DNA of 64,000 nt, taken from positions 48,782-112,781 of the forward strand of contig CABPCL010000003.1 in assembly GCA_902406115.1 (NCBI GenBank), read 5' to 3'. Source of the DNA: an uncultured Clostridium sp. (GTDB taxonomy: Bacteria; Bacillota; Clostridia; TANB77; CAG-508). The notes under the pieces were generated by a model. That model saw only the letters and a program-made list of their open reading frames with translations, had not been told where the DNA came from and searched no databases. This document shows positions 1 through 64,000 of this stretch, piece by piece (positions within the stretch are counted from its first letter, which is position 1; each line of letters opens with the position of its first letter). A program made the translations under genes and the position numbers.

Positions 1-195
1 GTGCTTTTGCTAAAAAATTCAGCATATTACATTATATGCTGCTTGTACGAAAAAAATGACAACCTATAAAAAAGATTTCTGAAAAATATTTTTACTTTTA
101 TATTTTTCACATATATTTTACAAATATAAATATTGTATATTATTAAAATATATGGTAATATTAAGATATTATATTATTTTTGGGAGGAAACATTT

Positions 196-753
196 ATGTT
201 CTTATGGATTTTATTAGGTTTAATCCTTATTCTAATTTTATTTGTAATAGGTTCATACAATAGCTTAGTACAATTAAAACAAAGAGTAAAAAATGCTTGG
301 AGTCAAATCGATGTACAATTACAAAGAAGATTTGATTTAATTCCAAATCTAGTTGAAAGTGTAAAAGGTTATATGGCTCATGAAAGCGAAGTATTAGAAA
401 AAGTAACTCAATTACGTTCTTCTTGGGCAAATGCTAAATCAGTTTCTGAAAAAGCTGAATTAGATAATCAACTTTCAGGAGCATTAAAAACAATCATGGC
501 AGTTTCTGAAAACTATCCAGATTTAAAAGCAAATCAAAACTTTTCAGAGTTACAAGAAGAGCTTAGAAATACTGAAAACAAAATATCATACTCTAGACAA
601 TTCTACAATGATACAGTAACTAGATATAACACAAAATTAGAATTATTCCCATCAAACATTATAGCTTCTATGTTTCATTTTTCAGCAGAATCTTTATTTG
701 AAGCTGAAAGTGAAGAAGCTAGAAAAAATGTTAAAGTTGATTTTGGTAAATAA
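196..753 (+). CDS. lemA: LemA family membrane protein
   Basis: The N-terminal TM is followed by the conserved LemA core ([35 protein letters not shown]...). A GGGAGG RBS lies 9 nt before the ATG at 196, so the track ORF start at 133 looks like an N-extension. The gene sits directly upstream of htpX, the usual LemA-HtpX pairing. Confidence 0.8.
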
Positions 754-860
754 TTTTAACTAAAATGCAATATTACTATTTTATATACCAAAGTAGTAAT
801 ATTGCATTTACTTTTATCTATACGTAACTTAAATAAATATATATTTTTGAGAGGTAAACA

Positions 861-1769
861 ATGTACGAGGATATAAAAAGAAATAAAATAAAAACAGGTA
901 TAATAGTCAGTATATTTTTAGTAGTAATTGCATTAATTGTATACTATATTTGTATGGCATTTGATTTTGGATATTTTTCAATTATAATTGCATTAATATT
1001 TTCAATTATAACTACATTTGGTTCTTACTATTATAGTGATAAAATCGTATTAGCAGTTAATCATGCTCGTCCAGCAACACATGAGGAAAATCAAAGACTA
1101 GTAAATATATTAGATGCACTTATGGTATCATCTGGTTTAAAATATAAACCTAGATTGTATATTGTAGATGATCCACAACCTAATGCTTTTGCAACGGGAA
1201 GAAATCCTGAAAATGCTGTGATTTGTGTTACAACAGGAATACTTGAAAAACTTGATTATTATGAGCTAGAAGGTGTTATTGCACATGAACTTTCACATAT
1301 AAAAAACTACGATATTCTTTTATCGGCTGTTGTAAGTGTAATGGTAGGATTTATTGTAATGCTTTCTGATTGGGTTAGTCGTGCTCTGTTTTGGGGTAGA
1401 GGCAAAGATAATGATAATGACAGCAAAGGTAACTCTATTTTAATGTTAATTGGACTACTCTGCTTAATTCTAGCACCAATATTTGGTCAACTAATGCAAC
1501 TGGCTTTATCAAGACGTAGAGAGTACCTAGCTGATAGTACAGCAGTTGAATTTACTAGAAATCCAGACGGACTAATATCGGCTTTAAGAAAATTGGACGC
1601 AGATACAAATGAATTAAAAACAGCAAATAACGCTACCGCTTATATGTATATAGTGAGTCCATTTAAATCCGCTGCAAATGGAACTGATAAAAACAAAAGA
1701 AGAACCAGCTTACTATCTACTCACCCATCCATAGATGATAGAATTGAAGCATTAAGCAAATTAAAATAA
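861..1769 (+). CDS. htpX: HtpX-like M48 family zinc metalloprotease
   Basis: The HEXXH motif (AHELSHIKNYD) sits within an M48 fold and there are several TM segments. A GAGAGG RBS precedes the start. Confidence 0.85.
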   Translation: MYEDIKRNKIKTGIIVSIFLVVIALIVYYICMAFDFGYFSIIIALIFSIITTFGSYYYSDKIVLAVNHARPATHEENQRLVNILDALMVSSGLKYKPRLYIVDDPQPNAFATGRNPENAVICVTTGILEKLDYYELEGVIAHELSHIKNYDILLSAVVSVMVGFIVMLSDWVSRALFWGRGKDNDNDSKGNSILMLIGLLCLILAPIFGQLMQLALSRRREYLADSTAVEFTRNPDGLISALRKLDADTNELKTANNATAYMYIVSPFKSAANGTDKNKRRTSLLSTHPSIDDRIEALSKLK

Positions 1770-1854
1770 TATCATTTTTTTATTATATCTATTTAAGTGA
1801 AGTGTATTGTAGTTAACTGTACTGAAATGTATAACTATGATAGCAAAATCGAAA

Positions 1855-1887
1855 AATCCGATAGTATAAATATTTTACTATCGGATC
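1855..1887. terminator. Bidirectional rho-independent terminator between convergent htpX and the LPQTG gene
   Basis: A perfect inverted repeat (AATCCGATAGTA...TACTATCGGAT) is flanked by T/A-rich tracts on both sides. Confidence 0.5.
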
Positions 1888-1905
1888 TTCTTTATTATTT
1901 AATTT

Positions 1906-2817
1906 TTATATTCCTTTATATTTTTTATGCTTACTGTAAGAGACAATAGCTATAATTATTAAACATGGAATTAAAAACATTATTGTACTATCTACACCTG
2001 TTTGAGGTAACTTTGATTTTGCACTTGAATTATCAGTATTCTTTTTTGTGTTGTTCTTAGTGCTTGAATTATTTGCATTACTTGCATTATTTGCTGTGTT
2101 ATTTGAATTATTTGTATTATTATTTGCTACAGCTTTTACTGTTATAGTTTGTTGAACAGATTTTGTCACTCCGTTTTCTGTATATTTTATCTCAACTACG
2201 CTATCTCCTGCTTTTAGCTCTGTGCTTTCTATAGTAATGTTGCTAGTTATATCTTTTGTTGTACCATTGCTATATTTAGCAGTTATCTGTAATCCTGTGC
2301 TATCAAACTTTTCTCCTGCTTTATATTGAGTTTTGCTTGGTGCTTTAGTAATCTCTATTGAAGTTAATTCTGGCTTTTCTGCTTGTACTTTTATTGTAGC
2401 CACCAAATTATCTAAACTTTCTTCTTGATAATCAGTACCTGCTGTTTGTAATTCAGTAATTGTAATTGTTGCATCTCCTTCTGAAGCACCTGTAGTATAT
2501 TTTATTTCTAATATTGTATCTGTCATTGATCCTTCAGCTTTTAGAATACTAAATGCTTTTGTTTCTTCATTATAAGTTAGTACCCAGTTGTTTTTTGCAG
2601 TTACACTTTCTATTTTTATATTATCACTACATACTATTTTACCACTTACTACACCTATTAATTTTCCAGATGAAATCTGCATTGTTAATGTTTTTGTTTC
2701 ATTTGGCTTTGCAGTTGAATCACCCGTAAGTAAAATTGGTGTACTTGCAGCGAATACAAAGCTACTATATATTGATAAAAGTAAAATCACGAGCATTATT
2801 GTTACTATTTTTTTCAT
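1906..2817 (-). CDS. LPXTG (LPQTG) sortase-anchored cell-wall protein with a putative cohesin-like N-domain, a Big_3-like Ig domain and an N-rich stalk
   Basis: A signal peptide is followed by a ~130-aa beta-sandwich-like domain, then a Big_3-like domain (TKTQYKAGEKFDSTGLQITAKYSNGTTKDIT...) and an Asn-rich low-complexity linker. The C-terminus reads LPQTG + hydrophobic TM + KHKKYKGI. The gene is co-directional with the dockerin-bearing giant gene and lies 70 nt downstream of it. Confidence 0.75.
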   Translation of the reverse strand: MKKIVTIMLVILLLSIYSSFVFAASTPILLTGDSTAKPNETKTLTMQISSGKLIGVVSGKIVCSDNIKIESVTAKNNWVLTYNEETKAFSILKAEGSMTDTILEIKYTTGASEGDATITITELQTAGTDYQEESLDNLVATIKVQAEKPELTSIEITKAPSKTQYKAGEKFDSTGLQITAKYSNGTTKDITSNITIESTELKAGDSVVEIKYTENGVTKSVQQTITVKAVANNNTNNSNNTANNASNANNSSTKNNTKKNTDNSSAKSKLPQTGVDSTIMFLIPCLIIIAIVSYSKHKKYKGI

Positions 2818-2887
2818 TTGTATTCCTCCTTGCTTAGATAAGTATATTTTATATTTTAATTTTCGTCAATATTTTTTATAAATATTT

Positions 2888-5800
2888 TTATATTTTATCT
2901 AACCCTACTAACGCTCTAGCCATTTTTAGTAAGTCAACGCAATTTGGATACTTATTATCTTCAAACACATCAGACGCCATTAGGTAAATTTCATCTAATC
3001 CCTTTTCTTTTCCAGTCATATATCTTGCTAGTCTTAACATATCAGAGTTTGTTACTTTGCCATCACCAGTTAAATCTCCTGTAACAACTATATTTAATAT
3101 TTTTTCTTCTCCATTAAGTGTAAACTTAGCAGTCATTCCTGTACCAATTATATCTGTATCTTTTAACTCTTTATTATCTTTTGTATAAACCTTCATAGAT
3201 GCATTATGCATTATTTTTTCAGCAAATGTTGCAACAGTTGTTTTTTGACGTACTCTGTTAATATATACTTCATCTACTTCATATACATCTGATTTTATCG
3301 ATATATCTGGTGCAGTTCTTATTTTAGTAATGCTAACATTGTAACTTGGTGACATATTTCCTGCTTCGTCTTTTACTTTAATTACAACTTCTTGATTATT
3401 AGCAAATGTTTTCTTGTTGCTTGTTTGCCATGTTTTTCCGTCATCAAAGCTGTATGATATTATACATGAACCACAGTTTCCAGTTATAGTAACTGTTAAT
3501 GTTACAGGCCCGTTTGTCCACTCTGTTGGATTGCCATCAACTTTTATTACAGTTGGAACTGTTTTATCTATTTTAGTTATGTCTATAGTACTATAAGTTG
3601 ATGTATTTCCCAATTTATCTTTAACTTTAATTACTATATTCTTTGTGTTTTCTTTATAAATCTTACTTGCTTCTTTTTGCCATGTCTTTCCGCCATCAAA
3701 GCTATATGGTGTATTATGTAATCCGCACCCTGCATCTGTTGCAGTTATTTTTAATGTTACATCTTTATTTGTCCACGCTGTTGGATTTCCCTCAACCTTG
3801 CTTATGATTGGTGCTGTTTTATCTATATTTGTAATATTAATTGTCTGATATGTTGCAGTATTTCCTAATACATCCCTTACCTTAATTATTATTCCATTTG
3901 TATTATTGGTATAAGTTTTTGTATTAGCTGTTTGCCATGTTGATCCACCGTCAAAGCTGTATGCTGAAGAATGTAATCCGCTTCCTGCATCTGTTGCAGT
4001 TACAGTTAAAGTAACATTTCCTGTTGTCCATGTACCTGGATTTTTTACTACACTGCTAATTGTTGGTGCATTCTTATCAATTCTATTAATAACAATTTTA
4101 TTGTATGTTGTTATATTTCCAGCAACATCTCTTACTTTAATTATTACTTCTTTATTTTCTGTAAATACTTGTTTATTAGAAGATACCCATGTTGTTCCGT
4201 TATCAAAACTATATGGTGTTGAATGTAATCCAGACTCAGCATCTGTTGCTGTTATTGTTAATGTTACATCTCCTTTTGTCCATGCTGTTGGATTTCCTGT
4301 TACACCACTTATTGTAGGTGCAACTTTATCAATTTTTGAAATTGCTACACTAGTTTCATGTGTATTTCCTAGTTTATCTTTTACTTTTATTTTTACCACT
4401 TGATTTGAACTAAATGTTTTTTTATTTGATGTTTGCCATGTTGATCCTCCATCAAAGCTGTATGGTGTAGAATGTAAATCACATCCTGCATCTGTCGCAT
4501 TTATTGTTAATGTAACATCTTTATTTGTCCATGCAGTTGGGTTTCCTGTTATACTACTTACAACTGGTGCATCTTTATCTATTTTCGTAATGCTTTCTAA
4601 TCTAACAGGTGAAATATTTCCTGCTTCATCTTTTACTCTTATTTTTACTTCTTCATTTTTTGTAAAAGTCTTTTGATTTGATAATTGCCATGTCTTTCCA
4701 TCATCAAAACTAAATTGTTCAACAGGTGATCCACTATTTTCATTTGTACTTACTGTTAGAGTTACATTTCCTGTTGTCCAATCATCAACATTTCCTTCAA
4801 CATTTGTTATAGTTGGAACAGTTTTATCTATTCTTAATATATCTATAGTACTATAAGTTGTAGTATTTCCTACTTTATCTCTAACCTTTATTACAATATC
4901 ATATGTAATTCTATCATAAACCTTAGTTGCCTCTTTTTGCCATGTCTTTCCACCATCAAAACTATATGGTGTATCATGTAATCCAGATATTGCATCTGTT
5001 GCTGTTATTTTTAATGTTACATCTTGGTTAGTCCATCTCTTTGGATTTCCTGTTACACTACTTATAACTGGTGGTGTTCTATCTATATTTGTAATATTTA
5101 CTACATCATAAGTTGCTATATTCTCTAATTTGTCTCTTACTTTAATTACTATATTTTTTGTATTTTCTGTATAAACCTTACTTGTTTCTTTTTGCCATGT
5201 CTTTCCACCATCAAAACTATATGGTGTATCATGCAATCCACATCCTGCATCTGTTGCAGTTACTATTAAAGTAACATTTCCTGTTGTCCATGTATCTGGA
5301 TTCTTTACTACACTACTAATTGTTGGTGCGTCCTTATCTATTTTAGTAATATTTAAAGTATTTGTTGTTATATTTCCTGCCACGTCTCTTACTTTAATTA
5401 TTATGCCATTTGTATTTTTTGTATATACTTTACTTGTTGTATTACTCCAAGTTGTTCCACCATCAAATGAATATGCTCCTTGAGCTGTATTTAAACCAGA
5501 TTCTGCATCTGATGCTGTTATTGTTAATGTAACATCATTTTTTGTCCAATCAGCTGGATTTCCTGTTATATCAACTGTTGGTAAAATTTTATCAATTTTA
5601 CTAATTGTTACACTAGTTTCATATATATTACCCACTTTATCTCTTACCTGAATATTTACAACCTGGTTCTTTGTAAATACTTTTGTATCAATATTACTCC
5701 ATGTCTTTCCACCATCAAAGCTATATGGCGTAGAATGTAATCCACTTTCAGCATCTGATGCTGTTATTGTTAATGTAACATCTTTATTGGTCCACGATGT

Positions 5801-8383
5801 TGGATTTCCTGTTATCTTTACAGTTGGCTTAATTTGATCAACATTAATTATTTTTACTGTTTCAGCAAGAGATATATTTCCTGCCTCATCTTTTGCTCTA
5901 ACATATACAGTTTGGTTTGAAGTAAATTCCTTTTGATTTGATGGTTGCCAATCTGTTTTACTTGCATCATTTGTAAAGCTATATCCTATAACTTCAGATC
6001 CACCATTGCTAGTTGCACTAGCTGTTAGTTTTGCTGAGTTTTTAGTCCATTCTGTTGGATTGCCATCAACTTTTAATATACCTGGAACTGTTTTATCTAT
6101 TTTAGTTATGTTTATAGTATTTGTTGTTATATTTCCAGCATTATCTCTTACTTTAATTACTATTCCATTTGTATTGCTAATATATACTTTACTTGTATTA
6201 TTACTCCAAGTTGTTCCACCATCAAATGAATATGCTCCTTGAGCTTTGTTTAGTCTAGCTCCCATATCTGATGCATCTATTTTTAATGTAACATCTTTAT
6301 TTGTCCATGCTGTTGGATTTCCAGTTATTTTCACTGTTGGTGGCGTTTTATCTATCTTAGTAATTGTTTCAGATTTTGCATCACTTATATTTCCTGCTTC
6401 ATCTCTTACTCTGATATATACTATTTGATTTGAACTAAAAGATTTTTTATTTGATGCTTGCCATGTATCCCCATTATTAAAACTATATGCCTTTGCATTT
6501 AGTTTTTTATCATCTGTTGCAGTTATAGCTAGTGTAACGTTTTGATTTGTCCACGAAGTTGGATTTCCTGTTATAGCACTAATTGTTGGTTTTGTAGTAT
6601 CAATATTATCAATTGTTACAGACGTTGCTGCACTTATATTTCCAGCATTATCCTTTACTTTTACTTTTACAGATGTATTTTGTGAATAATGCATTGGATA
6701 AATTGTTGATGTAGTTTCTATCCATGTTGATCCATTATCAAAGCTATATGCTGCGATTCCAGACCCTCCAGTATCTTTTGCATTTGCAATTAGTGATAAA
6801 TCTTTTGTATATTTTTTTGTAGATTTATCAACTCTAATAATTTCTGGTGCTATTTTATCTATTTTTGTAATATTCACATATGAAACAGCGCTCTCATTTC
6901 CAGCAGTATCTCTTACTTTAATATCCACTTCTGTATTGCTAGAGAAAGTCTTTTTATTTGATGTTTGCCAATCTGCACCATCGTTAAAACTATAATCTTT
7001 AATACCACTTGCATCTGATGCATTTACTGTTAAAGTAACACTTCCATTTGTCCATCCATTTGTTGACTTTTCAATACTATTAATTTTAGGTCTAGTTGTA
7101 TCTACTGTTGTAGATCCTCCACTTGAAGATCCTCCACTTGAAGATCCTCCACTTGAAGAACTTTCTTTGCTTACTACAACCTTTACAGTCTTTTGTTGTG
7201 TATTTCCTGCAAAATCTCTAACCTTAACCGTTATAGTTGTATCTTTATTAAATACTTTATAACTTTCCTCTTGCCATGTTTCTCCACCGTCAAATGAATA
7301 AGGCTTCATTATTTTTTCTATTCCCGATCCTGTATCTGATGCTGATATTACATATTTTGCGCCATCATCAGAATAAGAGACAGGTCCACAAGAAATGATC
7401 GTTGGTTTAACTTTATCTATATTATTTACTTTTACTGTTTGCCTTGTCTCATTTCCAACAGCATCTATTACTACTACATCTACGCTTCCATTTTCAGTAA
7501 AAAGAATTTCTCTATTATTATTAATAACTAAATTATCGTAATTACTCTTTAATTTAAATGTTTCATTTATTTTATCTTCAGCACTCAATCCTAAATCCTT
7601 ATTATATAAAAGTTCTGCCTCGTCATCACCTGCATTAATTCTTACAATAACATTACCTGAAGTCCATGCTGTTATATCTTCTTGTGGTGTAATTTCTGGA
7701 CCATTGCTATCTACATGAACATATTGATGTGTATAATCTTTTGCCCACTCAATTACATTAGATCCAGGCTTACAATATATATGAGCCACATTGCTATATC
7801 CAAAAGCCCCACCCCTAATTGTTAAATCACTATTATCTCCTTGTAAATATACAAATAAATAAGGGTCACATGCACTAAAAGCTTCAGATCCTATGCACTG
7901 TACTCCTTCACTGATTACCACATATTTTAATAAAGAGCTTCCAAAAAAGGCCTGATCACTAATCTCATCCATGTATGTTGCACGTATGTATACAGATGTA
8001 AGATAAGGCATTTTCTCAAATGCACTTACCTGTATTGAGTCACATTCTTCTATTACTATATGCCCTATTTTTTCAATATAATCATATGGAACATGTGGTA
8101 ATGCACCAACGCAACTTTCTATAACTAATGTTGCATTTCCTGTTTTGTTTTCATCGCCGGTCACATAATTGTTATATACCAATTTTGCTTTAACTTTGCT
8201 ATTTCCATAATCTATATCAATGCTTTTAACTTCTCCTGCATTTTTCTTACTCTCCGCTATTTGCATTTCGCTTGAGGATTCAGTTACGTTCTTTGAAATA
8301 GCATACCTTCCTATGACAATCGCCATTGATGATACAACTATCAAAATTAAACAAATACAAATTAAAGTTTTAAACCTCTTCAT
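2888..8383 (-). CDS. Giant secreted protein with an N-terminal BspA-type leucine-rich-repeat domain, ~14 tandem Ig-like repeats and a C-terminal dockerin-like module
   Basis: The start is set at MKRF (signal peptide), 9 nt after an AAGGAGAGGG RBS; the track ORF begins 31 codons earlier. An LRR_5-like region is present (IPxxVxxIGxxAF...). A SSSGG linker follows. About 14 ~95-aa repeats share the motif TxxPxIxxxxGNPTxWTNxDVTLTIxAxDxxSGLHxTPYSFDGGKTWQ. The C-terminus carries two Ca-binding dockerin-like segments (GDLTGDGKVTNSDMLRLARYM ... SDVFEDNKYPNCVDLLKMARALVG). Confidence 0.8.
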   Translation of the reverse strand: MKRFKTLICICLILIVVSSMAIVIGRYAISKNVTESSSEMQIAESKKNAGEVKSIDIDYGNSKVKAKLVYNNYVTGDENKTGNATLVIESCVGALPHVPYDYIEKIGHIVIEECDSIQVSAFEKMPYLTSVYIRATYMDEISDQAFFGSSLLKYVVISEGVQCIGSEAFSACDPYLFVYLQGDNSDLTIRGGAFGYSNVAHIYCKPGSNVIEWAKDYTHQYVHVDSNGPEITPQEDITAWTSGNVIVRINAGDDEAELLYNKDLGLSAEDKINETFKLKSNYDNLVINNNREILFTENGSVDVVVIDAVGNETRQTVKVNNIDKVKPTIISCGPVSYSDDGAKYVISASDTGSGIEKIMKPYSFDGGETWQEESYKVFNKDTTITVKVRDFAGNTQQKTVKVVVSKESSSSGGSSSGGSSSGGSTTVDTTRPKINSIEKSTNGWTNGSVTLTVNASDASGIKDYSFNDGADWQTSNKKTFSSNTEVDIKVRDTAGNESAVSYVNITKIDKIAPEIIRVDKSTKKYTKDLSLIANAKDTGGSGIAAYSFDNGSTWIETTSTIYPMHYSQNTSVKVKVKDNAGNISAATSVTIDNIDTTKPTISAITGNPTSWTNQNVTLAITATDDKKLNAKAYSFNNGDTWQASNKKSFSSNQIVYIRVRDEAGNISDAKSETITKIDKTPPTVKITGNPTAWTNKDVTLKIDASDMGARLNKAQGAYSFDGGTTWSNNTSKVYISNTNGIVIKVRDNAGNITTNTINITKIDKTVPGILKVDGNPTEWTKNSAKLTASATSNGGSEVIGYSFTNDASKTDWQPSNQKEFTSNQTVYVRAKDEAGNISLAETVKIINVDQIKPTVKITGNPTSWTNKDVTLTITASDAESGLHSTPYSFDGGKTWSNIDTKVFTKNQVVNIQVRDKVGNIYETSVTISKIDKILPTVDITGNPADWTKNDVTLTITASDAESGLNTAQGAYSFDGGTTWSNTTSKVYTKNTNGIIIKVRDVAGNITTNTLNITKIDKDAPTISSVVKNPDTWTTGNVTLIVTATDAGCGLHDTPYSFDGGKTWQKETSKVYTENTKNIVIKVRDKLENIATYDVVNITNIDRTPPVISSVTGNPKRWTNQDVTLKITATDAISGLHDTPYSFDGGKTWQKEATKVYDRITYDIVIKVRDKVGNTTTYSTIDILRIDKTVPTITNVEGNVDDWTTGNVTLTVSTNENSGSPVEQFSFDDGKTWQLSNQKTFTKNEEVKIRVKDEAGNISPVRLESITKIDKDAPVVSSITGNPTAWTNKDVTLTINATDAGCDLHSTPYSFDGGSTWQTSNKKTFSSNQVVKIKVKDKLGNTHETSVAISKIDKVAPTISGVTGNPTAWTKGDVTLTITATDAESGLHSTPYSFDNGTTWVSSNKQVFTENKEVIIKVRDVAGNITTYNKIVINRIDKNAPTISSVVKNPGTWTTGNVTLTVTATDAGSGLHSSAYSFDGGSTWQTANTKTYTNNTNGIIIKVRDVLGNTATYQTINITNIDKTAPIISKVEGNPTAWTNKDVTLKITATDAGCGLHNTPYSFDGGKTWQKEASKIYKENTKNIVIKVKDKLGNTSTYSTIDITKIDKTVPTVIKVDGNPTEWTNGPVTLTVTITGNCGSCIISYSFDDGKTWQTSNKKTFANNQEVVIKVKDEAGNMSPSYNVSITKIRTAPDISIKSDVYEVDEVYINRVRQKTTVATFAEKIMHNASMKVYTKDNKELKDTDIIGTGMTAKFTLNGEEKILNIVVTGDLTGDGKVTNSDMLRLARYMTGKEKGLDEIYLMASDVFEDNKYPNCVDLLKMARALVGLDKI
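3290..7360. repeat. Tandem ~285-300-bp intragenic repeat array encoding Ig-like domains
   Basis: Near-identical nucleotide blocks recur, and the antisense junk ORFs 3414..3596, 4101..4403, 6006..6242 and 6246..6428 echo each other. The translated protein shows ~14 copies of the same domain. Confidence 0.8.
7113..7160. repeat. Three copies of a 15-nt tandem repeat (GATCCTCCACTTGAA) encoding an (SSSGG)n linker
   Basis: This is a direct perfect triplication in the sequence. It translates to SSSGGSSSGGSSSGG between the LRR head and the Ig-like array. Confidence 0.85.
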
Positions 8384-8480
8384 GTTTTCCCTCTCCTTTT
8401 TTCTTTCCATCATATAATTACACATATTTAAATCAAATGCAATATGCCTTTTCTTACATATATTTTCTCGTGTCATATGC

Positions 8481-8548
8481 CTTTACGGAAGGTCATTTTA
8501 TATGTTTATTAAAAATTCATTACGGTTTTATTACAATTTTGTTACAAT
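8481..8548. promoter_or_regulatory. Conserved upstream element (TTACGGAA ... CATTACGG ... TTACAATTTTGTTACAAT) in the divergent promoter region of the giant surface gene and the ABC transporter
   Basis: A direct repeat TTACAAT-N4-TTACAAT lies at 8531..8548, with TTACGG boxes at 8483..8489 and 8520..8525. The same architecture recurs at 28677..28743 and 38679..38743, upstream of the two adhesin operons. Confidence 0.45.
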
Positions 8549-8690
8549 CAACTTATTTTTATTGAAAGTGTCTTCGCACAGTCGTATTTGCGGTTTTTTC
8601 AATTTTAAATAATTTGTTAATATATCCTCTCACCTAATCCATTTATTTAACATAAAATATAATAGGATAAATTGCAAAAGGAGGAAAAAA

Positions 8691-9458
8691 GTGAGAAAAA
8701 TATTAGAAGTAAAAGACATTAGCAAAAAATATCAGAGTAAAAAAAATGAGATCTTAGCATTAGAAAATGTAAGTTTTGATGTATCAGAGGGAGAGTTTGT
8801 TTCAATTATAGGTCCAAGTGGTTGTGGTAAATCAACACTTCTCTCTATAATAGCGGGTTTAGAAAAGAAATCGAGTGGAGAAATATATATTGAAGATGAA
8901 AAAGTTGATAACATTTCACCTAAAATTGGATACATGCTTCAACGAGATTGCTTATTAGAGTGGCGTACCATTTTAAGTAATGCAATGTTTGGATTAGAAA
9001 TAAAAGGAAAAAACAAAAAAGAAAATAAGGAATATGTTGAGGATCTATTAAAGAAATATAACTTATATGAATTCAAAGATAAATACCCATCTGAACTATC
9101 TGGTGGTATGAGACAAAGAGCTGCATTAATTAGAACCTTGGCAATAAAACCTAAAATACTTCTTTTAGATGAGGCCTTTTCTGCCCTTGATTATCAAACA
9201 AGAATAATGGTAACTAATGATATTTATTCTATCTTAAAAAAGGAAAATATTACTTCAATTATTGTAACACATGATATTTCAGAAGCTATTAGTATGTCAG
9301 ATAGAGTACTTGTTTTATCCAAACGTCCTGGAACAATAAAAAACATACATCATATTGATTTTGAAATAGAAAATAGAAATCCTATAAACTGTAGAGAAAG
9401 TCCAAAATTTAGCCAATATTTCAATACTTTATGGAGGGAGCTTGGTGTAGATGGATAA
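8691..9458 (+). CDS. ABC transporter ATP-binding protein (NitT/TauT family, SsuB/TauB-like)
   Basis: A GTG start follows an AAGGAGG RBS. The protein has Walker A (GPSGCGKST), the ABC signature (LSGGMRQRAALIR), Walker B (LLLDEAFSALD) and an H-loop. Confidence 0.9.
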   Translation: MRKILEVKDISKKYQSKKNEILALENVSFDVSEGEFVSIIGPSGCGKSTLLSIIAGLEKKSSGEIYIEDEKVDNISPKIGYMLQRDCLLEWRTILSNAMFGLEIKGKNKKENKEYVEDLLKKYNLYEFKDKYPSELSGGMRQRAALIRTLAIKPKILLLDEAFSALDYQTRIMVTNDIYSILKKENITSIIVTHDISEAISMSDRVLVLSKRPGTIKNIHHIDFEIENRNPINCRESPKFSQYFNTLWRELGVDG

Positions 9459-10260
9459 AAAAGAAATTTCATTAGAACGAAAACAATACTTAAAAAAAAT
9501 CAAGAAAAAAAAATATCTTATTTTATTAACGCAAATATCTATATTAGTAGGCTTTTTGGCTTTATGGGAATTTTTAGCAAATAAAAATATAATAGATAGT
9601 TTTATTACAAGTCAACCTAGTAGAATTTTAACCACCTTCTTGAATTTAAGTTCTAACGACTTATTAAAACATATTTGGGTTACCTCTTATGAAACCATTG
9701 TTGGATTCTTACTTGGAACTTTATTAGGTATAATTATTGCAATTATTTTATGGTGGTCAAATTTTCTTTCCAAGGTATCAGAACCATTTTTAGTAATTTT
9801 AAATAGTCTTCCTAAGGTTGCTTTAGGTCCAATTATTATTATATGGGTAGGAGCAGGAACTCCAGCAATTATTGTAATGGCAATCGCTATTTCTTTAATT
9901 GTTACCATCCTAGAAAATTTAAACGGATTTTTAAAAACAGACACAGAAATTATTAAAATGGCACATACATTTAAAGCTACTAAAATGCAAGTATTAACTA
10001 AAATTGTAATCCCCGCCAATTTATCAACATTTATAAATTCATTAAAAGTAAATATTGGTCTTTCACTAGTAGGTGTTATATCTGGAGAATTCTTAGTATC
10101 AAAAGCTGGACTTGGTTATTTAATTGTATATGGAGGCCAAGTATTCAAATTAGACTTAGTTATGACAAGTGTAATTATATTAGGAATTGTGGCTGGTTTA
10201 ATGTATTCTATTGTACTACTTTTAGAAAAATTTATCCTAAATAGTAAAAAATTTAAATAG
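9451..10260 (+). CDS. ABC transporter permease (NitT/TauT family, SsuC/TauC-like)
   Basis: The start overlaps the ATPase stop (ATGGATAA). The protein has 6 TM segments and a BPD-transporter-like EAA region. Confidence 0.85.
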   Translation: MDKKEISLERKQYLKKIKKKKYLILLTQISILVGFLALWEFLANKNIIDSFITSQPSRILTTFLNLSSNDLLKHIWVTSYETIVGFLLGTLLGIIIAIILWWSNFLSKVSEPFLVILNSLPKVALGPIIIIWVGAGTPAIIVMAIAISLIVTILENLNGFLKTDTEIIKMAHTFKATKMQVLTKIVIPANLSTFINSLKVNIGLSLVGVISGEFLVSKAGLGYLIVYGGQVFKLDLVMTSVIILGIVAGLMYSIVLLLEKFILNSKKFK

Positions 10261-10275
10261 GGAGGATTTTATAAA

Positions 10276-11289
10276 TTGAAAAAAATAATCATTACTATCA
10301 TCGCTATTGTAATACTAGTTTGTATTGTTGTTGGAATGATTTTTATTCAAAAATCAAATAATAACAAAAGTGATTTAAAAACAATTCAGGTAAATGAAGT
10401 GACTCGTTCCGTTTTTTATGCCCCTCAATATGTTGCAATAAGTAAAGGATTCTTTAAAGATCATGGCATAGAAATTGAATTAACAACTGGTCAAGGTGCA
10501 GACGCTGTTATGACAGCTGTACTTAGCAATCAATGTGATATAGGTTTTGCCGGTCCTGAGGCATCAATTTATGTTTATAACGAAGGTAAAGAAGATTATA
10601 CACAAGTTTTTGCACAACTTACAAAAAAAGATGGTTCTTTCTTAATATCTAGAAAACAAACTGATAATTTTAGTTGGCAAGATTTAAAAGGAAAAACTGT
10701 TATCCCTGGAAGAAAAGGTGGAGTACCATACATGACATTAGAGTACGTTCTTAGAAAAAATGGTATAGATCCTAAGAAAGACTTAATACTAGATGACAGC
10801 ATCAAATTTGACCTAATGGCAGGAGCCTTTGCTTCTGGTAATGCGGACTATGTAACACTTTTTGAACCAACAGCATCCCTTACTCAAAATCAGAAAAAAG
10901 GATACATTGTAGCCTCTGTTGGTAAAGAAGCTGGAGAAATTCCTTATACCGCTTACTTTGCTAAGAAAAGCTATATTACAAATAACAAAGATACAATTCA
11001 AGGTTTTACAGACGCTATATACCAAGGTCAACAATGGGTAAAAGATCATTCTTCTAAAGAAATTGCAGAACAAATACAGTCTTTCTTCCCAGATACAGAT
11101 GTAGATTTATTAACAACTGTTATACAAAATTATAAAGATATAGACGCTTGGAATGATACTCCTATACTAAAAGAAGAAGCATTTAACCGCCTTCAAGAAG
11201 TAATGTCAATGGCTGGAGAATTAAAGAATAAAGTTCCATATGATAAAATTATTAACAATTCTTTTGCTGAGAAATCCGTAAATAAATAG
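10276..11289 (+). CDS. ABC transporter substrate-binding protein (NMT1/THI5-like, SsuA-type)
   Basis: An N-terminal TM/signal anchor precedes a periplasmic-binding fold typical of NitT/TauT binding proteins. Substrate is unassigned (sulfonate, nitrate or HMP-type). No TPP riboswitch was seen upstream. Confidence 0.8.
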   Translation: MKKIIITIIAIVILVCIVVGMIFIQKSNNNKSDLKTIQVNEVTRSVFYAPQYVAISKGFFKDHGIEIELTTGQGADAVMTAVLSNQCDIGFAGPEASIYVYNEGKEDYTQVFAQLTKKDGSFLISRKQTDNFSWQDLKGKTVIPGRKGGVPYMTLEYVLRKNGIDPKKDLILDDSIKFDLMAGAFASGNADYVTLFEPTASLTQNQKKGYIVASVGKEAGEIPYTAYFAKKSYITNNKDTIQGFTDAIYQGQQWVKDHSSKEIAEQIQSFFPDTDVDLLTTVIQNYKDIDAWNDTPILKEEAFNRLQEVMSMAGELKNKVPYDKIINNSFAEKSVNK

Positions 11290-11319
11290 AGTTCTAAGGA
11301 CAAAAATAAAATAAATAAA

Positions 11320-11370
11320 AAGGAGAATTATATTGAGTTTTTTAATACACTCCATATATTCTCCTTAATT
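11320..11370. terminator. Inverted repeat between convergent SBP and tatD genes (possible bidirectional terminator)
   Basis: AAGGAGAATTATAT ... ATATATTCTCCTT form an imperfect 13-bp stem around a ~20-nt loop. Confidence 0.3.
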
Positions 11371-12180
11371 TATTTCAAAAATCTTTTCAGCATTTTTATA
11401 AGTTACATTTGCTATTTCTTCTATGTCCATTTCCTTAACTTTTGCTATTTTCTCTGCTATATAATATACATTTCTTGAATCATTGCGTTTTCCCCTGTTA
11501 GGCTCAGGCGCCAAATATGGGCTGTCTGTTTCTATTAGTATTCTATCTAGTGGTACCATTTGTATTATTTCATCTGCATTTTTCGCATTCTTAAATGTAA
11601 CAGGTCCCGCAAATGAAATATAGAAACCTAGCTTTAATGCTTCACTAACTAAGTGTCTATTCATTGGGCAACAATGGAATACTCCTTTTTTGGTAGGTGC
11701 TTTTATGTTTTTTAATATATCTATTGTATCATCAACTGCTTCTCTCGTATGAATAACAATAGGAAGCTCCAATTTATTTGCCAACTCAATTTGCTTTAGA
11801 AAAGCATATTTTTGCAATTCTTTATTCTCTTTATTCCAATAGTAATCTAATCCAATCTCTCCTATCGCTACAATCTTTGGCGTTTTATTTTCATTTAATA
11901 TTACTCTTTCTAGGCTTGTAATTTGTTCATCTATTTCTTCATAATTTTCAGGAATATCATTTGGTGAGATTCCACAAATTACATACATCCAACTATATTT
12001 GCTTGCTATCTCTATTGCCTTTATAGAAGATTCTAAACTGTAACCTGCGTTTACAAGTTTTGTTACTCCAGAAGCATAAACAGCATTAATTACATCATCA
12101 CGGTCTTGGTCAAATTTTTCATCATTATAATGAGCATGTGTATCAAATAATCGCAACCTTTGTTCACTCCTTTTATTCAA
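11365..12180 (-). CDS. tatD: TatD family metal-dependent deoxyribonuclease/hydrolase
   Basis: The sequence FDTHAHYND is the TatD N-terminal His motif, within an amidohydrolase-like TIM barrel. The 5' end overlaps the acpS stop by 8 nt. Confidence 0.85.
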   Translation of the reverse strand: MNKRSEQRLRLFDTHAHYNDEKFDQDRDDVINAVYASGVTKLVNAGYSLESSIKAIEIASKYSWMYVICGISPNDIPENYEEIDEQITSLERVILNENKTPKIVAIGEIGLDYYWNKENKELQKYAFLKQIELANKLELPIVIHTREAVDDTIDILKNIKAPTKKGVFHCCPMNRHLVSEALKLGFYISFAGPVTFKNAKNADEIIQMVPLDRILIETDSPYLAPEPNRGKRNDSRNVYYIAEKIAKVKEMDIEEIANVTYKNAEKIFEIN

Positions 12181-12559
12181 TCACTGCAACAACACTTGCC
12201 ACAGCATATTCTTTTATATGAGAAATGCTTATATCTATACTTTTAAGGTTACTAAAACTTTTCTCTTTCAATTTTTCTACATTTATCATTGGTCTCCCAT
12301 GATCATTATTAACAACCTCTATAAATTTCCATGGTAGATCTTCCCTTGTATCTATATTTTCTGATAAAGCTTTAAAAACAGCTTCTTTTGCAGCAAACCT
12401 AGCAGCCAAATGTTGATATTTAATATCCCCCTTTGACTTATTGCAATATTCAATTTCAGACATTGTGTAAATTTTATTTAAAAAAGTATCTCCTAATTCT
12501 TGAACTGCACTTTTTATTCTGTCAACTTCTATTATATCTATCCCTGTTGTAATTTGCAT
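12173..12559 (-). CDS. acpS: Holo-[acyl-carrier-protein] synthase (4'-phosphopantetheinyl transferase)
   Basis: The protein is 128 aa with the motif GIDIIEVDRIK and the AcpS fold conserved through to the end. Confidence 0.9.
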   Translation of the reverse strand: MQITTGIDIIEVDRIKSAVQELGDTFLNKIYTMSEIEYCNKSKGDIKYQHLAARFAAKEAVFKALSENIDTREDLPWKFIEVVNNDHGRPMINVEKLKEKSFSNLKSIDISISHIKEYAVASVVAVIE

Positions 12560-12574
12560 ATTTCCTCCAAAATG

Positions 12575-13816
12575 CTATTTCCCTAGCAATATTATTAAAT
12601 TTATAACCCCTATTATAATTGTAATTACCATAGCAACTACAACTTTTCCATTTTTATCACTAGTTTTTTCAATATTATACTGTTTATATAAAATATCATA
12701 TTTGTTTTTTAATTTTAAGAAAATTTCTTCTACACCTAAGTTCCTACTCCATTTTTTACTTAATATTTTTCCAATTTCATCGTTTGTAGTTTCTTGAATC
12801 CACAATTTCTTTGTAAAATCTAAGAATTCTTTTTCTACCTTCTTAAAACTACTGCTCTTGTTAAAGTTACTACTCATCTTCTGTAACAACATCTTTTTAT
12901 ATAATTCTAAAATATATGTGTATAAAAACTCATTCTCATATTTTTGTGATACTGTTGTATAATTTGATGTATTAACATCAGATGTAAGTAATACAGTTCC
13001 AGTATTTGAAATTCCATAACGAATATACTTATTTTCATATATTTGCATATCATCTCTATTTTGTACTGAATCAGCAAGTTGCTTACTTGCTGGAAAGAAC
13101 ATACGATACTTTTCAAACAAATTATCTATAGATTCGCTATCTGTTTCTTTCTTCCATGCATCTTGATCCAAGCAACAATATGAGTAAGTAATTAATTCTT
13201 CGTCATTAAAATTTAATCTGTTTTTCTCATTATATACACCTGTAATATCTTTAATAAGTGATGATATTTCTCTTACATCTTTAAATATATCTGATTGCAA
13301 TTTTATGTTTTCATATTGTTTTAAATTATATGTTTGAGAATTTACTTCTCTGAACTTATAATTAAAATTCAAAATATCAGAAAATTCCTTACTATCTAAT
13401 AAAGAGGTTTTAAAAATTAGGAAACATACTCCTGTTTTATAACATACAATTTTTATATCATTTATATCAAAAAATATACCGTTTCTCTCTCCTATTTTTC
13501 CTTGTAAATCTTTAGATAGTTCATATTCAAAAATATTGCAATCATGCTCAGCAAGTAAGTTGGACTTCAATGCTATATCTAATTTATCAAAATTTCTAAT
13601 TGCTTCTCTGTCAAGTCCAAATGACCAAAACATATAATCCTTTATATCTGGAGAAAAGTATTGATATAAATTCATATCTCTTGCTCTCTCAAATATTCTT
13701 AGTTTACATTTTTTATCTCTTAATAATTTCTGAATATATTTATTGTATTTACTATTATCAATAACATAAGGATATATAAAATATGTATATTGATATTTTG
13801 TCATTAGTTCCACGTT
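12575..13816 (-). CDS. Hypothetical protein with C-terminal TM anchor
   Basis: The track ORF starts at 13828. A GGAGG RBS suggests a GTG start at 13816 or an ATG at 13804. No recognisable family. The C-terminal hydrophobic segment reads VVAMVITIIIGVINLIILLGK. Confidence 0.55.
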   Translation of the reverse strand, partial: NVELMTKYQYTYFIYPYVIDNSKYNKYIQKLLRDKKCKLRIFERARDMNLYQYFSPDIKDYMFWSFGLDREAIRNFDKLDIALKSNLLAEHDCNIFEYELSKDLQGKIGERNGIFFDINDIKIVCYKTGVCFLIFKTSLLDSKEFSDILNFNYKFREVNSQTYNLKQYENIKLQSDIFKDVREISSLIKDITGVYNEKNRLNFNDEELITYSYCCLDQDAWKKETDSESIDNLFEKYRMFFPASKQLADSVQNRDDMQIYENKYIRYGISNTGTVLLTSDVNTSNYTTVSQKYENEFLYTYILELYKKMLLQKMSSNFNKSSSFKKVEKEFLDFTKKLWIQETTNDEIGKILSKKWSRNLGVEEIFLKLKNKYDILYKQYNIEKTSDKNGKVVVAMVITIIIGVINLIILLGK

Positions 13817-13865
13817 TTTTACCTCCATTACACACTACGTTTATTGCATGGTCGCTGTATTATCA

Positions 13866-15389
13866 TTATTTATCTGTATAATAGTTCAAGTTTAAATCCT
13901 CTCCTATGTGCCATTTACCTATAAATTCTATTAACATATTGTTTTCTAATTTGTATGCAGGTGTAATTTTTAAGTTTCCTTTAGAGTCTACGCAACCCCA
14001 TAATCCATCTTTTTTAACACTTGCATAGCCAAATTCGTTTTGCTCAGTAGCATCATCATAAATATAATCCACAACTACAATTCCATTTTTATCTACAAAA
14101 CCATATTTTCCATCTTTTTTAGATAAGAATATTGTATTGTTTTTTAATGCTTCTTTACTTTGTTTTTGTTCAAATTTAAAATTATAATACTGATATTCTT
14201 CTCCAACTCTAACCTTCATGTATCCACTTTCTAAGTTAAGCTCTGATATTATTCCAGTTAGTTTTACGTTCATGTCACTGTCTATTAAATCTGATGTATA
14301 ATCTGAATTCATTCCTTCATAGAAATTAGCATCTTTTCTATACACTAAGTTTTTATATTTTGGATCAATTAGGTTTGTTCCATCTGAACTAACTATACCA
14401 TATTTATTATTTAATCTAACAATATAGTTTGAGTCTGTTGCATATGTTATATCTTGATATTTTATATCAATAATTTTTTCAGCATCTGTTATTGAGTATA
14501 CTCCATATTTTCCAGATTGTTTTACAACTGCATAATCATTATTGATAGATTTAACATCATCAAACTTACCAGATAAATAATTAGTTCCATCTGTATCTAT
14601 TATTTTCCATTTTCCATTTTCTTTAACTACATAGTATATTCCATTACCATAAATGGCTTTCACATCTTCATATTTTGCAGCCAATGCAACTTTTTTATTA
14701 CAATTAATTACTCCGTATTTTCCGTTTTGTGCTTGTACAATATATCCATTTTCATATTTATCAGAAATTGCTACTATATTTTTATATTCATTGTCTATAA
14801 TAACAGCACCTGTATTATCTATCAAACCTTTCTTTGAGTCTTTAACTGTAATTAAGCTATTGCTTGTTCCTTTAATAGCATCTATTGAATCATATATACA
14901 ATCAGCGACGGTCTTTCCTTTAAAATCTATTACTCCATATTTACCATCTTTTTTAACTTTTAATACATCTTCTTCATACCATAAAGTGTTATCTTTATCA
15001 TAATTTTCAATGGCTTCCACTGTATCATATCCTGTCATTATTTCTTCGCCTTTTTCATTTAACACTTTTGTTTTATATGTATTTTTATTATAATCAACAT
15101 CATATGTACAAATAAACATAGCTTTTGTACTATCTGGTATTATAATTGTTTCATCGTAAGTTGGCTCAATTACTATGTTTCCCTTTGAATCTATTACACC
15201 CCATTTACTGTTTGTATATACAGGAAGATATTTTTGTGCAACTACTTTTTCTTCTCCCTTACTTGTTGGTGTCATTAACTTTTTTATTCCTACTACAAAC
15301 ATAATAATTACTGCAATTGCTATAACAACAGCAAATACTTTCTTCCAATTTAGCTTTTGTTCTCCGTCATATCTCTTACCTCTACTCAT
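13866..15389 (-). CDS. WG-repeat (KWG) containing membrane-anchored protein
   Basis: An N-terminal TM is followed by ~12 repeats of the K(W/Y)G(V/F)IDxxG...P.YD motif. The start is taken at M5 (ATGAGT), 7 nt after GGAGG; the track start at 15401 lies inside the RBS. Confidence 0.75.
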   Translation of the reverse strand: MSRGKRYDGEQKLNWKKVFAVVIAIAVIIMFVVGIKKLMTPTSKGEEKVVAQKYLPVYTNSKWGVIDSKGNIVIEPTYDETIIIPDSTKAMFICTYDVDYNKNTYKTKVLNEKGEEIMTGYDTVEAIENYDKDNTLWYEEDVLKVKKDGKYGVIDFKGKTVADCIYDSIDAIKGTSNSLITVKDSKKGLIDNTGAVIIDNEYKNIVAISDKYENGYIVQAQNGKYGVINCNKKVALAAKYEDVKAIYGNGIYYVVKENGKWKIIDTDGTNYLSGKFDDVKSINNDYAVVKQSGKYGVYSITDAEKIIDIKYQDITYATDSNYIVRLNNKYGIVSSDGTNLIDPKYKNLVYRKDANFYEGMNSDYTSDLIDSDMNVKLTGIISELNLESGYMKVRVGEEYQYYNFKFEQKQSKEALKNNTIFLSKKDGKYGFVDKNGIVVVDYIYDDATEQNEFGYASVKKDGLWGCVDSKGNLKITPAYKLENNMLIEFIGKWHIGEDLNLNYYTDK

Positions 15390-15485
15390 ATTTACCTCCA
15401 TATGTAGTTTACTTATAATTATCCATATATACTATACCATACTTCTATACTAAAATACAACATTTTTATTTATTCATTGACATTT

Positions 15486-15535
15486 TTTCTAGAAAAAAAC
15501 AAACTCGAAGCCACATTTTATAATTTCGAGTTTGT
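15486..15535 (-). terminator. Rho-independent terminator downstream of spoIIE
   Basis: A perfect 13-bp stem (AAACAAACTCGAA ... TTCGAGTTTGTTT) carries T-tracts. Confidence 0.7.
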
Positions 15536-15580
15536 TTTTATTTCATTATTTCTAATTTACTTTATTTTTTTACATTCTGC

Positions 15581-18079
15581 CTATTTCTTTGTTATTTTTG
15601 CAACGATAACTGTCATATCATCTTTTTGCACTCCAAAATCGTTATCTATTGCTTCTCCTATAATTATATCTGCTATTTTTTGTGCATCATCTATTTGTAT
15701 ATCTTCAAGCAAATATTTTAGCCATACTTGTTTATTTAAATATTCTTTGTTTGAATCTATAATACCATCACTACACATTACTAATATGTCTCCATCTTGT
15801 AAATCGTAGTCATATACCACTAAGTCCACATTAGTTAATATTCCAGTAGGTAGCGATACCGCTTTTAATAATTGTACTTCTCCATTTCTTTTAATGTACG
15901 TAGGACATGCACTATTTTTTATAAATTCCATATTTCCGTTAAACAAGTCTAAAATTTGTATATCTAATGTTGCAAACATGTCTTCACTTGTATTTGCAGA
16001 TAATGTAGAATTAATTAATTTCATAGATACATCTTTTTCAAATCCTGCTGTAAGCAATCTTTCAAGCATCTTAATTGCTATTTTACTGCTTTTCATTGCT
16101 TCAGGTCCTGATCCTTTTCCATCACTAAGTGCTAATAAGTACTTACCATCATTTAATTTGATATGAATACTGCTATCCCCAGAAACAGGAGACCCAGCTT
16201 TTGTTGATTTTGCTATTCCAACTTGTACCTTATATTTATCTTCAGATAAATATGTATATTTACATTCTTTTTTGTTAATCCTTAAGCCACATTCTTGATC
16301 TTGTATTATCATTTTTTCGTTTAATACTTTGCTAACTATTTTTCCTATTTTTTTAATATTACACTGTGTTCCATCTACATTTTCGCAAATATCTGTATAC
16401 ACGCTTACCGTGTATCTACCAGAATTTGCTCTTTTTATATTAATATCTTTTATAAAAATTTCTTTTTGTTCTAACAATTTTATAATTTCTTCTTTTTCAT
16501 CTGCAAAAGAATCCTCTTCTTTTTTATCTATTTCTACTGCCATTTTTGAAATAGCTTCTGATACACCCTTTAGCCCTGCAGAAACATTCTTTTTGCTTTC
16601 ATCCATTTTCTTTTTCCATATAAAACTTAATTTACTAACACGATAAGAATAATTTAAGGCTTTTACAATTTTATAAACATCTTCCTGCGCTTTTTTGCTA
16701 GTATCTTCAAATCCAACAATGTACTGATTATGCTTTGCTAAAACATTTATAAAATCCTTTTCTGTTATTATATCTTTTTCTAAAAGAATTTCAAAAATAT
16801 CCATCATAAATTCTTCTGATATATAACACATAGTATCATATAGCATGTTATCTTCTAATCCATCTAGATTATTTTTAAATTCTTCCATAAATATCTCTAT
16901 ATTAGATCTTTCCTGTTGTTTTAGTTCTTCTTCTGAAAGTATTGTTGCAGCTGCTTCTTGGTAGCTTTCTGCCATATCAAATATTGTTTCCGAAATACTA
17001 TTTAGTTTATATACTGTATCTTTATTTTCTTCCAAACTTCTTCCAGTAGTTTCTGGTAATAGTTTTGTAGTACCAAATAAATCTTCAATATTAATTTGAA
17101 TTCTTTTTGGTATTGCTAAAAGTCCAAGAGAAGCAATTAGTATTTCTTGGAACATAATAAGTGGTACAGAATTTCCATTAGCAGCATATGCAATAACAAC
17201 ATTTCCTAATATAAATCCTACAACAACACCAATCCTGCCAAATCGGTTTAGTAATCCTGCTATCATACCAGATACAGCGTATACAGCTATCATCACAGGT
17301 TCTGATCCGCCAATTATACCAAGAACAACACCTATTGTTATCCCCCCTGTTGCACCAACCAATATTCCGTTTTTCCACCCTAATATTAGCACAATTAAAA
17401 TACTTAGTATATTCTTAATTGAAAAACCAAAAATATTTAGATCACCGAATGCAGATATTGCAATTGCTATTAATAAACTTGTTCCCATTACTTCTTCTAT
17501 TGTAAATGCTTTCTTTGTTTCAAATTCTTTAATAAGTGAAATTGAGCTAACAAATATTTTATAAAAAATGTATGTAGTCATTCCTAACATTATACTTGTT
17601 AATAAATCAAAAACATAAAACGTTCTAAAAAATAATGGTACTACTTGCACAAGAAATACAGCAAAAAATAGATGTACACCTATTTTTCTTTTTTCATTAA
17701 CACCTTCTTGAATTTTTGGTCTAATTAATAATACCAATATAAAAAACGTTAATGATGTTACCACATAAGTTAATAAATTGTTTGTACCGAACCTTATAAA
17801 AGTACCTATCAATGATAAAATATACATTATTCCAATTGCTTGTCCATTACTAAAAGCTGCAGCTAATAAAGCTAGTCCAAAAGGAACAATTGAAAAAATT
17901 AAATTATTTGAACTAAACCCAACCATTGACACCATAAAAGTTAATATATATAGTACTAAATTTTGCTTATCAAATAATCCTTTTGCAATATTTTTAATAT
18001 TATCTTTTTTATTTAATTTAACATCCTCAAACTGATCTTCTGCATAATCCTTTGATATATTTTGAAACATCCTTACCAC
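15581..18079 (-). CDS. spoIIE: Stage II sporulation protein E (PP2C-type serine phosphatase with N-terminal polytopic membrane domain)
   Basis: The protein is ~830 aa with ~10 TM segments at the N-terminus, a central regulatory region and a C-terminal PP2C domain (ALSDGKGSGPEAMKSS...MCSDGIIDS). The start may be M4 at 18070. Confidence 0.9.
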   Translation of the reverse strand: MVRMFQNISKDYAEDQFEDVKLNKKDNIKNIAKGLFDKQNLVLYILTFMVSMVGFSSNNLIFSIVPFGLALLAAAFSNGQAIGIMYILSLIGTFIRFGTNNLLTYVVTSLTFFILVLLIRPKIQEGVNEKRKIGVHLFFAVFLVQVVPLFFRTFYVFDLLTSIMLGMTTYIFYKIFVSSISLIKEFETKKAFTIEEVMGTSLLIAIAISAFGDLNIFGFSIKNILSILIVLILGWKNGILVGATGGITIGVVLGIIGGSEPVMIAVYAVSGMIAGLLNRFGRIGVVVGFILGNVVIAYAANGNSVPLIMFQEILIASLGLLAIPKRIQINIEDLFGTTKLLPETTGRSLEENKDTVYKLNSISETIFDMAESYQEAAATILSEEELKQQERSNIEIFMEEFKNNLDGLEDNMLYDTMCYISEEFMMDIFEILLEKDIITEKDFINVLAKHNQYIVGFEDTSKKAQEDVYKIVKALNYSYRVSKLSFIWKKKMDESKKNVSAGLKGVSEAISKMAVEIDKKEEDSFADEKEEIIKLLEQKEIFIKDINIKRANSGRYTVSVYTDICENVDGTQCNIKKIGKIVSKVLNEKMIIQDQECGLRINKKECKYTYLSEDKYKVQVGIAKSTKAGSPVSGDSSIHIKLNDGKYLLALSDGKGSGPEAMKSSKIAIKMLERLLTAGFEKDVSMKLINSTLSANTSEDMFATLDIQILDLFNGNMEFIKNSACPTYIKRNGEVQLLKAVSLPTGILTNVDLVVYDYDLQDGDILVMCSDGIIDSNKEYLNKQVWLKYLLEDIQIDDAQKIADIIIGEAIDNDFGVQKDDMTVIVAKITKK

Positions 18080-18271
18080 CTCTACCTTTTCTATATATGC
18101 ATTTTAAAATTCCTGTTCATTATAGCTTATATAATTTTATTTTTTTGTCACATTTGATACATAATATAAAAAAGTTTTTTACAATATGTGATATGTTGCT
18201 TTATTTTCTTTCCGAATAAAACAAATTATGAATATAATTTTATCGTAAAATGCCGAAAATTTCAATATATT

Positions 18272-18320
18272 TTATACAAAAAGAGAACTCAATACATTTT
18301 TAATATATTTGAGTTCTCTT
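18272..18320 (-). terminator. Rho-independent terminator downstream of adhesin gene A
   Basis: An inverted repeat (AGAGAACTCAA ... TTGAGTTCTCT) is followed by a T-tract on the minus strand. Confidence 0.65.
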
Positions 18321-18356
18321 TAATTTTATAACATTAGAGTTTTACATTAGTATAGT

Positions 18357-21300
18357 TTATTTTTTTAGTACTTTTCTAATGATAAATGCAATTCCACCGA
18401 TAAGGATAATTCCTATTACTGTTCCTAAGATATAGTAGATATGTGTATTACCAAATGGTGGTAATACCATTACTTCTTCTGATGAAGAAGCATCAACTTC
18501 TGCAACAGCTTCTGTTGGTTTTTGGTTTCCTACTATTGAGTAAGCCATTCTTCTTCCTGCAGTGTTGCTTGTTTCAACGATTTCTGCAATATTAATGTAT
18601 TTTAGGTTATCACTTGTATTCTCTGGTGTAATAGTTTGTGTTAATACAAGTGTTTTTTCAGCTGTAGAATCTCCTGGTTCTAATGTATCACTAAATGTTG
18701 TTGTTAAAATAGTATTATATTGTGGTTTATCATCTTTAAGAATTACACCAGCTACATCTGCATTAACAAGTTTATTGTTTATTACATCGTTTACTGTCAT
18801 AACTTGCCAATCATTTGTATTGCTATTGCTATTAAATTGTAAATTATTTGATACATAATCTATTATTCTGTTAGGTGTTGTTGTTACAGTATTTCCATGG
18901 TTCTTACCTGTATAATAGAATTCTTTGCCTTCATAATCTACTTCTCCAACATTTTTTACTTTAATTTTGTAAGTAATTTGTATTGTAGCTCCATGCATTA
19001 TTTCTTCATCCATTGATAATTGTACTAAGCCTTTTGCATTTGATCCTATAGTTGGTCTATATTTTTTATCATATATTCCATTTTTCTTATTACTATCAAT
19101 GTTATATGCTGTATTTGATTTCCAAGCAACATTGTCTGCTGATTGATTTACATCAAATAATATACTTCCATCTGCAAGTGTTACTTTAATGTTTGATACA
19201 GTTTTATTTAACTCTAATTGTGCTTTTGGTCTCTCAACTAGTCCTAAGTTTACACCTTTGATAGCATAACCTGGTGCTGGATTTTCTGTAGTAACTTGTC
19301 TGTTATATTCTATTTCAGCTACTATTGTTTTTGTATCAGCAATCATTTTGCTTCCTTCACCTTTTGCAAGTTTCTCTGCCATTTCATTTTTTACATTAGC
19401 TGCACTACTTGCATTTAGTGTTGTTCTTACATCCCACAAATCTGCTGCTCTTGATAAGTTCTCGTCACTAACATCTAAGTTATATTTATCACTGTCGCCA
19501 TAATCTTGGTATATTGTAGTTTTATAGTCTTGTCCATTATATTTTACTGTACCATCTCCGTATGTGAATCTTACAATGTAATCTCCTGCAACTACATTGC
19601 TAAATGTATATTTATTTCCATCTACAGATAATTTAGCATCTTTTACTAGTTCAAATTGTTTTTCGCTCTTTGCTCTATATAATTCTACCTTTATTCCTTC
19701 CTTAGCTATATCAATTTTTGTATCTTTATTATTGTATACTCCGTCTCCTATTACGCTGTCGTCTACTTTATTGTTTCTTGCATCTTCCCATACAGTACCT
19801 GTTATTGTTCTGTCACCTTCAACTTTAGCATTTAATCCTGGTGCTTTATCTTCATCATCTTCTTTTGGTCCATTTGATTTGTTTAAGTTATTTGGTATTG
19901 AATCTCTATCTACTCTTCCTGCTATAGTTGTGTTATTTTTTACCTCATATTCGTTTTCTCCATTATAGCATGGTAATACTGTTCCTTTTTTATAGTATGA
20001 TTTAAATGCTGCTATCTCTGCTGTGTTTGTTTTAGTTCCTGTTATTACTTTTCCGCTTTCATCTTTTTTAACTTTAAATGTTAAATATAAATATTTTGCT
20101 TCACCACTTTGAAGTTTTCCACTAAATGCAATGTCTAAAGTATTGTTTGTATTGCTATTTATATTAACTGTACTTTCATATTGACCCTTTGATATTGCTT
20201 TTGAATTCTGTAGGCTATTAACTATTCTTCCTCTTACATCAGTCAAATCATTTGTTGAATAGTTCTTACTACTTATCCATGAAAGTTCTGGTACATACGT
20301 ATATGTTGAATCATAATAATCTTTTATTTTAGTTGCTTCTCCTAACATACTCATTGATTGATTCTTTACTGCGACCTTGTATGTCACATATAATTCTAAT
20401 GTTTTACCATTTCCATTTACTCCTGTAAAGTTGTAATCTGGTTCTGCAATGGCTCTTTGATAATCTCCTTCTACAACTGTTATTGTCCAATTGCTTAAAG
20501 CTTTCTCTTTTTCAGTCTCAGATAAACTTTCGAAGTTTGAAATACTATCTTGTATGTTCTTTTTGTTATATCCATATGTTTGAGTTTTTCCATTAACCGT
20601 TACAGTTGCTGCATATACGTCTTTTTCAAGTTTCATATCAAATTCTATTCTCTTTGTTATACCAAAGTTAATATTACTTATTACTTTGTTTTCTTCTGAT
20701 TTTTTCTCTTTGTTATATATGTCTGTCTGTGCAGTTATCTTAAACCTGTCGATGTTTGTGGTATATTTTGATATATCTTCTAGTTTATATCCTTCATCAC
20801 CATCTATCTCTTCAAGTCCTTTATTTAAACTGTCTCTAGCTGCTTGTGGTTCGTAAGCTTGTGAACTTCCTGTATTTTTATTATTTGCTCTATATAATGT
20901 GTTTTCATATTCTTGTCCATTATATGTAAAAGTAATATAGTAGGCTTTATCTACATCTAATTTTGCAAATTCATAATAACCATTATTATCTGTATTTGTT
21001 GTTTGAGTACTGTTATTAGATTTATTGTGTAAAGTAACCGGAATACCAGATATTCCTTTTTCATTACTGTCTTTTAATCCATTAGCTAGAGTTTCTTTTC
21101 CTCCTCTTACATCTTCCCAAACAGTTCCGCTTAATTTTAATGTTGGTTTTAATTTTAATAATTCAAAGTCATCATCATCTTCTTGACTTGTGCTTCCATA
21201 ATTACTTCTATTTACATTTTTAGGTGTTGAATCTCTATCTGCACCATCATCATCTGTTATCTCAGCTATATTCTTTAGGTTTTGAGCTTTTGTTGCTGTG

Positions 21301-23411
21301 ACTTCACACTCAATTTGAACATCTCTATATGCTAACGTTGTTCCATTAAATGCTGCAATTTCTTTATCTTTTAAATATTCTGACACCATTGTTTTTCCAT
21401 CTTTTGATGGATTTGTCCAACCATATGTTGTATTTATTTTGCTATTTTCTGCAAGTTTTAATCCCTCTGGTAAGTAATCTGTAATTTGTGTTGCTTTTCC
21501 GTTAACATTACCTTCATTATATACTCTAATTGTATAAACTACTTTATCTCCTGTAGTTACTTCTAATGCATTCTTTGGATGTGATTTAACTGCTGTTGTT
21601 TTTGTACTGTTCTTTAATGCTGCAATTTCAGATGCTGCAATAGAAGGTACTCTAGTTACAGTTGGTGCTTTTCCATTAATTGATGTAATGAATTTTCTTA
21701 ATGCTAAGTCATATGATGGTTCATTTTTCATTTTAAGAGTTATAGTAGTTTTGTCTTTGCTTATAGTTGATGTCATTGGAGGTGTAACTACATTGTTTGT
21801 TTTAGCATTTGGATCTGCATTTTTATATGCAGTTATCGATATTGCTTTTACCATGTATTGTTTTACTCCGTTTGTGTTTGTTCCAAGTTCTTTTTCAACT
21901 CTTACTTTTATTCCTCCAGTAAATCTTTCATATCCAGATGGAGCTGCAATTTCTGTTATCCAATAATATTCTGTGTTTGCATTAGATACATTTACACTAG
22001 TTAAGTTATATACACCATTTGTGTTGTTAAATATATTTGTTGAGATTGTTTCCCACTTATTATTTCTATATTTGTATAAGTTGAATCTTGCACCTGATAA
22101 TGCTACATCTGTATTTGAAGAACTTACTTTCTTTATATCTAAATCATATTTTCCTTCTTCTATAATGTCTCCACCATTTATAGTTTCAGTTAATTTTTGT
22201 AATTCTCGGTTTGAATTTATGATATACACTGGTTGTGCATTTTCTTTTGAACCAGTATATGTTCCAACATAGTGTTTCATATTATATTCTGCAGTCATGT
22301 ATTCAAATTCAACTCTAATTTTAAAATTCGTTACCCAATTATTATCTTTTGATGTTTTACCTTTATTTGGATCATTAAACTTAATACTAAAGTTTTCTCC
22401 TGATTTTGGATACATAATTTCAGAGTTTCTATCTATCTTTTCTCCTGAAGCAGAAAAATATTTTGCTGTTTTCTGACTATTTGCTTGTGTATATGTTGAT
22501 ATTTTATTTTCACCAACTTTTGTTCCATTTTTATTGTAATATTCAACATATATACCACTAATACCTGAAAAATTAATTGTATTATTACCAACAGTTTTTG
22601 TGTAACCTGTATGTGTTACATTTAATTGACTTACTGTATATACACCATTAGATTTAGTTACAGTTGGTTCTGTAGTATTAAGTTTAAGTGTCTGACTTCC
22701 ATTATTAGCATATGCATTATACATACGTGCTTCAGTTACAAGTTTTTTTACTTCTTGTACAACTTTTCCATTTGCTTCGCCATTTACCATATCTACATCT
22801 TGAAAGTGTCCTGTTGAAGCATTCCAATTCAATTCTGTTCTATTATTTTTTATTACAGTTGCCCATGTTCCCCAACCTTGGCCTCTTATAAGCCAATATG
22901 CTTGTTGTTTTGTATACCAATCAATCAAGCTTGAAGGAAATTTATTAAACTGTGCAAATTTTTTTTCATCACTTAAGCTATTAAATCCATTTGTATATGA
23001 GCTGTAACTACCTGTAGCATCATTTACTGAAAATATGTAAGCTGCTTGTTTCTTCTGATTCTCAGTTATATTCTCCCAGCTATTTCCACTGCTTTTTTTG
23101 TATGTTATGCTCTTAGTTAATTTAGTTATAGGATAACTTCCACCTCTATACCAGTCTGCTGTTTGTGTTAAAAAACTTGTTGATCTATTATCACAATATA
23201 TGTGATAATCTCCTTTATATGGTACAAAGAAACGATTTAATTCTGATACTGTAAACTCATCTGGAAAATTGCTATTATCTGCTAATCGTTCTACTGGACT
23301 GGCAAAAATGTTACTAATTAGTTCTTCATTTTTAGTTAGATTATATATGCCAAATATAGTTAACGCTGATATTAATATTGCTAAACTTATCTTTATAAAT
23401 TTACTCTTCAT
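18357..23411 (-). CDS. Large surface adhesin A (1684 aa) with SpaA/Cna-B isopeptide-type domains, DUF11, two SdrD-B-like domains and a C-terminal membrane anchor
   Basis: A signal peptide and a GGAGG RBS are present. Cna-B/SpaA-like segments occur (LSGARFNLYKY...WITEIAAPSGYERF). A DUF11 motif is present (TGDKVVYTIRVYNEGNVNGKATQITDYLPEGLKL). SdrD-B-like segments occur (GTVWEDVRGGK...GIPVTLHN...YYEFAKL). The C-terminus reads VLPPFGNTHIYYILGTVIGIILIGGIAFIIRKVLKK. Confidence 0.8.
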   Translation of the reverse strand: MKSKFIKISLAILISALTIFGIYNLTKNEELISNIFASPVERLADNSNFPDEFTVSELNRFFVPYKGDYHIYCDNRSTSFLTQTADWYRGGSYPITKLTKSITYKKSSGNSWENITENQKKQAAYIFSVNDATGSYSSYTNGFNSLSDEKKFAQFNKFPSSLIDWYTKQQAYWLIRGQGWGTWATVIKNNRTELNWNASTGHFQDVDMVNGEANGKVVQEVKKLVTEARMYNAYANNGSQTLKLNTTEPTVTKSNGVYTVSQLNVTHTGYTKTVGNNTINFSGISGIYVEYYNKNGTKVGENKISTYTQANSQKTAKYFSASGEKIDRNSEIMYPKSGENFSIKFNDPNKGKTSKDNNWVTNFKIRVEFEYMTAEYNMKHYVGTYTGSKENAQPVYIINSNRELQKLTETINGGDIIEEGKYDLDIKKVSSSNTDVALSGARFNLYKYRNNKWETISTNIFNNTNGVYNLTSVNVSNANTEYYWITEIAAPSGYERFTGGIKVRVEKELGTNTNGVKQYMVKAISITAYKNADPNAKTNNVVTPPMTSTISKDKTTITLKMKNEPSYDLALRKFITSINGKAPTVTRVPSIAASEIAALKNSTKTTAVKSHPKNALEVTTGDKVVYTIRVYNEGNVNGKATQITDYLPEGLKLAENSKINTTYGWTNPSKDGKTMVSEYLKDKEIAAFNGTTLAYRDVQIECEVTATKAQNLKNIAEITDDDGADRDSTPKNVNRSNYGSTSQEDDDDFELLKLKPTLKLSGTVWEDVRGGKETLANGLKDSNEKGISGIPVTLHNKSNNSTQTTNTDNNGYYEFAKLDVDKAYYITFTYNGQEYENTLYRANNKNTGSSQAYEPQAARDSLNKGLEEIDGDEGYKLEDISKYTTNIDRFKITAQTDIYNKEKKSEENKVISNINFGITKRIEFDMKLEKDVYAATVTVNGKTQTYGYNKKNIQDSISNFESLSETEKEKALSNWTITVVEGDYQRAIAEPDYNFTGVNGNGKTLELYVTYKVAVKNQSMSMLGEATKIKDYYDSTYTYVPELSWISSKNYSTNDLTDVRGRIVNSLQNSKAISKGQYESTVNINSNTNNTLDIAFSGKLQSGEAKYLYLTFKVKKDESGKVITGTKTNTAEIAAFKSYYKKGTVLPCYNGENEYEVKNNTTIAGRVDRDSIPNNLNKSNGPKEDDEDKAPGLNAKVEGDRTITGTVWEDARNNKVDDSVIGDGVYNNKDTKIDIAKEGIKVELYRAKSEKQFELVKDAKLSVDGNKYTFSNVVAGDYIVRFTYGDGTVKYNGQDYKTTIYQDYGDSDKYNLDVSDENLSRAADLWDVRTTLNASSAANVKNEMAEKLAKGEGSKMIADTKTIVAEIEYNRQVTTENPAPGYAIKGVNLGLVERPKAQLELNKTVSNIKVTLADGSILFDVNQSADNVAWKSNTAYNIDSNKKNGIYDKKYRPTIGSNAKGLVQLSMDEEIMHGATIQITYKIKVKNVGEVDYEGKEFYYTGKNHGNTVTTTPNRIIDYVSNNLQFNSNSNTNDWQVMTVNDVINNKLVNADVAGVILKDDKPQYNTILTTTFSDTLEPGDSTAEKTLVLTQTITPENTSDNLKYINIAEIVETSNTAGRRMAYSIVGNQKPTEAVAEVDASSSEEVMVLPPFGNTHIYYILGTVIGIILIGGIAFIIRKVLKK

Positions 23412-23427
23412 TTTCTTCCTCCTTTCC

Positions 23428-26400
23428 TTATCTATTTTTACGTTTTTTCTTTAAGACTCTTGTTTTAATTTCATATACTCCAAATCCTAAAATTACCATT
23501 ACTCCAAATGCTATTGCAGTATATGTTATTATTTTACCTGTTACTATTGATATTGCTATATCTGCTTTTGACATATCATCTTCGTTTTCTTCTTTGTTTC
23601 CTGGTGTTGAATCTATGTCTTTTAATCCTTGTTCATTATATGCTTCATATATTTCAGCATTATTACTTAATACTCCTAAGCTGTCCTCTGTTATCTTCTT
23701 TGTTAACACTAATGTTAACTCTTTTGTTTCTCCTAGGTTGATTATCTCATTTGCTAGACTTGCATTATATACATTTCCGTTATCTGATAAGTACCAGTCT
23801 TTATTTAACTCTGTACTAAATCCTACTCCTGTTGGTAAGTAATCTACTACTTTCTTTGCATATCCTGCTACTTCTCCTTCATTTTTTATTACTATCTTGT
23901 ATTCTATTACCATACTGCTCTTTCCTACATTGCTTCCTAATACTTCTACTTTTGCTGTCTTTGAGTTATTATGCTCATCTGTTCTTGTTCCTATTGTTGG
24001 TGTTGTTAATGCTATTCTACTTACATATTTCTCTAGGCTTAAATCAAATTTCTCTGATGTATATACTCCTATGTCTATATCTCTTACATTCTCGTTTGTT
24101 ATATTTATTACGTCTGTTATTCCTGCTATTGTTCTATTTCCATCTACTGTTATATTAATGCTTATCGCATCTGAGTTTGAATATTCATCTACTCCCTTTG
24201 CTCTATATGTTGTTAATGTATATTTTGTTGCATCATATAGGAATACTACTATGTATTCCCCTTGTGGTAAGTTTGTAAACTCATATTTTCCATCGCTTCC
24301 TGTTGTTACTCTCTTCTCCTCTTTGCTCTCTGCATCTTTTACTATTGTATTGTCTGCTTTATTTAATAATATTACTGTTACGTTTGGTAATATTTCTTCG
24401 CTTGAATCCCTCTTTCCATCTTTATTGCTATCTATCCATGCTGTTCCTGTTATTTTATATCTATTGCTCTTTGGTTCATCTGGTGTTGGATTATCTGGAT
24501 TATCTGGATTTGGATTATCTGGATCTGGATTATCTGGATCTGGGTTGTCTGGATTTGGCTCGTCTGGAGTATCTGGATCTACTGGTGTCTCATGTGCATT
24601 TGAATCATATTCTATTGTATTTGTTACTATATTTGTTTTTGTTTCATCAAATCCTTGTGCTGATACTGTAGCAAAGTTTTGTATTTCTTTATCATTTTTA
24701 TCTGACAATAATTTTGCTTTTGTTGTGACTGTTATATCAATAGATTCACCACTTTCTAATTCGTTTACTAATACTTTAATGTTATTATCTCCATTATTTT
24801 TAATTGAGTTAACTATTGATCCTTTAATATATGTAATCTCTTCAAATTGTAATTCTTCTGGTAATTGATCTGTTATTACTATATCATTTGCAGTTACATT
24901 TCCAGTATTTTTTATTGTAAATTTATATGTAATAGTATTTAATTCTTTTACATACTTTGGTGTAGAAGTTAATTCAGATATTGCTAATTTTACTGTTTCT
25001 GTACCATATTCAATTGCATTAGAATATTGTTTTTCTACTCCATTTCCCTCTGCTGTAGCTATTACTTTTATTTTCCCTACATAGTCTTGTATTTCTAATT
25101 TGAAAATGACAACTTTTTCTTCACTTAATGTTCCTAAATTTATTGTAGCAATATTACTCGTTTTGTCATAATTTAATCCATCTGTTACTTCTTGGCTATT
25201 TAATATATCATCTCCAGCAGAAACAGCTTTTAATTCAACTCCTTGTGGTAATGGTATATTTACAACTGTATTATCTATATTTGCATTTTCTGATATGTTT
25301 TTTAAATAAAGTATATACCTAACTGTATCTTGTTTCTTTAATATAACTGAATCTTCTTTATCTCCAACTAATTTTAATTCAATACTTCCTTTTTGAATTT
25401 CAAACTTATATTCATTAGATGATATATCACCTGATATTTCATCTGATGTGATGCTTGCCTTATTAATAACTTCTTGTGGTAATGTTTCTGATATATTTTT
25501 ATTTATTTGAATATAGTATGAACATTCATATTTTTCCTTTGCATTAATTTTATCTATGCTAATTTCTTTAGATGTTATATTTTCTTCTATAAAAGTAGAA
25601 TCTGTATAATATCTTACAAACTTCGCATATTTAGCTAATGGTACATTTACCTTTACATTGTTTGCTGCTGTTGAACCTGTATTTTTTACAGTTATATTCA
25701 TCTTAACTATTTGTCCTTCTCTTACAACATCTGCTGTAGAAGAAAGCTCTGCTGTAAGCACTGGTCCTTGTCCTGTTGTTAACCCTATTGTTGCTGATGT
25801 TTTTGTTTCAGCAATAGTTCCTATACTTGATACGTTGTTATAGTAAACTTTATACATTTCATATGCACTATTGTTGTAATTTAATTTTTCAGGAATTATT
25901 ACATCATATGAAAATTCTATTTTACTTCCTTTTACCATATCATATCCATTTGTTACAATTAAATATGATTTTGATTGATTTGTTGCTTGTGTTGTCCATC
26001 CGTTGTTTGCATCTGAAACATCTTTTGTTGCATTTGCTTTATTTGAGTAATACACTGTATATTTCGATTTGTCAATTCCTGATAATGCAACTTCTGTTTC
26101 TAATGTTGTGCTAAATGTTGAGCCTAAAGCTTCGTCTGAATCTATTTTTGTATTATCTTTTGCAGGAATTCTTCCTAAAATAACTACATTATTAAGTGTG
26201 TTTTCATAGTTGTTTATTACTACACCATTTACTGTTGCAGTTCTTTTTGCTGCATTTACTGTAAGTGCTCCTGTAACAGCTGTTTCTGATATTGTAAATA
26301 TGTCATTTTTTCCACTTGCATAGTTTGAAATTCCATTTGCAGCAACTAATCCTGTAGGAGCTACAAAGTTTAATGCAGCTGTTGCTGTTCCAGTTTTGTT

Positions 26401-28470
26401 TGATGATGCTGTGTTTTCATTTGTAAAGCTCATTGTTATTTTGCTTGAGCTACTTGGTGTTAAAGTATTAACTGTTAAATCTGTGCTAAGAACTATAATT
26501 GTTCCTTTATATTCTGCATTAATTGTGTATTGTGTTTGTGTTCCTTCTAGCACAACATTAATTACTTGTGATCCATTTTCTGTTGCAACTGTTGCACTCT
26601 TGATTTTTAAACCATTATCCATTACAATATCGTAATTTTTTAAATCTACTTTGCTTACGTATGATGGTAATTTAATTTTTAATGTAGGATTTTTGTATAA
26701 AGCATTGTTTATACTTGATGTATCTAAAGTTGCTCTTATTTCTACATTTTCATTTTTTACTACAGTTGTTAAATCTGTTTTGCTTATTGCAATTTCTGCT
26801 ACAGTTTTTGGTTCATTTAATAGCATTTCTGTTGAAGCATTAACTGTTGAAGTTCCAGCCTCTCCTTTTAATGCCATTTTTATTTTCTTAAATGTTTTTA
26901 TCTCGTTTATTGTGTAATCTATATCTACTCCAATTGCTTTTTCAACTTCAATTTCTAGTTGACCTTCTGTAATTGGTTTACTTGAAACTATAGTTAATCC
27001 ATTGTTATTTAATGAGCTTATGTCTAAAGCATAGTTTCCATTTTTATCTACAGCTGTTTCTTTATTAATTGTTTTACCTATTTTTGTTCCATTCTCATCA
27101 TATAATTCTATGGTTCCATCTTCGCCAAGTATTTTATTAAATACTTTTTGGCTTACTAATACTTTTTTGTTGTATGTACTATTTTTTCCTGAAGTTGTAG
27201 TTAAGTATTCAGTGTTATCTGATGTTAGGAAGTTATCAACTGATTGTGTAAATTTTATAGAATTTACTATCTCTGCATCGTTTATAGTTGCAACATAATG
27301 TAATGAATATGCTGTTTCACTTTTCTTTGTTGAATCAAAATTTGCATATGTTTGTCCTTTTCCAACTGATGTTTTATTTGCAATTACATCAAAGTCTGTA
27401 ATTGTTTTTAATCTTTCTGTTACACTGATTGGTACATTTATTTCATCTGATTGTACTGTTGTAGCATCATTGTTGTATACACTTATACTTGCAGACACTT
27501 TTGCATTAGCATTAACCCCATTTGTTTTTGCTTCGTTATATATTTCCTCGCCTTCAAATATGAAGTTTACTAAATATTCATCCTCTACATTTTTAACCCA
27601 TGAGATATTGTCTGTAGCATTTGAAGTTGTAATATCTACAGTACCATTTTCAGCATTGTAGCTATAGTTTTGTACGGTGAAGTTTAATCCACTCTCTTCT
27701 CCATTAGTTGCTTTTGTTGTATTTGCAATTACATTAACAGATGTTGGATTTACTCCATTAACTTGAGGTGCTTGTACCTTTATTTGTGTTGTTTTAACTG
27801 GTAATTTGCTATCTTTGATACTTGTATTTACTTTTACTTGTAGTAATACTCCATATTTACCACTTGTAGCAAATGGAACAAATCTAGTTAATTCACTTTT
27901 TACAACTGCTTCTGCAGTTCCATTCCAAGAAAGTTTATTTACAATCTCTTTTGAAATATCTTTCTCATTTCCATTTCCATCTACATACTTACCTGTAAAT
28001 CTTACTGTATTTTCTCTTGAAAAATTATCTGCTTTTACTGTTTCGCTGTTTAAAACAGATATTGGTATTTCTAGAGTTACATCTGATCCATTATTTATTT
28101 GTTTTAGTGTGATCGTATTAGTATCTTTGTTAATACTTTGAACATAATCACTCTTTACTTCGCCATTTATCTTAAAGTTAACGTCGCTAAAACTGATCTT
28201 TCCGTTCTTCAAGTACCCTACATTTTTCACTTTAATATTCATATACAATTTTGTAGTTGTACTATCTATATTTTCAGTTTTAACATGCTCTCCTCCCTCA
28301 AAATATGAATTAAACTCTACATTTGAGTTTTGTGTTGTTGTGGTTTGGTTTGCTAATTGAGTATCTGTTAATGCATATGATATGCTATACATTCCTAGCA
28401 TTGACAAATTAGCTCCTGCTAGTACTATTACTAACATTACTGCAATTAGTTTTTTTAATAATTTATACAT
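23428..28470 (-). CDS. Large surface protein B (1680 aa) with multiple DUF11/beta-sandwich domains, a PDN-repeat proline-rich linker, an SdrD-B-like domain and a C-terminal membrane anchor
   Basis: Signal peptide MYKLLKKLIAVMLVIVLAG and a GGAGG RBS are present. A DUF11 motif occurs (GQGPVLTAELSST...VKVNVPLAKYAKFV). The (PDNPD)n linker is followed by TGTAWIDSNKDGKRD...YEFTNLPQGEYIVVF. The C-terminal TM reads TAIAFGVMVILGFGVY + KTRVLKKKRKNR. The stop lies 16 nt before gene A. Confidence 0.8.
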   Translation of the reverse strand: MYKLLKKLIAVMLVIVLAGANLSMLGMYSISYALTDTQLANQTTTTQNSNVEFNSYFEGGEHVKTENIDSTTTKLYMNIKVKNVGYLKNGKISFSDVNFKINGEVKSDYVQSINKDTNTITLKQINNGSDVTLEIPISVLNSETVKADNFSRENTVRFTGKYVDGNGNEKDISKEIVNKLSWNGTAEAVVKSELTRFVPFATSGKYGVLLQVKVNTSIKDSKLPVKTTQIKVQAPQVNGVNPTSVNVIANTTKATNGEESGLNFTVQNYSYNAENGTVDITTSNATDNISWVKNVEDEYLVNFIFEGEEIYNEAKTNGVNANAKVSASISVYNNDATTVQSDEINVPISVTERLKTITDFDVIANKTSVGKGQTYANFDSTKKSETAYSLHYVATINDAEIVNSIKFTQSVDNFLTSDNTEYLTTTSGKNSTYNKKVLVSQKVFNKILGEDGTIELYDENGTKIGKTINKETAVDKNGNYALDISSLNNNGLTIVSSKPITEGQLEIEVEKAIGVDIDYTINEIKTFKKIKMALKGEAGTSTVNASTEMLLNEPKTVAEIAISKTDLTTVVKNENVEIRATLDTSSINNALYKNPTLKIKLPSYVSKVDLKNYDIVMDNGLKIKSATVATENGSQVINVVLEGTQTQYTINAEYKGTIIVLSTDLTVNTLTPSSSSKITMSFTNENTASSNKTGTATAALNFVAPTGLVAANGISNYASGKNDIFTISETAVTGALTVNAAKRTATVNGVVINNYENTLNNVVILGRIPAKDNTKIDSDEALGSTFSTTLETEVALSGIDKSKYTVYYSNKANATKDVSDANNGWTTQATNQSKSYLIVTNGYDMVKGSKIEFSYDVIIPEKLNYNNSAYEMYKVYYNNVSSIGTIAETKTSATIGLTTGQGPVLTAELSSTADVVREGQIVKMNITVKNTGSTAANNVKVNVPLAKYAKFVRYYTDSTFIEENITSKEISIDKINAKEKYECSYYIQINKNISETLPQEVINKASITSDEISGDISSNEYKFEIQKGSIELKLVGDKEDSVILKKQDTVRYILYLKNISENANIDNTVVNIPLPQGVELKAVSAGDDILNSQEVTDGLNYDKTSNIATINLGTLSEEKVVIFKLEIQDYVGKIKVIATAEGNGVEKQYSNAIEYGTETVKLAISELTSTPKYVKELNTITYKFTIKNTGNVTANDIVITDQLPEELQFEEITYIKGSIVNSIKNNGDNNIKVLVNELESGESIDITVTTKAKLLSDKNDKEIQNFATVSAQGFDETKTNIVTNTIEYDSNAHETPVDPDTPDEPNPDNPDPDNPDPDNPNPDNPDNPTPDEPKSNRYKITGTAWIDSNKDGKRDSSEEILPNVTVILLNKADNTIVKDAESKEEKRVTTGSDGKYEFTNLPQGEYIVVFLYDATKYTLTTYRAKGVDEYSNSDAISINITVDGNRTIAGITDVINITNENVRDIDIGVYTSEKFDLSLEKYVSRIALTTPTIGTRTDEHNNSKTAKVEVLGSNVGKSSMVIEYKIVIKNEGEVAGYAKKVVDYLPTGVGFSTELNKDWYLSDNGNVYNASLANEIINLGETKELTLVLTKKITEDSLGVLSNNAEIYEAYNEQGLKDIDSTPGNKEENEDDMSKADIAISIVTGKIITYTAIAFGVMVILGFGVYEIKTRVLKKKRKNR
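24484..24585. repeat. Tandem 9/18-nt repeats (GGATCTGGATTATCT-type) encoding the (PDNPD)n linker in B
   Basis: The period is visible directly in the sequence; there are ~5-6 units. Confidence 0.8.
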
Positions 28471-28676
28471 AGTAACCTCCTAAAAATTATTATCTCAACC
28501 TATATTATACGACATTTTCGTTCACATTTCAATACTTTTGCGGTTTTTTATAAACTTTTTATGTAGAATAACATGTTATATAATATTTAAATATATATTT
28601 ATATATAATTTTAGCATTTTTTAGCCATTTTTCAACACTTTCCGTCATTATATGCACAGTAAAAACAACAAGAGTT

Positions 28677-28764
28677 CTTACGGAATCTTGTTGTTTGAAT
28701 AAAATATTAAGTTTTCATTACAATTTTTTTACAATTTTACAAGAGTAAGCATTTACAATTTTTG
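28677..28764. promoter_or_regulatory. Conserved upstream element in the B-A operon leader (CTTACGGAA in a hairpin loop, ATTACAATTTTTTTACAATTTTACAAG, third TTACAAT)
   Basis: TTACAAT-N4-TTACAAT lies at 28718..28735 and a further TTACAAT at 28753..28759. An inverted repeat CAACAAGA..TTACGGAA..TCTTGTTG lies at 28666..28693. The element is ~250 nt upstream of the B start codon. Confidence 0.45.
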
Positions 28765-28848
28765 TCTTATTCTTCCAGCTCAAAGTGTATATTTTTCAGC
28801 ATTTATTATTCATTTGTGTTAATTTTATTTGTGCTTTTTTAATTTTTA

Positions 28849-28900
28849 AAAGTAAAAAAGATTTGAGTTCCTATAAAATATATAGGGACTCAAATCTTCT
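28849..28900 (-). terminator. Rho-independent terminator downstream of adhesin gene A'
   Basis: A 12-bp stem (GATTTGAGTCCC ... GGAACTCAAATC) is followed by TTTTTTAC on the minus strand. Confidence 0.7.
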
Positions 28901-28950
28901 AGGCATTTTGGTTTATTTACTAAATCAAAACAACTTAATTTATTTAGTTG

Positions 28951-31900
28951 TTATTTAATTATCAACACTTTTTTAATAATTAGTGTAATGCCTCCAATAA
29001 GTATTATTCCGACTACTGCTCCTAAGATATAGTAAACAATGTTTCCATTACCAAATGGTGGCAATATTACTATTCTTTCTGCAATAGAAGCATCAATTTC
29101 TGAAGGTGTATTTGCTGTTGGATCTTGATTTCCAACTATTGAGTATGCCATTCTTCTTCCAACTGTATTGCTTACTTCTACTATTTCTGCAATATTTGAA
29201 TATGTTAAGTTATCATTTTTATTTTCTGGAGTTATTACTTGTGTTAATACAAGTGTTGTGTCAATGGATTTTCCTGGTTCTAATGCTGTATTAAGAGCAT
29301 TTGTTTTTACAATAGTATTTATTTTTTGTGCTTTAGTTTTAACTGCTTGGTCTATATAGTTATCTGGGCTATTCTCCTCCTTATACAATTTGTCTAACTT
29401 AACAACTTCCCAACCAGGATTATTCTTTCCGTTAAATTGTAAATTATTTGATACATAATCTACTACTGTATTAGGTGTTGTTGTTACAGTATTTCCATGG
29501 TTCTTACCTGTATAATAGAATTCTTTGCCTTCATAATCTACTTCTCCAACATTTTTTACTGTTAATTTATACGTAATTTGTATAGATGCTCCATGCATTA
29601 TTTCTTGGTCCATTGATAATTGTATTAAGCCTCTATTTTTATTTGTATTTTGTTGCCAAGCGACATTGTCTACATTAACTCCTTGGCTTGCATCAAATAG
29701 TATACTTCCATCTGCAAGTGTTACTTTAACGTTTGATACAGTTTTATTTAGCTCTAATTGTGCTTTTGGTCTCTCAACTAGTCCTAAGTTTACACCTTTG
29801 ATAACATAACCTGGTGCTGGATTTTCTGTAGTAACTTGTCTGTTATATTCTATTTCAGCTACTATTGTTTTTGTATCAGCAATCATTTTGCTTCCTTCAC
29901 CTTTTGCAAGTTTCTCTGCCATTTCATTTTTTACATTAGCTGCACTACTTGCATTTAGTGTTGTTCTTACATCCCACAAATCTGCTGCTCTTGATAAGTT
30001 CTCGTCACTAACATCTAAGTTATATTTATCACTGTCGCCATAATCTTGGTATATTGTAGTTTTATAGTCTTGTCCATTATATTTTACTGTACCATCTCCG
30101 TATGTGAATCTTACAATATAATCTCCTGCAACTACATTGTTAAAGGTATATCTACTTCCTTTTATTGATGGACTAGCATCAACTAACTCAAATTGTTTTT
30201 CGCTCTTTGCTCTGTATAATTCTACATTTATTTTTTCTTTTTCTATATCAATTTCTGTGTCAGTTCCATTCTCATAAGTACCGTTTCCTATTACGCTGTC
30301 GTCCACTTTATTGTTTCTTGCATCTTCCCATACGGTTCCTGTTATTGTTCTATTACCCTCAACTTTAACATGTAATCCTGGTGCTTTATCTTCATCATCT
30401 TCTTGTGGTCCTTTTGATTTGTTTAAGTTATTTGGTATTGAATCTCTGTCTACTCTTCCTGCTATAGTTGTGTCATCTTTTACCTCATATTCGTTTTCTC
30501 CATTATAGTGTGGTAATACTGTTCCTTTTTTATAGTATGATTTAAATGCTGCTATCTCTGCCGTGTTTGTTTTAGTTCCTGTTATTACTTTTTCTTCGTC
30601 ATCTGTATTAACTTTAAATGTTAAGTATAGATATTTCGTTTCACCACTTTGAAGTTGTTCACTAAGTTTAATGTCTAAAGTATTATTTGTATCACTATTT
30701 ATACTTACCTTGCTTTCATTTTTCTCTTTTGATATTTCTTGCGCTTTTTCTAAACTATCAACTATTCTTCCTCTTACATTTTTTAAATCATTTGCATTAT
30801 AGTTCTTACTACTTATCCATGAAAGTTCTGATACATATGTGTAATTTTGATCATAATAATCTTTTATTTTTGTTACTTCTCCTAACATACTCATTGATTG
30901 GTTTCTTATTGCTACTTTGTATGTTACATATACTTCTAATGTTTTATCATTTCCACTTACACCTGTAAAGTTATAATCTGGCTCTGCAATTGCTCTTTGA
31001 TAATCTCCTTCTACCACTGTTATTGTCCAATTATTCAAAGCTTTTTCTTTTTCATCTTCAGGTAATTTATCAAAGTTTGGAATACTATCTTGTATGTTCT
31101 TTTTGTCATATCCATATATTTGAGTTTTTCCGTTAACTGTTACAGTTGCTGCATACACGTCCTGTTTTAGTGCCATATCAAACTCTATTCTCTTTGTTAT
31201 ACCAAAGTCAATTGTATTAATTGTAACGTTGTCAGGGCTACTTATAGCAGCATAAAAACTATAATTAAAATTATCTTCAACTTGATGTCCAGTATATGCA
31301 GAAATTGCACAATTAGTATCTGTATTAGCTTTATTTTTGTACGTTAACTTATTATAATCTCCAAAATATTCTTCAGTTTTTTCTTTCTTCTCTGTATTTG
31401 ATATCTCATTTATATTAAATCCTTCATTAAAATTATCTCTATCCTGTTTTTTCTCTGCTGCGACTGAATTTTTTCTTTTATCGTCATTTTCTCTGGTAGC
31501 CTTATACATTGTATTTTCATAATTTTGTCCGTTATATGTAAATTTAACGTAATACCATTTATCAGTTGGTAACTTTTCAAAAGTATAGGTTCCGTTACTA
31601 TTAGTCGTTGTTTCTAAAATTTTTGTACCATCTGTTTCTGGATTTGCATCATTCTTTTGATAAAGTTCAACCTTTATTCCACCTATTCCTGATTCACCAC
31701 TGTCTTTTAATCCATCAGCTAGAGTTTCTTTTCCTCCTCTTAGATCTTCCCAAACAGTTCCACCTAAATTTAGTGTTGGTCTAAATTTTAATACTTCGAA
31801 GTCATCATCATCTTCTTGACTTGTGCTTCCATAATTACCTCTATTTACATTTTTAGGTGTTGAATCTCTATCGTCTCCATCGTCAGCTGTTATTTCGGCT

Positions 31901-34851
31901 ATGTTTTTTAAATTATCTTTAGCCTTTGTTGCTATAACTTCACACTCAATTTGAACATCTTTATATGATAATTTATTATTTTTTTCATCAAATGCTGGAA
32001 TTATTTCATTTTGATCTTTTAAATAAGTGGTGGTATATGCGGTATATTCTTTATCTGAATCACCTTTTTTCCATCCATATTTTTTATTTATCGTACTATT
32101 GTCTGCTAGCTTTAATCCCGCTGGTAAGTAATCTGTAATTTCAGTTGCTGTTCCAGCTTTCTTTCCTTCATTATATATTCTAATTGTATAAACTACCTTA
32201 TCTCCTGTAGCTGCTTTTAATACTTTGCCTTCTTCGTCCTTATTATGTTTATATGTTGCTGTATATTCTTTGTTATTATTTCTATCAAATGTTCCATCTT
32301 TTAACGTTGTTAAATCTACTTTTGGCTCTCTACTTTCTTTTGGTGCTATTCCGTTAATTGATGTAATGAATTTTCTTAATGCTAAATCGTATTGTGGTTC
32401 ATTTTTCATAGTAAGTGTTATAGTTCCGTCCTTTTGATTCTTTGATACTGGACTATTTTTTGTTATTTTATTTCCGTTTTTATCTTTTACAGTTAAAGTA
32501 ATATTATCAATAACATACTTTCCTTCTGTCATATCTATTTTCTTTGGTACCTTAACCTCTATCGATCCATCAAATTTCACAAATCCATAAGGTGCTGTTG
32601 TTTCAGTTATTTTATACTCATCATCATTTAAATTAGTAATTTTTTCATTATTTAAAAGTGTACATTCTCCGTTTGAATTTGTAGTTGTGAGTTTTATTTG
32701 TTTCCAATTGCCATTTTCCTTCTTTTCAATTTTAAATACGGCTCCTGATAGAGGGTCTGAAGAATTAGTAGAACTTACTTTATTTAATTTTAAGTCATAT
32801 GATCCTTTTTGTATATTGGTCATTTTAAGATTTATGGTTGTTTCATTTCCTGTACCTTCGTTAGTTACCGGAGATGGATCAAGTTTTTTATTATTCTTAT
32901 CAAAGGCTATTATACTTACAGATTTAACCACATATTTTGCTTTATTTCCATTTTGTTTCACACCAGTTGTTACAACAACTTTGATTCCACCTGTAAATTT
33001 CGCATAATTTGTTGGTGCTTGTGTTTCTGTTATCCAATAATACAGCGTAGTTGCCTTATCAATTGTTACATTCCTTAGTAAATTATAGACACCTTTTTCA
33101 CCCTCTTTTTCAGTTTTTATAGTCTTTCCGTTTTTCTCCCAATCCCATTCATGAGTAGTAGTATTGATTTCTACCCATTTTTTTATATTAAAGTATGCTC
33201 CTGATTTTGGCTCCTCAGAAGTTCCTGCTGAGACTTTTTTAATATTGAGATTAAAACTTCCATCCTCAATTTTAGTATTTTTTATAGTTACTGTTATTTC
33301 ATCATTTGCTATTTCCACCTTAGCTATACTCTTTCTGCTTTCAGAAGCTTCTTTATCATTTTCGTCTAAAACTACCACCTTTGCACTTGCTGAAAATTTT
33401 CCATTTTTTTCAGATTTTGTTACAGTCAATTTTATCTTTTCATCAAACTTTATATATCCACTTTTTGCACTGTTTTCTGTTATATAATATACATCATTTC
33501 CTAAGGTACTTTTTGTAATTGTTACACTATTAACATAAGCCTTCCCATTTGTATTAGTCTTTACTGTTTTATTTACTTTTCCACTTATATTAAACTTAAC
33601 ATTTCCTATTGGATTTTCGTCTTTTGAAAAATCTATTTTTCTAATGTATACTTTGTATTTTCCAGTAAGAGTTGTATCTGTTATTTTTTTTATTTTTTCA
33701 CTTTTTATTTCTCTTTTTGCATCAACCACAGTTACTGGTTGTACATCATTATTAGATCCATATTTTCCCTTGCACCTAACTTCATACCCTGAAGCAATCA
33801 TATATTTAAAAGTAACATCTAATTGAAAGTCTATTTTATCTATATCACTAGTACCACTAATAATAACATAAAATTCTTCTCCGCTATCAGGATACCATAT
33901 ATCATTTTGTCTACTTATATAATCATCACCTGGTTCAAAATATTTAGGGCTCTTATTTTTACCTTTCATTTTTATCGATTTAACTTTAGCACTGCCGAAT
34001 TGTTGACCGTTTGCATATGTAATTACTTCCATATCAGACACACCAGAAAATCTATATCCATTAGTTCCTAGTGAATAATAACTCATTTTATATGGTCCAA
34101 GTATAACTTCTCCATTTTTATATTCTTTCTTAACATTTGTGCTAATCCATGTTGGATTTAATCCATTATCTTTCACCTTTTCATGATAAGTGTAATAATT
34201 AGTAGCTTCATTTACTAATTTATATATTTCACTTTTAATCGTTGTACCTGTATTCCATTTTGTAGTTTTGCCATTATCATTTACTATTATTGAACGATCA
34301 ACATATGATCCACACTCTTCATTATTTAATAGCCAATATGCATTTTGCTTTATGTACCAGTTTTTTACTGTTGCTGAAACAGTATTGTATGCATCCGATT
34401 TATAATCAGTACTGTATTTATACCATGAGGTACAGCTATCTCTTGAAAATACATATGCTTCATCCGCAGATAAATATCCAGCTTTTGTCGGTGTGTATGT
34501 AATATTGCTACCTGAATTAAGCTTATTTACTTGCCCATAATAGATTTTTCCATCTGTTGCACTCTTGTAATAACTCTCCTCTAAAGGAAAACTTTTGTCC
34601 CTGTTTGTGCAATAAATTTGATATCTTCCAGCATATGGTATAAAAAAACGATTTAATTGATTTGTATACCATGCTTCTCTTGGTACATTATAATCCTTTG
34701 CTACATCTGGAACCGTATACGCTTGTTTCTCTGTATAATTAATTCCCGTATTATTCACTTTTACACTTATTAAATTTTTTATTCCAAGTATTAATAACCC
34801 TATTAATATTGCAAATACACTAACTTTTATTATGTTTCTTTTCATTTTCAT
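28951..34851 (-). CDS. Large surface adhesin A' (1966 aa), a paralog of A with extra Cna-B/SpaA-like modules
   Basis: The N-terminal domain is shared with A (LNRFFxPYxGxYxIYCxNR ... KQ(Q/N)AYWL). There are three Cna-B-like modules. The C-terminal ~800 aa is >90% identical to A, with stretches of 100% nucleotide identity (e.g. 29738..30120 matches 19193..19575). The C-terminus reads ILPPFGNGNIVYYILGAVVGIILIGGITLIIKKVLIIK. An AAGGAGG RBS lies 10 nt after the B' stop. Confidence 0.8.
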   Translation of the reverse strand: MKMKRNIIKVSVFAILIGLLILGIKNLISVKVNNTGINYTEKQAYTVPDVAKDYNVPREAWYTNQLNRFFIPYAGRYQIYCTNRDKSFPLEESYYKSATDGKIYYGQVNKLNSGSNITYTPTKAGYLSADEAYVFSRDSCTSWYKYSTDYKSDAYNTVSATVKNWYIKQNAYWLLNNEECGSYVDRSIIVNDNGKTTKWNTGTTIKSEIYKLVNEATNYYTYHEKVKDNGLNPTWISTNVKKEYKNGEVILGPYKMSYYSLGTNGYRFSGVSDMEVITYANGQQFGSAKVKSIKMKGKNKSPKYFEPGDDYISRQNDIWYPDSGEEFYVIISGTSDIDKIDFQLDVTFKYMIASGYEVRCKGKYGSNNDVQPVTVVDAKREIKSEKIKKITDTTLTGKYKVYIRKIDFSKDENPIGNVKFNISGKVNKTVKTNTNGKAYVNSVTITKSTLGNDVYYITENSAKSGYIKFDEKIKLTVTKSEKNGKFSASAKVVVLDENDKEASESRKSIAKVEIANDEITVTIKNTKIEDGSFNLNIKKVSAGTSEEPKSGAYFNIKKWVEINTTTHEWDWEKNGKTIKTEKEGEKGVYNLLRNVTIDKATTLYYWITETQAPTNYAKFTGGIKVVVTTGVKQNGNKAKYVVKSVSIIAFDKNNKKLDPSPVTNEGTGNETTINLKMTNIQKGSYDLKLNKVSSTNSSDPLSGAVFKIEKKENGNWKQIKLTTTNSNGECTLLNNEKITNLNDDEYKITETTAPYGFVKFDGSIEVKVPKKIDMTEGKYVIDNITLTVKDKNGNKITKNSPVSKNQKDGTITLTMKNEPQYDLALRKFITSINGIAPKESREPKVDLTTLKDGTFDRNNNKEYTATYKHNKDEEGKVLKAATGDKVVYTIRIYNEGKKAGTATEITDYLPAGLKLADNSTINKKYGWKKGDSDKEYTAYTTTYLKDQNEIIPAFDEKNNKLSYKDVQIECEVIATKAKDNLKNIAEITADDGDDRDSTPKNVNRGNYGSTSQEDDDDFEVLKFRPTLNLGGTVWEDLRGGKETLADGLKDSGESGIGGIKVELYQKNDANPETDGTKILETTTNSNGTYTFEKLPTDKWYYVKFTYNGQNYENTMYKATRENDDKRKNSVAAEKKQDRDNFNEGFNINEISNTEKKEKTEEYFGDYNKLTYKNKANTDTNCAISAYTGHQVEDNFNYSFYAAISSPDNVTINTIDFGITKRIEFDMALKQDVYAATVTVNGKTQIYGYDKKNIQDSIPNFDKLPEDEKEKALNNWTITVVEGDYQRAIAEPDYNFTGVSGNDKTLEVYVTYKVAIRNQSMSMLGEVTKIKDYYDQNYTYVSELSWISSKNYNANDLKNVRGRIVDSLEKAQEISKEKNESKVSINSDTNNTLDIKLSEQLQSGETKYLYLTFKVNTDDEEKVITGTKTNTAEIAAFKSYYKKGTVLPHYNGENEYEVKDDTTIAGRVDRDSIPNNLNKSKGPQEDDEDKAPGLHVKVEGNRTITGTVWEDARNNKVDDSVIGNGTYENGTDTEIDIEKEKINVELYRAKSEKQFELVDASPSIKGSRYTFNNVVAGDYIVRFTYGDGTVKYNGQDYKTTIYQDYGDSDKYNLDVSDENLSRAADLWDVRTTLNASSAANVKNEMAEKLAKGEGSKMIADTKTIVAEIEYNRQVTTENPAPGYVIKGVNLGLVERPKAQLELNKTVSNVKVTLADGSILFDASQGVNVDNVAWQQNTNKNRGLIQLSMDQEIMHGASIQITYKLTVKNVGEVDYEGKEFYYTGKNHGNTVTTTPNTVVDYVSNNLQFNGKNNPGWEVVKLDKLYKEENSPDNYIDQAVKTKAQKINTIVKTNALNTALEPGKSIDTTLVLTQVITPENKNDNLTYSNIAEIVEVSNTVGRRMAYSIVGNQDPTANTPSEIDASIAERIVILPPFGNGNIVYYILGAVVGIILIGGITLIIKKVLIIK

Positions 34852-34861
34852 CCTCCTTTCC

Positions 34862-37800
34862 TTAGTTATTCTTTTTTCTTAAAATTCTCCTTTTAATTTC
34901 ATATACTCCATAGCCTAGCATTATCATTACTCCAAATGCTATTGCAGTATATGTTATTATTTTACCTGTTACTATTGATATTGCTATATCTGCTTTTGAC
35001 ATATCATCTTCGTTTTCTTCTTTGTTTCCTGGTGTTGAATCTATGTCTTTTAATCCTTGTTCATTATATGCTTCATATATTTCAGCATTATTACTTAATA
35101 CTCCTAAGCTGTCCTCTGTTATCTTCTTTGTTAACACTAATGTTAACTCTTTTGTTTCTCCTAGGTTGATTATCTCATTTGCTAGACTTGCATTATATAC
35201 ATTTCCGTTATCTGATAAGTACCAGTCTTTATTTAACTCTGTACTAAATCCTACTCCTGTTGGTAAGTAATCTACTACTTTCTTTGCATATCCTGCTACT
35301 TCTCCTTCATTTTTTATTACTATCTTGTATTCTATTACCATACTGCTCTTTCCTACATTGCTTCCTAATACTTCTACTTTTGCTGTCTTTGAGTTATTAT
35401 GCTCATCTGTTCTTGTTCCTATTGTTGGTGTTGTTAATGCTATTCTACTTACATATTTCTCTAGGCTTAAATCAAATTTCTCTGATGTATATACTCCTAT
35501 GTCTATATCTCTTACATTCTCGTTTGTTATATTTATTACGTCTGTTATTCCTGCTATTGTTCTATTTCCATCTACTGTTATATTAATGCTTATCGCATCT
35601 GAGTTTGAATATTCATCTACTCCCTTTGCTCTATATGTTGTTAATGTATATTTTGTTGCATCATATAGGAATACTACTATGTATTCCCCTTGTGGTAAGT
35701 TTGTAAACTCATATTTTCCATCGCTTCCTGTTGTTACTCTCTTCTCCTCTTTGCTCTCTGCATCTTTTACTATTGTATTGTCTGCTTTATTTAATAATAT
35801 TACTGTTACGTTTGGTAATATTTCTTCGCTTGAATCCCTCTTTCCATCTTTATTGCTATCTATCCATGCTGTTCCTGTTATTTTATATCTATTGCTCTTT
35901 GGTTCATCTGGTGTTGGATTATCTGGATTATCTGGATTTGGGTTATCTGGGTCTGGATTGTCTGGATTTGGGTTATCTGGGTCTGGGTTGTCTGGATCTG
36001 GATTGTCTGGATCTGGATTGTCTGGATCTGGGTTGTCTGGATCTGGGTTGTCTGGATCTGGATTGTCTGGATCTGGGTTGTCTGGTTTTGGATTGTCTGG
36101 GTTTGGATCATTTGGTGTAGCATTATATTCTATAATATTTGTTACTGTATTTGTATTTATTTTTTCAACTCCATATGCACTTACAGTTAGATAATTTTGA
36201 ACCTCTTTATCATTTTCGTCTGGTAATAAATCTGCCATTACTTTAATTGTTATATTATATATTTCTCCAGGTTCTAAAATACCAAGTGTTAAAGCTACAT
36301 CGTTTTGGTTACTATTATTAGTAGATAATATCTCTTCCTCACCTTTTTTTACTTGAATTTCTTGTATTTTAACACCTTCTGGTAAGTTATCTTCTATAAA
36401 TACACTAGAAGCACTGATTTCTCCAATATTTTGTATACTAAAAGTATATGTAAATTCATTCTCTTCTTTTACATATCTTGGTGATGTTTTTAATTCAGAA
36501 ACCTTTAATTGAACAATCTTAACTGTATTGATAAGTATATTTGAGTAATGCTTTTCAACTCCATCTGCTAACGCACTTGCTATAACCTTTACTACAGTCT
36601 CTTCTGATGATTTTACCTCTGTTTCAAATGTCATAACTTTGCTATCAATTAATGTTTCTATATTTGCCGTTATGGTGTTTGTTGTTTCATCATAAGATAT
36701 CGCATCTTGTATTTCCTCTTCATCCGATATTATATTTTCTATAGATCCTTGTTTATATATTAATCCATTTGGAAGCTGTATTGTTACAATTGTATTATCT
36801 ATACTTTCTTTATCTGATATGTTAGTTAAATATAGTCTATATTCAATATTATTTTTGGGTTTTAATACAGTATCTTCTGCTTTATCAGAAACCAATCTCA
36901 TATCAATTGATCCCTTTTGTATATTAAATTTAATTTTATTTGATAATATAACATCCTCTGTTTCACTAAAAGTTATACTAGCTTTATTTATTATCTCCTT
37001 TGGTAAAGTATTTGATATATCTTTATTTATTTGAATATAATATGAATAATTATATTCATTACCTACTTTTATCTCATTTACTTCATAAGTTTGTTCTACC
37101 ATATCTACTCTTTCATGGAATTGATTTCCTGTAGAATAATATACAAACTTTGCACATTCTGGTAATGGCACAGTTACCTTAACGTTAGTTGCTGCAACTG
37201 ATCCAGTGTTTTTTATTACCAAATTCATTTTAACAATTTGGCCTTCTCTTATAGTGTCTACTGTAGAAGAAAGTTCAGCTGTTAGTTCTGGGCCTTGTCC
37301 TGTTGTTAATTCTACTACTGGCGATACCTTTGTTTCTGCCATAGTTCCTACACTAGATACATTGTTATAGTAAACTTGGTACATTTCACTTGAGCTGTTT
37401 TTGTATTCAAGATTTTCTGGTATTTCTATACCATATGATAATTCTATTTTACTTCCTTTGTTCATCTCATATCCATTTGTTACAACCAAATATGACTTTG
37501 ATTGATTTGTTGCTTGTGTTGTCCAACCATTGTTTGCATCTGAAATATCTTTTGTTGCATCTGCTTTGTTTGAATAATAAATTGTGTATTTTGATGAATC
37601 GATTCCATTAAGACCAACTTGAGTTGTTAAGGTTGTGCTAAATGTTGACCCTAAGTTTTCATCTGAATTTGTTTTCTTGTTATCTTTTGCAGGTATTCTT
37701 CCTAAGATTACTAAATCTTGAAGTGAGTTATCATAATTGTTTATTATTAGCCCTTTTACATTTGAACTTCTTTTTTGAGCTTTTACAGCAAGTTCCCCTT

Positions 37801-38512
37801 TAACATTTGATTCTGTTATTGTAAATACTTCTGCTTTTCCTTCTGCATATTGTGATATAGCATTTGTTGTAATTAGTCCATTAGGAGCAACAAATTTTAT
37901 TTCTGTTGATACTGTTTCTTCACTAGTTATATTTTTTGTATTTTCGTTTGTATATTTCATTACTACTTTGCTTTTGTTGTCTGGTGTTAATTTATTAACA
38001 GTTAAGTCTGTGTTGAATATTATAATTGTTCCTCTGTATGCTGCATCTATTGTATGTTCAGTTTGTGTTCCCTCTAACACAGCTTTTATAACTTTTGATC
38101 CATTTTCTTCTTGAACGTTTGCACTTTTTATTGATAGTCCGTTTTCCATCAAAATATCATAATTTTTTAAGTTCACGCTTTCTATGTATGATGGTAATAC
38201 TATCTTTAGCGTAGGATTTTTGTACAAAGCATAGTCTTTATTTGAAGTATCTAAAATTGCTCTTATCTCTACGTTTTCATTTTTTACTACCGTAGTTAAC
38301 TCAGTTCTATTTAGTTGTAGCTCAGCAATAGAATGTGATTTATTTTGATTCTCTGCTGTGCCTTGAGTACTTGCTGTTACTGTGGTTTGTTCTTGTGATT
38401 GAGTTGATTCTTGTGCATATGAAATGCTATTATTCCCAAGTACTACTAAATTTGACGCCATTAGAACTGTCACTAATAGTAATATTAATGATTTCCTTAA
38501 AAATTTGTACAT
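34862..38512 (-). CDS. Surface protein B' (~1216 aa), an N-terminally shorter paralog of B
   Basis: The start is taken at MYKFLRKSLILLLVTVLMA (signal peptide) with a GGGGGA RBS; the track ORF extends 42 codons further into the leader. The last ~1.05 kb matches the 3' end of B almost exactly (copies offset by 11428 nt). The PDN linker is expanded. Confidence 0.75.
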   Translation of the reverse strand: MYKFLRKSLILLLVTVLMASNLVVLGNNSISYAQESTQSQEQTTVTASTQGTAENQNKSHSIAELQLNRTELTTVVKNENVEIRAILDTSNKDYALYKNPTLKIVLPSYIESVNLKNYDILMENGLSIKSANVQEENGSKVIKAVLEGTQTEHTIDAAYRGTIIIFNTDLTVNKLTPDNKSKVVMKYTNENTKNITSEETVSTEIKFVAPNGLITTNAISQYAEGKAEVFTITESNVKGELAVKAQKRSSNVKGLIINNYDNSLQDLVILGRIPAKDNKKTNSDENLGSTFSTTLTTQVGLNGIDSSKYTIYYSNKADATKDISDANNGWTTQATNQSKSYLVVTNGYEMNKGSKIELSYGIEIPENLEYKNSSSEMYQVYYNNVSSVGTMAETKVSPVVELTTGQGPELTAELSSTVDTIREGQIVKMNLVIKNTGSVAATNVKVTVPLPECAKFVYYSTGNQFHERVDMVEQTYEVNEIKVGNEYNYSYYIQINKDISNTLPKEIINKASITFSETEDVILSNKIKFNIQKGSIDMRLVSDKAEDTVLKPKNNIEYRLYLTNISDKESIDNTIVTIQLPNGLIYKQGSIENIISDEEEIQDAISYDETTNTITANIETLIDSKVMTFETEVKSSEETVVKVIASALADGVEKHYSNILINTVKIVQLKVSELKTSPRYVKEENEFTYTFSIQNIGEISASSVFIEDNLPEGVKIQEIQVKKGEEEILSTNNSNQNDVALTLGILEPGEIYNITIKVMADLLPDENDKEVQNYLTVSAYGVEKINTNTVTNIIEYNATPNDPNPDNPKPDNPDPDNPDPDNPDPDNPDPDNPDPDNPDPDNPDPDNPNPDNPDPDNPNPDNPDNPTPDEPKSNRYKITGTAWIDSNKDGKRDSSEEILPNVTVILLNKADNTIVKDAESKEEKRVTTGSDGKYEFTNLPQGEYIVVFLYDATKYTLTTYRAKGVDEYSNSDAISINITVDGNRTIAGITDVINITNENVRDIDIGVYTSEKFDLSLEKYVSRIALTTPTIGTRTDEHNNSKTAKVEVLGSNVGKSSMVIEYKIVIKNEGEVAGYAKKVVDYLPTGVGFSTELNKDWYLSDNGNVYNASLANEIINLGETKELTLVLTKKITEDSLGVLSNNAEIYEAYNEQGLKDIDSTPGNKEENEDDMSKADIAISIVTGKIITYTAIAFGVMIMLGYGVYEIKRRILRKKNN
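35912..36110. repeat. Expanded tandem 9/18-nt repeat array encoding the (PDNPD)n linker in B' (~11 units)
   Basis: The track translation PDNPDPDNPDPDNPDPDNPD... shows the array is roughly twice as long as in B. Confidence 0.8.
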
Positions 38513-38678
38513 AGTAAATCCCCCCGCTATATATCCGCATGATTTAATAAAACAAGTATAACTGTATTTTTTTAAATTCATACCTATATATATCCTTTTA
38601 TTCGTATATAATTTTAACATTTTATTAATAGCATTCAACCCTTGTTACGCGCTCTTTTCTTTATATTTCAACATTTTT

Positions 38679-38743
38679 CTTACGGAAATTTGCGTAATAC
38701 AAATTATTAAGTTTATATTACAATTTATTTACAATGTTACAAG
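38679..38743. promoter_or_regulatory. Conserved upstream element in the B'-A' operon leader (CTTACGGAA..CGTAA, ATTACAATTTATTTACAATGTTACAAG)
   Basis: The motif and spacing match those at 28677..28743 and the TTACAAT direct repeat at 8531..8548. Confidence 0.45.
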
Positions 38744-38822
38744 ATCAAAATGTGTAACACTTTTTACTTTTTTGAATATAATATTATAGTTTTATGAACA
38801 TATATTATATTGGGGTGATTTA

Positions 38823-38981
38823 ATGAATAATCAAATGGATATGGCAAAGCTTATGTCTATGTTATCTAAAATGGATAAAAAGGACCTAGAGCAAGGTCTT
38901 TCTAAGGTTAGTAAGATGCTAAATTCTAAAGATGCTGATACCATTATTAATGAAATAAAAAAGAATACAAATTCTAAATAG
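38823..38981 (+). CDS. Small hypothetical protein (52 aa, K/M-rich)
   Basis: ATG at 38823 follows a GGGGTGA RBS. The product is MNNQMDMAKLMSMLSKMDKKDLEQGLSKVSKMLNSKDADTIINEIKKNTNSK. It falls below the ORF-track cutoff. Its composition resembles the N-terminus of the next gene. Confidence 0.4.
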   Translation: MNNQMDMAKLMSMLSKMDKKDLEQGLSKVSKMLNSKDADTIINEIKKNTNSK

Positions 38982-38998
38982 GTACAATTTTAGGAGGG

Positions 38999-39445
38999 TT
39001 GCTTATGAATGAAGATATGTCTAATCTTATGAATCAAATTAATAATATGATGAAGAATAATGAGATACCCGATGATATTAAGAACATGATTAATAGTATT
39101 ACTAATAATTCTGGAAATAATTCAGAAAATTCAAATCAGAATAATTCTGATAATGATACAAACTCAAGTTCTGAAAATCGCGATAGTGCAGACATATCTT
39201 CTAACTCTTCTACTGCTGACGGAGGCTCTATGCCAGAATTTGATATGGGAACAATATTGAAAATGAAGCGTATTATGGATTCGATGAAATCCAATCAAAA
39301 TGATCCAAGAGCAACTTTATTAAAGTCTTTAAAACCCTATTTAAAAGAAAGTAGAAAAGAAAAAGTTGACCAATACATACAGATTTTTGGAATGGGAAAA
39401 GTGTTTGAAATGCTTAACCCCCTAGGTGGTGATCCACACAAATGA
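38999..39445 (+). CDS. Hypothetical protein with N/S-rich low-complexity centre and conserved C-terminal region (possibly YqfQ-like)
   Basis: An AGGAGGG RBS is present. The Asn/Ser-rich middle is followed by the C-terminal block MGTILKMKRIMDSMKSNQNDPRATLLKSLKPYLKESRKEKVDQYIQIFGMGKV. Confidence 0.5.
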   Translation: MLMNEDMSNLMNQINNMMKNNEIPDDIKNMINSITNNSGNNSENSNQNNSDNDTNSSSENRDSADISSNSSTADGGSMPEFDMGTILKMKRIMDSMKSNQNDPRATLLKSLKPYLKESRKEKVDQYIQIFGMGKVFEMLNPLGGDPHK

Positions 39446-39789
39446 TGTATAATTATCCGTTTTATAGTTTTTCTAAAAGATATACCAGATACCCATCATA
39501 CAGTTATGCACAATCGCGAAGTAAAAATTATCCACAATTTGATGGGGTTTTGCCATCCTCGTTTCCACAAAATCCACAAAGAGAATGCTTTTCAAAGCAA
39601 TCAAATTTTAATAGAGACATAAAAAAAGAGCCTCAAAAAGAAGATGATACTGATACATTATTTGAAATATTCGGTATTAAGCTTCATTCTGATGACCTTT
39701 TGTTAATTTGTTTAATATTCTTTTTGTATAAGGAGGGCGTTCAAGATCAATACTTATTTATTGCACTTATTCTTCTCTTGCTAAGCTAG
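39442..39789 (+). CDS. Hypothetical small protein with C-terminal TM
   Basis: The start overlaps the previous stop (ATGATG). The N-terminus is Tyr/Ser/Pro-rich and a hydrophobic C-terminus follows. Confidence 0.4.
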   Translation: MMYNYPFYSFSKRYTRYPSYSYAQSRSKNYPQFDGVLPSSFPQNPQRECFSKQSNFNRDIKKEPQKEDDTDTLFEIFGIKLHSDDLLLICLIFFLYKEGVQDQYLFIALILLLLS

Positions 39790-39803
39790 ATTTAAATTAT
39801 AAA

Positions 39804-39835
39804 ACCCAAATTGAGTTCTATCCTCAATTTGGGTT
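39804..39835. terminator. Bidirectional rho-independent terminator (convergent with minC)
   Basis: A perfect 13-bp stem (AACCCAAATTGAG ... CTCAATTTGGGTT) has A/T tracts on both sides. Confidence 0.7.
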
Positions 39836-39889
39836 AAAATAAATATCTTTTTAGTGTTTAGTTATTTCAGCTAGTTCAGCTTTAATGTA

Positions 39890-40507
39890 TTATTCTAATA
39901 TCATTTCGCCTTTATCATTTATGTACGCAGATGTTTTTATTTCCATAATTTCTCCATCTCGCTTTTCTATTTCCTTTACAATATCAGCAATTCTAATTTG
40001 TGTAGCATATATAGAAACCGCTTCAATTATAGCATCTCTATTACCTTTTGCTCCTGCATGTGCTAATCCTCTTAGGTCACCTAATATAATAATATTTTCT
40101 CCTGCAATTACTTCAGCCCCAGGATTCACATCCCCTATAACTACCAAACTTCCCTCAAATTCAATTCTTTGGCCAGATCTTAATGATCCTTTATGAAATT
40201 TAGTCTCTGAAGTAGCAATTTCTTTGTAAAAGCTTTTCTTAATTCCATGAAGTCCTAAAACTTTAGGGCTGTCAAATTCTATTTGTACATCTAAAAATCT
40301 TTTTATTAAGGATTGTATTTCTTCCATTTCTCTGTTCTTTAAAACTTTTCCTGTAACTAATATTGGTGTTTTATCATCTTTATATAGATTTTTTAGTTCC
40401 AACATTTTTCTTTTTAATTCTGAAATAATATCTCTTTGTTCTGCATTCTCGTCGATTTTAATAATAACCTGATTTTTTTTCATACTAATATTAATATAAT
40501 TTTTCAT
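39890..40507 (-). CDS. minC: Septum site-determining protein MinC
   Basis: The C-terminal beta-helical domain is present (GSLRSGQRIEFEGSLVVIGDVNPGAEVIAGENIIILGDLRGLAHAG). The protein is 205 aa. Confidence 0.85.
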   Translation of the reverse strand: MKNYINISMKKNQVIIKIDENAEQRDIISELKRKMLELKNLYKDDKTPILVTGKVLKNREMEEIQSLIKRFLDVQIEFDSPKVLGLHGIKKSFYKEIATSETKFHKGSLRSGQRIEFEGSLVVIGDVNPGAEVIAGENIIILGDLRGLAHAGAKGNRDAIIEAVSIYATQIRIADIVKEIEKRDGEIMEIKTSAYINDKGEMILE

Positions 40508-40524
40508 ACATTTTACATCCTTTC

Positions 40525-42627
40525 TTATCTAACACTTTCGCTACTAGAAATTGCTTGCATGTTTTCTGTTACAGAGTTAGCATTCATACCAAAATATTCT
40601 GCTATTATTTGTTTTGCTACTTCTGCTGTATAGCCTCCTGTTCCACCTTTTTCAACTAATACTACAACAGCTATCTCAGGATCATCATAAGGTGCAAATC
40701 CAACAAACCATGCATGTGCCCCATCTTTTCCGTCTACTCCTATTTGCGCTGACCCTGTTTTTCCTCCAAGTTCAATATTAAAATCTGCAAATGTAGAGTA
40801 TGCTGTACCCCCAGATTCGCTTGTAACACCTTTCATACCTTTTAATATTGCTTGAATATTTTCTGACTTTACATTTAAGTCTTCTGTTTTTTGATCTTTT
40901 AATCCTAGCTTTTCATTTGTATATTTATTTATTTCTTCTTTTGAAACCTCTGTACCATCTGCTTTTATTATAGATTTTATTAATGTTACATCTATATCTT
41001 TTCCACCGTTTGCTAACATACTAACATATTTAGCCATTTGTAATGGAGAAAAACTGTTGTAACTTTGTCCTATCGCAGCAGATAATGTATCTCCCAAATA
41101 CCAATCTGCTCCATTTATGTCTTTTGCTACTTGTGGTGACGCTAATATTCCACTAGTTTCTCCTTCTAATTCTATTCCTGTCTTCTTTCCTAGTCCTAAA
41201 TAGTTAGCATATTTTGCTATACCATCTATTCCGACTCTATAGCCAAGCTCATAGAAGAAGTAGTTACAAGAATGTTTTATTGCTTGTGATACATTTAAAT
41301 ATCCATGTCCAGAACGATAGCTTGTATAATACCAACAAACTGGATTGCCACCTCTTGGATATATTCCTGTATCGTTAATTGTTGATTTTGTTGTGATTTT
41401 GTTTGTTTCTAGTCCTGCAAGTGCCACTGCCATTTTAAATGTAGATCCAGGTGCATAGTTTCCACTTACTGCTCTATTGTATAGGTTATTTTCCTTTTTG
41501 TATGAGTTATATGTTTTTTCACTAATACCTTTTACAAAAAGTCCCGGCTCGTAATCTGGATAACTTGCAAGAGCAAGTACCTCTCCTGTTTTTACATTCA
41601 TAACAACTACGGCTCCTGCTTTTGCATCTCTCTTTTTTCCAAATCCACCACTAGCAATTTTTTTAATGTTTGCTTTTAATGCTTTTTCAGCCACAGCTTG
41701 TAAGTTTGCATCTATTGTAAGAACAACATCTGAACCAGCAACTGCTTCCTTCGATACATATTCACTTGTAATTGTACCATCTACTGCCATATCAATTTGT
41801 TTTATTCCATCCTGACCTTTTAAATAATCCTCAAAAATGTATTGTACTCCATTTTTTCCTATAACATCATCATTTCTGTATGTACTTTCTCTTGTTGCAT
41901 ATTCTTCTTCATCTATAGCTCCTACATAACCTAAAATATGTGAAGCTAAGCTTCCAGAAGTATATTTTACAATTGGCTCTGTTATGATATTCATTCCAGA
42001 AAAACTGCTATTTTGCTCTCTTATTTTAACTGCACTGTTTCTACTAATATCACTTGCAATTTTAACAGATCTTGTTGCACTATATCCGTTTCTTGTAATT
42101 TCATACCTTACTGCCATTATTTTTCTTGCTTGATCTAAATCATCATTTTCGATTTTATATTTGTCCTTCAAGAAATTAAAAGCCTGTTCAGCAGTAGCAT
42201 TTTCATCTATATTATTGTTTTTCTTCCATTCTTTCTGGTCTTTTTCTTCTTTCTGTGTAAATTTAAAAGGATTAACTTTTATAGGAAGATTGTCTACAAA
42301 CTTATCTTTATTTTCTTCTAGTATTTTAATCATAGTATCTATTGCAGAATTTATGGTTGCATCGTCTGCTTTTGTTTGATATATTTCCAATCCAAAACCG
42401 GTTTCATTTGTAACCAGCTCAATTCCCGTTCTATCTTTTATAGAGCCTCTTGCTGCTCTTAATACAGATTCTCTCGTTAGCCTTGTATTTGAAGTTTCTC
42501 TGTAATCTTCTCCATGTATAATTTGTAGGTTAAAAAGTTGAATAAGTAAAATGATACCTACTATATATACAACTGTAGTTAATAAATTATATCTGAGTTT
42601 ACTACTTCTATCATTTATTTTGTTCAA
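40525..42627 (-). CDS. Penicillin-binding protein 2 (class B peptidoglycan D,D-transpeptidase of the MreBCD cluster)
   Basis: An N-terminal TM, a PBP dimerisation domain and the transpeptidase motifs SxxK (STFK), SxN (SCN) and KTG (KTGSA) are present. Confidence 0.9.
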   Translation of the reverse strand: MNKINDRSSKLRYNLLTTVVYIVGIILLIQLFNLQIIHGEDYRETSNTRLTRESVLRAARGSIKDRTGIELVTNETGFGLEIYQTKADDATINSAIDTMIKILEENKDKFVDNLPIKVNPFKFTQKEEKDQKEWKKNNNIDENATAEQAFNFLKDKYKIENDDLDQARKIMAVRYEITRNGYSATRSVKIASDISRNSAVKIREQNSSFSGMNIITEPIVKYTSGSLASHILGYVGAIDEEEYATRESTYRNDDVIGKNGVQYIFEDYLKGQDGIKQIDMAVDGTITSEYVSKEAVAGSDVVLTIDANLQAVAEKALKANIKKIASGGFGKKRDAKAGAVVVMNVKTGEVLALASYPDYEPGLFVKGISEKTYNSYKKENNLYNRAVSGNYAPGSTFKMAVALAGLETNKITTKSTINDTGIYPRGGNPVCWYYTSYRSGHGYLNVSQAIKHSCNYFFYELGYRVGIDGIAKYANYLGLGKKTGIELEGETSGILASPQVAKDINGADWYLGDTLSAAIGQSYNSFSPLQMAKYVSMLANGGKDIDVTLIKSIIKADGTEVSKEEINKYTNEKLGLKDQKTEDLNVKSENIQAILKGMKGVTSESGGTAYSTFADFNIELGGKTGSAQIGVDGKDGAHAWFVGFAPYDDPEIAVVVLVEKGGTGGYTAEVAKQIIAEYFGMNANSVTENMQAISSSESVR

Positions 42628-42659
42628 CTTTTCACCTCCATATTATGTTTTAAATGTTT

Positions 42660-43202
42660 CTAAAAATATCTTGTTAAAATGCTTTTTACTTTAAATGTAT
42701 TTTCTAAAGCATACCCTGCTTTTTGTATAATAGGGTAAAGAATTACAACTATTATTGAATTGTATATAGCTTCTACAAATAATATTTTTAAGAAACTATA
42801 TAACTCGAATTGAATCCCTAATCTGAAAATATAATAAATATATTCTCCTACTTCATATAAAAACGTACATCCTATAACCATTAAAATCATTGTGATTCTG
42901 CTTTCCTTAGAGAAGTTTTTATCTAAATAGTCTCCTAAAAAGCCAATTATAGCTAGTAAAATTCCAGATATTCCAATGGTCCTTCCTATTAACAAATCTA
43001 AATACGTTCCAAATATAAATCCTAAAGTTATTCCCACTCTTTTACCTGAAAATAATCCAATAAACAAAGCAAAAATAACAAATAAGCTTGGTTTTATTTT
43101 TGCTATTGTGAACCAACTAAAAAAGTTTGCTTGTAAAAAATATATAATGAAAAATGCTACTATTAAGCATATTATTGCCAATGTTTTTTTCAATTGATTC
43201 AC
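42660..43202 (-). CDS. mreD: Rod shape-determining protein MreD
   Basis: The protein is 180 aa and polytopic, and sits directly downstream of mreC. Confidence 0.8.
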   Translation of the reverse strand: MNQLKKTLAIICLIVAFFIIYFLQANFFSWFTIAKIKPSLFVIFALFIGLFSGKRVGITLGFIFGTYLDLLIGRTIGISGILLAIIGFLGDYLDKNFSKESRITMILMVIGCTFLYEVGEYIYYIFRLGIQFELYSFLKILFVEAIYNSIIVVILYPIIQKAGYALENTFKVKSILTRYF

Positions 43203-43213
43203 TCCCTTTCAAT

Positions 43214-44035
43214 TTAGTTGCTGTTTAAAATTACTAAAACTGTATCAAGTTTTGAAAAATCTACTGATGTTTCAACTGTAGCATATCTATCTGTAATGTT
43301 CTTCGTGTTAAAAATTTCCTTAATCGTTCCTATATGAATTCCTTTTGGATAGATACCACCTATTCCAGATGTTTCTATACTATCTCCTTGTATCAAACTT
43401 GCATCGGTTGGTATATATGTTGCTTTTAATTCACTTTTGTTTTCTAAAGTTCCTTGAACAATAATAGTATCTTTTGTAGTACTTATTGTACTTGTTACAG
43501 CTGTTGCTGTATCTACAACTGTTTGAACCTTAGATGTATGATCTGTTGTAGATATAACATGTCCTACTAGTCCTTGATCCGCTATTACTGTCATATTCTC
43601 TTTTATACCATCCTTTGATCCCACATTTATAACAACCGTATTGCTGTAGTTACCTATGTCTCTATTTATAACATAGGCAGGAATTGTGCTGTAACTTTTA
43701 TATTTATCTTTCAAATTCACGTATTCTTTTAAAGTTTCATTTTCTGATTTTACAATTTCAAGTTCTCTTAGTGCTTGTTCTAATTCACTATTTTTCTTTT
43801 TTAATTCTTCATTTTCATTTTGTAAATTATTAATATTTTCAAAGAATTGATTGTTTCCTGATATCTTGTTTTTCAAATAAGTTAAGCCATTTTGTATTGG
43901 CATAACTAATGTGTTAACCACATTTTCAACATATGAAACTTTGGCAATATCAGTATTTGTAATGATAACTAAGAAAATTAAAATAATTATTGTTACTATA
44001 ATTCCTATAATTCCTGTTTTCTTATTTCTATACAT
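43214..44035 (-). CDS. mreC: Rod shape-determining protein MreC
   Basis: An N-terminal TM is followed by a coiled coil (NENEELKKKNSELEQALRELE) and a C-terminal beta domain. Confidence 0.85.
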   Translation of the reverse strand: MYRNKKTGIIGIIVTIIILIFLVIITNTDIAKVSYVENVVNTLVMPIQNGLTYLKNKISGNNQFFENINNLQNENEELKKKNSELEQALRELEIVKSENETLKEYVNLKDKYKSYSTIPAYVINRDIGNYSNTVVINVGSKDGIKENMTVIADQGLVGHVISTTDHTSKVQTVVDTATAVTSTISTTKDTIIVQGTLENKSELKATYIPTDASLIQGDSIETSGIGGIYPKGIHIGTIKEIFNTKNITDRYATVETSVDFSKLDTVLVILNSN

Positions 44036-44051
44036 ATATTATCTCCTGGAT

Positions 44052-45083
44052 TTATCTTCTTTTCCTAGAATTAATTAAAACTGTTTTTAATCTTTCTAAA
44101 TCATCTAGCGTCTTTCCTGTTCCCTTTACAACACAGTCTAAAGGATCATCTGCTATATATACTGGCATTTCTGTTCTTATTGATAATAACTTGTCCAAAT
44201 TCTTAATTAACGCTCCCCCTCCAGCAAGTACAATTCCTTTTTCCATAATATCCGATGCTAATTCTGGTGGTGTTCTTTCTAATGTTTGTTTTACTACTTC
44301 TACAATTTTATCAATAGATTCTTGCATAGCACTTTGCATTTCATTTGATGTAATTGTAGTTGTTTCAGGAAGTCCACTTGTTAAATCTCTACCTCTTATC
44401 TCCATACTCATTTCAGTAACAAGAGGCATTGCACATCCTATCTCTTTTTTAGCTTGTTCAGCAGTTGTACTTCCTATTGCTAAATTCTTTTCACGTTTTA
44501 TATAGTTTACAATGTCTTCGTCTAGGTCGTCTCCCGCTATTCTTATAGAATTGCTAACTACAACTCCTCCTAAAGATATTACTGCAACTTCAGTAGTTCC
44601 TCCACCTATATCAACAATAATATTTCCGCTTGGCTCTGCTATGTCCATATTTGCACCAATTGCAGCTGCCATTGGTTCTTCAATTAAATATACTTCCTTT
44701 GCTCCTGCCTGTAATATTGACTCTTCAACCGCTCTTTCTTCTACTTCTGTAATTCCCGAAGGAACTCCAACAACAACTCTTGGTTTTCCTATACTATATC
44801 TTTGGCATATTTTATATATTATATTTTTAAGCATTAATTGGGTTGCTGTAAAGTCTGCTATAACGCCATCTTTTAGTGGTCTAACTGCTTTTATTCTTTC
44901 TGGCGTTCTACCTAGCATTTCTTTTGCTTCATACCCAGTTGCAAGGATTTCTCTTGTTTTTATATCTAATGCAACAACTGAAGGCTCATTTAAAATAATT
45001 CCTTTTCCTTTTAGAGTAACTAGTATATTAGCTGTTCCTAAATCAATTCCAATATCCTTTGAACCTAATCCAAAAAATTTCAT
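44052..45083 (-). CDS. mreB: Rod shape-determining protein MreB (actin homolog)
   Basis: The sequence FFGLGSKDIGIDLGTANILV is the actin-fold phosphate-1 motif. The start is taken at MKFF (45083), immediately after the radC stop. Confidence 0.9.
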   Translation of the reverse strand: MKFFGLGSKDIGIDLGTANILVTLKGKGIILNEPSVVALDIKTREILATGYEAKEMLGRTPERIKAVRPLKDGVIADFTATQLMLKNIIYKICQRYSIGKPRVVVGVPSGITEVEERAVEESILQAGAKEVYLIEEPMAAAIGANMDIAEPSGNIIVDIGGGTTEVAVISLGGVVVSNSIRIAGDDLDEDIVNYIKREKNLAIGSTTAEQAKKEIGCAMPLVTEMSMEIRGRDLTSGLPETTTITSNEMQSAMQESIDKIVEVVKQTLERTPPELASDIMEKGIVLAGGGALIKNLDKLLSIRTEMPVYIADDPLDCVVKGTGKTLDDLERLKTVLINSRKRR

Positions 45084-45084
45084 T

Positions 45085-45789
45085 TTAATCACTTTTTCCT
45101 TTCTGATTTTTGATATAATAAAAAATACTTTCAAATTTAGAATCTCCAATTACTACATGATCCAACAATTCTATGCCTATAACTGAAGACGCTTGTATTA
45201 GTCTGTTTGTAAAATTAATATCTTCACTACTCGGTGTTGGATCACCACTTGGATGATTATGTACTAAAATAATTTTTGGAGCACCCATTTTAACTGCATC
45301 TATGAGAGCATCTCTTGGTTTTAGTATAGCAGAATTCTCAGTTCCTAAACATATATCTGTAACTTTCATAACTATATTTTTTATATTTAGTATAATAACC
45401 TTTACAAGCTCTCGTTTTTCATATTTTAGTTCATCATTTAATAAATTCGCAACATCTTGTGGACATTTAATTTGTACCTTTGTATTTTCAATTGGTCTTG
45501 AAATTCTTTTGGCAATTTCGCACACAGCTTTTAACTGTATTGCCTTTACTTTACCAATCCCCTTAATACTCATAAATTCTTCAATAGACATATCTTGTAT
45601 AAATCTCAAATTGTCGCTATTCTTGTTTTTCATCGAAAGTATCTTTTGTGCAGTACTAATTGAACTTTCATTCCTTGTACCGCTTTTTATAATTATCGCT
45701 AGTAACTCTGCGTTAGATAATGTATGTGCTCCATACATTTCTAACTTTTCATATGGTCTTTCTGACTGTGGGAGTTCTTTCATTTTCAT
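45085..45789 (-). CDS. radC: RadC-like JAB/MPN domain protein (UPF0758)
   Basis: An HhH N-domain is followed by the JAMM motif HNHPSGDPTPSSEDI. The maf/radC-mreBCD arrangement is conserved. Confidence 0.85.
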   Translation of the reverse strand: MKMKELPQSERPYEKLEMYGAHTLSNAELLAIIIKSGTRNESSISTAQKILSMKNKNSDNLRFIQDMSIEEFMSIKGIGKVKAIQLKAVCEIAKRISRPIENTKVQIKCPQDVANLLNDELKYEKRELVKVIILNIKNIVMKVTDICLGTENSAILKPRDALIDAVKMGAPKIILVHNHPSGDPTPSSEDINFTNRLIQASSVIGIELLDHVVIGDSKFESIFYYIKNQKGKSD

Positions 45790-45853
45790 TAAAATATCAA
45801 TCCTTTCAAAAACCCCCGAATATTTATATTGCTATTTTATATTGCTCTATTGT

Positions 45854-46111
45854 TTAGACTTTTCTGTATATAAATATAGCAAGTATCATTCCAATAATGC
45901 TTGATATATTTATTTTAAACATTAAACCAAATGTAATTTTTATTACACTTAAATTTAATTCAATAGGCTGTGAGAACCCAAAAGACTCTCCATAGGATAA
46001 CCACCATAGAAAATCTATTTTTGATGCTAGCTCACCTAATAGTCCACCAACAACAATTCCACATAATATAAATAAAACTAAAATCCAAATATTTTTTTCT
46101 CTTGTAGCCAC
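45854..46111 (-). CDS. Small membrane protein (DUF4321-like)
   Basis: The protein is 85 aa with two TM segments, in the position commonly found upstream of radC-mreB in Clostridia. Confidence 0.55.
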   Translation of the reverse strand: MATREKNIWILVLFILCGIVVGGLLGELASKIDFLWWLSYGESFGFSQPIELNLSVIKITFGLMFKINISSIIGMILAIFIYRKV

Positions 46112-46395
46112 TATTTTTCCTCCTTCATTTGTTTTGCAATCTACAACCTATATAATCTTTAATTCTATAGGATATAATATATAAAAAATTCAATTTATAC
46201 TCCTAAGTATTATATACGGAAAAGCTCTTTTTTTCAATACAAACAGGAAAGTTTTTCTATTTATTTTTTATTGTATATATGTTAAAATATAAATTATAAT
46301 TATTTACTTTTTATTAGCTTTATGCTATATTAATTAGTACCTTTTTATGAAGAATATAATATGATATATAAAAATAACATTATGGAGGCTATTTA

Positions 46396-47037
46396 ATGAA
46401 GTTTGAAAAACTTAGCGAAAATAAAATAAGAATTACTTTAACAGTCAATGACCTAAAGGAAAAAGATATTAATTTTCATGATTTCATGTCTAATCCATTA
46501 GAATCTCAAGACATATTTTTAGATATACTTAAAGAAGCTAAAGAAAAAATAGGTTTTAATACAACAGACTACAAAGTAAAAATAGAAGCTCTAGCTATGA
46601 TAGATGGCGATTTTATAGTTAACATTACTAGAATGTTAGAAAATGAAAAAATTTTATCTAGCAATACTTTAAGTAAGAAAAAATTTAAAGTACGTAGAAA
46701 AAATTTAACACCAAAATCGAACCAAGCAATATATAAATTCGAATCATTTGATGATTATTGCTATTTTGTACAATTTTTATCACAAAATGGATTAAATAAT
46801 TCATATTTGATTTCAAAAAAATGTGTTGTCTATATGTATGAGAATGCATACTACTTAATTTTTAGCAATATTAATGAAAAATATAGTAGTCTTTTAAAAT
46901 TTTATTCATCTATTACAGAATTTGCTACATACATTAACAACTCCACCTTGTTCATTTCCAAATTATATGAGTGTGGAAAGATTGTTATAAAAAACAATGC
47001 ATTAAAAATTAGTTTAAACCATTTTCAAAAAGTTTAA
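46396..47037 (+). CDS. mecA: Adaptor protein MecA (ClpC adaptor)
   Basis: The N-terminal domain (MKFEKLSENKIRITLTVNDLKEKDINFHDF...) and the overall ~213-aa two-domain layout resemble MecA. Confidence 0.6.
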   Translation: MKFEKLSENKIRITLTVNDLKEKDINFHDFMSNPLESQDIFLDILKEAKEKIGFNTTDYKVKIEALAMIDGDFIVNITRMLENEKILSSNTLSKKKFKVRRKNLTPKSNQAIYKFESFDDYCYFVQFLSQNGLNNSYLISKKCVVYMYENAYYLIFSNINEKYSSLLKFYSSITEFATYINNSTLFISKLYECGKIVIKNNALKISLNHFQKV

Positions 47038-47082
47038 ATTAATAAATATTTAATCAATAATAAATAATTAATAATCAATAGT

Positions 47083-47137
47083 AAAAAAACAACCCCAAAT
47101 GTTAAACTCTTTTGTTTAACGTTTGGGGCTTTTTTAT
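47083..47137. terminator. Bidirectional rho-independent terminator after mecA, convergent with the M23 peptidase gene
   Basis: The stem AACCCCAAA(T)GTTAAAC / GTTTAACGTTTGGGG is followed by TTTTTT. Confidence 0.75.
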
Positions 47138-47145
47138 GTTCTATT

Positions 47146-48165
47146 TTAATATACATAGTTTTGCGGATTGTATGTAATTCCATTTTTTCTTACTTCTAGG
47201 TGTAAGTGGTTTCCGGTTGAATTACCTGTTGAGCCAACTTTAGCAATTACTTCACCTTGGCTTATTGTTTGACCTTTGCTAACTAAAAGTTGACTACAGT
47301 GTGCATATACAGTTTGAACTCCATTTGCATGTGCAATTACAACGTAATTTCCGTATCCATCTCCAGCATTACCAGAGTATGTAACAGTACCTGCAGCAGC
47401 TGCTTTTATTGGTGTTCCTCTTGGAGCTGCAATGTCAAGTCCAGAGTGTGTGTGACTTCTTACGCTATCATTGCTACCAAATCTAGACATTATAATTCCA
47501 GAAATAGGTCTTATAAGTGTAATTCCTAGCTCAATTTTTTGGTATGATCTTCCTGAACTATAATTAGAGGCTGATGGTGCTGAATAGTTAGAATAGCTAC
47601 TTGTATATACTACTTTCTCTTCATATAGTTTTGAAATTGATTTTTCTACACTGGTAAATTCTTTTATTTTTGTATCGTATTTTTCAACTATACCTATATC
47701 TTTTATATTAGCACTGTCTTTTTTCTTCAACTGTGCAACTATTTTTTCTGCATCTTTAAAGCTCGCTACATATACTTTTTCTTTCTTTTCATCTGTAATT
47801 GCATAGTATTTATAATATTTAGTTCCATTATCCGTTACTTTTGCAAATATTTCTTCATCATTTGTGCTAATTCCATTTTTTAATAAACATAGTTTATATG
47901 TTGGCATTGCATCTACTTGAACAAATGCTATATTCTCTTCTTCATTTGCAGAAATATATTTGTTAATTCTGCTTTGTAAATTACTTTTATCTGCTGTATA
48001 TCCTATCACTTCGCCATTTAGAGTAACCGAGTAAGTTGGATGATAGAAAAGTACAGTAATTCCTATTATCAAAAAAATAGCTAAAATTGTTAATGCAATA
48101 AATTTAACTGACGCTCTAACTGCAATAGTAACTTTTCTAAAATTATTAATTGTAAACACTCCCAT
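47146..48165 (-). CDS. M23 family metallopeptidase (LytM domain) with N-terminal TM
   Basis: The LytM motifs HTHSGLDIAAP...GNYVVIAHANG...HLHLEV are present. Confidence 0.85.
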   Translation of the reverse strand: MGVFTINNFRKVTIAVRASVKFIALTILAIFLIIGITVLFYHPTYSVTLNGEVIGYTADKSNLQSRINKYISANEEENIAFVQVDAMPTYKLCLLKNGISTNDEEIFAKVTDNGTKYYKYYAITDEKKEKVYVASFKDAEKIVAQLKKKDSANIKDIGIVEKYDTKIKEFTSVEKSISKLYEEKVVYTSSYSNYSAPSASNYSSGRSYQKIELGITLIRPISGIIMSRFGSNDSVRSHTHSGLDIAAPRGTPIKAAAAGTVTYSGNAGDGYGNYVVIAHANGVQTVYAHCSQLLVSKGQTISQGEVIAKVGSTGNSTGNHLHLEVRKNGITYNPQNYVY

Positions 48166-48223
48166 CTCGTAAATAAATTATACCAATTTATTTACTATAA
48201 TATTTTACAGATGTATTTTATAT

Positions 48224-48271
48224 GAAAAAAAGATTTTAAACAATAATAATTTGTGTTTAAAATCTTTTTTT
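48224..48271. terminator. Rho-independent terminator downstream of the CotF-like genes
   Basis: A perfect 18-bp stem (AAAAAAAGATTTTAAACA ... TGTTTAAAATCTTTTTTT) is present. Confidence 0.8.
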
Positions 48272-48343
48272 ATCTTATTTCCGTAAGCGTATTCTCTTTT
48301 TATCTCGCTTAATCTCTATTTTTCTTTTTCTATCTTATTTGAT

Positions 48344-48589
48344 CTATTGTTGTAATTCGGTTTTTACTGTTTGTATCTCTGTAACAGTAGCTGGTTGTGC
48401 AGGTTTGTAATATCCTTTTGCTTGAGCAGTTTTGAAAAGTTCATATTGAAAACTTTCATCATTATTTCTAATTTGTTGGAAAGTCTGTCTTAATTGCATA
48501 TTTTCTGCTTCTGAAATAGCAGTTTGATAATCTGTTAAACTTGCCTTTACTCCTGATAATATATCATTTACCATTGTCTTTTCGTCCAT
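48344..48589 (-). CDS. Spore coat protein F-like (Coat_F domain) small protein
   Basis: The sequence DILSGVKASLTDYQTAISEAENMQLRQTFQQI matches the Coat_F signature. Confidence 0.6.
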   Translation of the reverse strand: MDEKTMVNDILSGVKASLTDYQTAISEAENMQLRQTFQQIRNNDESFQYELFKTAQAKGYYKPAQPATVTEIQTVKTELQQ

Positions 48590-48605
48590 ACTTCTTCCTC
48601 CCTAA

Positions 48606-48794
48606 TTACGAATTTAAAAATGACATCAATTTTTGCTTTGTATTTAAAGCATCTTGTGCTGACTTTGTAAACATTTGCTTTATTTGTGGATCCACAGCCT
48701 GTGATGCATAAGTATTTAATTTTTGGTAAGATGTCTCATGTGCACCTATTAAATGTCTTAAATGTTGTAATTCTACTTGACTTAAATTTGCCAT
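48606..48794 (-). CDS. Spore coat protein F-like small protein (partner of the downstream gene)
   Basis: The sequence LSQVELQHLRHLIGAHETSYQKL resembles the Coat_F N-terminal helix. The pair resembles yraD/yraF-type tandem small coat proteins. Confidence 0.5.
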   Translation of the reverse strand: MANLSQVELQHLRHLIGAHETSYQKLNTYASQAVDPQIKQMFTKSAQDALNTKQKLMSFLNS

Positions 48795-48966
48795 AGTATT
48801 CCTCCTTTATCAACAACTTTCTTTGAAATAAAAACTTTTTTATTCACATAATTATTATTGTTATTTTTTCTATTTTTATTCATTTTTAATTTTTAAAATT
48901 TTCAAAAATTGAATAATGTAGATCAAAAATATTTGAATTCATAAAAAAATAAAGGTATGTTATTTT

Positions 48967-49007
48967 TGTGGATAACACACCTTTATTTTCGCCTTGTTTG
49001 TGGATAA
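48967..49007. promoter_or_regulatory. Two perfect DnaA-box matches (TGTGGATAA = rc TTATCCACA) in direct orientation, 32 bp apart
   Basis: The boxes lie at 48967..48975 and 48999..49007. The second abuts the pcrA stop codon. They sit between pcrA and the CotF-like genes. Confidence 0.35.

Positions 49008-64000: not shown

Follow-up and report, generated by a model that had tools for sequence, protein, structure and literature searches.

A predicted cohesin-dockerin pair for the wall display of a giant adhesin-like protein in a human-gut Clostridia bacterium

Introduction

A 64-kb window, the whole stretch of DNA that was analysed, contains a gene for a 1831-residue adhesin-like protein and, next to it, a gene for a 303-residue sortase substrate. 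The question raised by this locus is how so large a protein is held at the cell surface, and whether its neighbour provides the attachment. The initial annotation had read the small protein as a mini-scaffoldin for the giant. This predicted pairing is supported by a dockerin match, a modelled cohesin fold and a conserved gene order, and we consider it likely that a dockerin-cohesin pair hangs the giant on the wall of this human-gut Clostridia bacterium.

Results

Organization of the gene pair

The two genes have an operon-like layout, with a ribosome binding site (RBS) ahead of each, a strong terminator after the pair and none between them (Table 1). The small LPQTG gene had been placed 70 nt downstream of the giant in the same direction, and both its coordinates and the minus strand were confirmed. 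From its first ATG the giant ORF spans 2888-8476 (1862-aa numbering). The start at 8383 (MKRFKTL..., 1831 aa) is confirmed by a strong preceding RBS, AAAGGAGAGGG, together with a public gene call whose 1831-aa product is identical to the resulting protein. Metagenome contigs encoding the identical 303-aa protein number at least 24, and one or more of these are labelled gut metagenome. The terminator folds with -17.8 kcal/mol (z = -4.4), and equally good folds were obtained in 0 of 200 shuffles. Since the total of promoter-like sites in the region was no higher than in shuffles, a sigma-70-like site in the spacer (TTGACG-17-TATACT, 2841-2869, minus strand) is at best a possible promoter. No sortase gene was found in the 64-kb window.

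Table 1. Features of the gene pair and the basis of each assignment
Feature	Position	Strand	Basis and remarks
Giant gene, 1831-aa dockerin-tailed surface protein	2888..8383	minus	ORF, RBS, public gene call; stop codon included
Secretion signal or signal-anchor, N-terminal, MKRFKTLICICLILIVVSSMAIVIGRYAIS	8294..8383	minus	direct sequence reading
BspA-type leucine-rich repeat (LRR) head, Pfam LRR_5	7772..8044	minus	residues 145-235 in 1862-aa numbering
Stalk, 16-17 tandem ~84-aa Ig-like repeats with Asp-box (SFDGGxTW)	3317..7441	minus	regex, NCBIfam, Pfam
X-like module, about 75-79 aa	3080..3316	minus	immediately N-terminal to dockerin; alignment of relatives
Predicted C-terminal dockerin	2891..3079	minus	canonical first Ca loop and helix, then atypical 13-residue second loop and helix
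Spacer between giant and small gene, 70 nt	2818..2887	minus	RBS AAGGAGG for small gene; without terminator
Small gene, 303-aa wall-anchored protein with predicted cohesin fold	1906..2817	minus	ORF call; stop codon included
Signal peptide MKKIVTIMLVILLLSIYSSFVFA	2749..2817	minus	sequence reading; position conserved in family consensus
Predicted cohesin-fold domain, residues 24-150 (127 aa) of small protein	2368..2748	minus	AF2 model, Foldseek
Big_3 Ig-like spacer domain	2137..2340	minus	Pfam 23.5 bits, cutoff 21.2
Asn/Ser/Thr-rich low-complexity stalk, presumed wall-spanning	2011..2136	minus	sequence reading; pLDDT <50
Sortase sorting signal	1909..2010	minus	LPQTG (1996-2010), hydrophobic segment, SKHKKYKGI tail
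Intrinsic terminator, 15-bp stem and U-run	1845..1890	minus	18 nt past small-gene stop; closes two-gene unit

The giant protein and its C-terminal dockerin

The description of the giant as an LRR/Ig-repeat protein was borne out by Pfam, in which the head matched LRR_5 at 36.7 bits (cutoff 27.7), and by the repeats of the stalk. A regex search gave 15 SFDGGxTW Asp-box motifs spaced by ~84 aa, and a degenerate 16th copy, SFTNDASKTDWQ, read by eye, fills the sole double-length gap. The stalk also matched the OmpL47-type barrel model NF047446 (NCBIfam) in 13 stretches (E 2e-60), as well as CHB_HEX_C and BNR (Pfam).

The C-terminus of the giant reads ...VVTGDLTGDGKVTNSDMLRLARYM...ASDVFEDNKYPNCVDLLKMARALVGLDKI*. 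Against Dockerin_1 (PF00404), the Pfam check proposed for it in the initial annotation, the isolated tail scored 29.3 bits and the full protein 26.6 bits (E 6.8e-6), both above the gathering cutoff of 22.9; five of eight related tails matched the same model at E<=0.1. A profile of eight X-dockerin tails matched the solved dockerins 2ccl_B and 1ohz_B across both segments, and its every match below E 0.05 to a solved structure was a dockerin-bearing chain. Judged by these sequence comparisons, the module is a real dockerin, as had been claimed. The 12-residue first Ca loop, DLTGDGKVTNSD, is canonical, is followed by the helix MLRLARYM and probably needs Ca2+. The second loop, DVFEDNKYPNCVD, is 13 residues long, carries Phe at position 3, where the family has Phe, Asn, Ile, His or Val, and is doubtful as a Ca site. 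Of the two-segment Ca-binding module originally described, the first loop is canonical and the second segment aligns with that of solved dockerins, but the second loop is non-canonical.

The X-like module was kept together with the dockerin in all relatives aligned. It matched no Pfam family, and its alignment contains an invariant T59 and M61 inside a conserved I(G/A)TGM-type motif.

A cohesin fold in the small protein

The AF2 model of residues 24-150 reached a pLDDT of 96.3 and a pTM of 0.88. Its best Foldseek match was 2vo8 (TMq 0.84, TMt 0.79, rmsd 2.3 Å, E 6e-7), followed by 2xdh, 2jh2, 2w1n, ~20 type II cohesin chains and Ruminococcus bromii Sca5; the solved cohesins superposed include 1qzn, 5k39, 5m0y and 7urp. 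An independent single-sequence model of the small protein gave the same top structural matches. The cohesin-like beta-sandwich proposed earlier for the first ~130 residues is thereby upheld at the level of the model. On the other hand, the Pfam search for cohesin (PF00963) that had been suggested gave no match in the small protein at E<=1. The same model matched weakly in 4 of 100 family members (best 5.9e-4), the family profile found the cohesin 2xdh in the PDB at E 0.91, and hhalign of the domain against the CipA cohesin yielded a probability of 1.2%. According to the model, the domain is a cohesin by fold and not by sequence, and the socket would belong to a cohesin family missed by sequence databases.

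That the cohesin label is wrong, and that the domain is another cohesin-like beta-sandwich such as YcnI/DUF1775 (copper-binding), CLIPPER/DUF11 (isopeptide stalk) or a reeler-like domain, was considered because Foldseek also returned the CLIPPER structure 9ifr (20% identity), YcnI 7me6/8um6 and F-spondin reeler domains, and because weak DUF1775 matches occurred in 4 of 100 relatives. We regard this as highly improbable: non-cohesin folds gave TM values of 0.54-0.61 (0.61 at most) as compared with 0.73-0.84 for cohesins, and the obligate dockerin-tailed neighbour described below is explained by neither alternative. YcnI binds copper via histidines; residues 24-150 contain no histidine and the TM is ~0.6, and this identity was rejected. 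CLIPPER (PF01345, formerly DUF11; defined in PMC12617251) was likewise rejected, with no PF01345 match and a TM of 0.58-0.60 to 9ifr. No conserved Lys/Asn/Glu triad was present in the family alignment, in which K70 and E72 are both variable.

Behind the cohesin-fold domain, the Big_3 domain and the LPQTG signal of the earlier description were recovered in this order, and the Big_3 domain resembles the N-terminal domain of PDB 4fdw/4fd0 (E 0.0018). In the small protein, the anchor models Gram_pos_anchor (PF00746; 14.6 bits, cutoff 20) and EF0750_LPXTG (NCBIfam; 24.6, cutoff 47) stayed below cutoff. Despite this the tripartite sorting signal is explicit when the sequence is read directly, the short model being weak on N-rich linkers. 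Among relatives the sorting motif is LPATG, LPYTG, LPHTG, LPYAG or YPKTG. The protein has the layout of a ScaE-like anchor, namely a signal peptide, one cohesin-fold domain and a C-terminal LPXTG with hydrophobic segment and basic tail, and its layout is repeated in the family consensus and in the relatives L026, L029, L033 and L038.

Conservation of the pair

The cohesin-like domain defines a family of ~130 cluster representatives. Besides the window's gene, 13 cohesin-like genes of distinct sequence (27-75% identity) were examined, and in 13 of 13 the same X-dockerin tail is borne by the gene immediately upstream; with the window's gene included, the tail was directly upstream or fused in 14 of 14. 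In eight loci approached from the cohesin side (P0080, P0006, P0008, P0012, P0029, P0058, P0116 and P0096) the X-dockerin gene lies directly upstream on the same strand, and the gap in such loci is ~50-120 nt. The reciprocal search from the dockerin side found a cohesin-like ORF directly downstream in window-type loci, L026/L039, L029/L037, L033 and L038. Two variants join the modules more closely: P0127 is a single-chain fusion (cargo-X-Doc-Coh-LPATG), and in L038 an adaptor ORF (Coh-Big_3-X-Doc) is placed between the dockerin-tailed gene and the cohesin-anchor gene. The cargo of the family loci is adhesin-like (LRR_5, Big_2/invasin, M60 peptidase, DUF285), and no glycoside hydrolases were seen among the cargo of the loci examined.

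In one lineage there are several LRR proteins with a dockerin tail for each cohesin, and some of its dockerin-tailed genes lie away from any cohesin gene. L023 and L026 share one contig and have near-identical dockerin tails, and a cohesin gene follows L026 only; near-identical orphan dockerins are as expected for clients of one common receptor.

Gene adjacency shows a functional link that is not necessarily direct binding. The giant and the small protein might cooperate without cohesin-dockerin contact, the small protein acting as a sortase-anchored, Ig-like adhesin or accessory in its own right while the dockerin binds something else, for example a cohesin encoded at another genomic site, a polymer of the wall or a second dockerin. 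The absence of a sequence-level cohesin signal (Pfam, hhalign) and the orphan dockerin-tailed genes are in line with this, and to our knowledge many dockerin-like modules of non-cellulolytic organisms have no known partner. Yet it is unlikely in view of the X-dockerin found beside or fused to every cohesin-like gene examined, the direct fusion and the adaptor, the similarity of the orphan dockerins to the one beside a cohesin gene, and a domain fold nearest to bona fide dockerin-binding cohesins.

Model for surface display

In the proposed display unit, the 303-aa protein would be exported and joined covalently to peptidoglycan by sortase at LPQTG, and the Big_3 domain and N/S/T-rich stalk would hold its single cohesin-fold domain off the wall. 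The giant would also be exported, and its C-terminal X-module and dockerin would plug non-covalently into this cohesin. The cell surface would then carry a long fibre with ~17 Ig-like repeats as stalk and the BspA-type LRR as binding head at the tip, which may adhere to a host or dietary ligand. The cohesin would be fixed at its C-terminus and the X-dockerin drawn from its N-terminus.

Binding could also be real and the topology different, either with the N-terminal segment of the giant kept as a membrane anchor, so that both ends are tethered as a loop, or with the dockerin engaging cohesins of neighbouring cells and causing aggregation. The hydrophobic segment (h-region) of ~20 residues has no clear AxA cleavage site and might be retained in the membrane, and the fused and adaptor forms indicate that cohesin and dockerin are able to build chains. 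Nevertheless, these arrangements appear quite improbable: signal peptides of Gram-positive bacteria are often long, AIS|K is an acceptable signal-peptidase site, and an LRR head right behind the signal suits presentation at the far end of the fibre, provided that the signal is removed.

Comparison with known systems

The best structural matches to the window cohesin are from the non-cellulosomal cohesin-dockerin system of Clostridium perfringens (NanJ GH33, NagJ GH84C; 2vo8, 2jh2, 2w1n, 2o4e). Both systems are non-cellulosomal, both belong to a low-GC gut clostridium, and the C. perfringens cohesins are of similar size (about 130-135 aa), whereas sequence identity to the window domain is just 5-9%. 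The C. perfringens modules reportedly (Adams et al., 2008) sit in large secreted enzymes, which they join into complexes. In contrast, the window has a dedicated sortase-anchored cohesin protein that would display a non-enzymatic fibre.

The R. bromii amylosome resembles the window in being a cohesin-dockerin system of human gut Firmicutes with sortase-linked scaffoldins, and divergent cohesins of human ruminococci, like that of the window, are invisible to sequence models and detected by fold alone (PMC4611034, PMC13463774). From these systems, 7urp is present in the Foldseek match list of the window domain. The systems of R. bromii and human ruminococci organise amylases and CAZymes, whereas no glycoside hydrolase cargo was seen here in the loci examined.

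The SIGN-LRR-Doc architecture has already been catalogued in Ruminococcus flavefaciens FD-1 (PMC2930009, Tables 1-2). Unlike the window giant, these proteins are part of a cellulosome with many scaffoldins and lack the long Asp-box repeat stalk, and their cohesin partners are non-adjacent and largely unknown, whereas the candidate partner here is the adjacent gene.

By analogy, the closest counterpart of the window pair would be R. flavefaciens ScaE-CttA. No R. flavefaciens entries were among the 50 best Foldseek matches to the cohesin-fold domain. The window cohesin is small (~127 aa) and appears unrelated in sequence to ScaE, the X module, of about 75-79 aa and without a Pfam family, appears to be a different unit, the cargo consists of LRR, Ig-repeat or peptidase adhesin-like proteins and not of cellulosome parts, and the partner genes are strictly adjacent. 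The architectures nevertheless correspond: ScaE and the small protein each combine one cohesin with an LPXTG sortase signal at the C-terminus for anchorage to the wall, and CttA/ScaB, of the type III anchoring pair, and the giant each end in an X-module or X-like module followed by a dockerin (PMC2930009, PMC4266597). CttA is a non-enzymatic adhesion protein, and one R. flavefaciens anchor serves several clients (PMC2930009, PMC4266597), as would be the case in the one lineage above. The pulling geometry of ScaE-CttA, with the cohesin held C-terminally and XDoc pulled N-terminally (PMC2930009, PMC4266597), is the same as that proposed for the window, where a mechanically strong, single-mode interaction would therefore be expected.

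A cohesin fold behind the signal peptide of the small protein

The 303-aa LPQTG protein (small protein) begins with a signal peptide, read from the sequence (...SFVFA, followed by AST), and continues directly into the 127-aa domain (residues 24-150). A Big_3 domain (23.5 bits, cutoff 21.2) and an N/S/T-rich stalk come next, and the C-terminal end is formed by LPQTG, a hydrophobic segment, and a basic tail. The initial annotation had proposed that the N-terminal part is a cohesin, for which Pfam gave no sequence-level match; the 127-aa domain had no Pfam match of any kind at E ≤ 1. NCBIfam made no cohesin call on the small protein, and PDB searches with the domain by phmmer and by a family profile returned nothing significant. 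The hhalign comparison with the CipA cohesin (verified as 1aoh_A) reached a probability of 1.2%.

The fold itself was borne out by structure prediction. An AlphaFold model of the 127-aa domain, built with the family alignment from an exhaustive HMMER search, has a pLDDT of 96.3 and a pTM of 0.88, and its best PDB matches in Foldseek are cohesins. The closest is the GH33 cohesin of C. perfringens (2vo8; TM 0.84/0.79, rmsd 2.3 Å, E 6e-7), followed by an Archaeoglobus cohesin (2xdh; TM 0.78/0.73), further C. perfringens cohesins (2jh2 and 2w1n; TMq 0.73-0.78), type II cohesins (1qzn, 3f2l, 5k39, 5m0y, 4fl4, and others; TMq 0.58-0.74), and the Sca5 cohesin of R. bromii (7urp; TM 0.56/0.46). An independent single-sequence model of the small protein gave the same top cohesin matches. 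Other beta-sandwiches, namely the CLIPPER domain 9ifr, YcnI, and reeler domains, scored TM ≤ 0.61. An isopeptide (CLIPPER) or copper (YcnI) identity of the domain was rejected, as the residues needed are missing and the TM values are lower than those of the cohesins.

The dockerin-tailed giant protein

In the 1831-aa surface protein (giant), Pfam places a BspA-type LRR_5 domain near the N terminus (36.7 bits, cutoff 27.7) and Dockerin_1 at the very C terminus (26.6 bits, cutoff 22.9), and it matches CHB_HEX_C and BNR many times. NCBIfam assigns 13 stretches of the repeats to OmpL47-type beta-barrel domains (E 2e-60). A regular expression for the Asp-box SFDGGxTW found 15 copies at intervals of about 84 aa. 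A degenerate 16th copy, SFTNDASKTDWQ, was read by eye within the single double-length gap, and one more repeat possibly lies upstream. Between metagenome samples (loci L012-L017) the length of the giant ranges from 1826 to 1918 aa, whereas the 303-aa cohesin protein is identical, which points to repeat-number or sequence variation limited to the stalk.

The C-terminal 142 residues comprise a module of about 79 aa belonging to no known family, the X-like module, and then the dockerin (together X-Doc). The two-segment Ca-binding dockerin proposed initially holds in its Pfam score and in its first Ca loop, DLTGDGKVTNSD, which is canonical, but the second loop, DVFEDNKYPNCVD, is atypical: it is longer by one residue and has Phe at position 3. 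All relatives in the tail alignment share this variant. A profile of eight X-Doc tails searched against solved structures matched 2ccl_B (E 6e-4), 1ohz_B, 6kg9, 4fl4_A, and others, with both dockerin segments covered, and all matches with E < 0.05 were dockerin-bearing chains.

Organization of the two genes

The gene pair in the initial annotation is real: both ORFs lie on the minus strand, and the small gene begins 70 nt past the stop of the giant. The giant start chosen within its longer ORF (MKRFKTL...) has AAAGGAGAGGG just 5' of it, and the resulting product is identical in public gene calls. No terminator was found between the two genes and a hairpin with a U-run follows the small gene; the two therefore look like one transcription unit. 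A sigma-70-like site (TTGACG-17-TATACT) lies inside the unit, and promoter-like sites here are not commoner than in shuffled sequence; an internal promoter before the small gene is possible.

Coordinates of features in the window and at three related loci
Sequence	Position	Strand	Feature
window	1845-1890		hairpin 3' of small gene; 15-bp stem and U-run, -17.8 kcal/mol, z = -4.4
window	1906-2817	-	small gene, 303 aa; own AAGGAGG ribosome-binding site
window	2888-8383	-	giant, 1831 aa
window	2888-8476	-	giant ORF counted from first ATG
window	12575-13828	-	ORF, 417 aa
window	13866-15401	-	WG_beta_rep repeat protein, 511 aa; N-terminal membrane anchor
window	15581-18079		spoIIE
window	18357-38638	-	four tandem giant surface proteins; 1684, 1680, 1966, 1258 aa
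window	49008-51387	-	PcrA/UvrD helicase in two overlapping ORFs
window	49008-50588	-	helicase C-terminal domains
window	50539-51387	-	helicase N-terminal domain
window	51756-54643		region of large serine recombinase (Resolvase, Recombinase, Zn_ribbon_recom) and Amidoligase_2 gene
window	61322-63916	-	ORF, 864 aa
L021	3548-6511		P0127 fusion
L022	1564-4527		P0127 fusion
L038	1-2367 (oriented)	reverse	three-gene chain

Conserved pairing of cohesin-like and X-Doc genes

Word-indexed homologue searches returned almost nothing, and a search of genome contigs with the whole small protein gave only Big_3 matches (L001-L003, of which L003 was inspected). The family emerged only by the exhaustive HMMER search, which yielded 130 cluster representatives. 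Most are proteins of 200-340 aa with the domain straight after the signal peptide, and the family consensus C terminus is LPxTG. Three representatives were rejected as multi-copy "scaffoldins": P0067 and P0123 are repeat proteins of the generic Ig or cadherin kind, and P0038 was taken as eukaryotic because it maps to a contig of 159 Mb. Representative P0007 (865 aa) departs from the usual small-anchor arrangement, with two tandem copies of the domain and a membrane segment at the N terminus; Pfam gave no match in it.

Genomic context was examined for eight members with 27-75% identity to the 127-aa domain (P0080, P0006, P0008, P0012, P0029, P0058, P0116, and P0096). At all eight loci the immediate upstream gene is co-directional, separated by about 50-120 nt, and encodes the same X-module and variant dockerin at its C terminus. 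The cargo differs, being a Peptidase_M60 protein with LRR_5 and Big_3 at L004, two LRR_5 proteins in succession at L018, and a 1702-aa DUF285 protein at L019. In a reciprocal search, metagenome contigs were screened with a degenerate DNA pattern of the X-Doc tail, assembled by hand, and HMMs for this tail and for the cohesin-like domain were used to score the ORFs of the 20 loci obtained. A cohesin-like ORF lies directly downstream of the tail at the window-type loci and at L026/L039, L029/L037, L033, and L038, with LPYAG, LPYTG, LPHTG, or YPKTG as sorting signal. With the window and the P0127 fusion included, an X-Doc tail is directly upstream of or fused to the cohesin-like domain in 14 of 14 sequence-distinct genes. 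The same gene pair as in the window is present on 24 or more metagenome contigs, including at least one labelled gut metagenome.

Other arrangements fit a docking network. P0127 is one polypeptide in the order cargo, X-Doc, cohesin-like domain, and LPATG, and could self-associate or polymerise; a Peptidase_C1 gene directly precedes it. At L038, a first gene with an X-Doc tail is followed by a Coh-Big_3-X-Doc adaptor (Coh, cohesin-like domain) and a Coh anchor whose stalk consists of PGNNA repeats and whose sorting signal is YPKTG. The signal peptide and first cohesin strand of the adaptor lie in a different frame, which looks like a frameshift in this assembly. In one lineage, several LRR_5 proteins carry near-identical dockerins (L023, L028, L032, and L041) and a cohesin gene follows only L026/L039, giving several putative clients per cohesin. 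L023 and L026 share contig OIDP01000042.1; the roughly 270 nt coding for their X-Doc tails are nearly identical at separate places, which suggests recent duplication or gene conversion keeping the dockerins alike.

A predicted docking pair for adhesin display

These data support cohesin-dockerin display of the giant by the small protein, with binding between the two predicted. The small protein would act as a sortase-anchored single-cohesin anchor. The giant, after putative signal cleavage, would be a fibrillar adhesin-like protein attached to the wall via its X-dockerin instead of an LPXTG of its own, probably in a Ca-dependent manner, and its LRR head presumably binds a ligand. Because the dockerin loops are asymmetric and the X module is always present, a single binding mode is suggested, like that of type II and III pairs. 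Both dockerin helices carry a similar D-L-L-x-x-A-R motif in the tail alignment, and therefore the dockerin may alternatively bind in a dual mode.

Tentatively, and with somewhat less than even confidence, we propose that the 127-aa domain represents a cohesin family of its own that has escaped annotation. At 50% identity the family falls into about 130 clusters, most of them from uncultured gut Clostridia, and with its own X-dockerin variant it would form a modular adhesin-display network. The network would comprise wall anchors, adaptors of the Coh-X-Doc type, and fusions, and each anchor would take several interchangeable heads with dockerin tails, among them BspA-type LRR, invasin-like Big_2, M60 peptidase, and DUF285 proteins. 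If so, host- or particle-binding heads could be swapped or shed with the covalent anchor unchanged, and the system would be an adhesion-dedicated, non-catalytic counterpart of the cellulosome in the human gut.

Relation to known systems

Cohesin-dockerin assembly is known mostly as an organiser of polysaccharide-degrading enzymes. Here, uncultured human-gut Clostridia appear to use the plug-and-socket logic to mount proteins of adhesin type on their wall. Nearest in function is ScaE of R. flavefaciens, one cohesin with an LPXTG signal, whose partners are the X-dockerins of ScaB and of the adhesion protein CttA (PMC2930009, PMC4266597); nearest in structure by Foldseek are the non-cellulosomal cohesins of C. 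perfringens. Dockerin-tailed LRR proteins with the same cargo architecture as the giant have already been catalogued in R. flavefaciens FD-1 (PMC2930009). The literature searched, whose coverage is incomplete, contained no description of the present system; the cohesin family and its particular X-dockerin variant, the strict adjacency of partner genes, and the adhesin-type cargo appear to be undescribed so far.

Cohesin families of human ruminococci, invisible to sequence and found by structure, posed the same detection problem, and there is recent evidence that cohesins are under-counted by sequence searches (PMC13463774). The Pfam-unrecognised family adds an annotation gap to that evidence. 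It gives a route to annotating hundreds of "hypothetical" LPXTG proteins, and the conserved X-dockerin tail is an aid in finding surface adhesins of gut commensals. Co-encoded neighbouring Coh/X-Doc pairs also suit binding tests, mechanostability studies, and orthogonal protein-display toolkits.

Other features of the window

The window, with a GC content of about 29%, contains spoIIE, mreBCD, minC, and further housekeeping genes. It has no sortase gene by Pfam scans, and the TLxTC motif is confined to spurious antisense ORFs. The 417-aa and 864-aa ORFs have no Pfam match at E ≤ 1e-5, and the WG_beta_rep protein adjoins spoIIE. The four tandem giants carry SdrD_B and SpaA domains together with DUF11, an isopeptide-type domain since renamed CLIPPER, and end in a hydrophobic segment and basic tail, with neither LPXTG nor dockerin; by their C termini they form two paralogous pairs, 18357/28951 and 23428/34862. 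The split helicase could reflect a frameshift, a pseudogene, or an assembly error. It is adjoined by the serine recombinase, with an Amidoligase_2 gene on the opposite strand, and this region may be the remnant or edge of a mobile element.

Follow-up and report, generated by a model that had tools for sequence, protein, structure and literature searches.

The surface-protein operons and their host

The window (the whole 64,000-nt stretch of DNA analysed here) is chromosomal DNA of about 29% GC from a spore-forming, Clostridium-like bacterium, with spoIIE, mreBCD, minC, radC, mecA, pcrA, prfA and a PBP gene among its contents. Its proteins are found on human-gut metagenome contigs only. Large genes for signal-peptide-bearing surface proteins lie on the minus strand. 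The dockerin-protein gene (2888-8383) encodes an exported protein of 1831 aa with LRR_5, BNR, CHB_HEX_C and Dockerin_1 domains, and its true start is the ATG at 8383, behind the strong ribosome-binding site AAGGAGAGGG. A two-gene adhesin operon (18357-28470, starting at 28470) specifies proteins of 1680 and 1684 aa built from DUF11, SdrD_B and SpaA domains. It is followed by a paralogous two-gene operon with the same DUF11/SdrD_B/SpaA composition (28951-38512; genes at 34862-38512 and 28951-34851), the start of which is corrected to the ATG at 38512. The two adhesin operons stand in tandem (18357-38512) and were duplicated along with their leaders of about 250 nt; a related species (L128) has a single operon copy beside a divergent small-protein gene. 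This arrangement suggests that the duplication is recent in the window species.

A phased direct repeat upstream of each operon

The sequence TTACAAT-N4-TTACAAT occurs exactly on the plus strand at 8531-8548 (site 1), 28718-28735 (site 2) and 38718-38735 (site 3). All of the large genes lie on the minus strand, so the repeats are upstream of them, in intergenic DNA, at 148 nt from the start codon of the dockerin gene and at 248 and 206 nt from those of the adhesin operons at sites 2 and 3. Three copies are found in the window when up to one mismatch is tolerated, against 0.30 expected, and none of 100 shuffles reaches three. The initial annotation had placed this repeat in front of three surface-protein operons, and these counts bear it out. 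At sites 2 and 3 an off-phase third copy, TTACAAG, follows on the plus strand (28737-28743 and 38737-38743).

Read on the minus strand, which is the gene strand, each repeat belongs to a longer array of half-sites. The array of site 1 (8508-8548) consists of TGTAAC (8546-8541), TGTAAT (8535-8530), CGTAAT (8524-8519) and a degenerate TTTAAT (about 8513-8508), all 11 bp apart. That of site 2 (28706-28743) opens with the off-phase CTTGTAA (28743-28737, at 8 bp) and continues with TGTAAA (28733-28728), TGTAAT (28722-28717) and CTTAAT (28711-28706). The array of site 3 (38706-38743) has the same order, with CTTGTAA at 38743-38737, TGTAAA at 38733-38728, TGTAAT at 38722-38717 and CTTAAT at 38711-38706. 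A weaker half-site one turn beyond the repeat is therefore present everywhere, as CGTAAT at site 1 and CTTAAT at sites 2 and 3. Direct repeats phased at 11 bp are the signature of winged-helix regulators of the OmpR/PhoB family, which bind head-to-tail. With high probability, the TTACAAT repeat serves as an operator for some regulator of this family.

The best-fitting member is WalR (also YycF or VicR), whose consensus is TGTWAH-N5-TGTWAH (PMC9210968, PMC4168254). On the gene strand this consensus is matched exactly by TGTAAC-AAAAT-TGTAAT (8546-8530), TGTAAA-AAAAT-TGTAAT (28733-28717) and TGTAAA-TAAAT-TGTAAT (38733-38717). The window has only four exact matches in all, the one beyond these three sites being within a coding region. 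The stricter form TGTAA-N6-TGTAA has three matches in the window against 0.66 expected. The earlier proposal of an operator of direct repeats, one helical turn apart, common to the three operons, is thereby supported.

In Streptococcus mutans, footprinted VicR sites occur on either strand, including one at the surface-protein gene wapA, and the site at gbpB is of the form TGTAAT-N5-CGTAAT (PMC4168254). The segment TGTAAT-AAAAC-CGTAAT of site 1 has the same form as this footprinted, high-affinity gbpB site. An A at the seventh position is found in four of the six half-sites; that rule (TGTWAHA-N4-TGTWAHA) is an S. mutans refinement and species-specific (PMC4168254). The genome of Clostridioides difficile holds only 29 intergenic sites with the exact consensus, and these include predicted sites by the surface-protein genes cwp2 and cwp12 (PMC9210968). 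Thus the hexamer direct repeat, the 5-nt spacer, the 11-bp period and the placement upstream of exported or envelope genes, on either strand and with surface proteins among the known (wapA) or predicted (cwp2, cwp12) targets, are all shared with WalR operators. What sets the present sites apart is that they comprise three to four phased half-sites, precede the predicted promoters of very large adhesin and dockerin genes by 110-150 nt, and are always paired with a TTCCGTAA box that is no part of any described WalR site.

The companion box

This second element, a (C/T)TTACGGAA box, lies 39-49 nt before each repeat on the plus strand. At sites 2 and 3 it reads CTTACGGAA on the plus strand (from 28677 and 38679) and TTCCGTAAG on the gene strand; the site 2 copy (28677-28685) sits in the loop of a local hairpin (28663-28696), and the site 3 copy (38679-38687) is the exact same 9-mer. 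The box of site 1 (8482-8490) reads TTTACGGAA on the plus strand, that is, CTTTACGGAA plus one extra T, and TTCCGTAAA on the gene strand, where it lies 39 nt after the repeat; it is invariant in five strain contigs. A shared box upstream of each repeat had been described before. Its fixed spacing and its exact identity at sites 2 and 3 stand, but site 1 departs from the described sequence, with TTTACGGAA at 8482.

TTCCGTAA(G/A) is kept in every surface-protein module, that is, a repeat with its box, as well as in promoters of M23 peptidase genes, and in every surface-protein module the box lies 29-41 nt downstream of the array. A fourth, exact copy in the window, CTTACGGAAAT (48279-48287, minus strand), is upstream of an M23 peptidase gene (47146-48165, minus strand) and has no TGTAAT repeat nearby. 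The bare 9-mer is not enriched in the window (five occurrences at up to one mismatch against 6.07 expected), so that only its fixed position before each repeat is non-random. We treat TTCCGTAA as a second, separately conserved element of the DNA and a putative protein-binding one. No relevant paper came up in a full-text search of the literature for TTCCGTAA or TTACGGAA, nor for clostridial direct repeats of TTACAAT.

Several known elements were compared with the box and rejected. Sigma-I promoters have an AAA tract 13-14 nt upstream of a CGWA -10 element and a T 4 nt downstream of it (PMC4711584). They drive the cellulosomal dockerin genes of C. thermocellum under SigI/RsgI control, and here too a dockerin gene stands behind a CGTA that would fit CGWA; one published sigma-I promoter even reads ttcCGtAaaag (PMC4711584). 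CGTA is present at all sites, but the A-tract 13-14 nt upstream and the downstream T are missing: the distance upstream to the nearest AAA is 8 or 17 nt at site 1, 11 nt at site 2, 4 nt at site 3 and 18 nt in L124, a locus syntenic with site 3, and there is no conserved T at +5. Unlike a sigma-I promoter element, the box also precedes non-dockerin genes and is found upstream of a sigma-A promoter in M23 orthologs. An ECF-type -10 (TGAAAC-N16-CGTA) fits site 1 only, as ATAAAC-N16-CGTA, with spacings of 10 and 26 nt at sites 2 and 3. None of a sigma-H -35, a Spo0A box, a CodY box, a PurBox or a Zur box fits, as judged by eye against remembered consensus sequences. An additional in-phase WalR half-site is rejected as well, the offsets of 38-50 nt being no multiples of 10.5-11, and a leader peptide across the box, in the form of an ATG...TGA mini-ORF, exists at site 1 only.

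Conservation and shared ancestry of the module

In an alignment of five modules, the repeat, the third half-site and TTCCGTAA are the only conserved elements. Between species, the flanks of the module score like shuffled sequence (z about -1 to 2), whereas the repeat and the box are kept. A similar pattern is seen among strains. In four strain contigs covering site 2, the 130 nt ahead of the array carry 15 SNPs, and the stretch that runs from the array through to the box is free of them. This places the array at the distal edge of the control region of the adhesin gene. At site 3 both SNPs between repeat and box fall in the spacer, leaving repeat and box untouched. All four to six strain contigs per site have the same orientation and flanks, and thus give no sign of an invertible promoter switch.

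The copy in front of the dockerin gene was previously regarded as unexplained by duplication. Its flanks are indeed unlike the two adhesin leaders in the window, but the 75 nt that follow the repeat are 69% identical (z 6.8) to the adhesin module of another species, L141. This identity indicates that the regulatory module has a common origin and has travelled separately from the coding sequence.

The module in other genomes

A metagenome scan for the two-part pattern (repeat, 22-50 nt, TTCCGTAA) returned 24 stretches, with about three expected by chance on a rough base-composition estimate. About 18 come from AT-rich Clostridia; three unrelated higher-GC loci account for six. The clostridial modules fall into three groups. 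The first comprises strains of the window species and covers all three sites. The second consists of modules before large surface-protein genes in other species (L141, L128 and L130, to which the genome match L124, syntenic with site 3, is added); the L141 gene encodes a 1631-aa adhesin that is 42% identical to the window's adhesin over the C-terminus. The third group is made up of promoters of M23 peptidase orthologs in four species.

Small genes accompany some of these modules. In the window, a divergent operon at 38823-39789 encodes three small proteins of 52, 148 and 115 aa, with only weak matches to YlbD_coat and YtzH. In L124, L128 and L141 a small gene of 52-56 aa stands beside the adhesin module; L124 and L128 also have the 148-aa gene, and all three genes of the operon recur in strain contigs L001-L004.

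The repeat also occurs in a wider range of bacteria. A collection-wide genome scan for the 19-mer (ATTGTAANNNNATTGTAAT, or ATTGTAA-N4-ATTGTAAT) gave at least 120 matches, many of them single, which serve here as a cross-phylum set rather than a purpose-built control. Among those listed, 56 are from Bacillota, of which 42 fall outside long open frames; for the other phyla the figure is 34 of 64. The genes beside the listed Bacillota matches look like a WalR regulon, with hydrolases and division genes. They include genes for LysM plus NlpC/P60 proteins in Bacillus and Solibacillus (L019, L094), NlpC/P60 proteins in B. infantis and Lacticaseibacillus (L055, L108), SH3_3 plus PG_binding_1 (L097), SpoIID plus SH3 (L056), a SleB-type Hydrolase_2 (L070), a Peptidase_M23 (L031), an SLH protein (L095) and an exported LRR protein. 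SepF is Pfam-confirmed at L005, with a near-identical protein at L079. Counted by directly flanking locus among the listed Bacillota matches, NlpC/P60 with or without LysM appears four times and M23 six times. Wall hydrolases belong to WalR regulons wherever these have been examined (PMC7299342). CCGTAA stands within 70 nt of only one of the at least 120 listed genome matches, the locus L124 of a Bacillota MAG, and the box is consequently no general companion of WalR-like sites.

Promoters and orientation

Predicted sigma-A promoters are found between the box and each gene, on the minus strand. The dockerin gene has TTGATT-16-TATGAT (8409-8436), with the centre of the box at about -85. Two candidates precede the adhesin operon of site 2 (28504-28635), namely TTGAAA-16-TGcTAAAAT (28635-28608), relative to which the box is centred at about -80, and TTGAAA-17-TATAAT (28532-28504). 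The prediction for site 3 is TTGAAT-16-TGtTAAAAT (38611-38638). In L141 and L124, TTGACA/TTGACT-17-TATAAT is predicted. Altogether the best predicted promoters, which are strong ones, lie 37-49 nt beyond the box, which puts the box at roughly -80 to -92 and the array at roughly -110 to -150. The latter is unusually far upstream and counts against the WalR reading.

L124 and L141 have in addition a consensus promoter, TTGCAA-17-TATAAT, about 35 nt upstream of the array. The sequence AAAAAACCGCAAA, found on the minus strand near sites 1 and 2 (8585-8597 and 28537-28549), has its L124/L141 counterpart in the spacer of this promoter, and at site 1 the counterpart of the -10 has decayed to GTGCGA.

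In Bacillus-type genomes, the gene beside the repeat is oriented in the TGTAA direction, and only 41-100 nt separate the repeat from the gene start; this short distance, too, counts against the WalR reading. The arrays in the window have the same orientation to their genes as those beside the Bacillus-type LysM and NlpC/P60 genes, and from this agreement activation is the proposed mode of action. At sites 1 and 3, judging by position, the divergent plus-strand gene (an ABC transporter gene at 8691 and the 52-aa ORF at 38823, respectively) could be the target instead, or may respond as well.

The M23 peptidase promoters

In M23 orthologs of four species, the box precedes TTGCAA by exactly 16 nt. 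This hexamer belongs to a TTGCAA-17-TATTAT promoter whose -10 is overlapped by the repeats. A repeat over the -10 would be in a position typical of repression. The composite of repeat and box is here flipped relative to the gene, and this opposite orientation, with the overlap of the -10, counts against reading the direction or the sign of regulation from sequence alone.

The pairing of the two elements varies among M23 genes. The ortholog L031 has a repeat without a box, and the window's own M23 gene has a box without a repeat. In closer relatives lacking the repeat, with M23 orthologs fetched by protein similarity, L152 retains the box, L149 and L155 have an altered form, and L150, L151, L153 and L154 are without it; in the window's own M23 context it may be decaying. 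Two further TTACGGAA copies in L153 and L155 are inside CotF-like coding sequence and were set aside as coincidental.

The surroundings of the M23 gene have features of their own. Two small cotF-like genes (48222-48790), recognized by sequence and by the Coat_F annotation of the relatives' orthologs, precede it, and a terminator-like hairpin, AAGATTTTAAAC...GTTTAAAATCTTTTTTT, comes directly after the CTTACGGAAAT box. Relatives share the gene order pcrA, 62-aa ORF, CotF, M23, mecA, DUF4321, radC. In L150 and L151, the place of the CotF genes ahead of M23 is taken by the 3' end of a gene for a protein of more than 1500 aa with a YDG domain match, which marks the neighbourhood as a hotspot for giant surface-protein genes.

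Probable control of giant adhesins by WalR

The TTACAAT repeat is probably an operator array for WalR. WalRK is said to occur in all Firmicutes (PMC9210968), and phosphorylated WalR activates yocH, cwlO and lytE and represses iseA (PMC7299342). In the mechanism proposed, the phosphorylated regulator would bind the array head-to-tail, as one or two overlapping dimers. From upstream of the sigma-A promoters, the bound array would raise expression of all three surface-protein operons at times of high WalK signalling, which is to say during active wall growth. The TTCCGTAA box would be the site of a second partner factor. If WalR does bind, an uncultured human-gut Clostridium has its largest surface proteins, the dockerin LRR/BNR protein included, under the direct control of the essential system for wall homeostasis in Firmicutes. 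Adhesion to host or substrate would then be coupled to growth of the cell wall, which extends the hints given by wapA of S. mutans and by cwp2 and cwp12 of C. difficile.

A regulator dedicated to adhesin expression had been suggested as the user of this operator. Given the exact WalR consensus and the 19-mer beside hydrolase and division genes among the listed Bacillota matches, the regulator is probably not a dedicated one, and the motif gives no evidence for a new adhesin regulator. The type of operator is already known; the points of interest are the giant adhesin and dockerin genes as likely WalR targets and the companion box.

The box raises the smaller question of a second factor in the WalR-controlled promoters of one clade. 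As a tentative extension, with the chances against it, repeat and TTCCGTAA may form one clade-specific composite switch, in which the factor that recognizes the box works together with WalR bound 29-41 nt away. Such a switch would keep the geometry of its elements when flipped, with the promoter inside the composite at M23 genes and outside it at adhesin genes. If this holds, giant adhesins, the dockerin protein and an M23 hydrolase join a wall-status-dependent programme in uncultured gut Clostridia.

Other readings of the repeat

Binding by a different OmpR/PhoB-family regulator, such as a PhoP-like paralog or a clade-specific two-component system with a small envelope regulon of giant adhesins, dockerin protein and M23 peptidase, is the strongest competitor, although an unlikely one. 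The pho boxes of PhoB and PhoP have the same architecture, two direct repeats of 7 bp with 4 bp of A/T between them (PhoB consensus in PMC4168254), are often multi-unit and overlap or replace the -35. The restriction of the TTCCGTAA pairing to one clade and two gene classes also hints at a specialised circuit. PhoP-type regulators recognise almost the reverse complement of a TGTAAT-type repeat, and the PhoP box of B. subtilis is TT(A/T/C)ACA, from which the reverse complement of the present half-sites (ATTACA/TTTACA) is one to two mismatches away. The invariant TGTAAT, as ATTACA, nevertheless breaks the PhoP rule, and site 1 has GTTACA; every site thus carries one or two mismatches to PhoP against none to WalR, whose consensus is matched without mismatch at three of three sites. 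The half-sites of pho boxes (CTGTCAT, as in E. coli, or TTAACA) likewise differ from TGTAAT, and the neighbouring genes are not phosphate genes. The exact 19-mer beside canonical WalR targets among the listed Bacillota matches again points to WalR.

It is improbable that the repeats are themselves core promoter elements of a shared promoter cassette, with TTGTAA as a gene-strand -35 or TACAAT as a plus-strand -10 of tandem or divergent sigma-A promoters. A promoter TTGTAA-17-(C/T)(T/G)TAAT can be drawn at all sites, and the plus-strand scan yields TTAAAA-17-TACAAT at site 1 and TTGAAT-18-TACAAT at site 2. Overlap with promoter elements has parallels, both in the M23 orthologs, where the repeat coincides with the clear TTGCAA-17-TATTAT that reads in the TTACAAT direction, and in the VicR site of S. 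mutans gtfC, which overlaps the -35 and the -10 (PMC4168254). The gene-strand -10 candidates CTTAAT and CGTAAT, however, are without the A that is critical at position 2, and the promoter scan did not call them. On the plus strand of site 2 nothing lies downstream, and that side is SNP-rich. Neither the 11-bp phasing of two to three half-sites nor the association with hydrolase genes of distant Bacillota is accounted for by a plain promoter.

An action through RNA, in which a promoter farther upstream would yield a cis-acting leader (a riboswitch, an antiterminator or a leader that binds protein), is highly improbable. The consensus TTGCAA-17-TATAAT some 35 nt ahead of the repeat in L124 and L141 could allow repeat and box to be transcribed, and a stable hairpin surrounds the box at site 2 (28663-28696), with a stem of 9-11 bp, -12.7 kcal/mol and a z of -4.9. 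That hairpin had been noted in the initial annotation, as an inverted repeat enclosing the box, and is real. The leader RNA offered there as an alternative finds no such backing: no Rfam family reaches the gathering threshold in the window, RNAalifold gives 0 pairs for the five modules, and the hairpin is missing at sites 1 and 3 (z -0.7 and -1.3). Even at site 2, strain L137 has a SNP that breaks the stem and is not compensated, and in M23 genes the promoter comes only after the box. Large surface-protein genes with long non-coding leaders are also known from clostridia such as C. difficile, with cwpV and CD2831 as examples of control by a c-di-GMP riboswitch or an invertible switch; the present leaders differ from these in having no Rfam match, no conserved fold and a single orientation in the strain contigs.

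A functionless coincidence of AT-rich DNA and paralogous adhesin leaders is extremely unlikely: sites 2 and 3 are paralogous and single 19-mer matches do arise by chance in many phyla, but the excess over 0.30 expected copies, the independent dockerin copy with its unrelated flanks, the conservation across species and strains and the box at 29-41 nt in every surface-protein module all contradict it.

Other features of the window

Two genes elsewhere in the window are interrupted. pcrA/uvrD (49008-51387) is split into two overlapping ORFs at about 50553 by an extra C, in AGC TTT AGA [C] GGA GCA GAC ATT (expected SFRGADI), and the orthologous loci of relatives encode an intact PcrA of 762-782 aa. 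Either the break is an error of sequencing or assembly, or a gene that is normally essential has here become a pseudogene. Next to it (51414-56454), a gene for a ZIP/ZupT-like zinc transporter is divided into an N-terminal part at 55963-56454 and a C-terminal part at 51414-51695, both on the minus strand. The insert of about 4.3 kb contains a large serine recombinase gene (51756-53282), an Amidoligase_2 ORF and unknown ORFs, and may represent a mobile element that has integrated or else an intervening element of the sporulation type. It is flanked by 33-nt imperfect inverted repeats (51696-51728 and 55976-56008) and by the exact 14-nt direct repeat ATATACCTTCTGGT (51698 and 55989).

Follow-up and report, generated by a model that had tools for sequence, protein, structure and literature searches.

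The analysed window, a stretch of 64,000 nt from an uncultured gut Clostridium of low GC content, a relative of Clostridium sp. CAG:508, most probably carries two tandem paralogous copies of an ancestral B-A operon for giant secreted fibrillar surface proteins, in which the A proteins are of the TIE type and the 3' modules have been subject to gene conversion. Exchange between the copies keeps the cell-proximal ends of these proteins alike while their binding tips stay distinct. The pattern is real, yet it is already familiar among bacterial surface genes.

Organization and conservation of the locus

The locus consists of four large open reading frames, all on the minus strand, which in minus-strand order are arranged as B2-A2, a 480-nt spacer and B1-A1, and it is bounded by minC and spoIIE (Table 1). 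The two consecutive two-gene cassettes described in the initial annotation of this DNA were thus confirmed, with gaps between the B and A genes of 16 nt in B1-A1 and 10 nt in B2-A2. Both cassettes are complete operons, each with its own start codons and ribosome-binding sites; the start codon of B2 is the ATG at 38512, preceded by a GGGGGG ribosome-binding site. Gene callers place the start of A2 at the ATG at 34845, which gives a protein of 1964 aa. The promoter-like site 5' of B1 (28532-28504, TTGAAA-17-TATAAT) is a consensus match only, in AT-rich DNA. All scanned neighbour genes are housekeeping ones (mre/minC/spoIIE), and neither a recombinase gene nor mobile-element genes were found among them.

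In about 23 related Clostridia loci, the B gene adjoins the A gene wherever both were captured, and the pair lies between PBP2/minC and spoIIE wherever the flanks were captured. This clade thus inherited the B-A operon from its ancestor and has kept it in synteny. Tandem cassette pairs are present in many of its species, while the nearest sampled relative (L054, ~80% nucleotide identity) has a single cassette with full-length B1-like and A1-like genes. The two-cassette layout was found in at least 11 independent metagenome assemblies, which indicates that the duplication is no one-off artefact. Eleven loci of the same species (L037-L047) are colinear, 99.7-99.97% identical and share the same paralog differences, with the tips in fixed positions, and further look-ups returned the same full layout again. 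In total, at least 14 retrieved loci, assembled by SPAdes-style and other pipelines, have the same gene order.

Table 1. Coordinates of the genes, domains and repeats of the tandem B-A locus (positions in the window)
Feature	Position	Strand	Remarks
A1	18357..23411	-	1684 aa, A-type gene nearer spoIIE
A1 sorting-signal-like tail	18360..18464	-	LPPFG, hydrophobic stretch, RKVLKK
A conversion tract, copy 1	19151..19599	-	5 mismatches in 449 nt vs. 29691-30139; A1 aa 1271-1421
A1 putative Class II thioester domain	22158..23306	-	aa 36-418
B1	23428..28470	-	1680 aa, B-type gene nearer spoIIE
B1 sorting-signal-like tail	23431..23550	-	SIVTG, hydrophobic stretch, basic tail
B conversion tract, copy 1	23497..24513	-	exact 1,017-nt match to 34925-35941
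B1 PDN-linker repeat array	24478..24578	-	15-nt period
Inter-cassette spacer	28471..28950	-	480 nt, holds best minus-strand sigma-70-like match
A2	28951..34851	-	1966 aa, upstream A-type gene
A2 sorting-signal-like tail	28954-29064	-	counterpart of A1 tail
A conversion tract, copy 2	29691..30139	-	A2 aa 1571-1721
A2 thioester-domain-like tip	33667..34731	-	aa 41-395
B2	34862..38512	-	1216 aa, upstream B-type gene
B2 sorting-signal-like tail	34865-34978	-	counterpart of B1 tail
B conversion tract, copy 2	34925..35941	-	B2 aa 858-1196
B2 PDN-linker repeat array	35915..36115	-	15-nt period, ~12 copies

Domain architecture of the A and B proteins

Pfam matches to DUF11/CLIPPER, SdrD_B and SpaA (CnaB-like) domains across all four proteins bear out the domain make-up proposed initially (DUF11, SdrD-B and Cna-B type). 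CLIPPER is the new name of DUF11, an isopeptide stalk domain (PMC12617251). In A1, a Class II thioester-domain tip is followed by one SpaA/CnaB module, CLIPPER, two SdrD_B-like modules (with GTVWED at aa 762 and 1205), a CLIPPER-like domain and the LPPFG tail. A2 comprises a thioester-domain-like tip, SpaA/CnaB modules (two Pfam-matched stretches), CLIPPER, SdrD_B and the LPPFG tail, and exceeds A1 by two modules of ~110-125 aa each.

The thioester region of A1 contains an N-lobe with Cys73 (YCDN) and KQQAYW (Q169, W173) and a beta-sandwich insert, and it ends in a long hairpin bearing Gln393 (AQPVY); the relevant motifs of the A2 tip are C81, KQNAYW and VQPVT. In 16 N-terminal regions of A proteins, with a mean identity of 21%, only two residues are invariant, the Cys in YC(I/V)E and the Gln in KQxA(I/Y)W, and a further conserved Gln is located on the last strand. 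These Cys and Gln residues fit the thioester domain (TED) motifs set out previously (PMC6194298), and the best structural matches of the A tip are 6fwy and 6fwv. The window copies carry YCDN and YCTN, in which the residue after Cys is not hydrophobic, and this counts against the assignment; Pfam TED gave no match to the A proteins. The motifs and the fold taken together support the prediction that the A proteins are fibrillar adhesins of the TIE type with thioester domains. As covalent adhesins they would expose an N-terminal Class II thioester domain as the reactive tip, carried on a stalk in which SdrD_B is combined with Ig-like domains of the isopeptide type (SpaA/CnaB, CLIPPER/DUF11), and the protein would end in an LPXTG-derived tail. 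The N-terminal regions of A1 (aa 1-420) and A2 are only about 33% identical in amino acid sequence, and the A2 tip (aa 41-395) is about 30% identical to that of A1, which suggests that the two tips probably have two ligand specificities.

B1 is a full-length ortholog of the lone B gene of related species. Its product starts with a conserved 870-aa N-terminal region that has no match in Pfam, followed by three CLIPPER repeats, the PDN linker, SdrD_B, a CLIPPER-like domain and the SIVTG tail. B2 has a signal peptide but lacks ~500 N-terminal residues of B1; its CLIPPER/DUF11 repeats lead into a long PDN linker, behind which come SdrD_B, a CLIPPER-like domain and a tail of SIVTG, hydrophobic and basic residues. 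The short N-terminus of B2, the additional modules of A2 and the low identity of the A tips agree with the earlier description of 5' parts that are unlike in sequence and domain number. The B proteins belong to a large, uncharacterised family (1,359 clusters at 50% identity). B is a conserved protein of ~1,670 aa with an xxTG-type tail at its end and would act as a partner of A.

The "TM anchor" assigned earlier to these proteins is a sorting-signal-like tail, with LPPFG in A or SIVTG in B ahead of a hydrophobic stretch and a basic end. Sortases cleave after Thr, and the absence of Thr from LPPFG counts against sortase anchoring. Neither the window nor the related loci yielded a sortase signature.

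Homogenised 3' modules

The B repeat, reported initially as ~1.05 kb of near identity at an offset of 11428, proved to be an exact run of 1,017 nt. Its first copy encodes B1 aa 1320-1658, from the last part of the PDN linker through SdrD_B and the CLIPPER-like domain to SIVTG and the first part of the hydrophobic tail. The flanks are ~70% identical; by our arithmetic, the chance of such a run at a background of 0.7 is 0.7^1017, or ~1e-158. The 5' boundary of the tract falls within the low-complexity PDN repeat array, which in B1 shows a 15-nt length polymorphism among strains at 24544. About 22 sites of the tract vary among strains, and the haplotypes of B1 and B2 are identical wherever both copies were seen; L047, for instance, has the same 6 SNPs in either copy. 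In lineage y (L060), the identity of the B1 tract to the B2 tract is 99.6-100%, while either is 97.3-97.7% identical to those of the window.

The duplication and the B repeat of the initial observation therefore stand, while the extent and register of its A repeat required correction. The alleged exact match of 19193..19575 to 29738..30120 is shifted by 5 nt; at the correct offset of 10540, 381 of 383 bases match. Near identity, claimed for the 3' ~2 kb of both A genes, holds for the 449-nt core, the longest exact run of which is 313 nt (19265-19577), but falls to 88.7% over a wider 1.6-kb block (19110-20689 vs. 29644-31232) and is only 76% in the last ~660 nt (18370-19032). In strains L041 and L043, both A copies carry an identical set of 5 SNPs.

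The position of the A tract differs between lineages. At 19300-19600, A1 and A2 are 98-100% identical in the window and 60-84% identical in lineage x, while at about 21100-20400 they are 56-67% identical in the window and 89-96% identical in lineage x. The A1 orthologs are 92-100% identical across the whole compared region. The A2 sequence of lineage x (L058/L059) at the position of 29691..30139 is unrelated (59-85% identical), which indicates that in the window lineage A2 took up A1 sequence. In other species with tandem cassettes, including the circular HiFi MAG L008, the paralog 3' ends are merely 68-77% identical, and thus homogenisation is no general property of the locus.

Gene conversion and alternative explanations

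Gene conversion is indicated by three lines of evidence: the absence of synonymous differences in the tracts, the conflict between the trees of the B core and of the B 3' module, and the lineage-specific positions of the A1/A2 tracts. Synonymous differences number zero across ~1 kb of B (~340 codons) and ~0.4 kb of A, while in the flanks such differences affect 30-50% of conserved codons. In the neighbour-joining tree of the B core, wB2 lies outside the group of wB1, xB1, oB and yB1 (61% vs. 77-97% amino acid identity), and in that of the B C-terminal module it equals wB1 and is nested in its own lineage. Hence, the B1/B2 split predates the separation of the sampled sister lineages, and the wall-proximal 3' modules were overwritten repeatedly by non-reciprocal homologous recombination between direct repeats. 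The earlier proposal of 3' parts homogenised in this way agrees with the tract, tree and lineage evidence alike; the relatives do not simply repeat the same diverged pairs free of tracts, but show differing A1/A2 tracts and conflicting B trees.

It is hardly conceivable that the pattern arose with no conversion at all, by strong purifying selection or by a very recent duplication with unusually fast 5' divergence. Across species, conservation in B and A is indeed highest in the C-terminal modules; however, selection at the protein level leaves synonymous differences and cannot account for their absence in the tract, B1 and B2 have identical 3' modules in a given lineage although by the core tree they split before lineages w, x, o and y did, and the tract positions vary by lineage. 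An assembly artefact, with one cassette or fully diverged copies in reality, is very improbable, even though the retrieved assemblies of this species and its sister lineages, to judge by the names of their contigs, all seem to derive from short-read metagenomes. Several contigs stop exactly k-1 bases inside the B repeat (L045 and L046 at 23551, L053 at 23614), and perfect identity in a 1-kb repeat as well as shared haplotypes would also be expected from bubble-merging. An alternative path in L062 and L063 joins the 5' part of A1 to the 3' part of A2 (at 4.9x coverage in L062), which means that the repeat graph can be wrongly traversed, and these chimeric contigs could be assembler path swaps. 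Against such an artefact stand the constant order across pipelines and the diverged unique 5' parts (A tips ~33%, B cores ~61% amino acid identity), each of which requires its own 3' end, while no retrieved contig contains a separate diverged one. Moreover, every assembly retains isolated single-base differences between the two A copies, which argues against wholesale repeat collapse, and the clearly different A2 tract assembled in lineage x indicates that diverged copies are resolved where present.

Programmed antigenic or phase variation, with one operon as the expression site, the other as the donor, and tips shuffled for immune evasion or receptor switching, would resemble the surface-antigen variation or cassette system suggested initially, and we regard it as improbable. 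The variable A tip has a direct repeat on either side, the B tract lying upstream of it and the A tract downstream, which in principle permits swapping, and L062 represents precisely such a reciprocal swap, but this is also the product expected of a wrong assembly path. The A2 gene is disrupted in three strains, in two of them at poly-A runs, and its alleles diverge strongly among lineages (58-69% amino acid identity). Nevertheless, both operons are complete, with a promoter-like site before B1, silent partial or truncated donor cassettes are absent from the locus, no recombinase, invertase or known initiating element occurs among the scanned mre/minC/spoIIE neighbours, tip positions are constant across the 11 same-species strains, and the flanks in the related HiFi genome are not homogenised. 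What is exchanged is the conserved stalk and anchor, not the tip, so that of the initial interpretation the tandem cassettes and the 3' homogenisation are retained and the antigen-variation system is not. An import of B2-A2 from another member of the clade beside a resident cassette, with later homogenisation of the 3' ends, is unlikely, although simple repeat-mediated deletion would not yield the single cassette of L054 with its full-length genes, wB2 falls outside the group that the w, x, o and y orthologs of B1 form, and A2-type alleles are very diverse. On the other hand, wB2 groups with the B1 clade of its own lineage and not with any other sampled species, mobile-element genes are lacking among the scanned flanking genes, and tandem pairs in many clade species fit recurrent local duplication. 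Such an import alters the origin of the second copy and leaves the conversion finding intact.

Gene conversion between the two operons would proceed by ordinary RecA-type recombination between paralogs, not by programmed switching, and two unlike thioester tips would be displayed on stalk and anchor modules kept interchangeable. Deletion or amplification via the repeats is also possible.

Comparison with known systems

The view that the locus matches no named one was too strong, as the A proteins belong with TIE-type thioester adhesins such as BaTIE of Bacillus anthracis, SaTIE of Staphylococcus aureus and EfmTIE86 of Enterococcus faecium (PMC6194298, PMC4450167). Like these, they have a predicted N-terminal thioester tip in which motifs of the [YFL]C and TQxxΦW types are joined, after a beta-sandwich insert, by a long terminal hairpin bearing a late Gln, a CnaB-type isopeptide stalk, and a C-terminal motif with a hydrophobic stretch and basic residues. 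However, they exceed the known proteins three- to fourfold in size, CLIPPER/DUF11 and SdrD_B modules extend their stalk, LPPFG replaces LPXTG, each is always paired with an upstream B gene, no sortase is encoded nearby and Pfam TED does not match them. The locus differs from sortase-assembled pili with a thioester tip adhesin, such as Cpa/Spy0125 of Streptococcus pyogenes (PDB 2xi9), in that no pilus sortase gene adjoins it and both A and B are far larger than pilins.

As regards the recombination, the locus resembles the babA/babB(/babC) genes of Helicobacter pylori, in which adhesin paralogs of the same genome undergo intragenomic recombination or gene conversion and form chimeras (PMC3444412, PMC4552749). 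The bab genes encode outer-membrane proteins of a Gram-negative bacterium at dispersed loci, while here the units are tandem two-gene operons; bab recombination was shown experimentally to alter expression and binding during infection, while here evolutionary footprints only are seen. The sdrC-sdrD-sdrE genes of Staphylococcus aureus are tandem paralogous adhesin genes whose products have differing ligand-binding N-termini on similar B-domain stalks; Sdr proteins comprise a MSCRAMM A domain, an SD-repeat linker and a canonical LPXTG and are encoded by single genes. The Sdr B domains have been described (PMC6232131). The present locus shares with the sdr cluster the tandem arrangement of Gram-positive adhesins, unlike tips, a low-complexity linker of dipeptide type and a wall anchor, but has thioester tips, a PDN-type linker and a B + A pair as its unit. 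In the tandem lpl cluster of S. aureus, the exchange unit is likewise sub-genic and not a whole gene, and the conserved unit stretches from one gene's 3' end across the spacer into the 5' end of the next (PMC2568036). Here, in contrast, the identity ends inside the B tail, and the spacer and the start of A are only ~70% identical.

Organization of the adhesin locus

The reading best supported by our data is that region 18357-38512 carries a pair of paralogous adhesin operons whose thioester tips would differ from each other, and that the wall-proximal modules bearing these tips have probably been overwritten repeatedly as the direct repeats underwent ordinary homologous recombination. The region comprises four large open reading frames (ORFs), all on the minus strand, and the GC content of the window is 29%.

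Features of the tandem adhesin operons and their surroundings
Feature	Position	Strand	Description
Genes upstream of the locus			radC, mreB, mreC, mreD, PBP2-type transpeptidase, minC
B2	34862-38512	-	ORF, first in transcription order; ATG at 38512 after GGGGGG ribosome-binding site
PDN-linker array of B2	35915-36115		15-nt period
B tract in B2	34925-35941		copy of the B1 tract, offset 11428
A2	28951-34851	-	ORF, 10 nt downstream of B2
A2 tail	28954-29064		LPPFG
Spacer between A2 and B1			480 nt
B1	23428-28470	-	ORF
B1 N-terminal region	26692-28371		related proteins P0023-P0172
PDN-linker array of B1	24478-24578		15-nt period
B tract in B1	23497-24513		exact run of 1,017 nt
A1	18357-23411	-	ORF, last in transcription order, 16 nt downstream of B1
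A1 tail	18360-18464		LPPFG
Genes downstream of the locus			spoIIE, WG-repeat protein

The domain calls of the initial annotation were borne out by Pfam, with SdrD_B, DUF11 and SpaA/prealbumin (CnaB-like) matches in all four proteins; B1 contains three DUF11 repeats and one weak DUF11 in its C-terminal module. DUF11 is now named CLIPPER in Pfam and is described as a CnaA-like, isopeptide-cross-linked stalk domain of fibrillar adhesins (PMC12617251). The start codons of A2 (1964-aa form vs. 1966 aa) and of B2 (vs. 1216 aa) are set differently by gene callers. A scan for promoters and terminators was uninformative at this GC content (105 promoter-like sites found, 117 expected).

A scan of species-representative genomes returned 23 related loci, all from uncultured gut Clostridia, in records labelled "uncultured Clostridia bacterium" or Clostridium sp. 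CAG:508 and including one circular genome of 1.57 Mb. Wherever both genes lie inside such a locus B precedes A, and the pair is located between PBP2/minC and spoIIE in every locus with captured flanks. The number of pairs is one in several species and two or more in others.

Persistence of the duplication across assemblies

Exact-protein look-ups gave 11 same-species loci (L037-L047), each from an independent metagenome assembly of the ENA, which align colinearly with the window (99.7-99.97% identity) and leave the differences between the paralogs unchanged; a further look-up, with A2 in its 1964-aa form, again showed the complete gene order from minC through A1. Some contigs stop a short way into the B repeat, e.g., L045 and L046 at 23551 and another retrieved contig, L053, at 23614. 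These positions lie 54 and 117 nt beyond the edge of the repeat, as is typical (k-1) of contigs that an assembler has broken at a repeat. Every assembly keeps isolated single-base differences between the A copies, which argues that near-identical paralogs are not simply merged by the assemblers. We therefore regard the duplication as real and as fixed in the species. Perfect identity across the 1-kb B tract, as read from short-read assemblies, still needs confirmation; the retrieved assemblies of this species are short-read only, and the sole HiFi genome, L008, is that of another species. As kilobase repeats of this kind break or mis-join short-read contigs, the locus is a warning regarding MAG quality, and the repeats may explain why reference MAGs lack the region or contain it in chimeric form.

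Mosaic similarity and gene conversion between the cassettes

The near-identical 3' halves ascribed initially to both gene pairs turned out, in blastn comparisons and a codon-level profile, to be a mosaic rather than two identical halves. The B genes have in common an exact run of 1,017 nt, upstream of which the nucleotide identity drops to 57-80% and synonymous differences are found in 30-50% of codons for the same amino acid; B2 is also devoid of about 500 N-terminal residues of B1. The 5' edge of this run lies within the PDN-linker array. The B2 array is twice the length of that of B1, and a 15-nt (5-aa) length polymorphism occurs in the B1 repeat at 24544, with strains encoding a B1 of either 1680 or 1685 aa.

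In the A genes, the longest exact run is 313 nt, and the 3' similarity is a patchwork (19110-20689 vs. 29644-31232, 88.7% identity) with a core of 5 mismatches in 449 nt (19151-19599) and one dip to 22% amino acid identity. The exact match between the A copies claimed in the initial annotation was 5 nt out of register (the offset is really 10540), although 381 of its 383 bases do agree. The final ~660 nt (18370-19032) are 76% identical, the first 420 residues only about 33%, and A2 contains two additional modules of ~110-125 residues each as compared to A1.

The proposal that recombination or gene conversion shaped this pattern is supported by several kinds of evidence. Synonymous sites are identical within the tracts and saturated outside them, on which ground purifying selection was rejected as the source of tract identity. 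In strains of the same species, the SNPs of the locus are concentrated in the shared tracts. In L047, six SNPs are common to B1 and B2, and L041 and L043 both have the same five in A1 and A2. The B tract has ~22 variable sites and about ten distinct haplotypes among strains, and in every strain showing both copies (short-read assemblies) the B1 haplotype equals that of B2. Trees obtained by neighbour-joining are in conflict. In that of the B core (B1 aa 560-1290), B2 of the window falls outside the B1 orthologs of four lineages (61% vs. 77-97% identity), whereas in that of the C-terminal module it is identical to B1 and nested within its own lineage. 

Comparison with sister lineages points in the same direction. 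L060 is similar to the window in B1 (~91% nucleotide identity) but only 58% identical in the amino acid sequence of A2, and its B1 tract matches its own B2 tract at 99.6-100% and those of the window at 97.3-97.7%. L058 and L059 are ~97.8% identical to the window at the nucleotide level, and their A1 orthologs are 92-100% identical throughout. Their A2 is, however, 59-85% identical to A1 at 19300-19600, where the window copies are 98-100% identical, and 89-96% identical at ~21100-20400, where the window copies are 56-67% identical. These differing tract positions indicate that A2 acquired A1 sequence independently in different lineages. Diverged gene pairs free of recombination tracts would have spoken against conversion; the relatives show the opposite, namely, lineage-specific A1/A2 tracts. 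Where tandem cassettes occur in other species of this clade, the 3' ends of the paralogs are only 68-77% identical, and the circular HiFi MAG L008, which is among them, contains no homogenised tracts, so homogenisation is episodic and not inherent in the locus.

In strain L038, which is otherwise 99.7% identical to the window, ~38 differences in A2 are clustered in roughly 750 nt (31718-32461). Only about one third of the variant bases agree with A1; therefore, the cluster looks like an imported allele segment and not like conversion from A1.

The closest parallels in evolutionary behaviour are the gene conversion between babA and babB of Helicobacter pylori (PMC3444412, PMC4552749) and tandem clusters of adhesin or lipoprotein paralogs in Gram-positive bacteria (PMC2568036). 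The mechanism itself is not new. The locus documents concerted evolution in gut bacteria known from metagenomes alone.

Origin of the second cassette and the question of programmed variation

The nearest single-cassette relative, L054, is ~80% identical to the window at the nucleotide level and has kept B1-like and A1-like genes. As B2 of the window lies outside the B1 orthologs, either the lineage of L054 lost B2-A2 cleanly or the second cassette came from elsewhere in the clade.

The layout had also been taken as that expected for surface-antigen variation or a cassette system. This reading finds no support, since both copies are complete, silent cassettes are absent and the tips are fixed in place. 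Systems of the pilE/pilS, vlsE and mgpB/MgPar type consist of an expression site and silent truncated donors, and exchange the exposed variable region. Here, in contrast, each of the two cassettes is a full pair of ORFs that have start codons as well as ribosome-binding sites, and the exchanged tracts correspond to stalk and anchor. Neither silent, truncated donor cassettes nor further partial copies were found in 15000-42000, there is no recombinase among the scanned neighbour genes, and the positions of the tips are unchanged across 11 strains. When strains were compared for copy-number changes and chimeric junctions, two contigs joining the 5' part of A1 to the 3' part of A2 were found (P0010 in L062:130-15190 and P0011 in L063:156-9769), which we do not count as recombinants. 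L062 also contains the reciprocal A2-5'/A1-3' gene after B1. It was rejected as a real recombinant because it is perfectly reciprocal, equals an alternative walk through the repeat graph and has a coverage of 4.9x; L063 was rejected as a 9.8-kb scaffold. These contigs may reflect either a real swap of tips between cassettes or an alternative assembly path.

The A protein as a putative thioester adhesin

The N-terminal regions of 16 orthologous A proteins have a mean column identity of 21%, and nothing in them is invariant except the Cys of YC(I/V)E and the Gln of KQxA(I/Y)W. In a second alignment of 11 sequences, the Cys (usually in the form YC(I/V)(E/Q)), the same Gln and the Trp are invariant. 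Thioester domains (TEDs) are characterised by the motifs [YFL]CΦζ and TQxxΦW, the bond-forming Gln being located later, in a weak ΦQζΦΦ motif (PMC6194298). The window proteins contain IYCDN and IYCTN, with a polar residue at the Φ position, and KQQAYW (A1) and KQNAYW (A2) as motifs of the TQxxΦW type, in which K or V replaces T. A candidate for the bond-forming residue is a conserved Gln column (AQPVY, VQPVT, QQPIM, CQGPI) where the final long strand begins, to which two of the 11 sequences do not extend; in A1 this residue is Gln393.

For A1 residues 36-418, AlphaFold2 with the 11-sequence alignment gave a model (mean pLDDT 70) that has a confident beta-sandwich and long terminal hairpin and a weak N-lobe. 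Its arrangement is that of the Class II TED fold (upper lobe, inserted beta-sandwich, long hairpin), and a Foldseek search of the PDB returned, at E <= 1e-3, Class II thioester domains only, namely, EfmTIE86-TED (6fwy, 4.7e-7) and BaTIE (6fwv, 4.5e-6). Sequence models did not detect the domain. None of the 16 N-terminal regions matched any Pfam family, TED included, at E <= 1, neither Pfam nor NCBIfam gave a match for the tip, and SaTIE-TED ranked first in the PDB profile search at only E = 0.66. Queries with the N-terminal region of A1, single or as a 16-sequence profile, yielded 2-3 fragments only, and the usable relatives came from full-length A1. The stalk gave SpaA/prealbumin (CnaB-type) and DUF11/CLIPPER matches above Pfam cut-offs in both A1 and A2.

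Based on the motif and fold evidence, we place A among the TIE-type adhesins, its tip being a putative Class II-like thioester domain; Class II TIE proteins are the closest known parallel of A in architecture. The largest surface proteins of these bacteria would have a likely role as thioester-type covalent adhesins with putative strain-variable tips.

A2 is broken in three strains by independent mutations (window positions 30532 and 31008; L059:600-900), namely, an extra A in an A6 run in L039, a GGA>TGA change in L041 and a frameshift near an A8 run in L059. A1, B1 and B2 are intact wherever sampled. The interruptions could reflect switching by slippage, sequencing errors in homopolymers or the decay of a surplus gene copy.

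C-terminal tails

The tails of A and B are alike in that a short motif is followed by a hydrophobic stretch and then by basic residues. In A, as seen in the window and loci L001-L023, the motif is LPPFG, IPPFG or IPPYG in ~15 species of the window's part of the clade and LPPTG, TPPTG or IPPTG in more distant relatives. The motif of the B tails is [SG][IL][VTK]TG (SIVTG in B1). The LPXTG-anchor model TIGR01167 matched neither A1 and A2 (LPPFG) nor B1 (SIVTG) of the window, whereas distant A orthologs with (L/T)PPTG reach its cut-off of 15.9 bits (15.9 and 20.9 bits). The conservation of the three-part layout suggests that the tail derives from an LPXTG signal. Sortases cleave after the Thr of the motif; in the A tails this Thr has been exchanged for Phe or Tyr, which is then conserved, and no sortase motif in which this position is aromatic is known to us.

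No TLxTC-type sortase signature was found in ORFs of at least 120 aa in the 64-kb window and loci L001-L036, and for this reason the locus was rejected as one of a sortase-assembled pilus. An adjacent pilus-specific (class C) sortase is likewise absent, the neighbours being radC, mreBCD, PBP2, minC and spoIIE. In view of the tail layout, the lack of TIGR01167 matches and the absence of sortase signatures from the scanned loci, the "TM anchor" postulated initially is rather a derived, sorting-signal-like tail.

The B protein family and possible co-assembly with A

The first 870 residues of B matched nothing in Pfam and NCBIfam, and nothing meaningful in a PDB profile search. They are well conserved all the same, with a mean column identity of 47% across 12 species. 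The N-terminal family comprises 1,359 clusters at 50% identity with E <= 1e-3 (662 with E <= 1e-30), mostly of ~1,650-1,700 aa proteins in which the match begins directly after the signal peptide. B is a member of a large uncharacterised surface-protein family and has no recognisable tip. The present descriptions may aid annotation, because the four ORFs of 1,200-2,000 aa have generic domain matches only, with no family match for either the A tip or the 870 N-terminal residues of B; they also provide concrete targets for studying how Clostridia with reduced genomes attach to the host or to particles.

It is conceivable, albeit improbable in our opinion, that A and B jointly form an undescribed two-protein covalent-adhesion apparatus with wall-proximal co-assembly, non-canonical anchoring and selected stalk conversion. 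The B-A pair itself is conserved in numerous lineages of gut Clostridia that have not been cultured (at least 1,359 B-family clusters at 50% identity). In this reading, both proteins would co-assemble via their wall-proximal SdrD_B and CLIPPER-like modules, and the Thr-less LPPFG / xxTG signal would be a non-canonical one, handled by an as yet unnamed enzyme. Stalk conversion would be selected because paralogous B and A would stay cross-compatible; if true, conversion would let different thioester tips sit on one common base.

Other features of the window

In the region between minC and B2 (38513-39889), no same-strand minD or minE follows minC, and the adhesin locus with three small opposite-strand ORFs (52, 148 and 115 aa; 38823-39789, plus strand) is found there instead. 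These ORFs gave no family match except a faint YtzH-like one; counterparts of the two larger ORFs are annotated in the single-cassette locus L054 as genes of 146 and 111 aa. A further giant surface protein of 1862 aa, encoded at 2888-8476 on the minus strand, combines a BspA-type LRR region and a C-terminal type I dockerin with ~14 Ig-like modules in tandem, which show BNR-like and CHB_HEX_C-like signatures. The protein differs in length from strain to strain, with 1824 to 1919 aa in related contigs.
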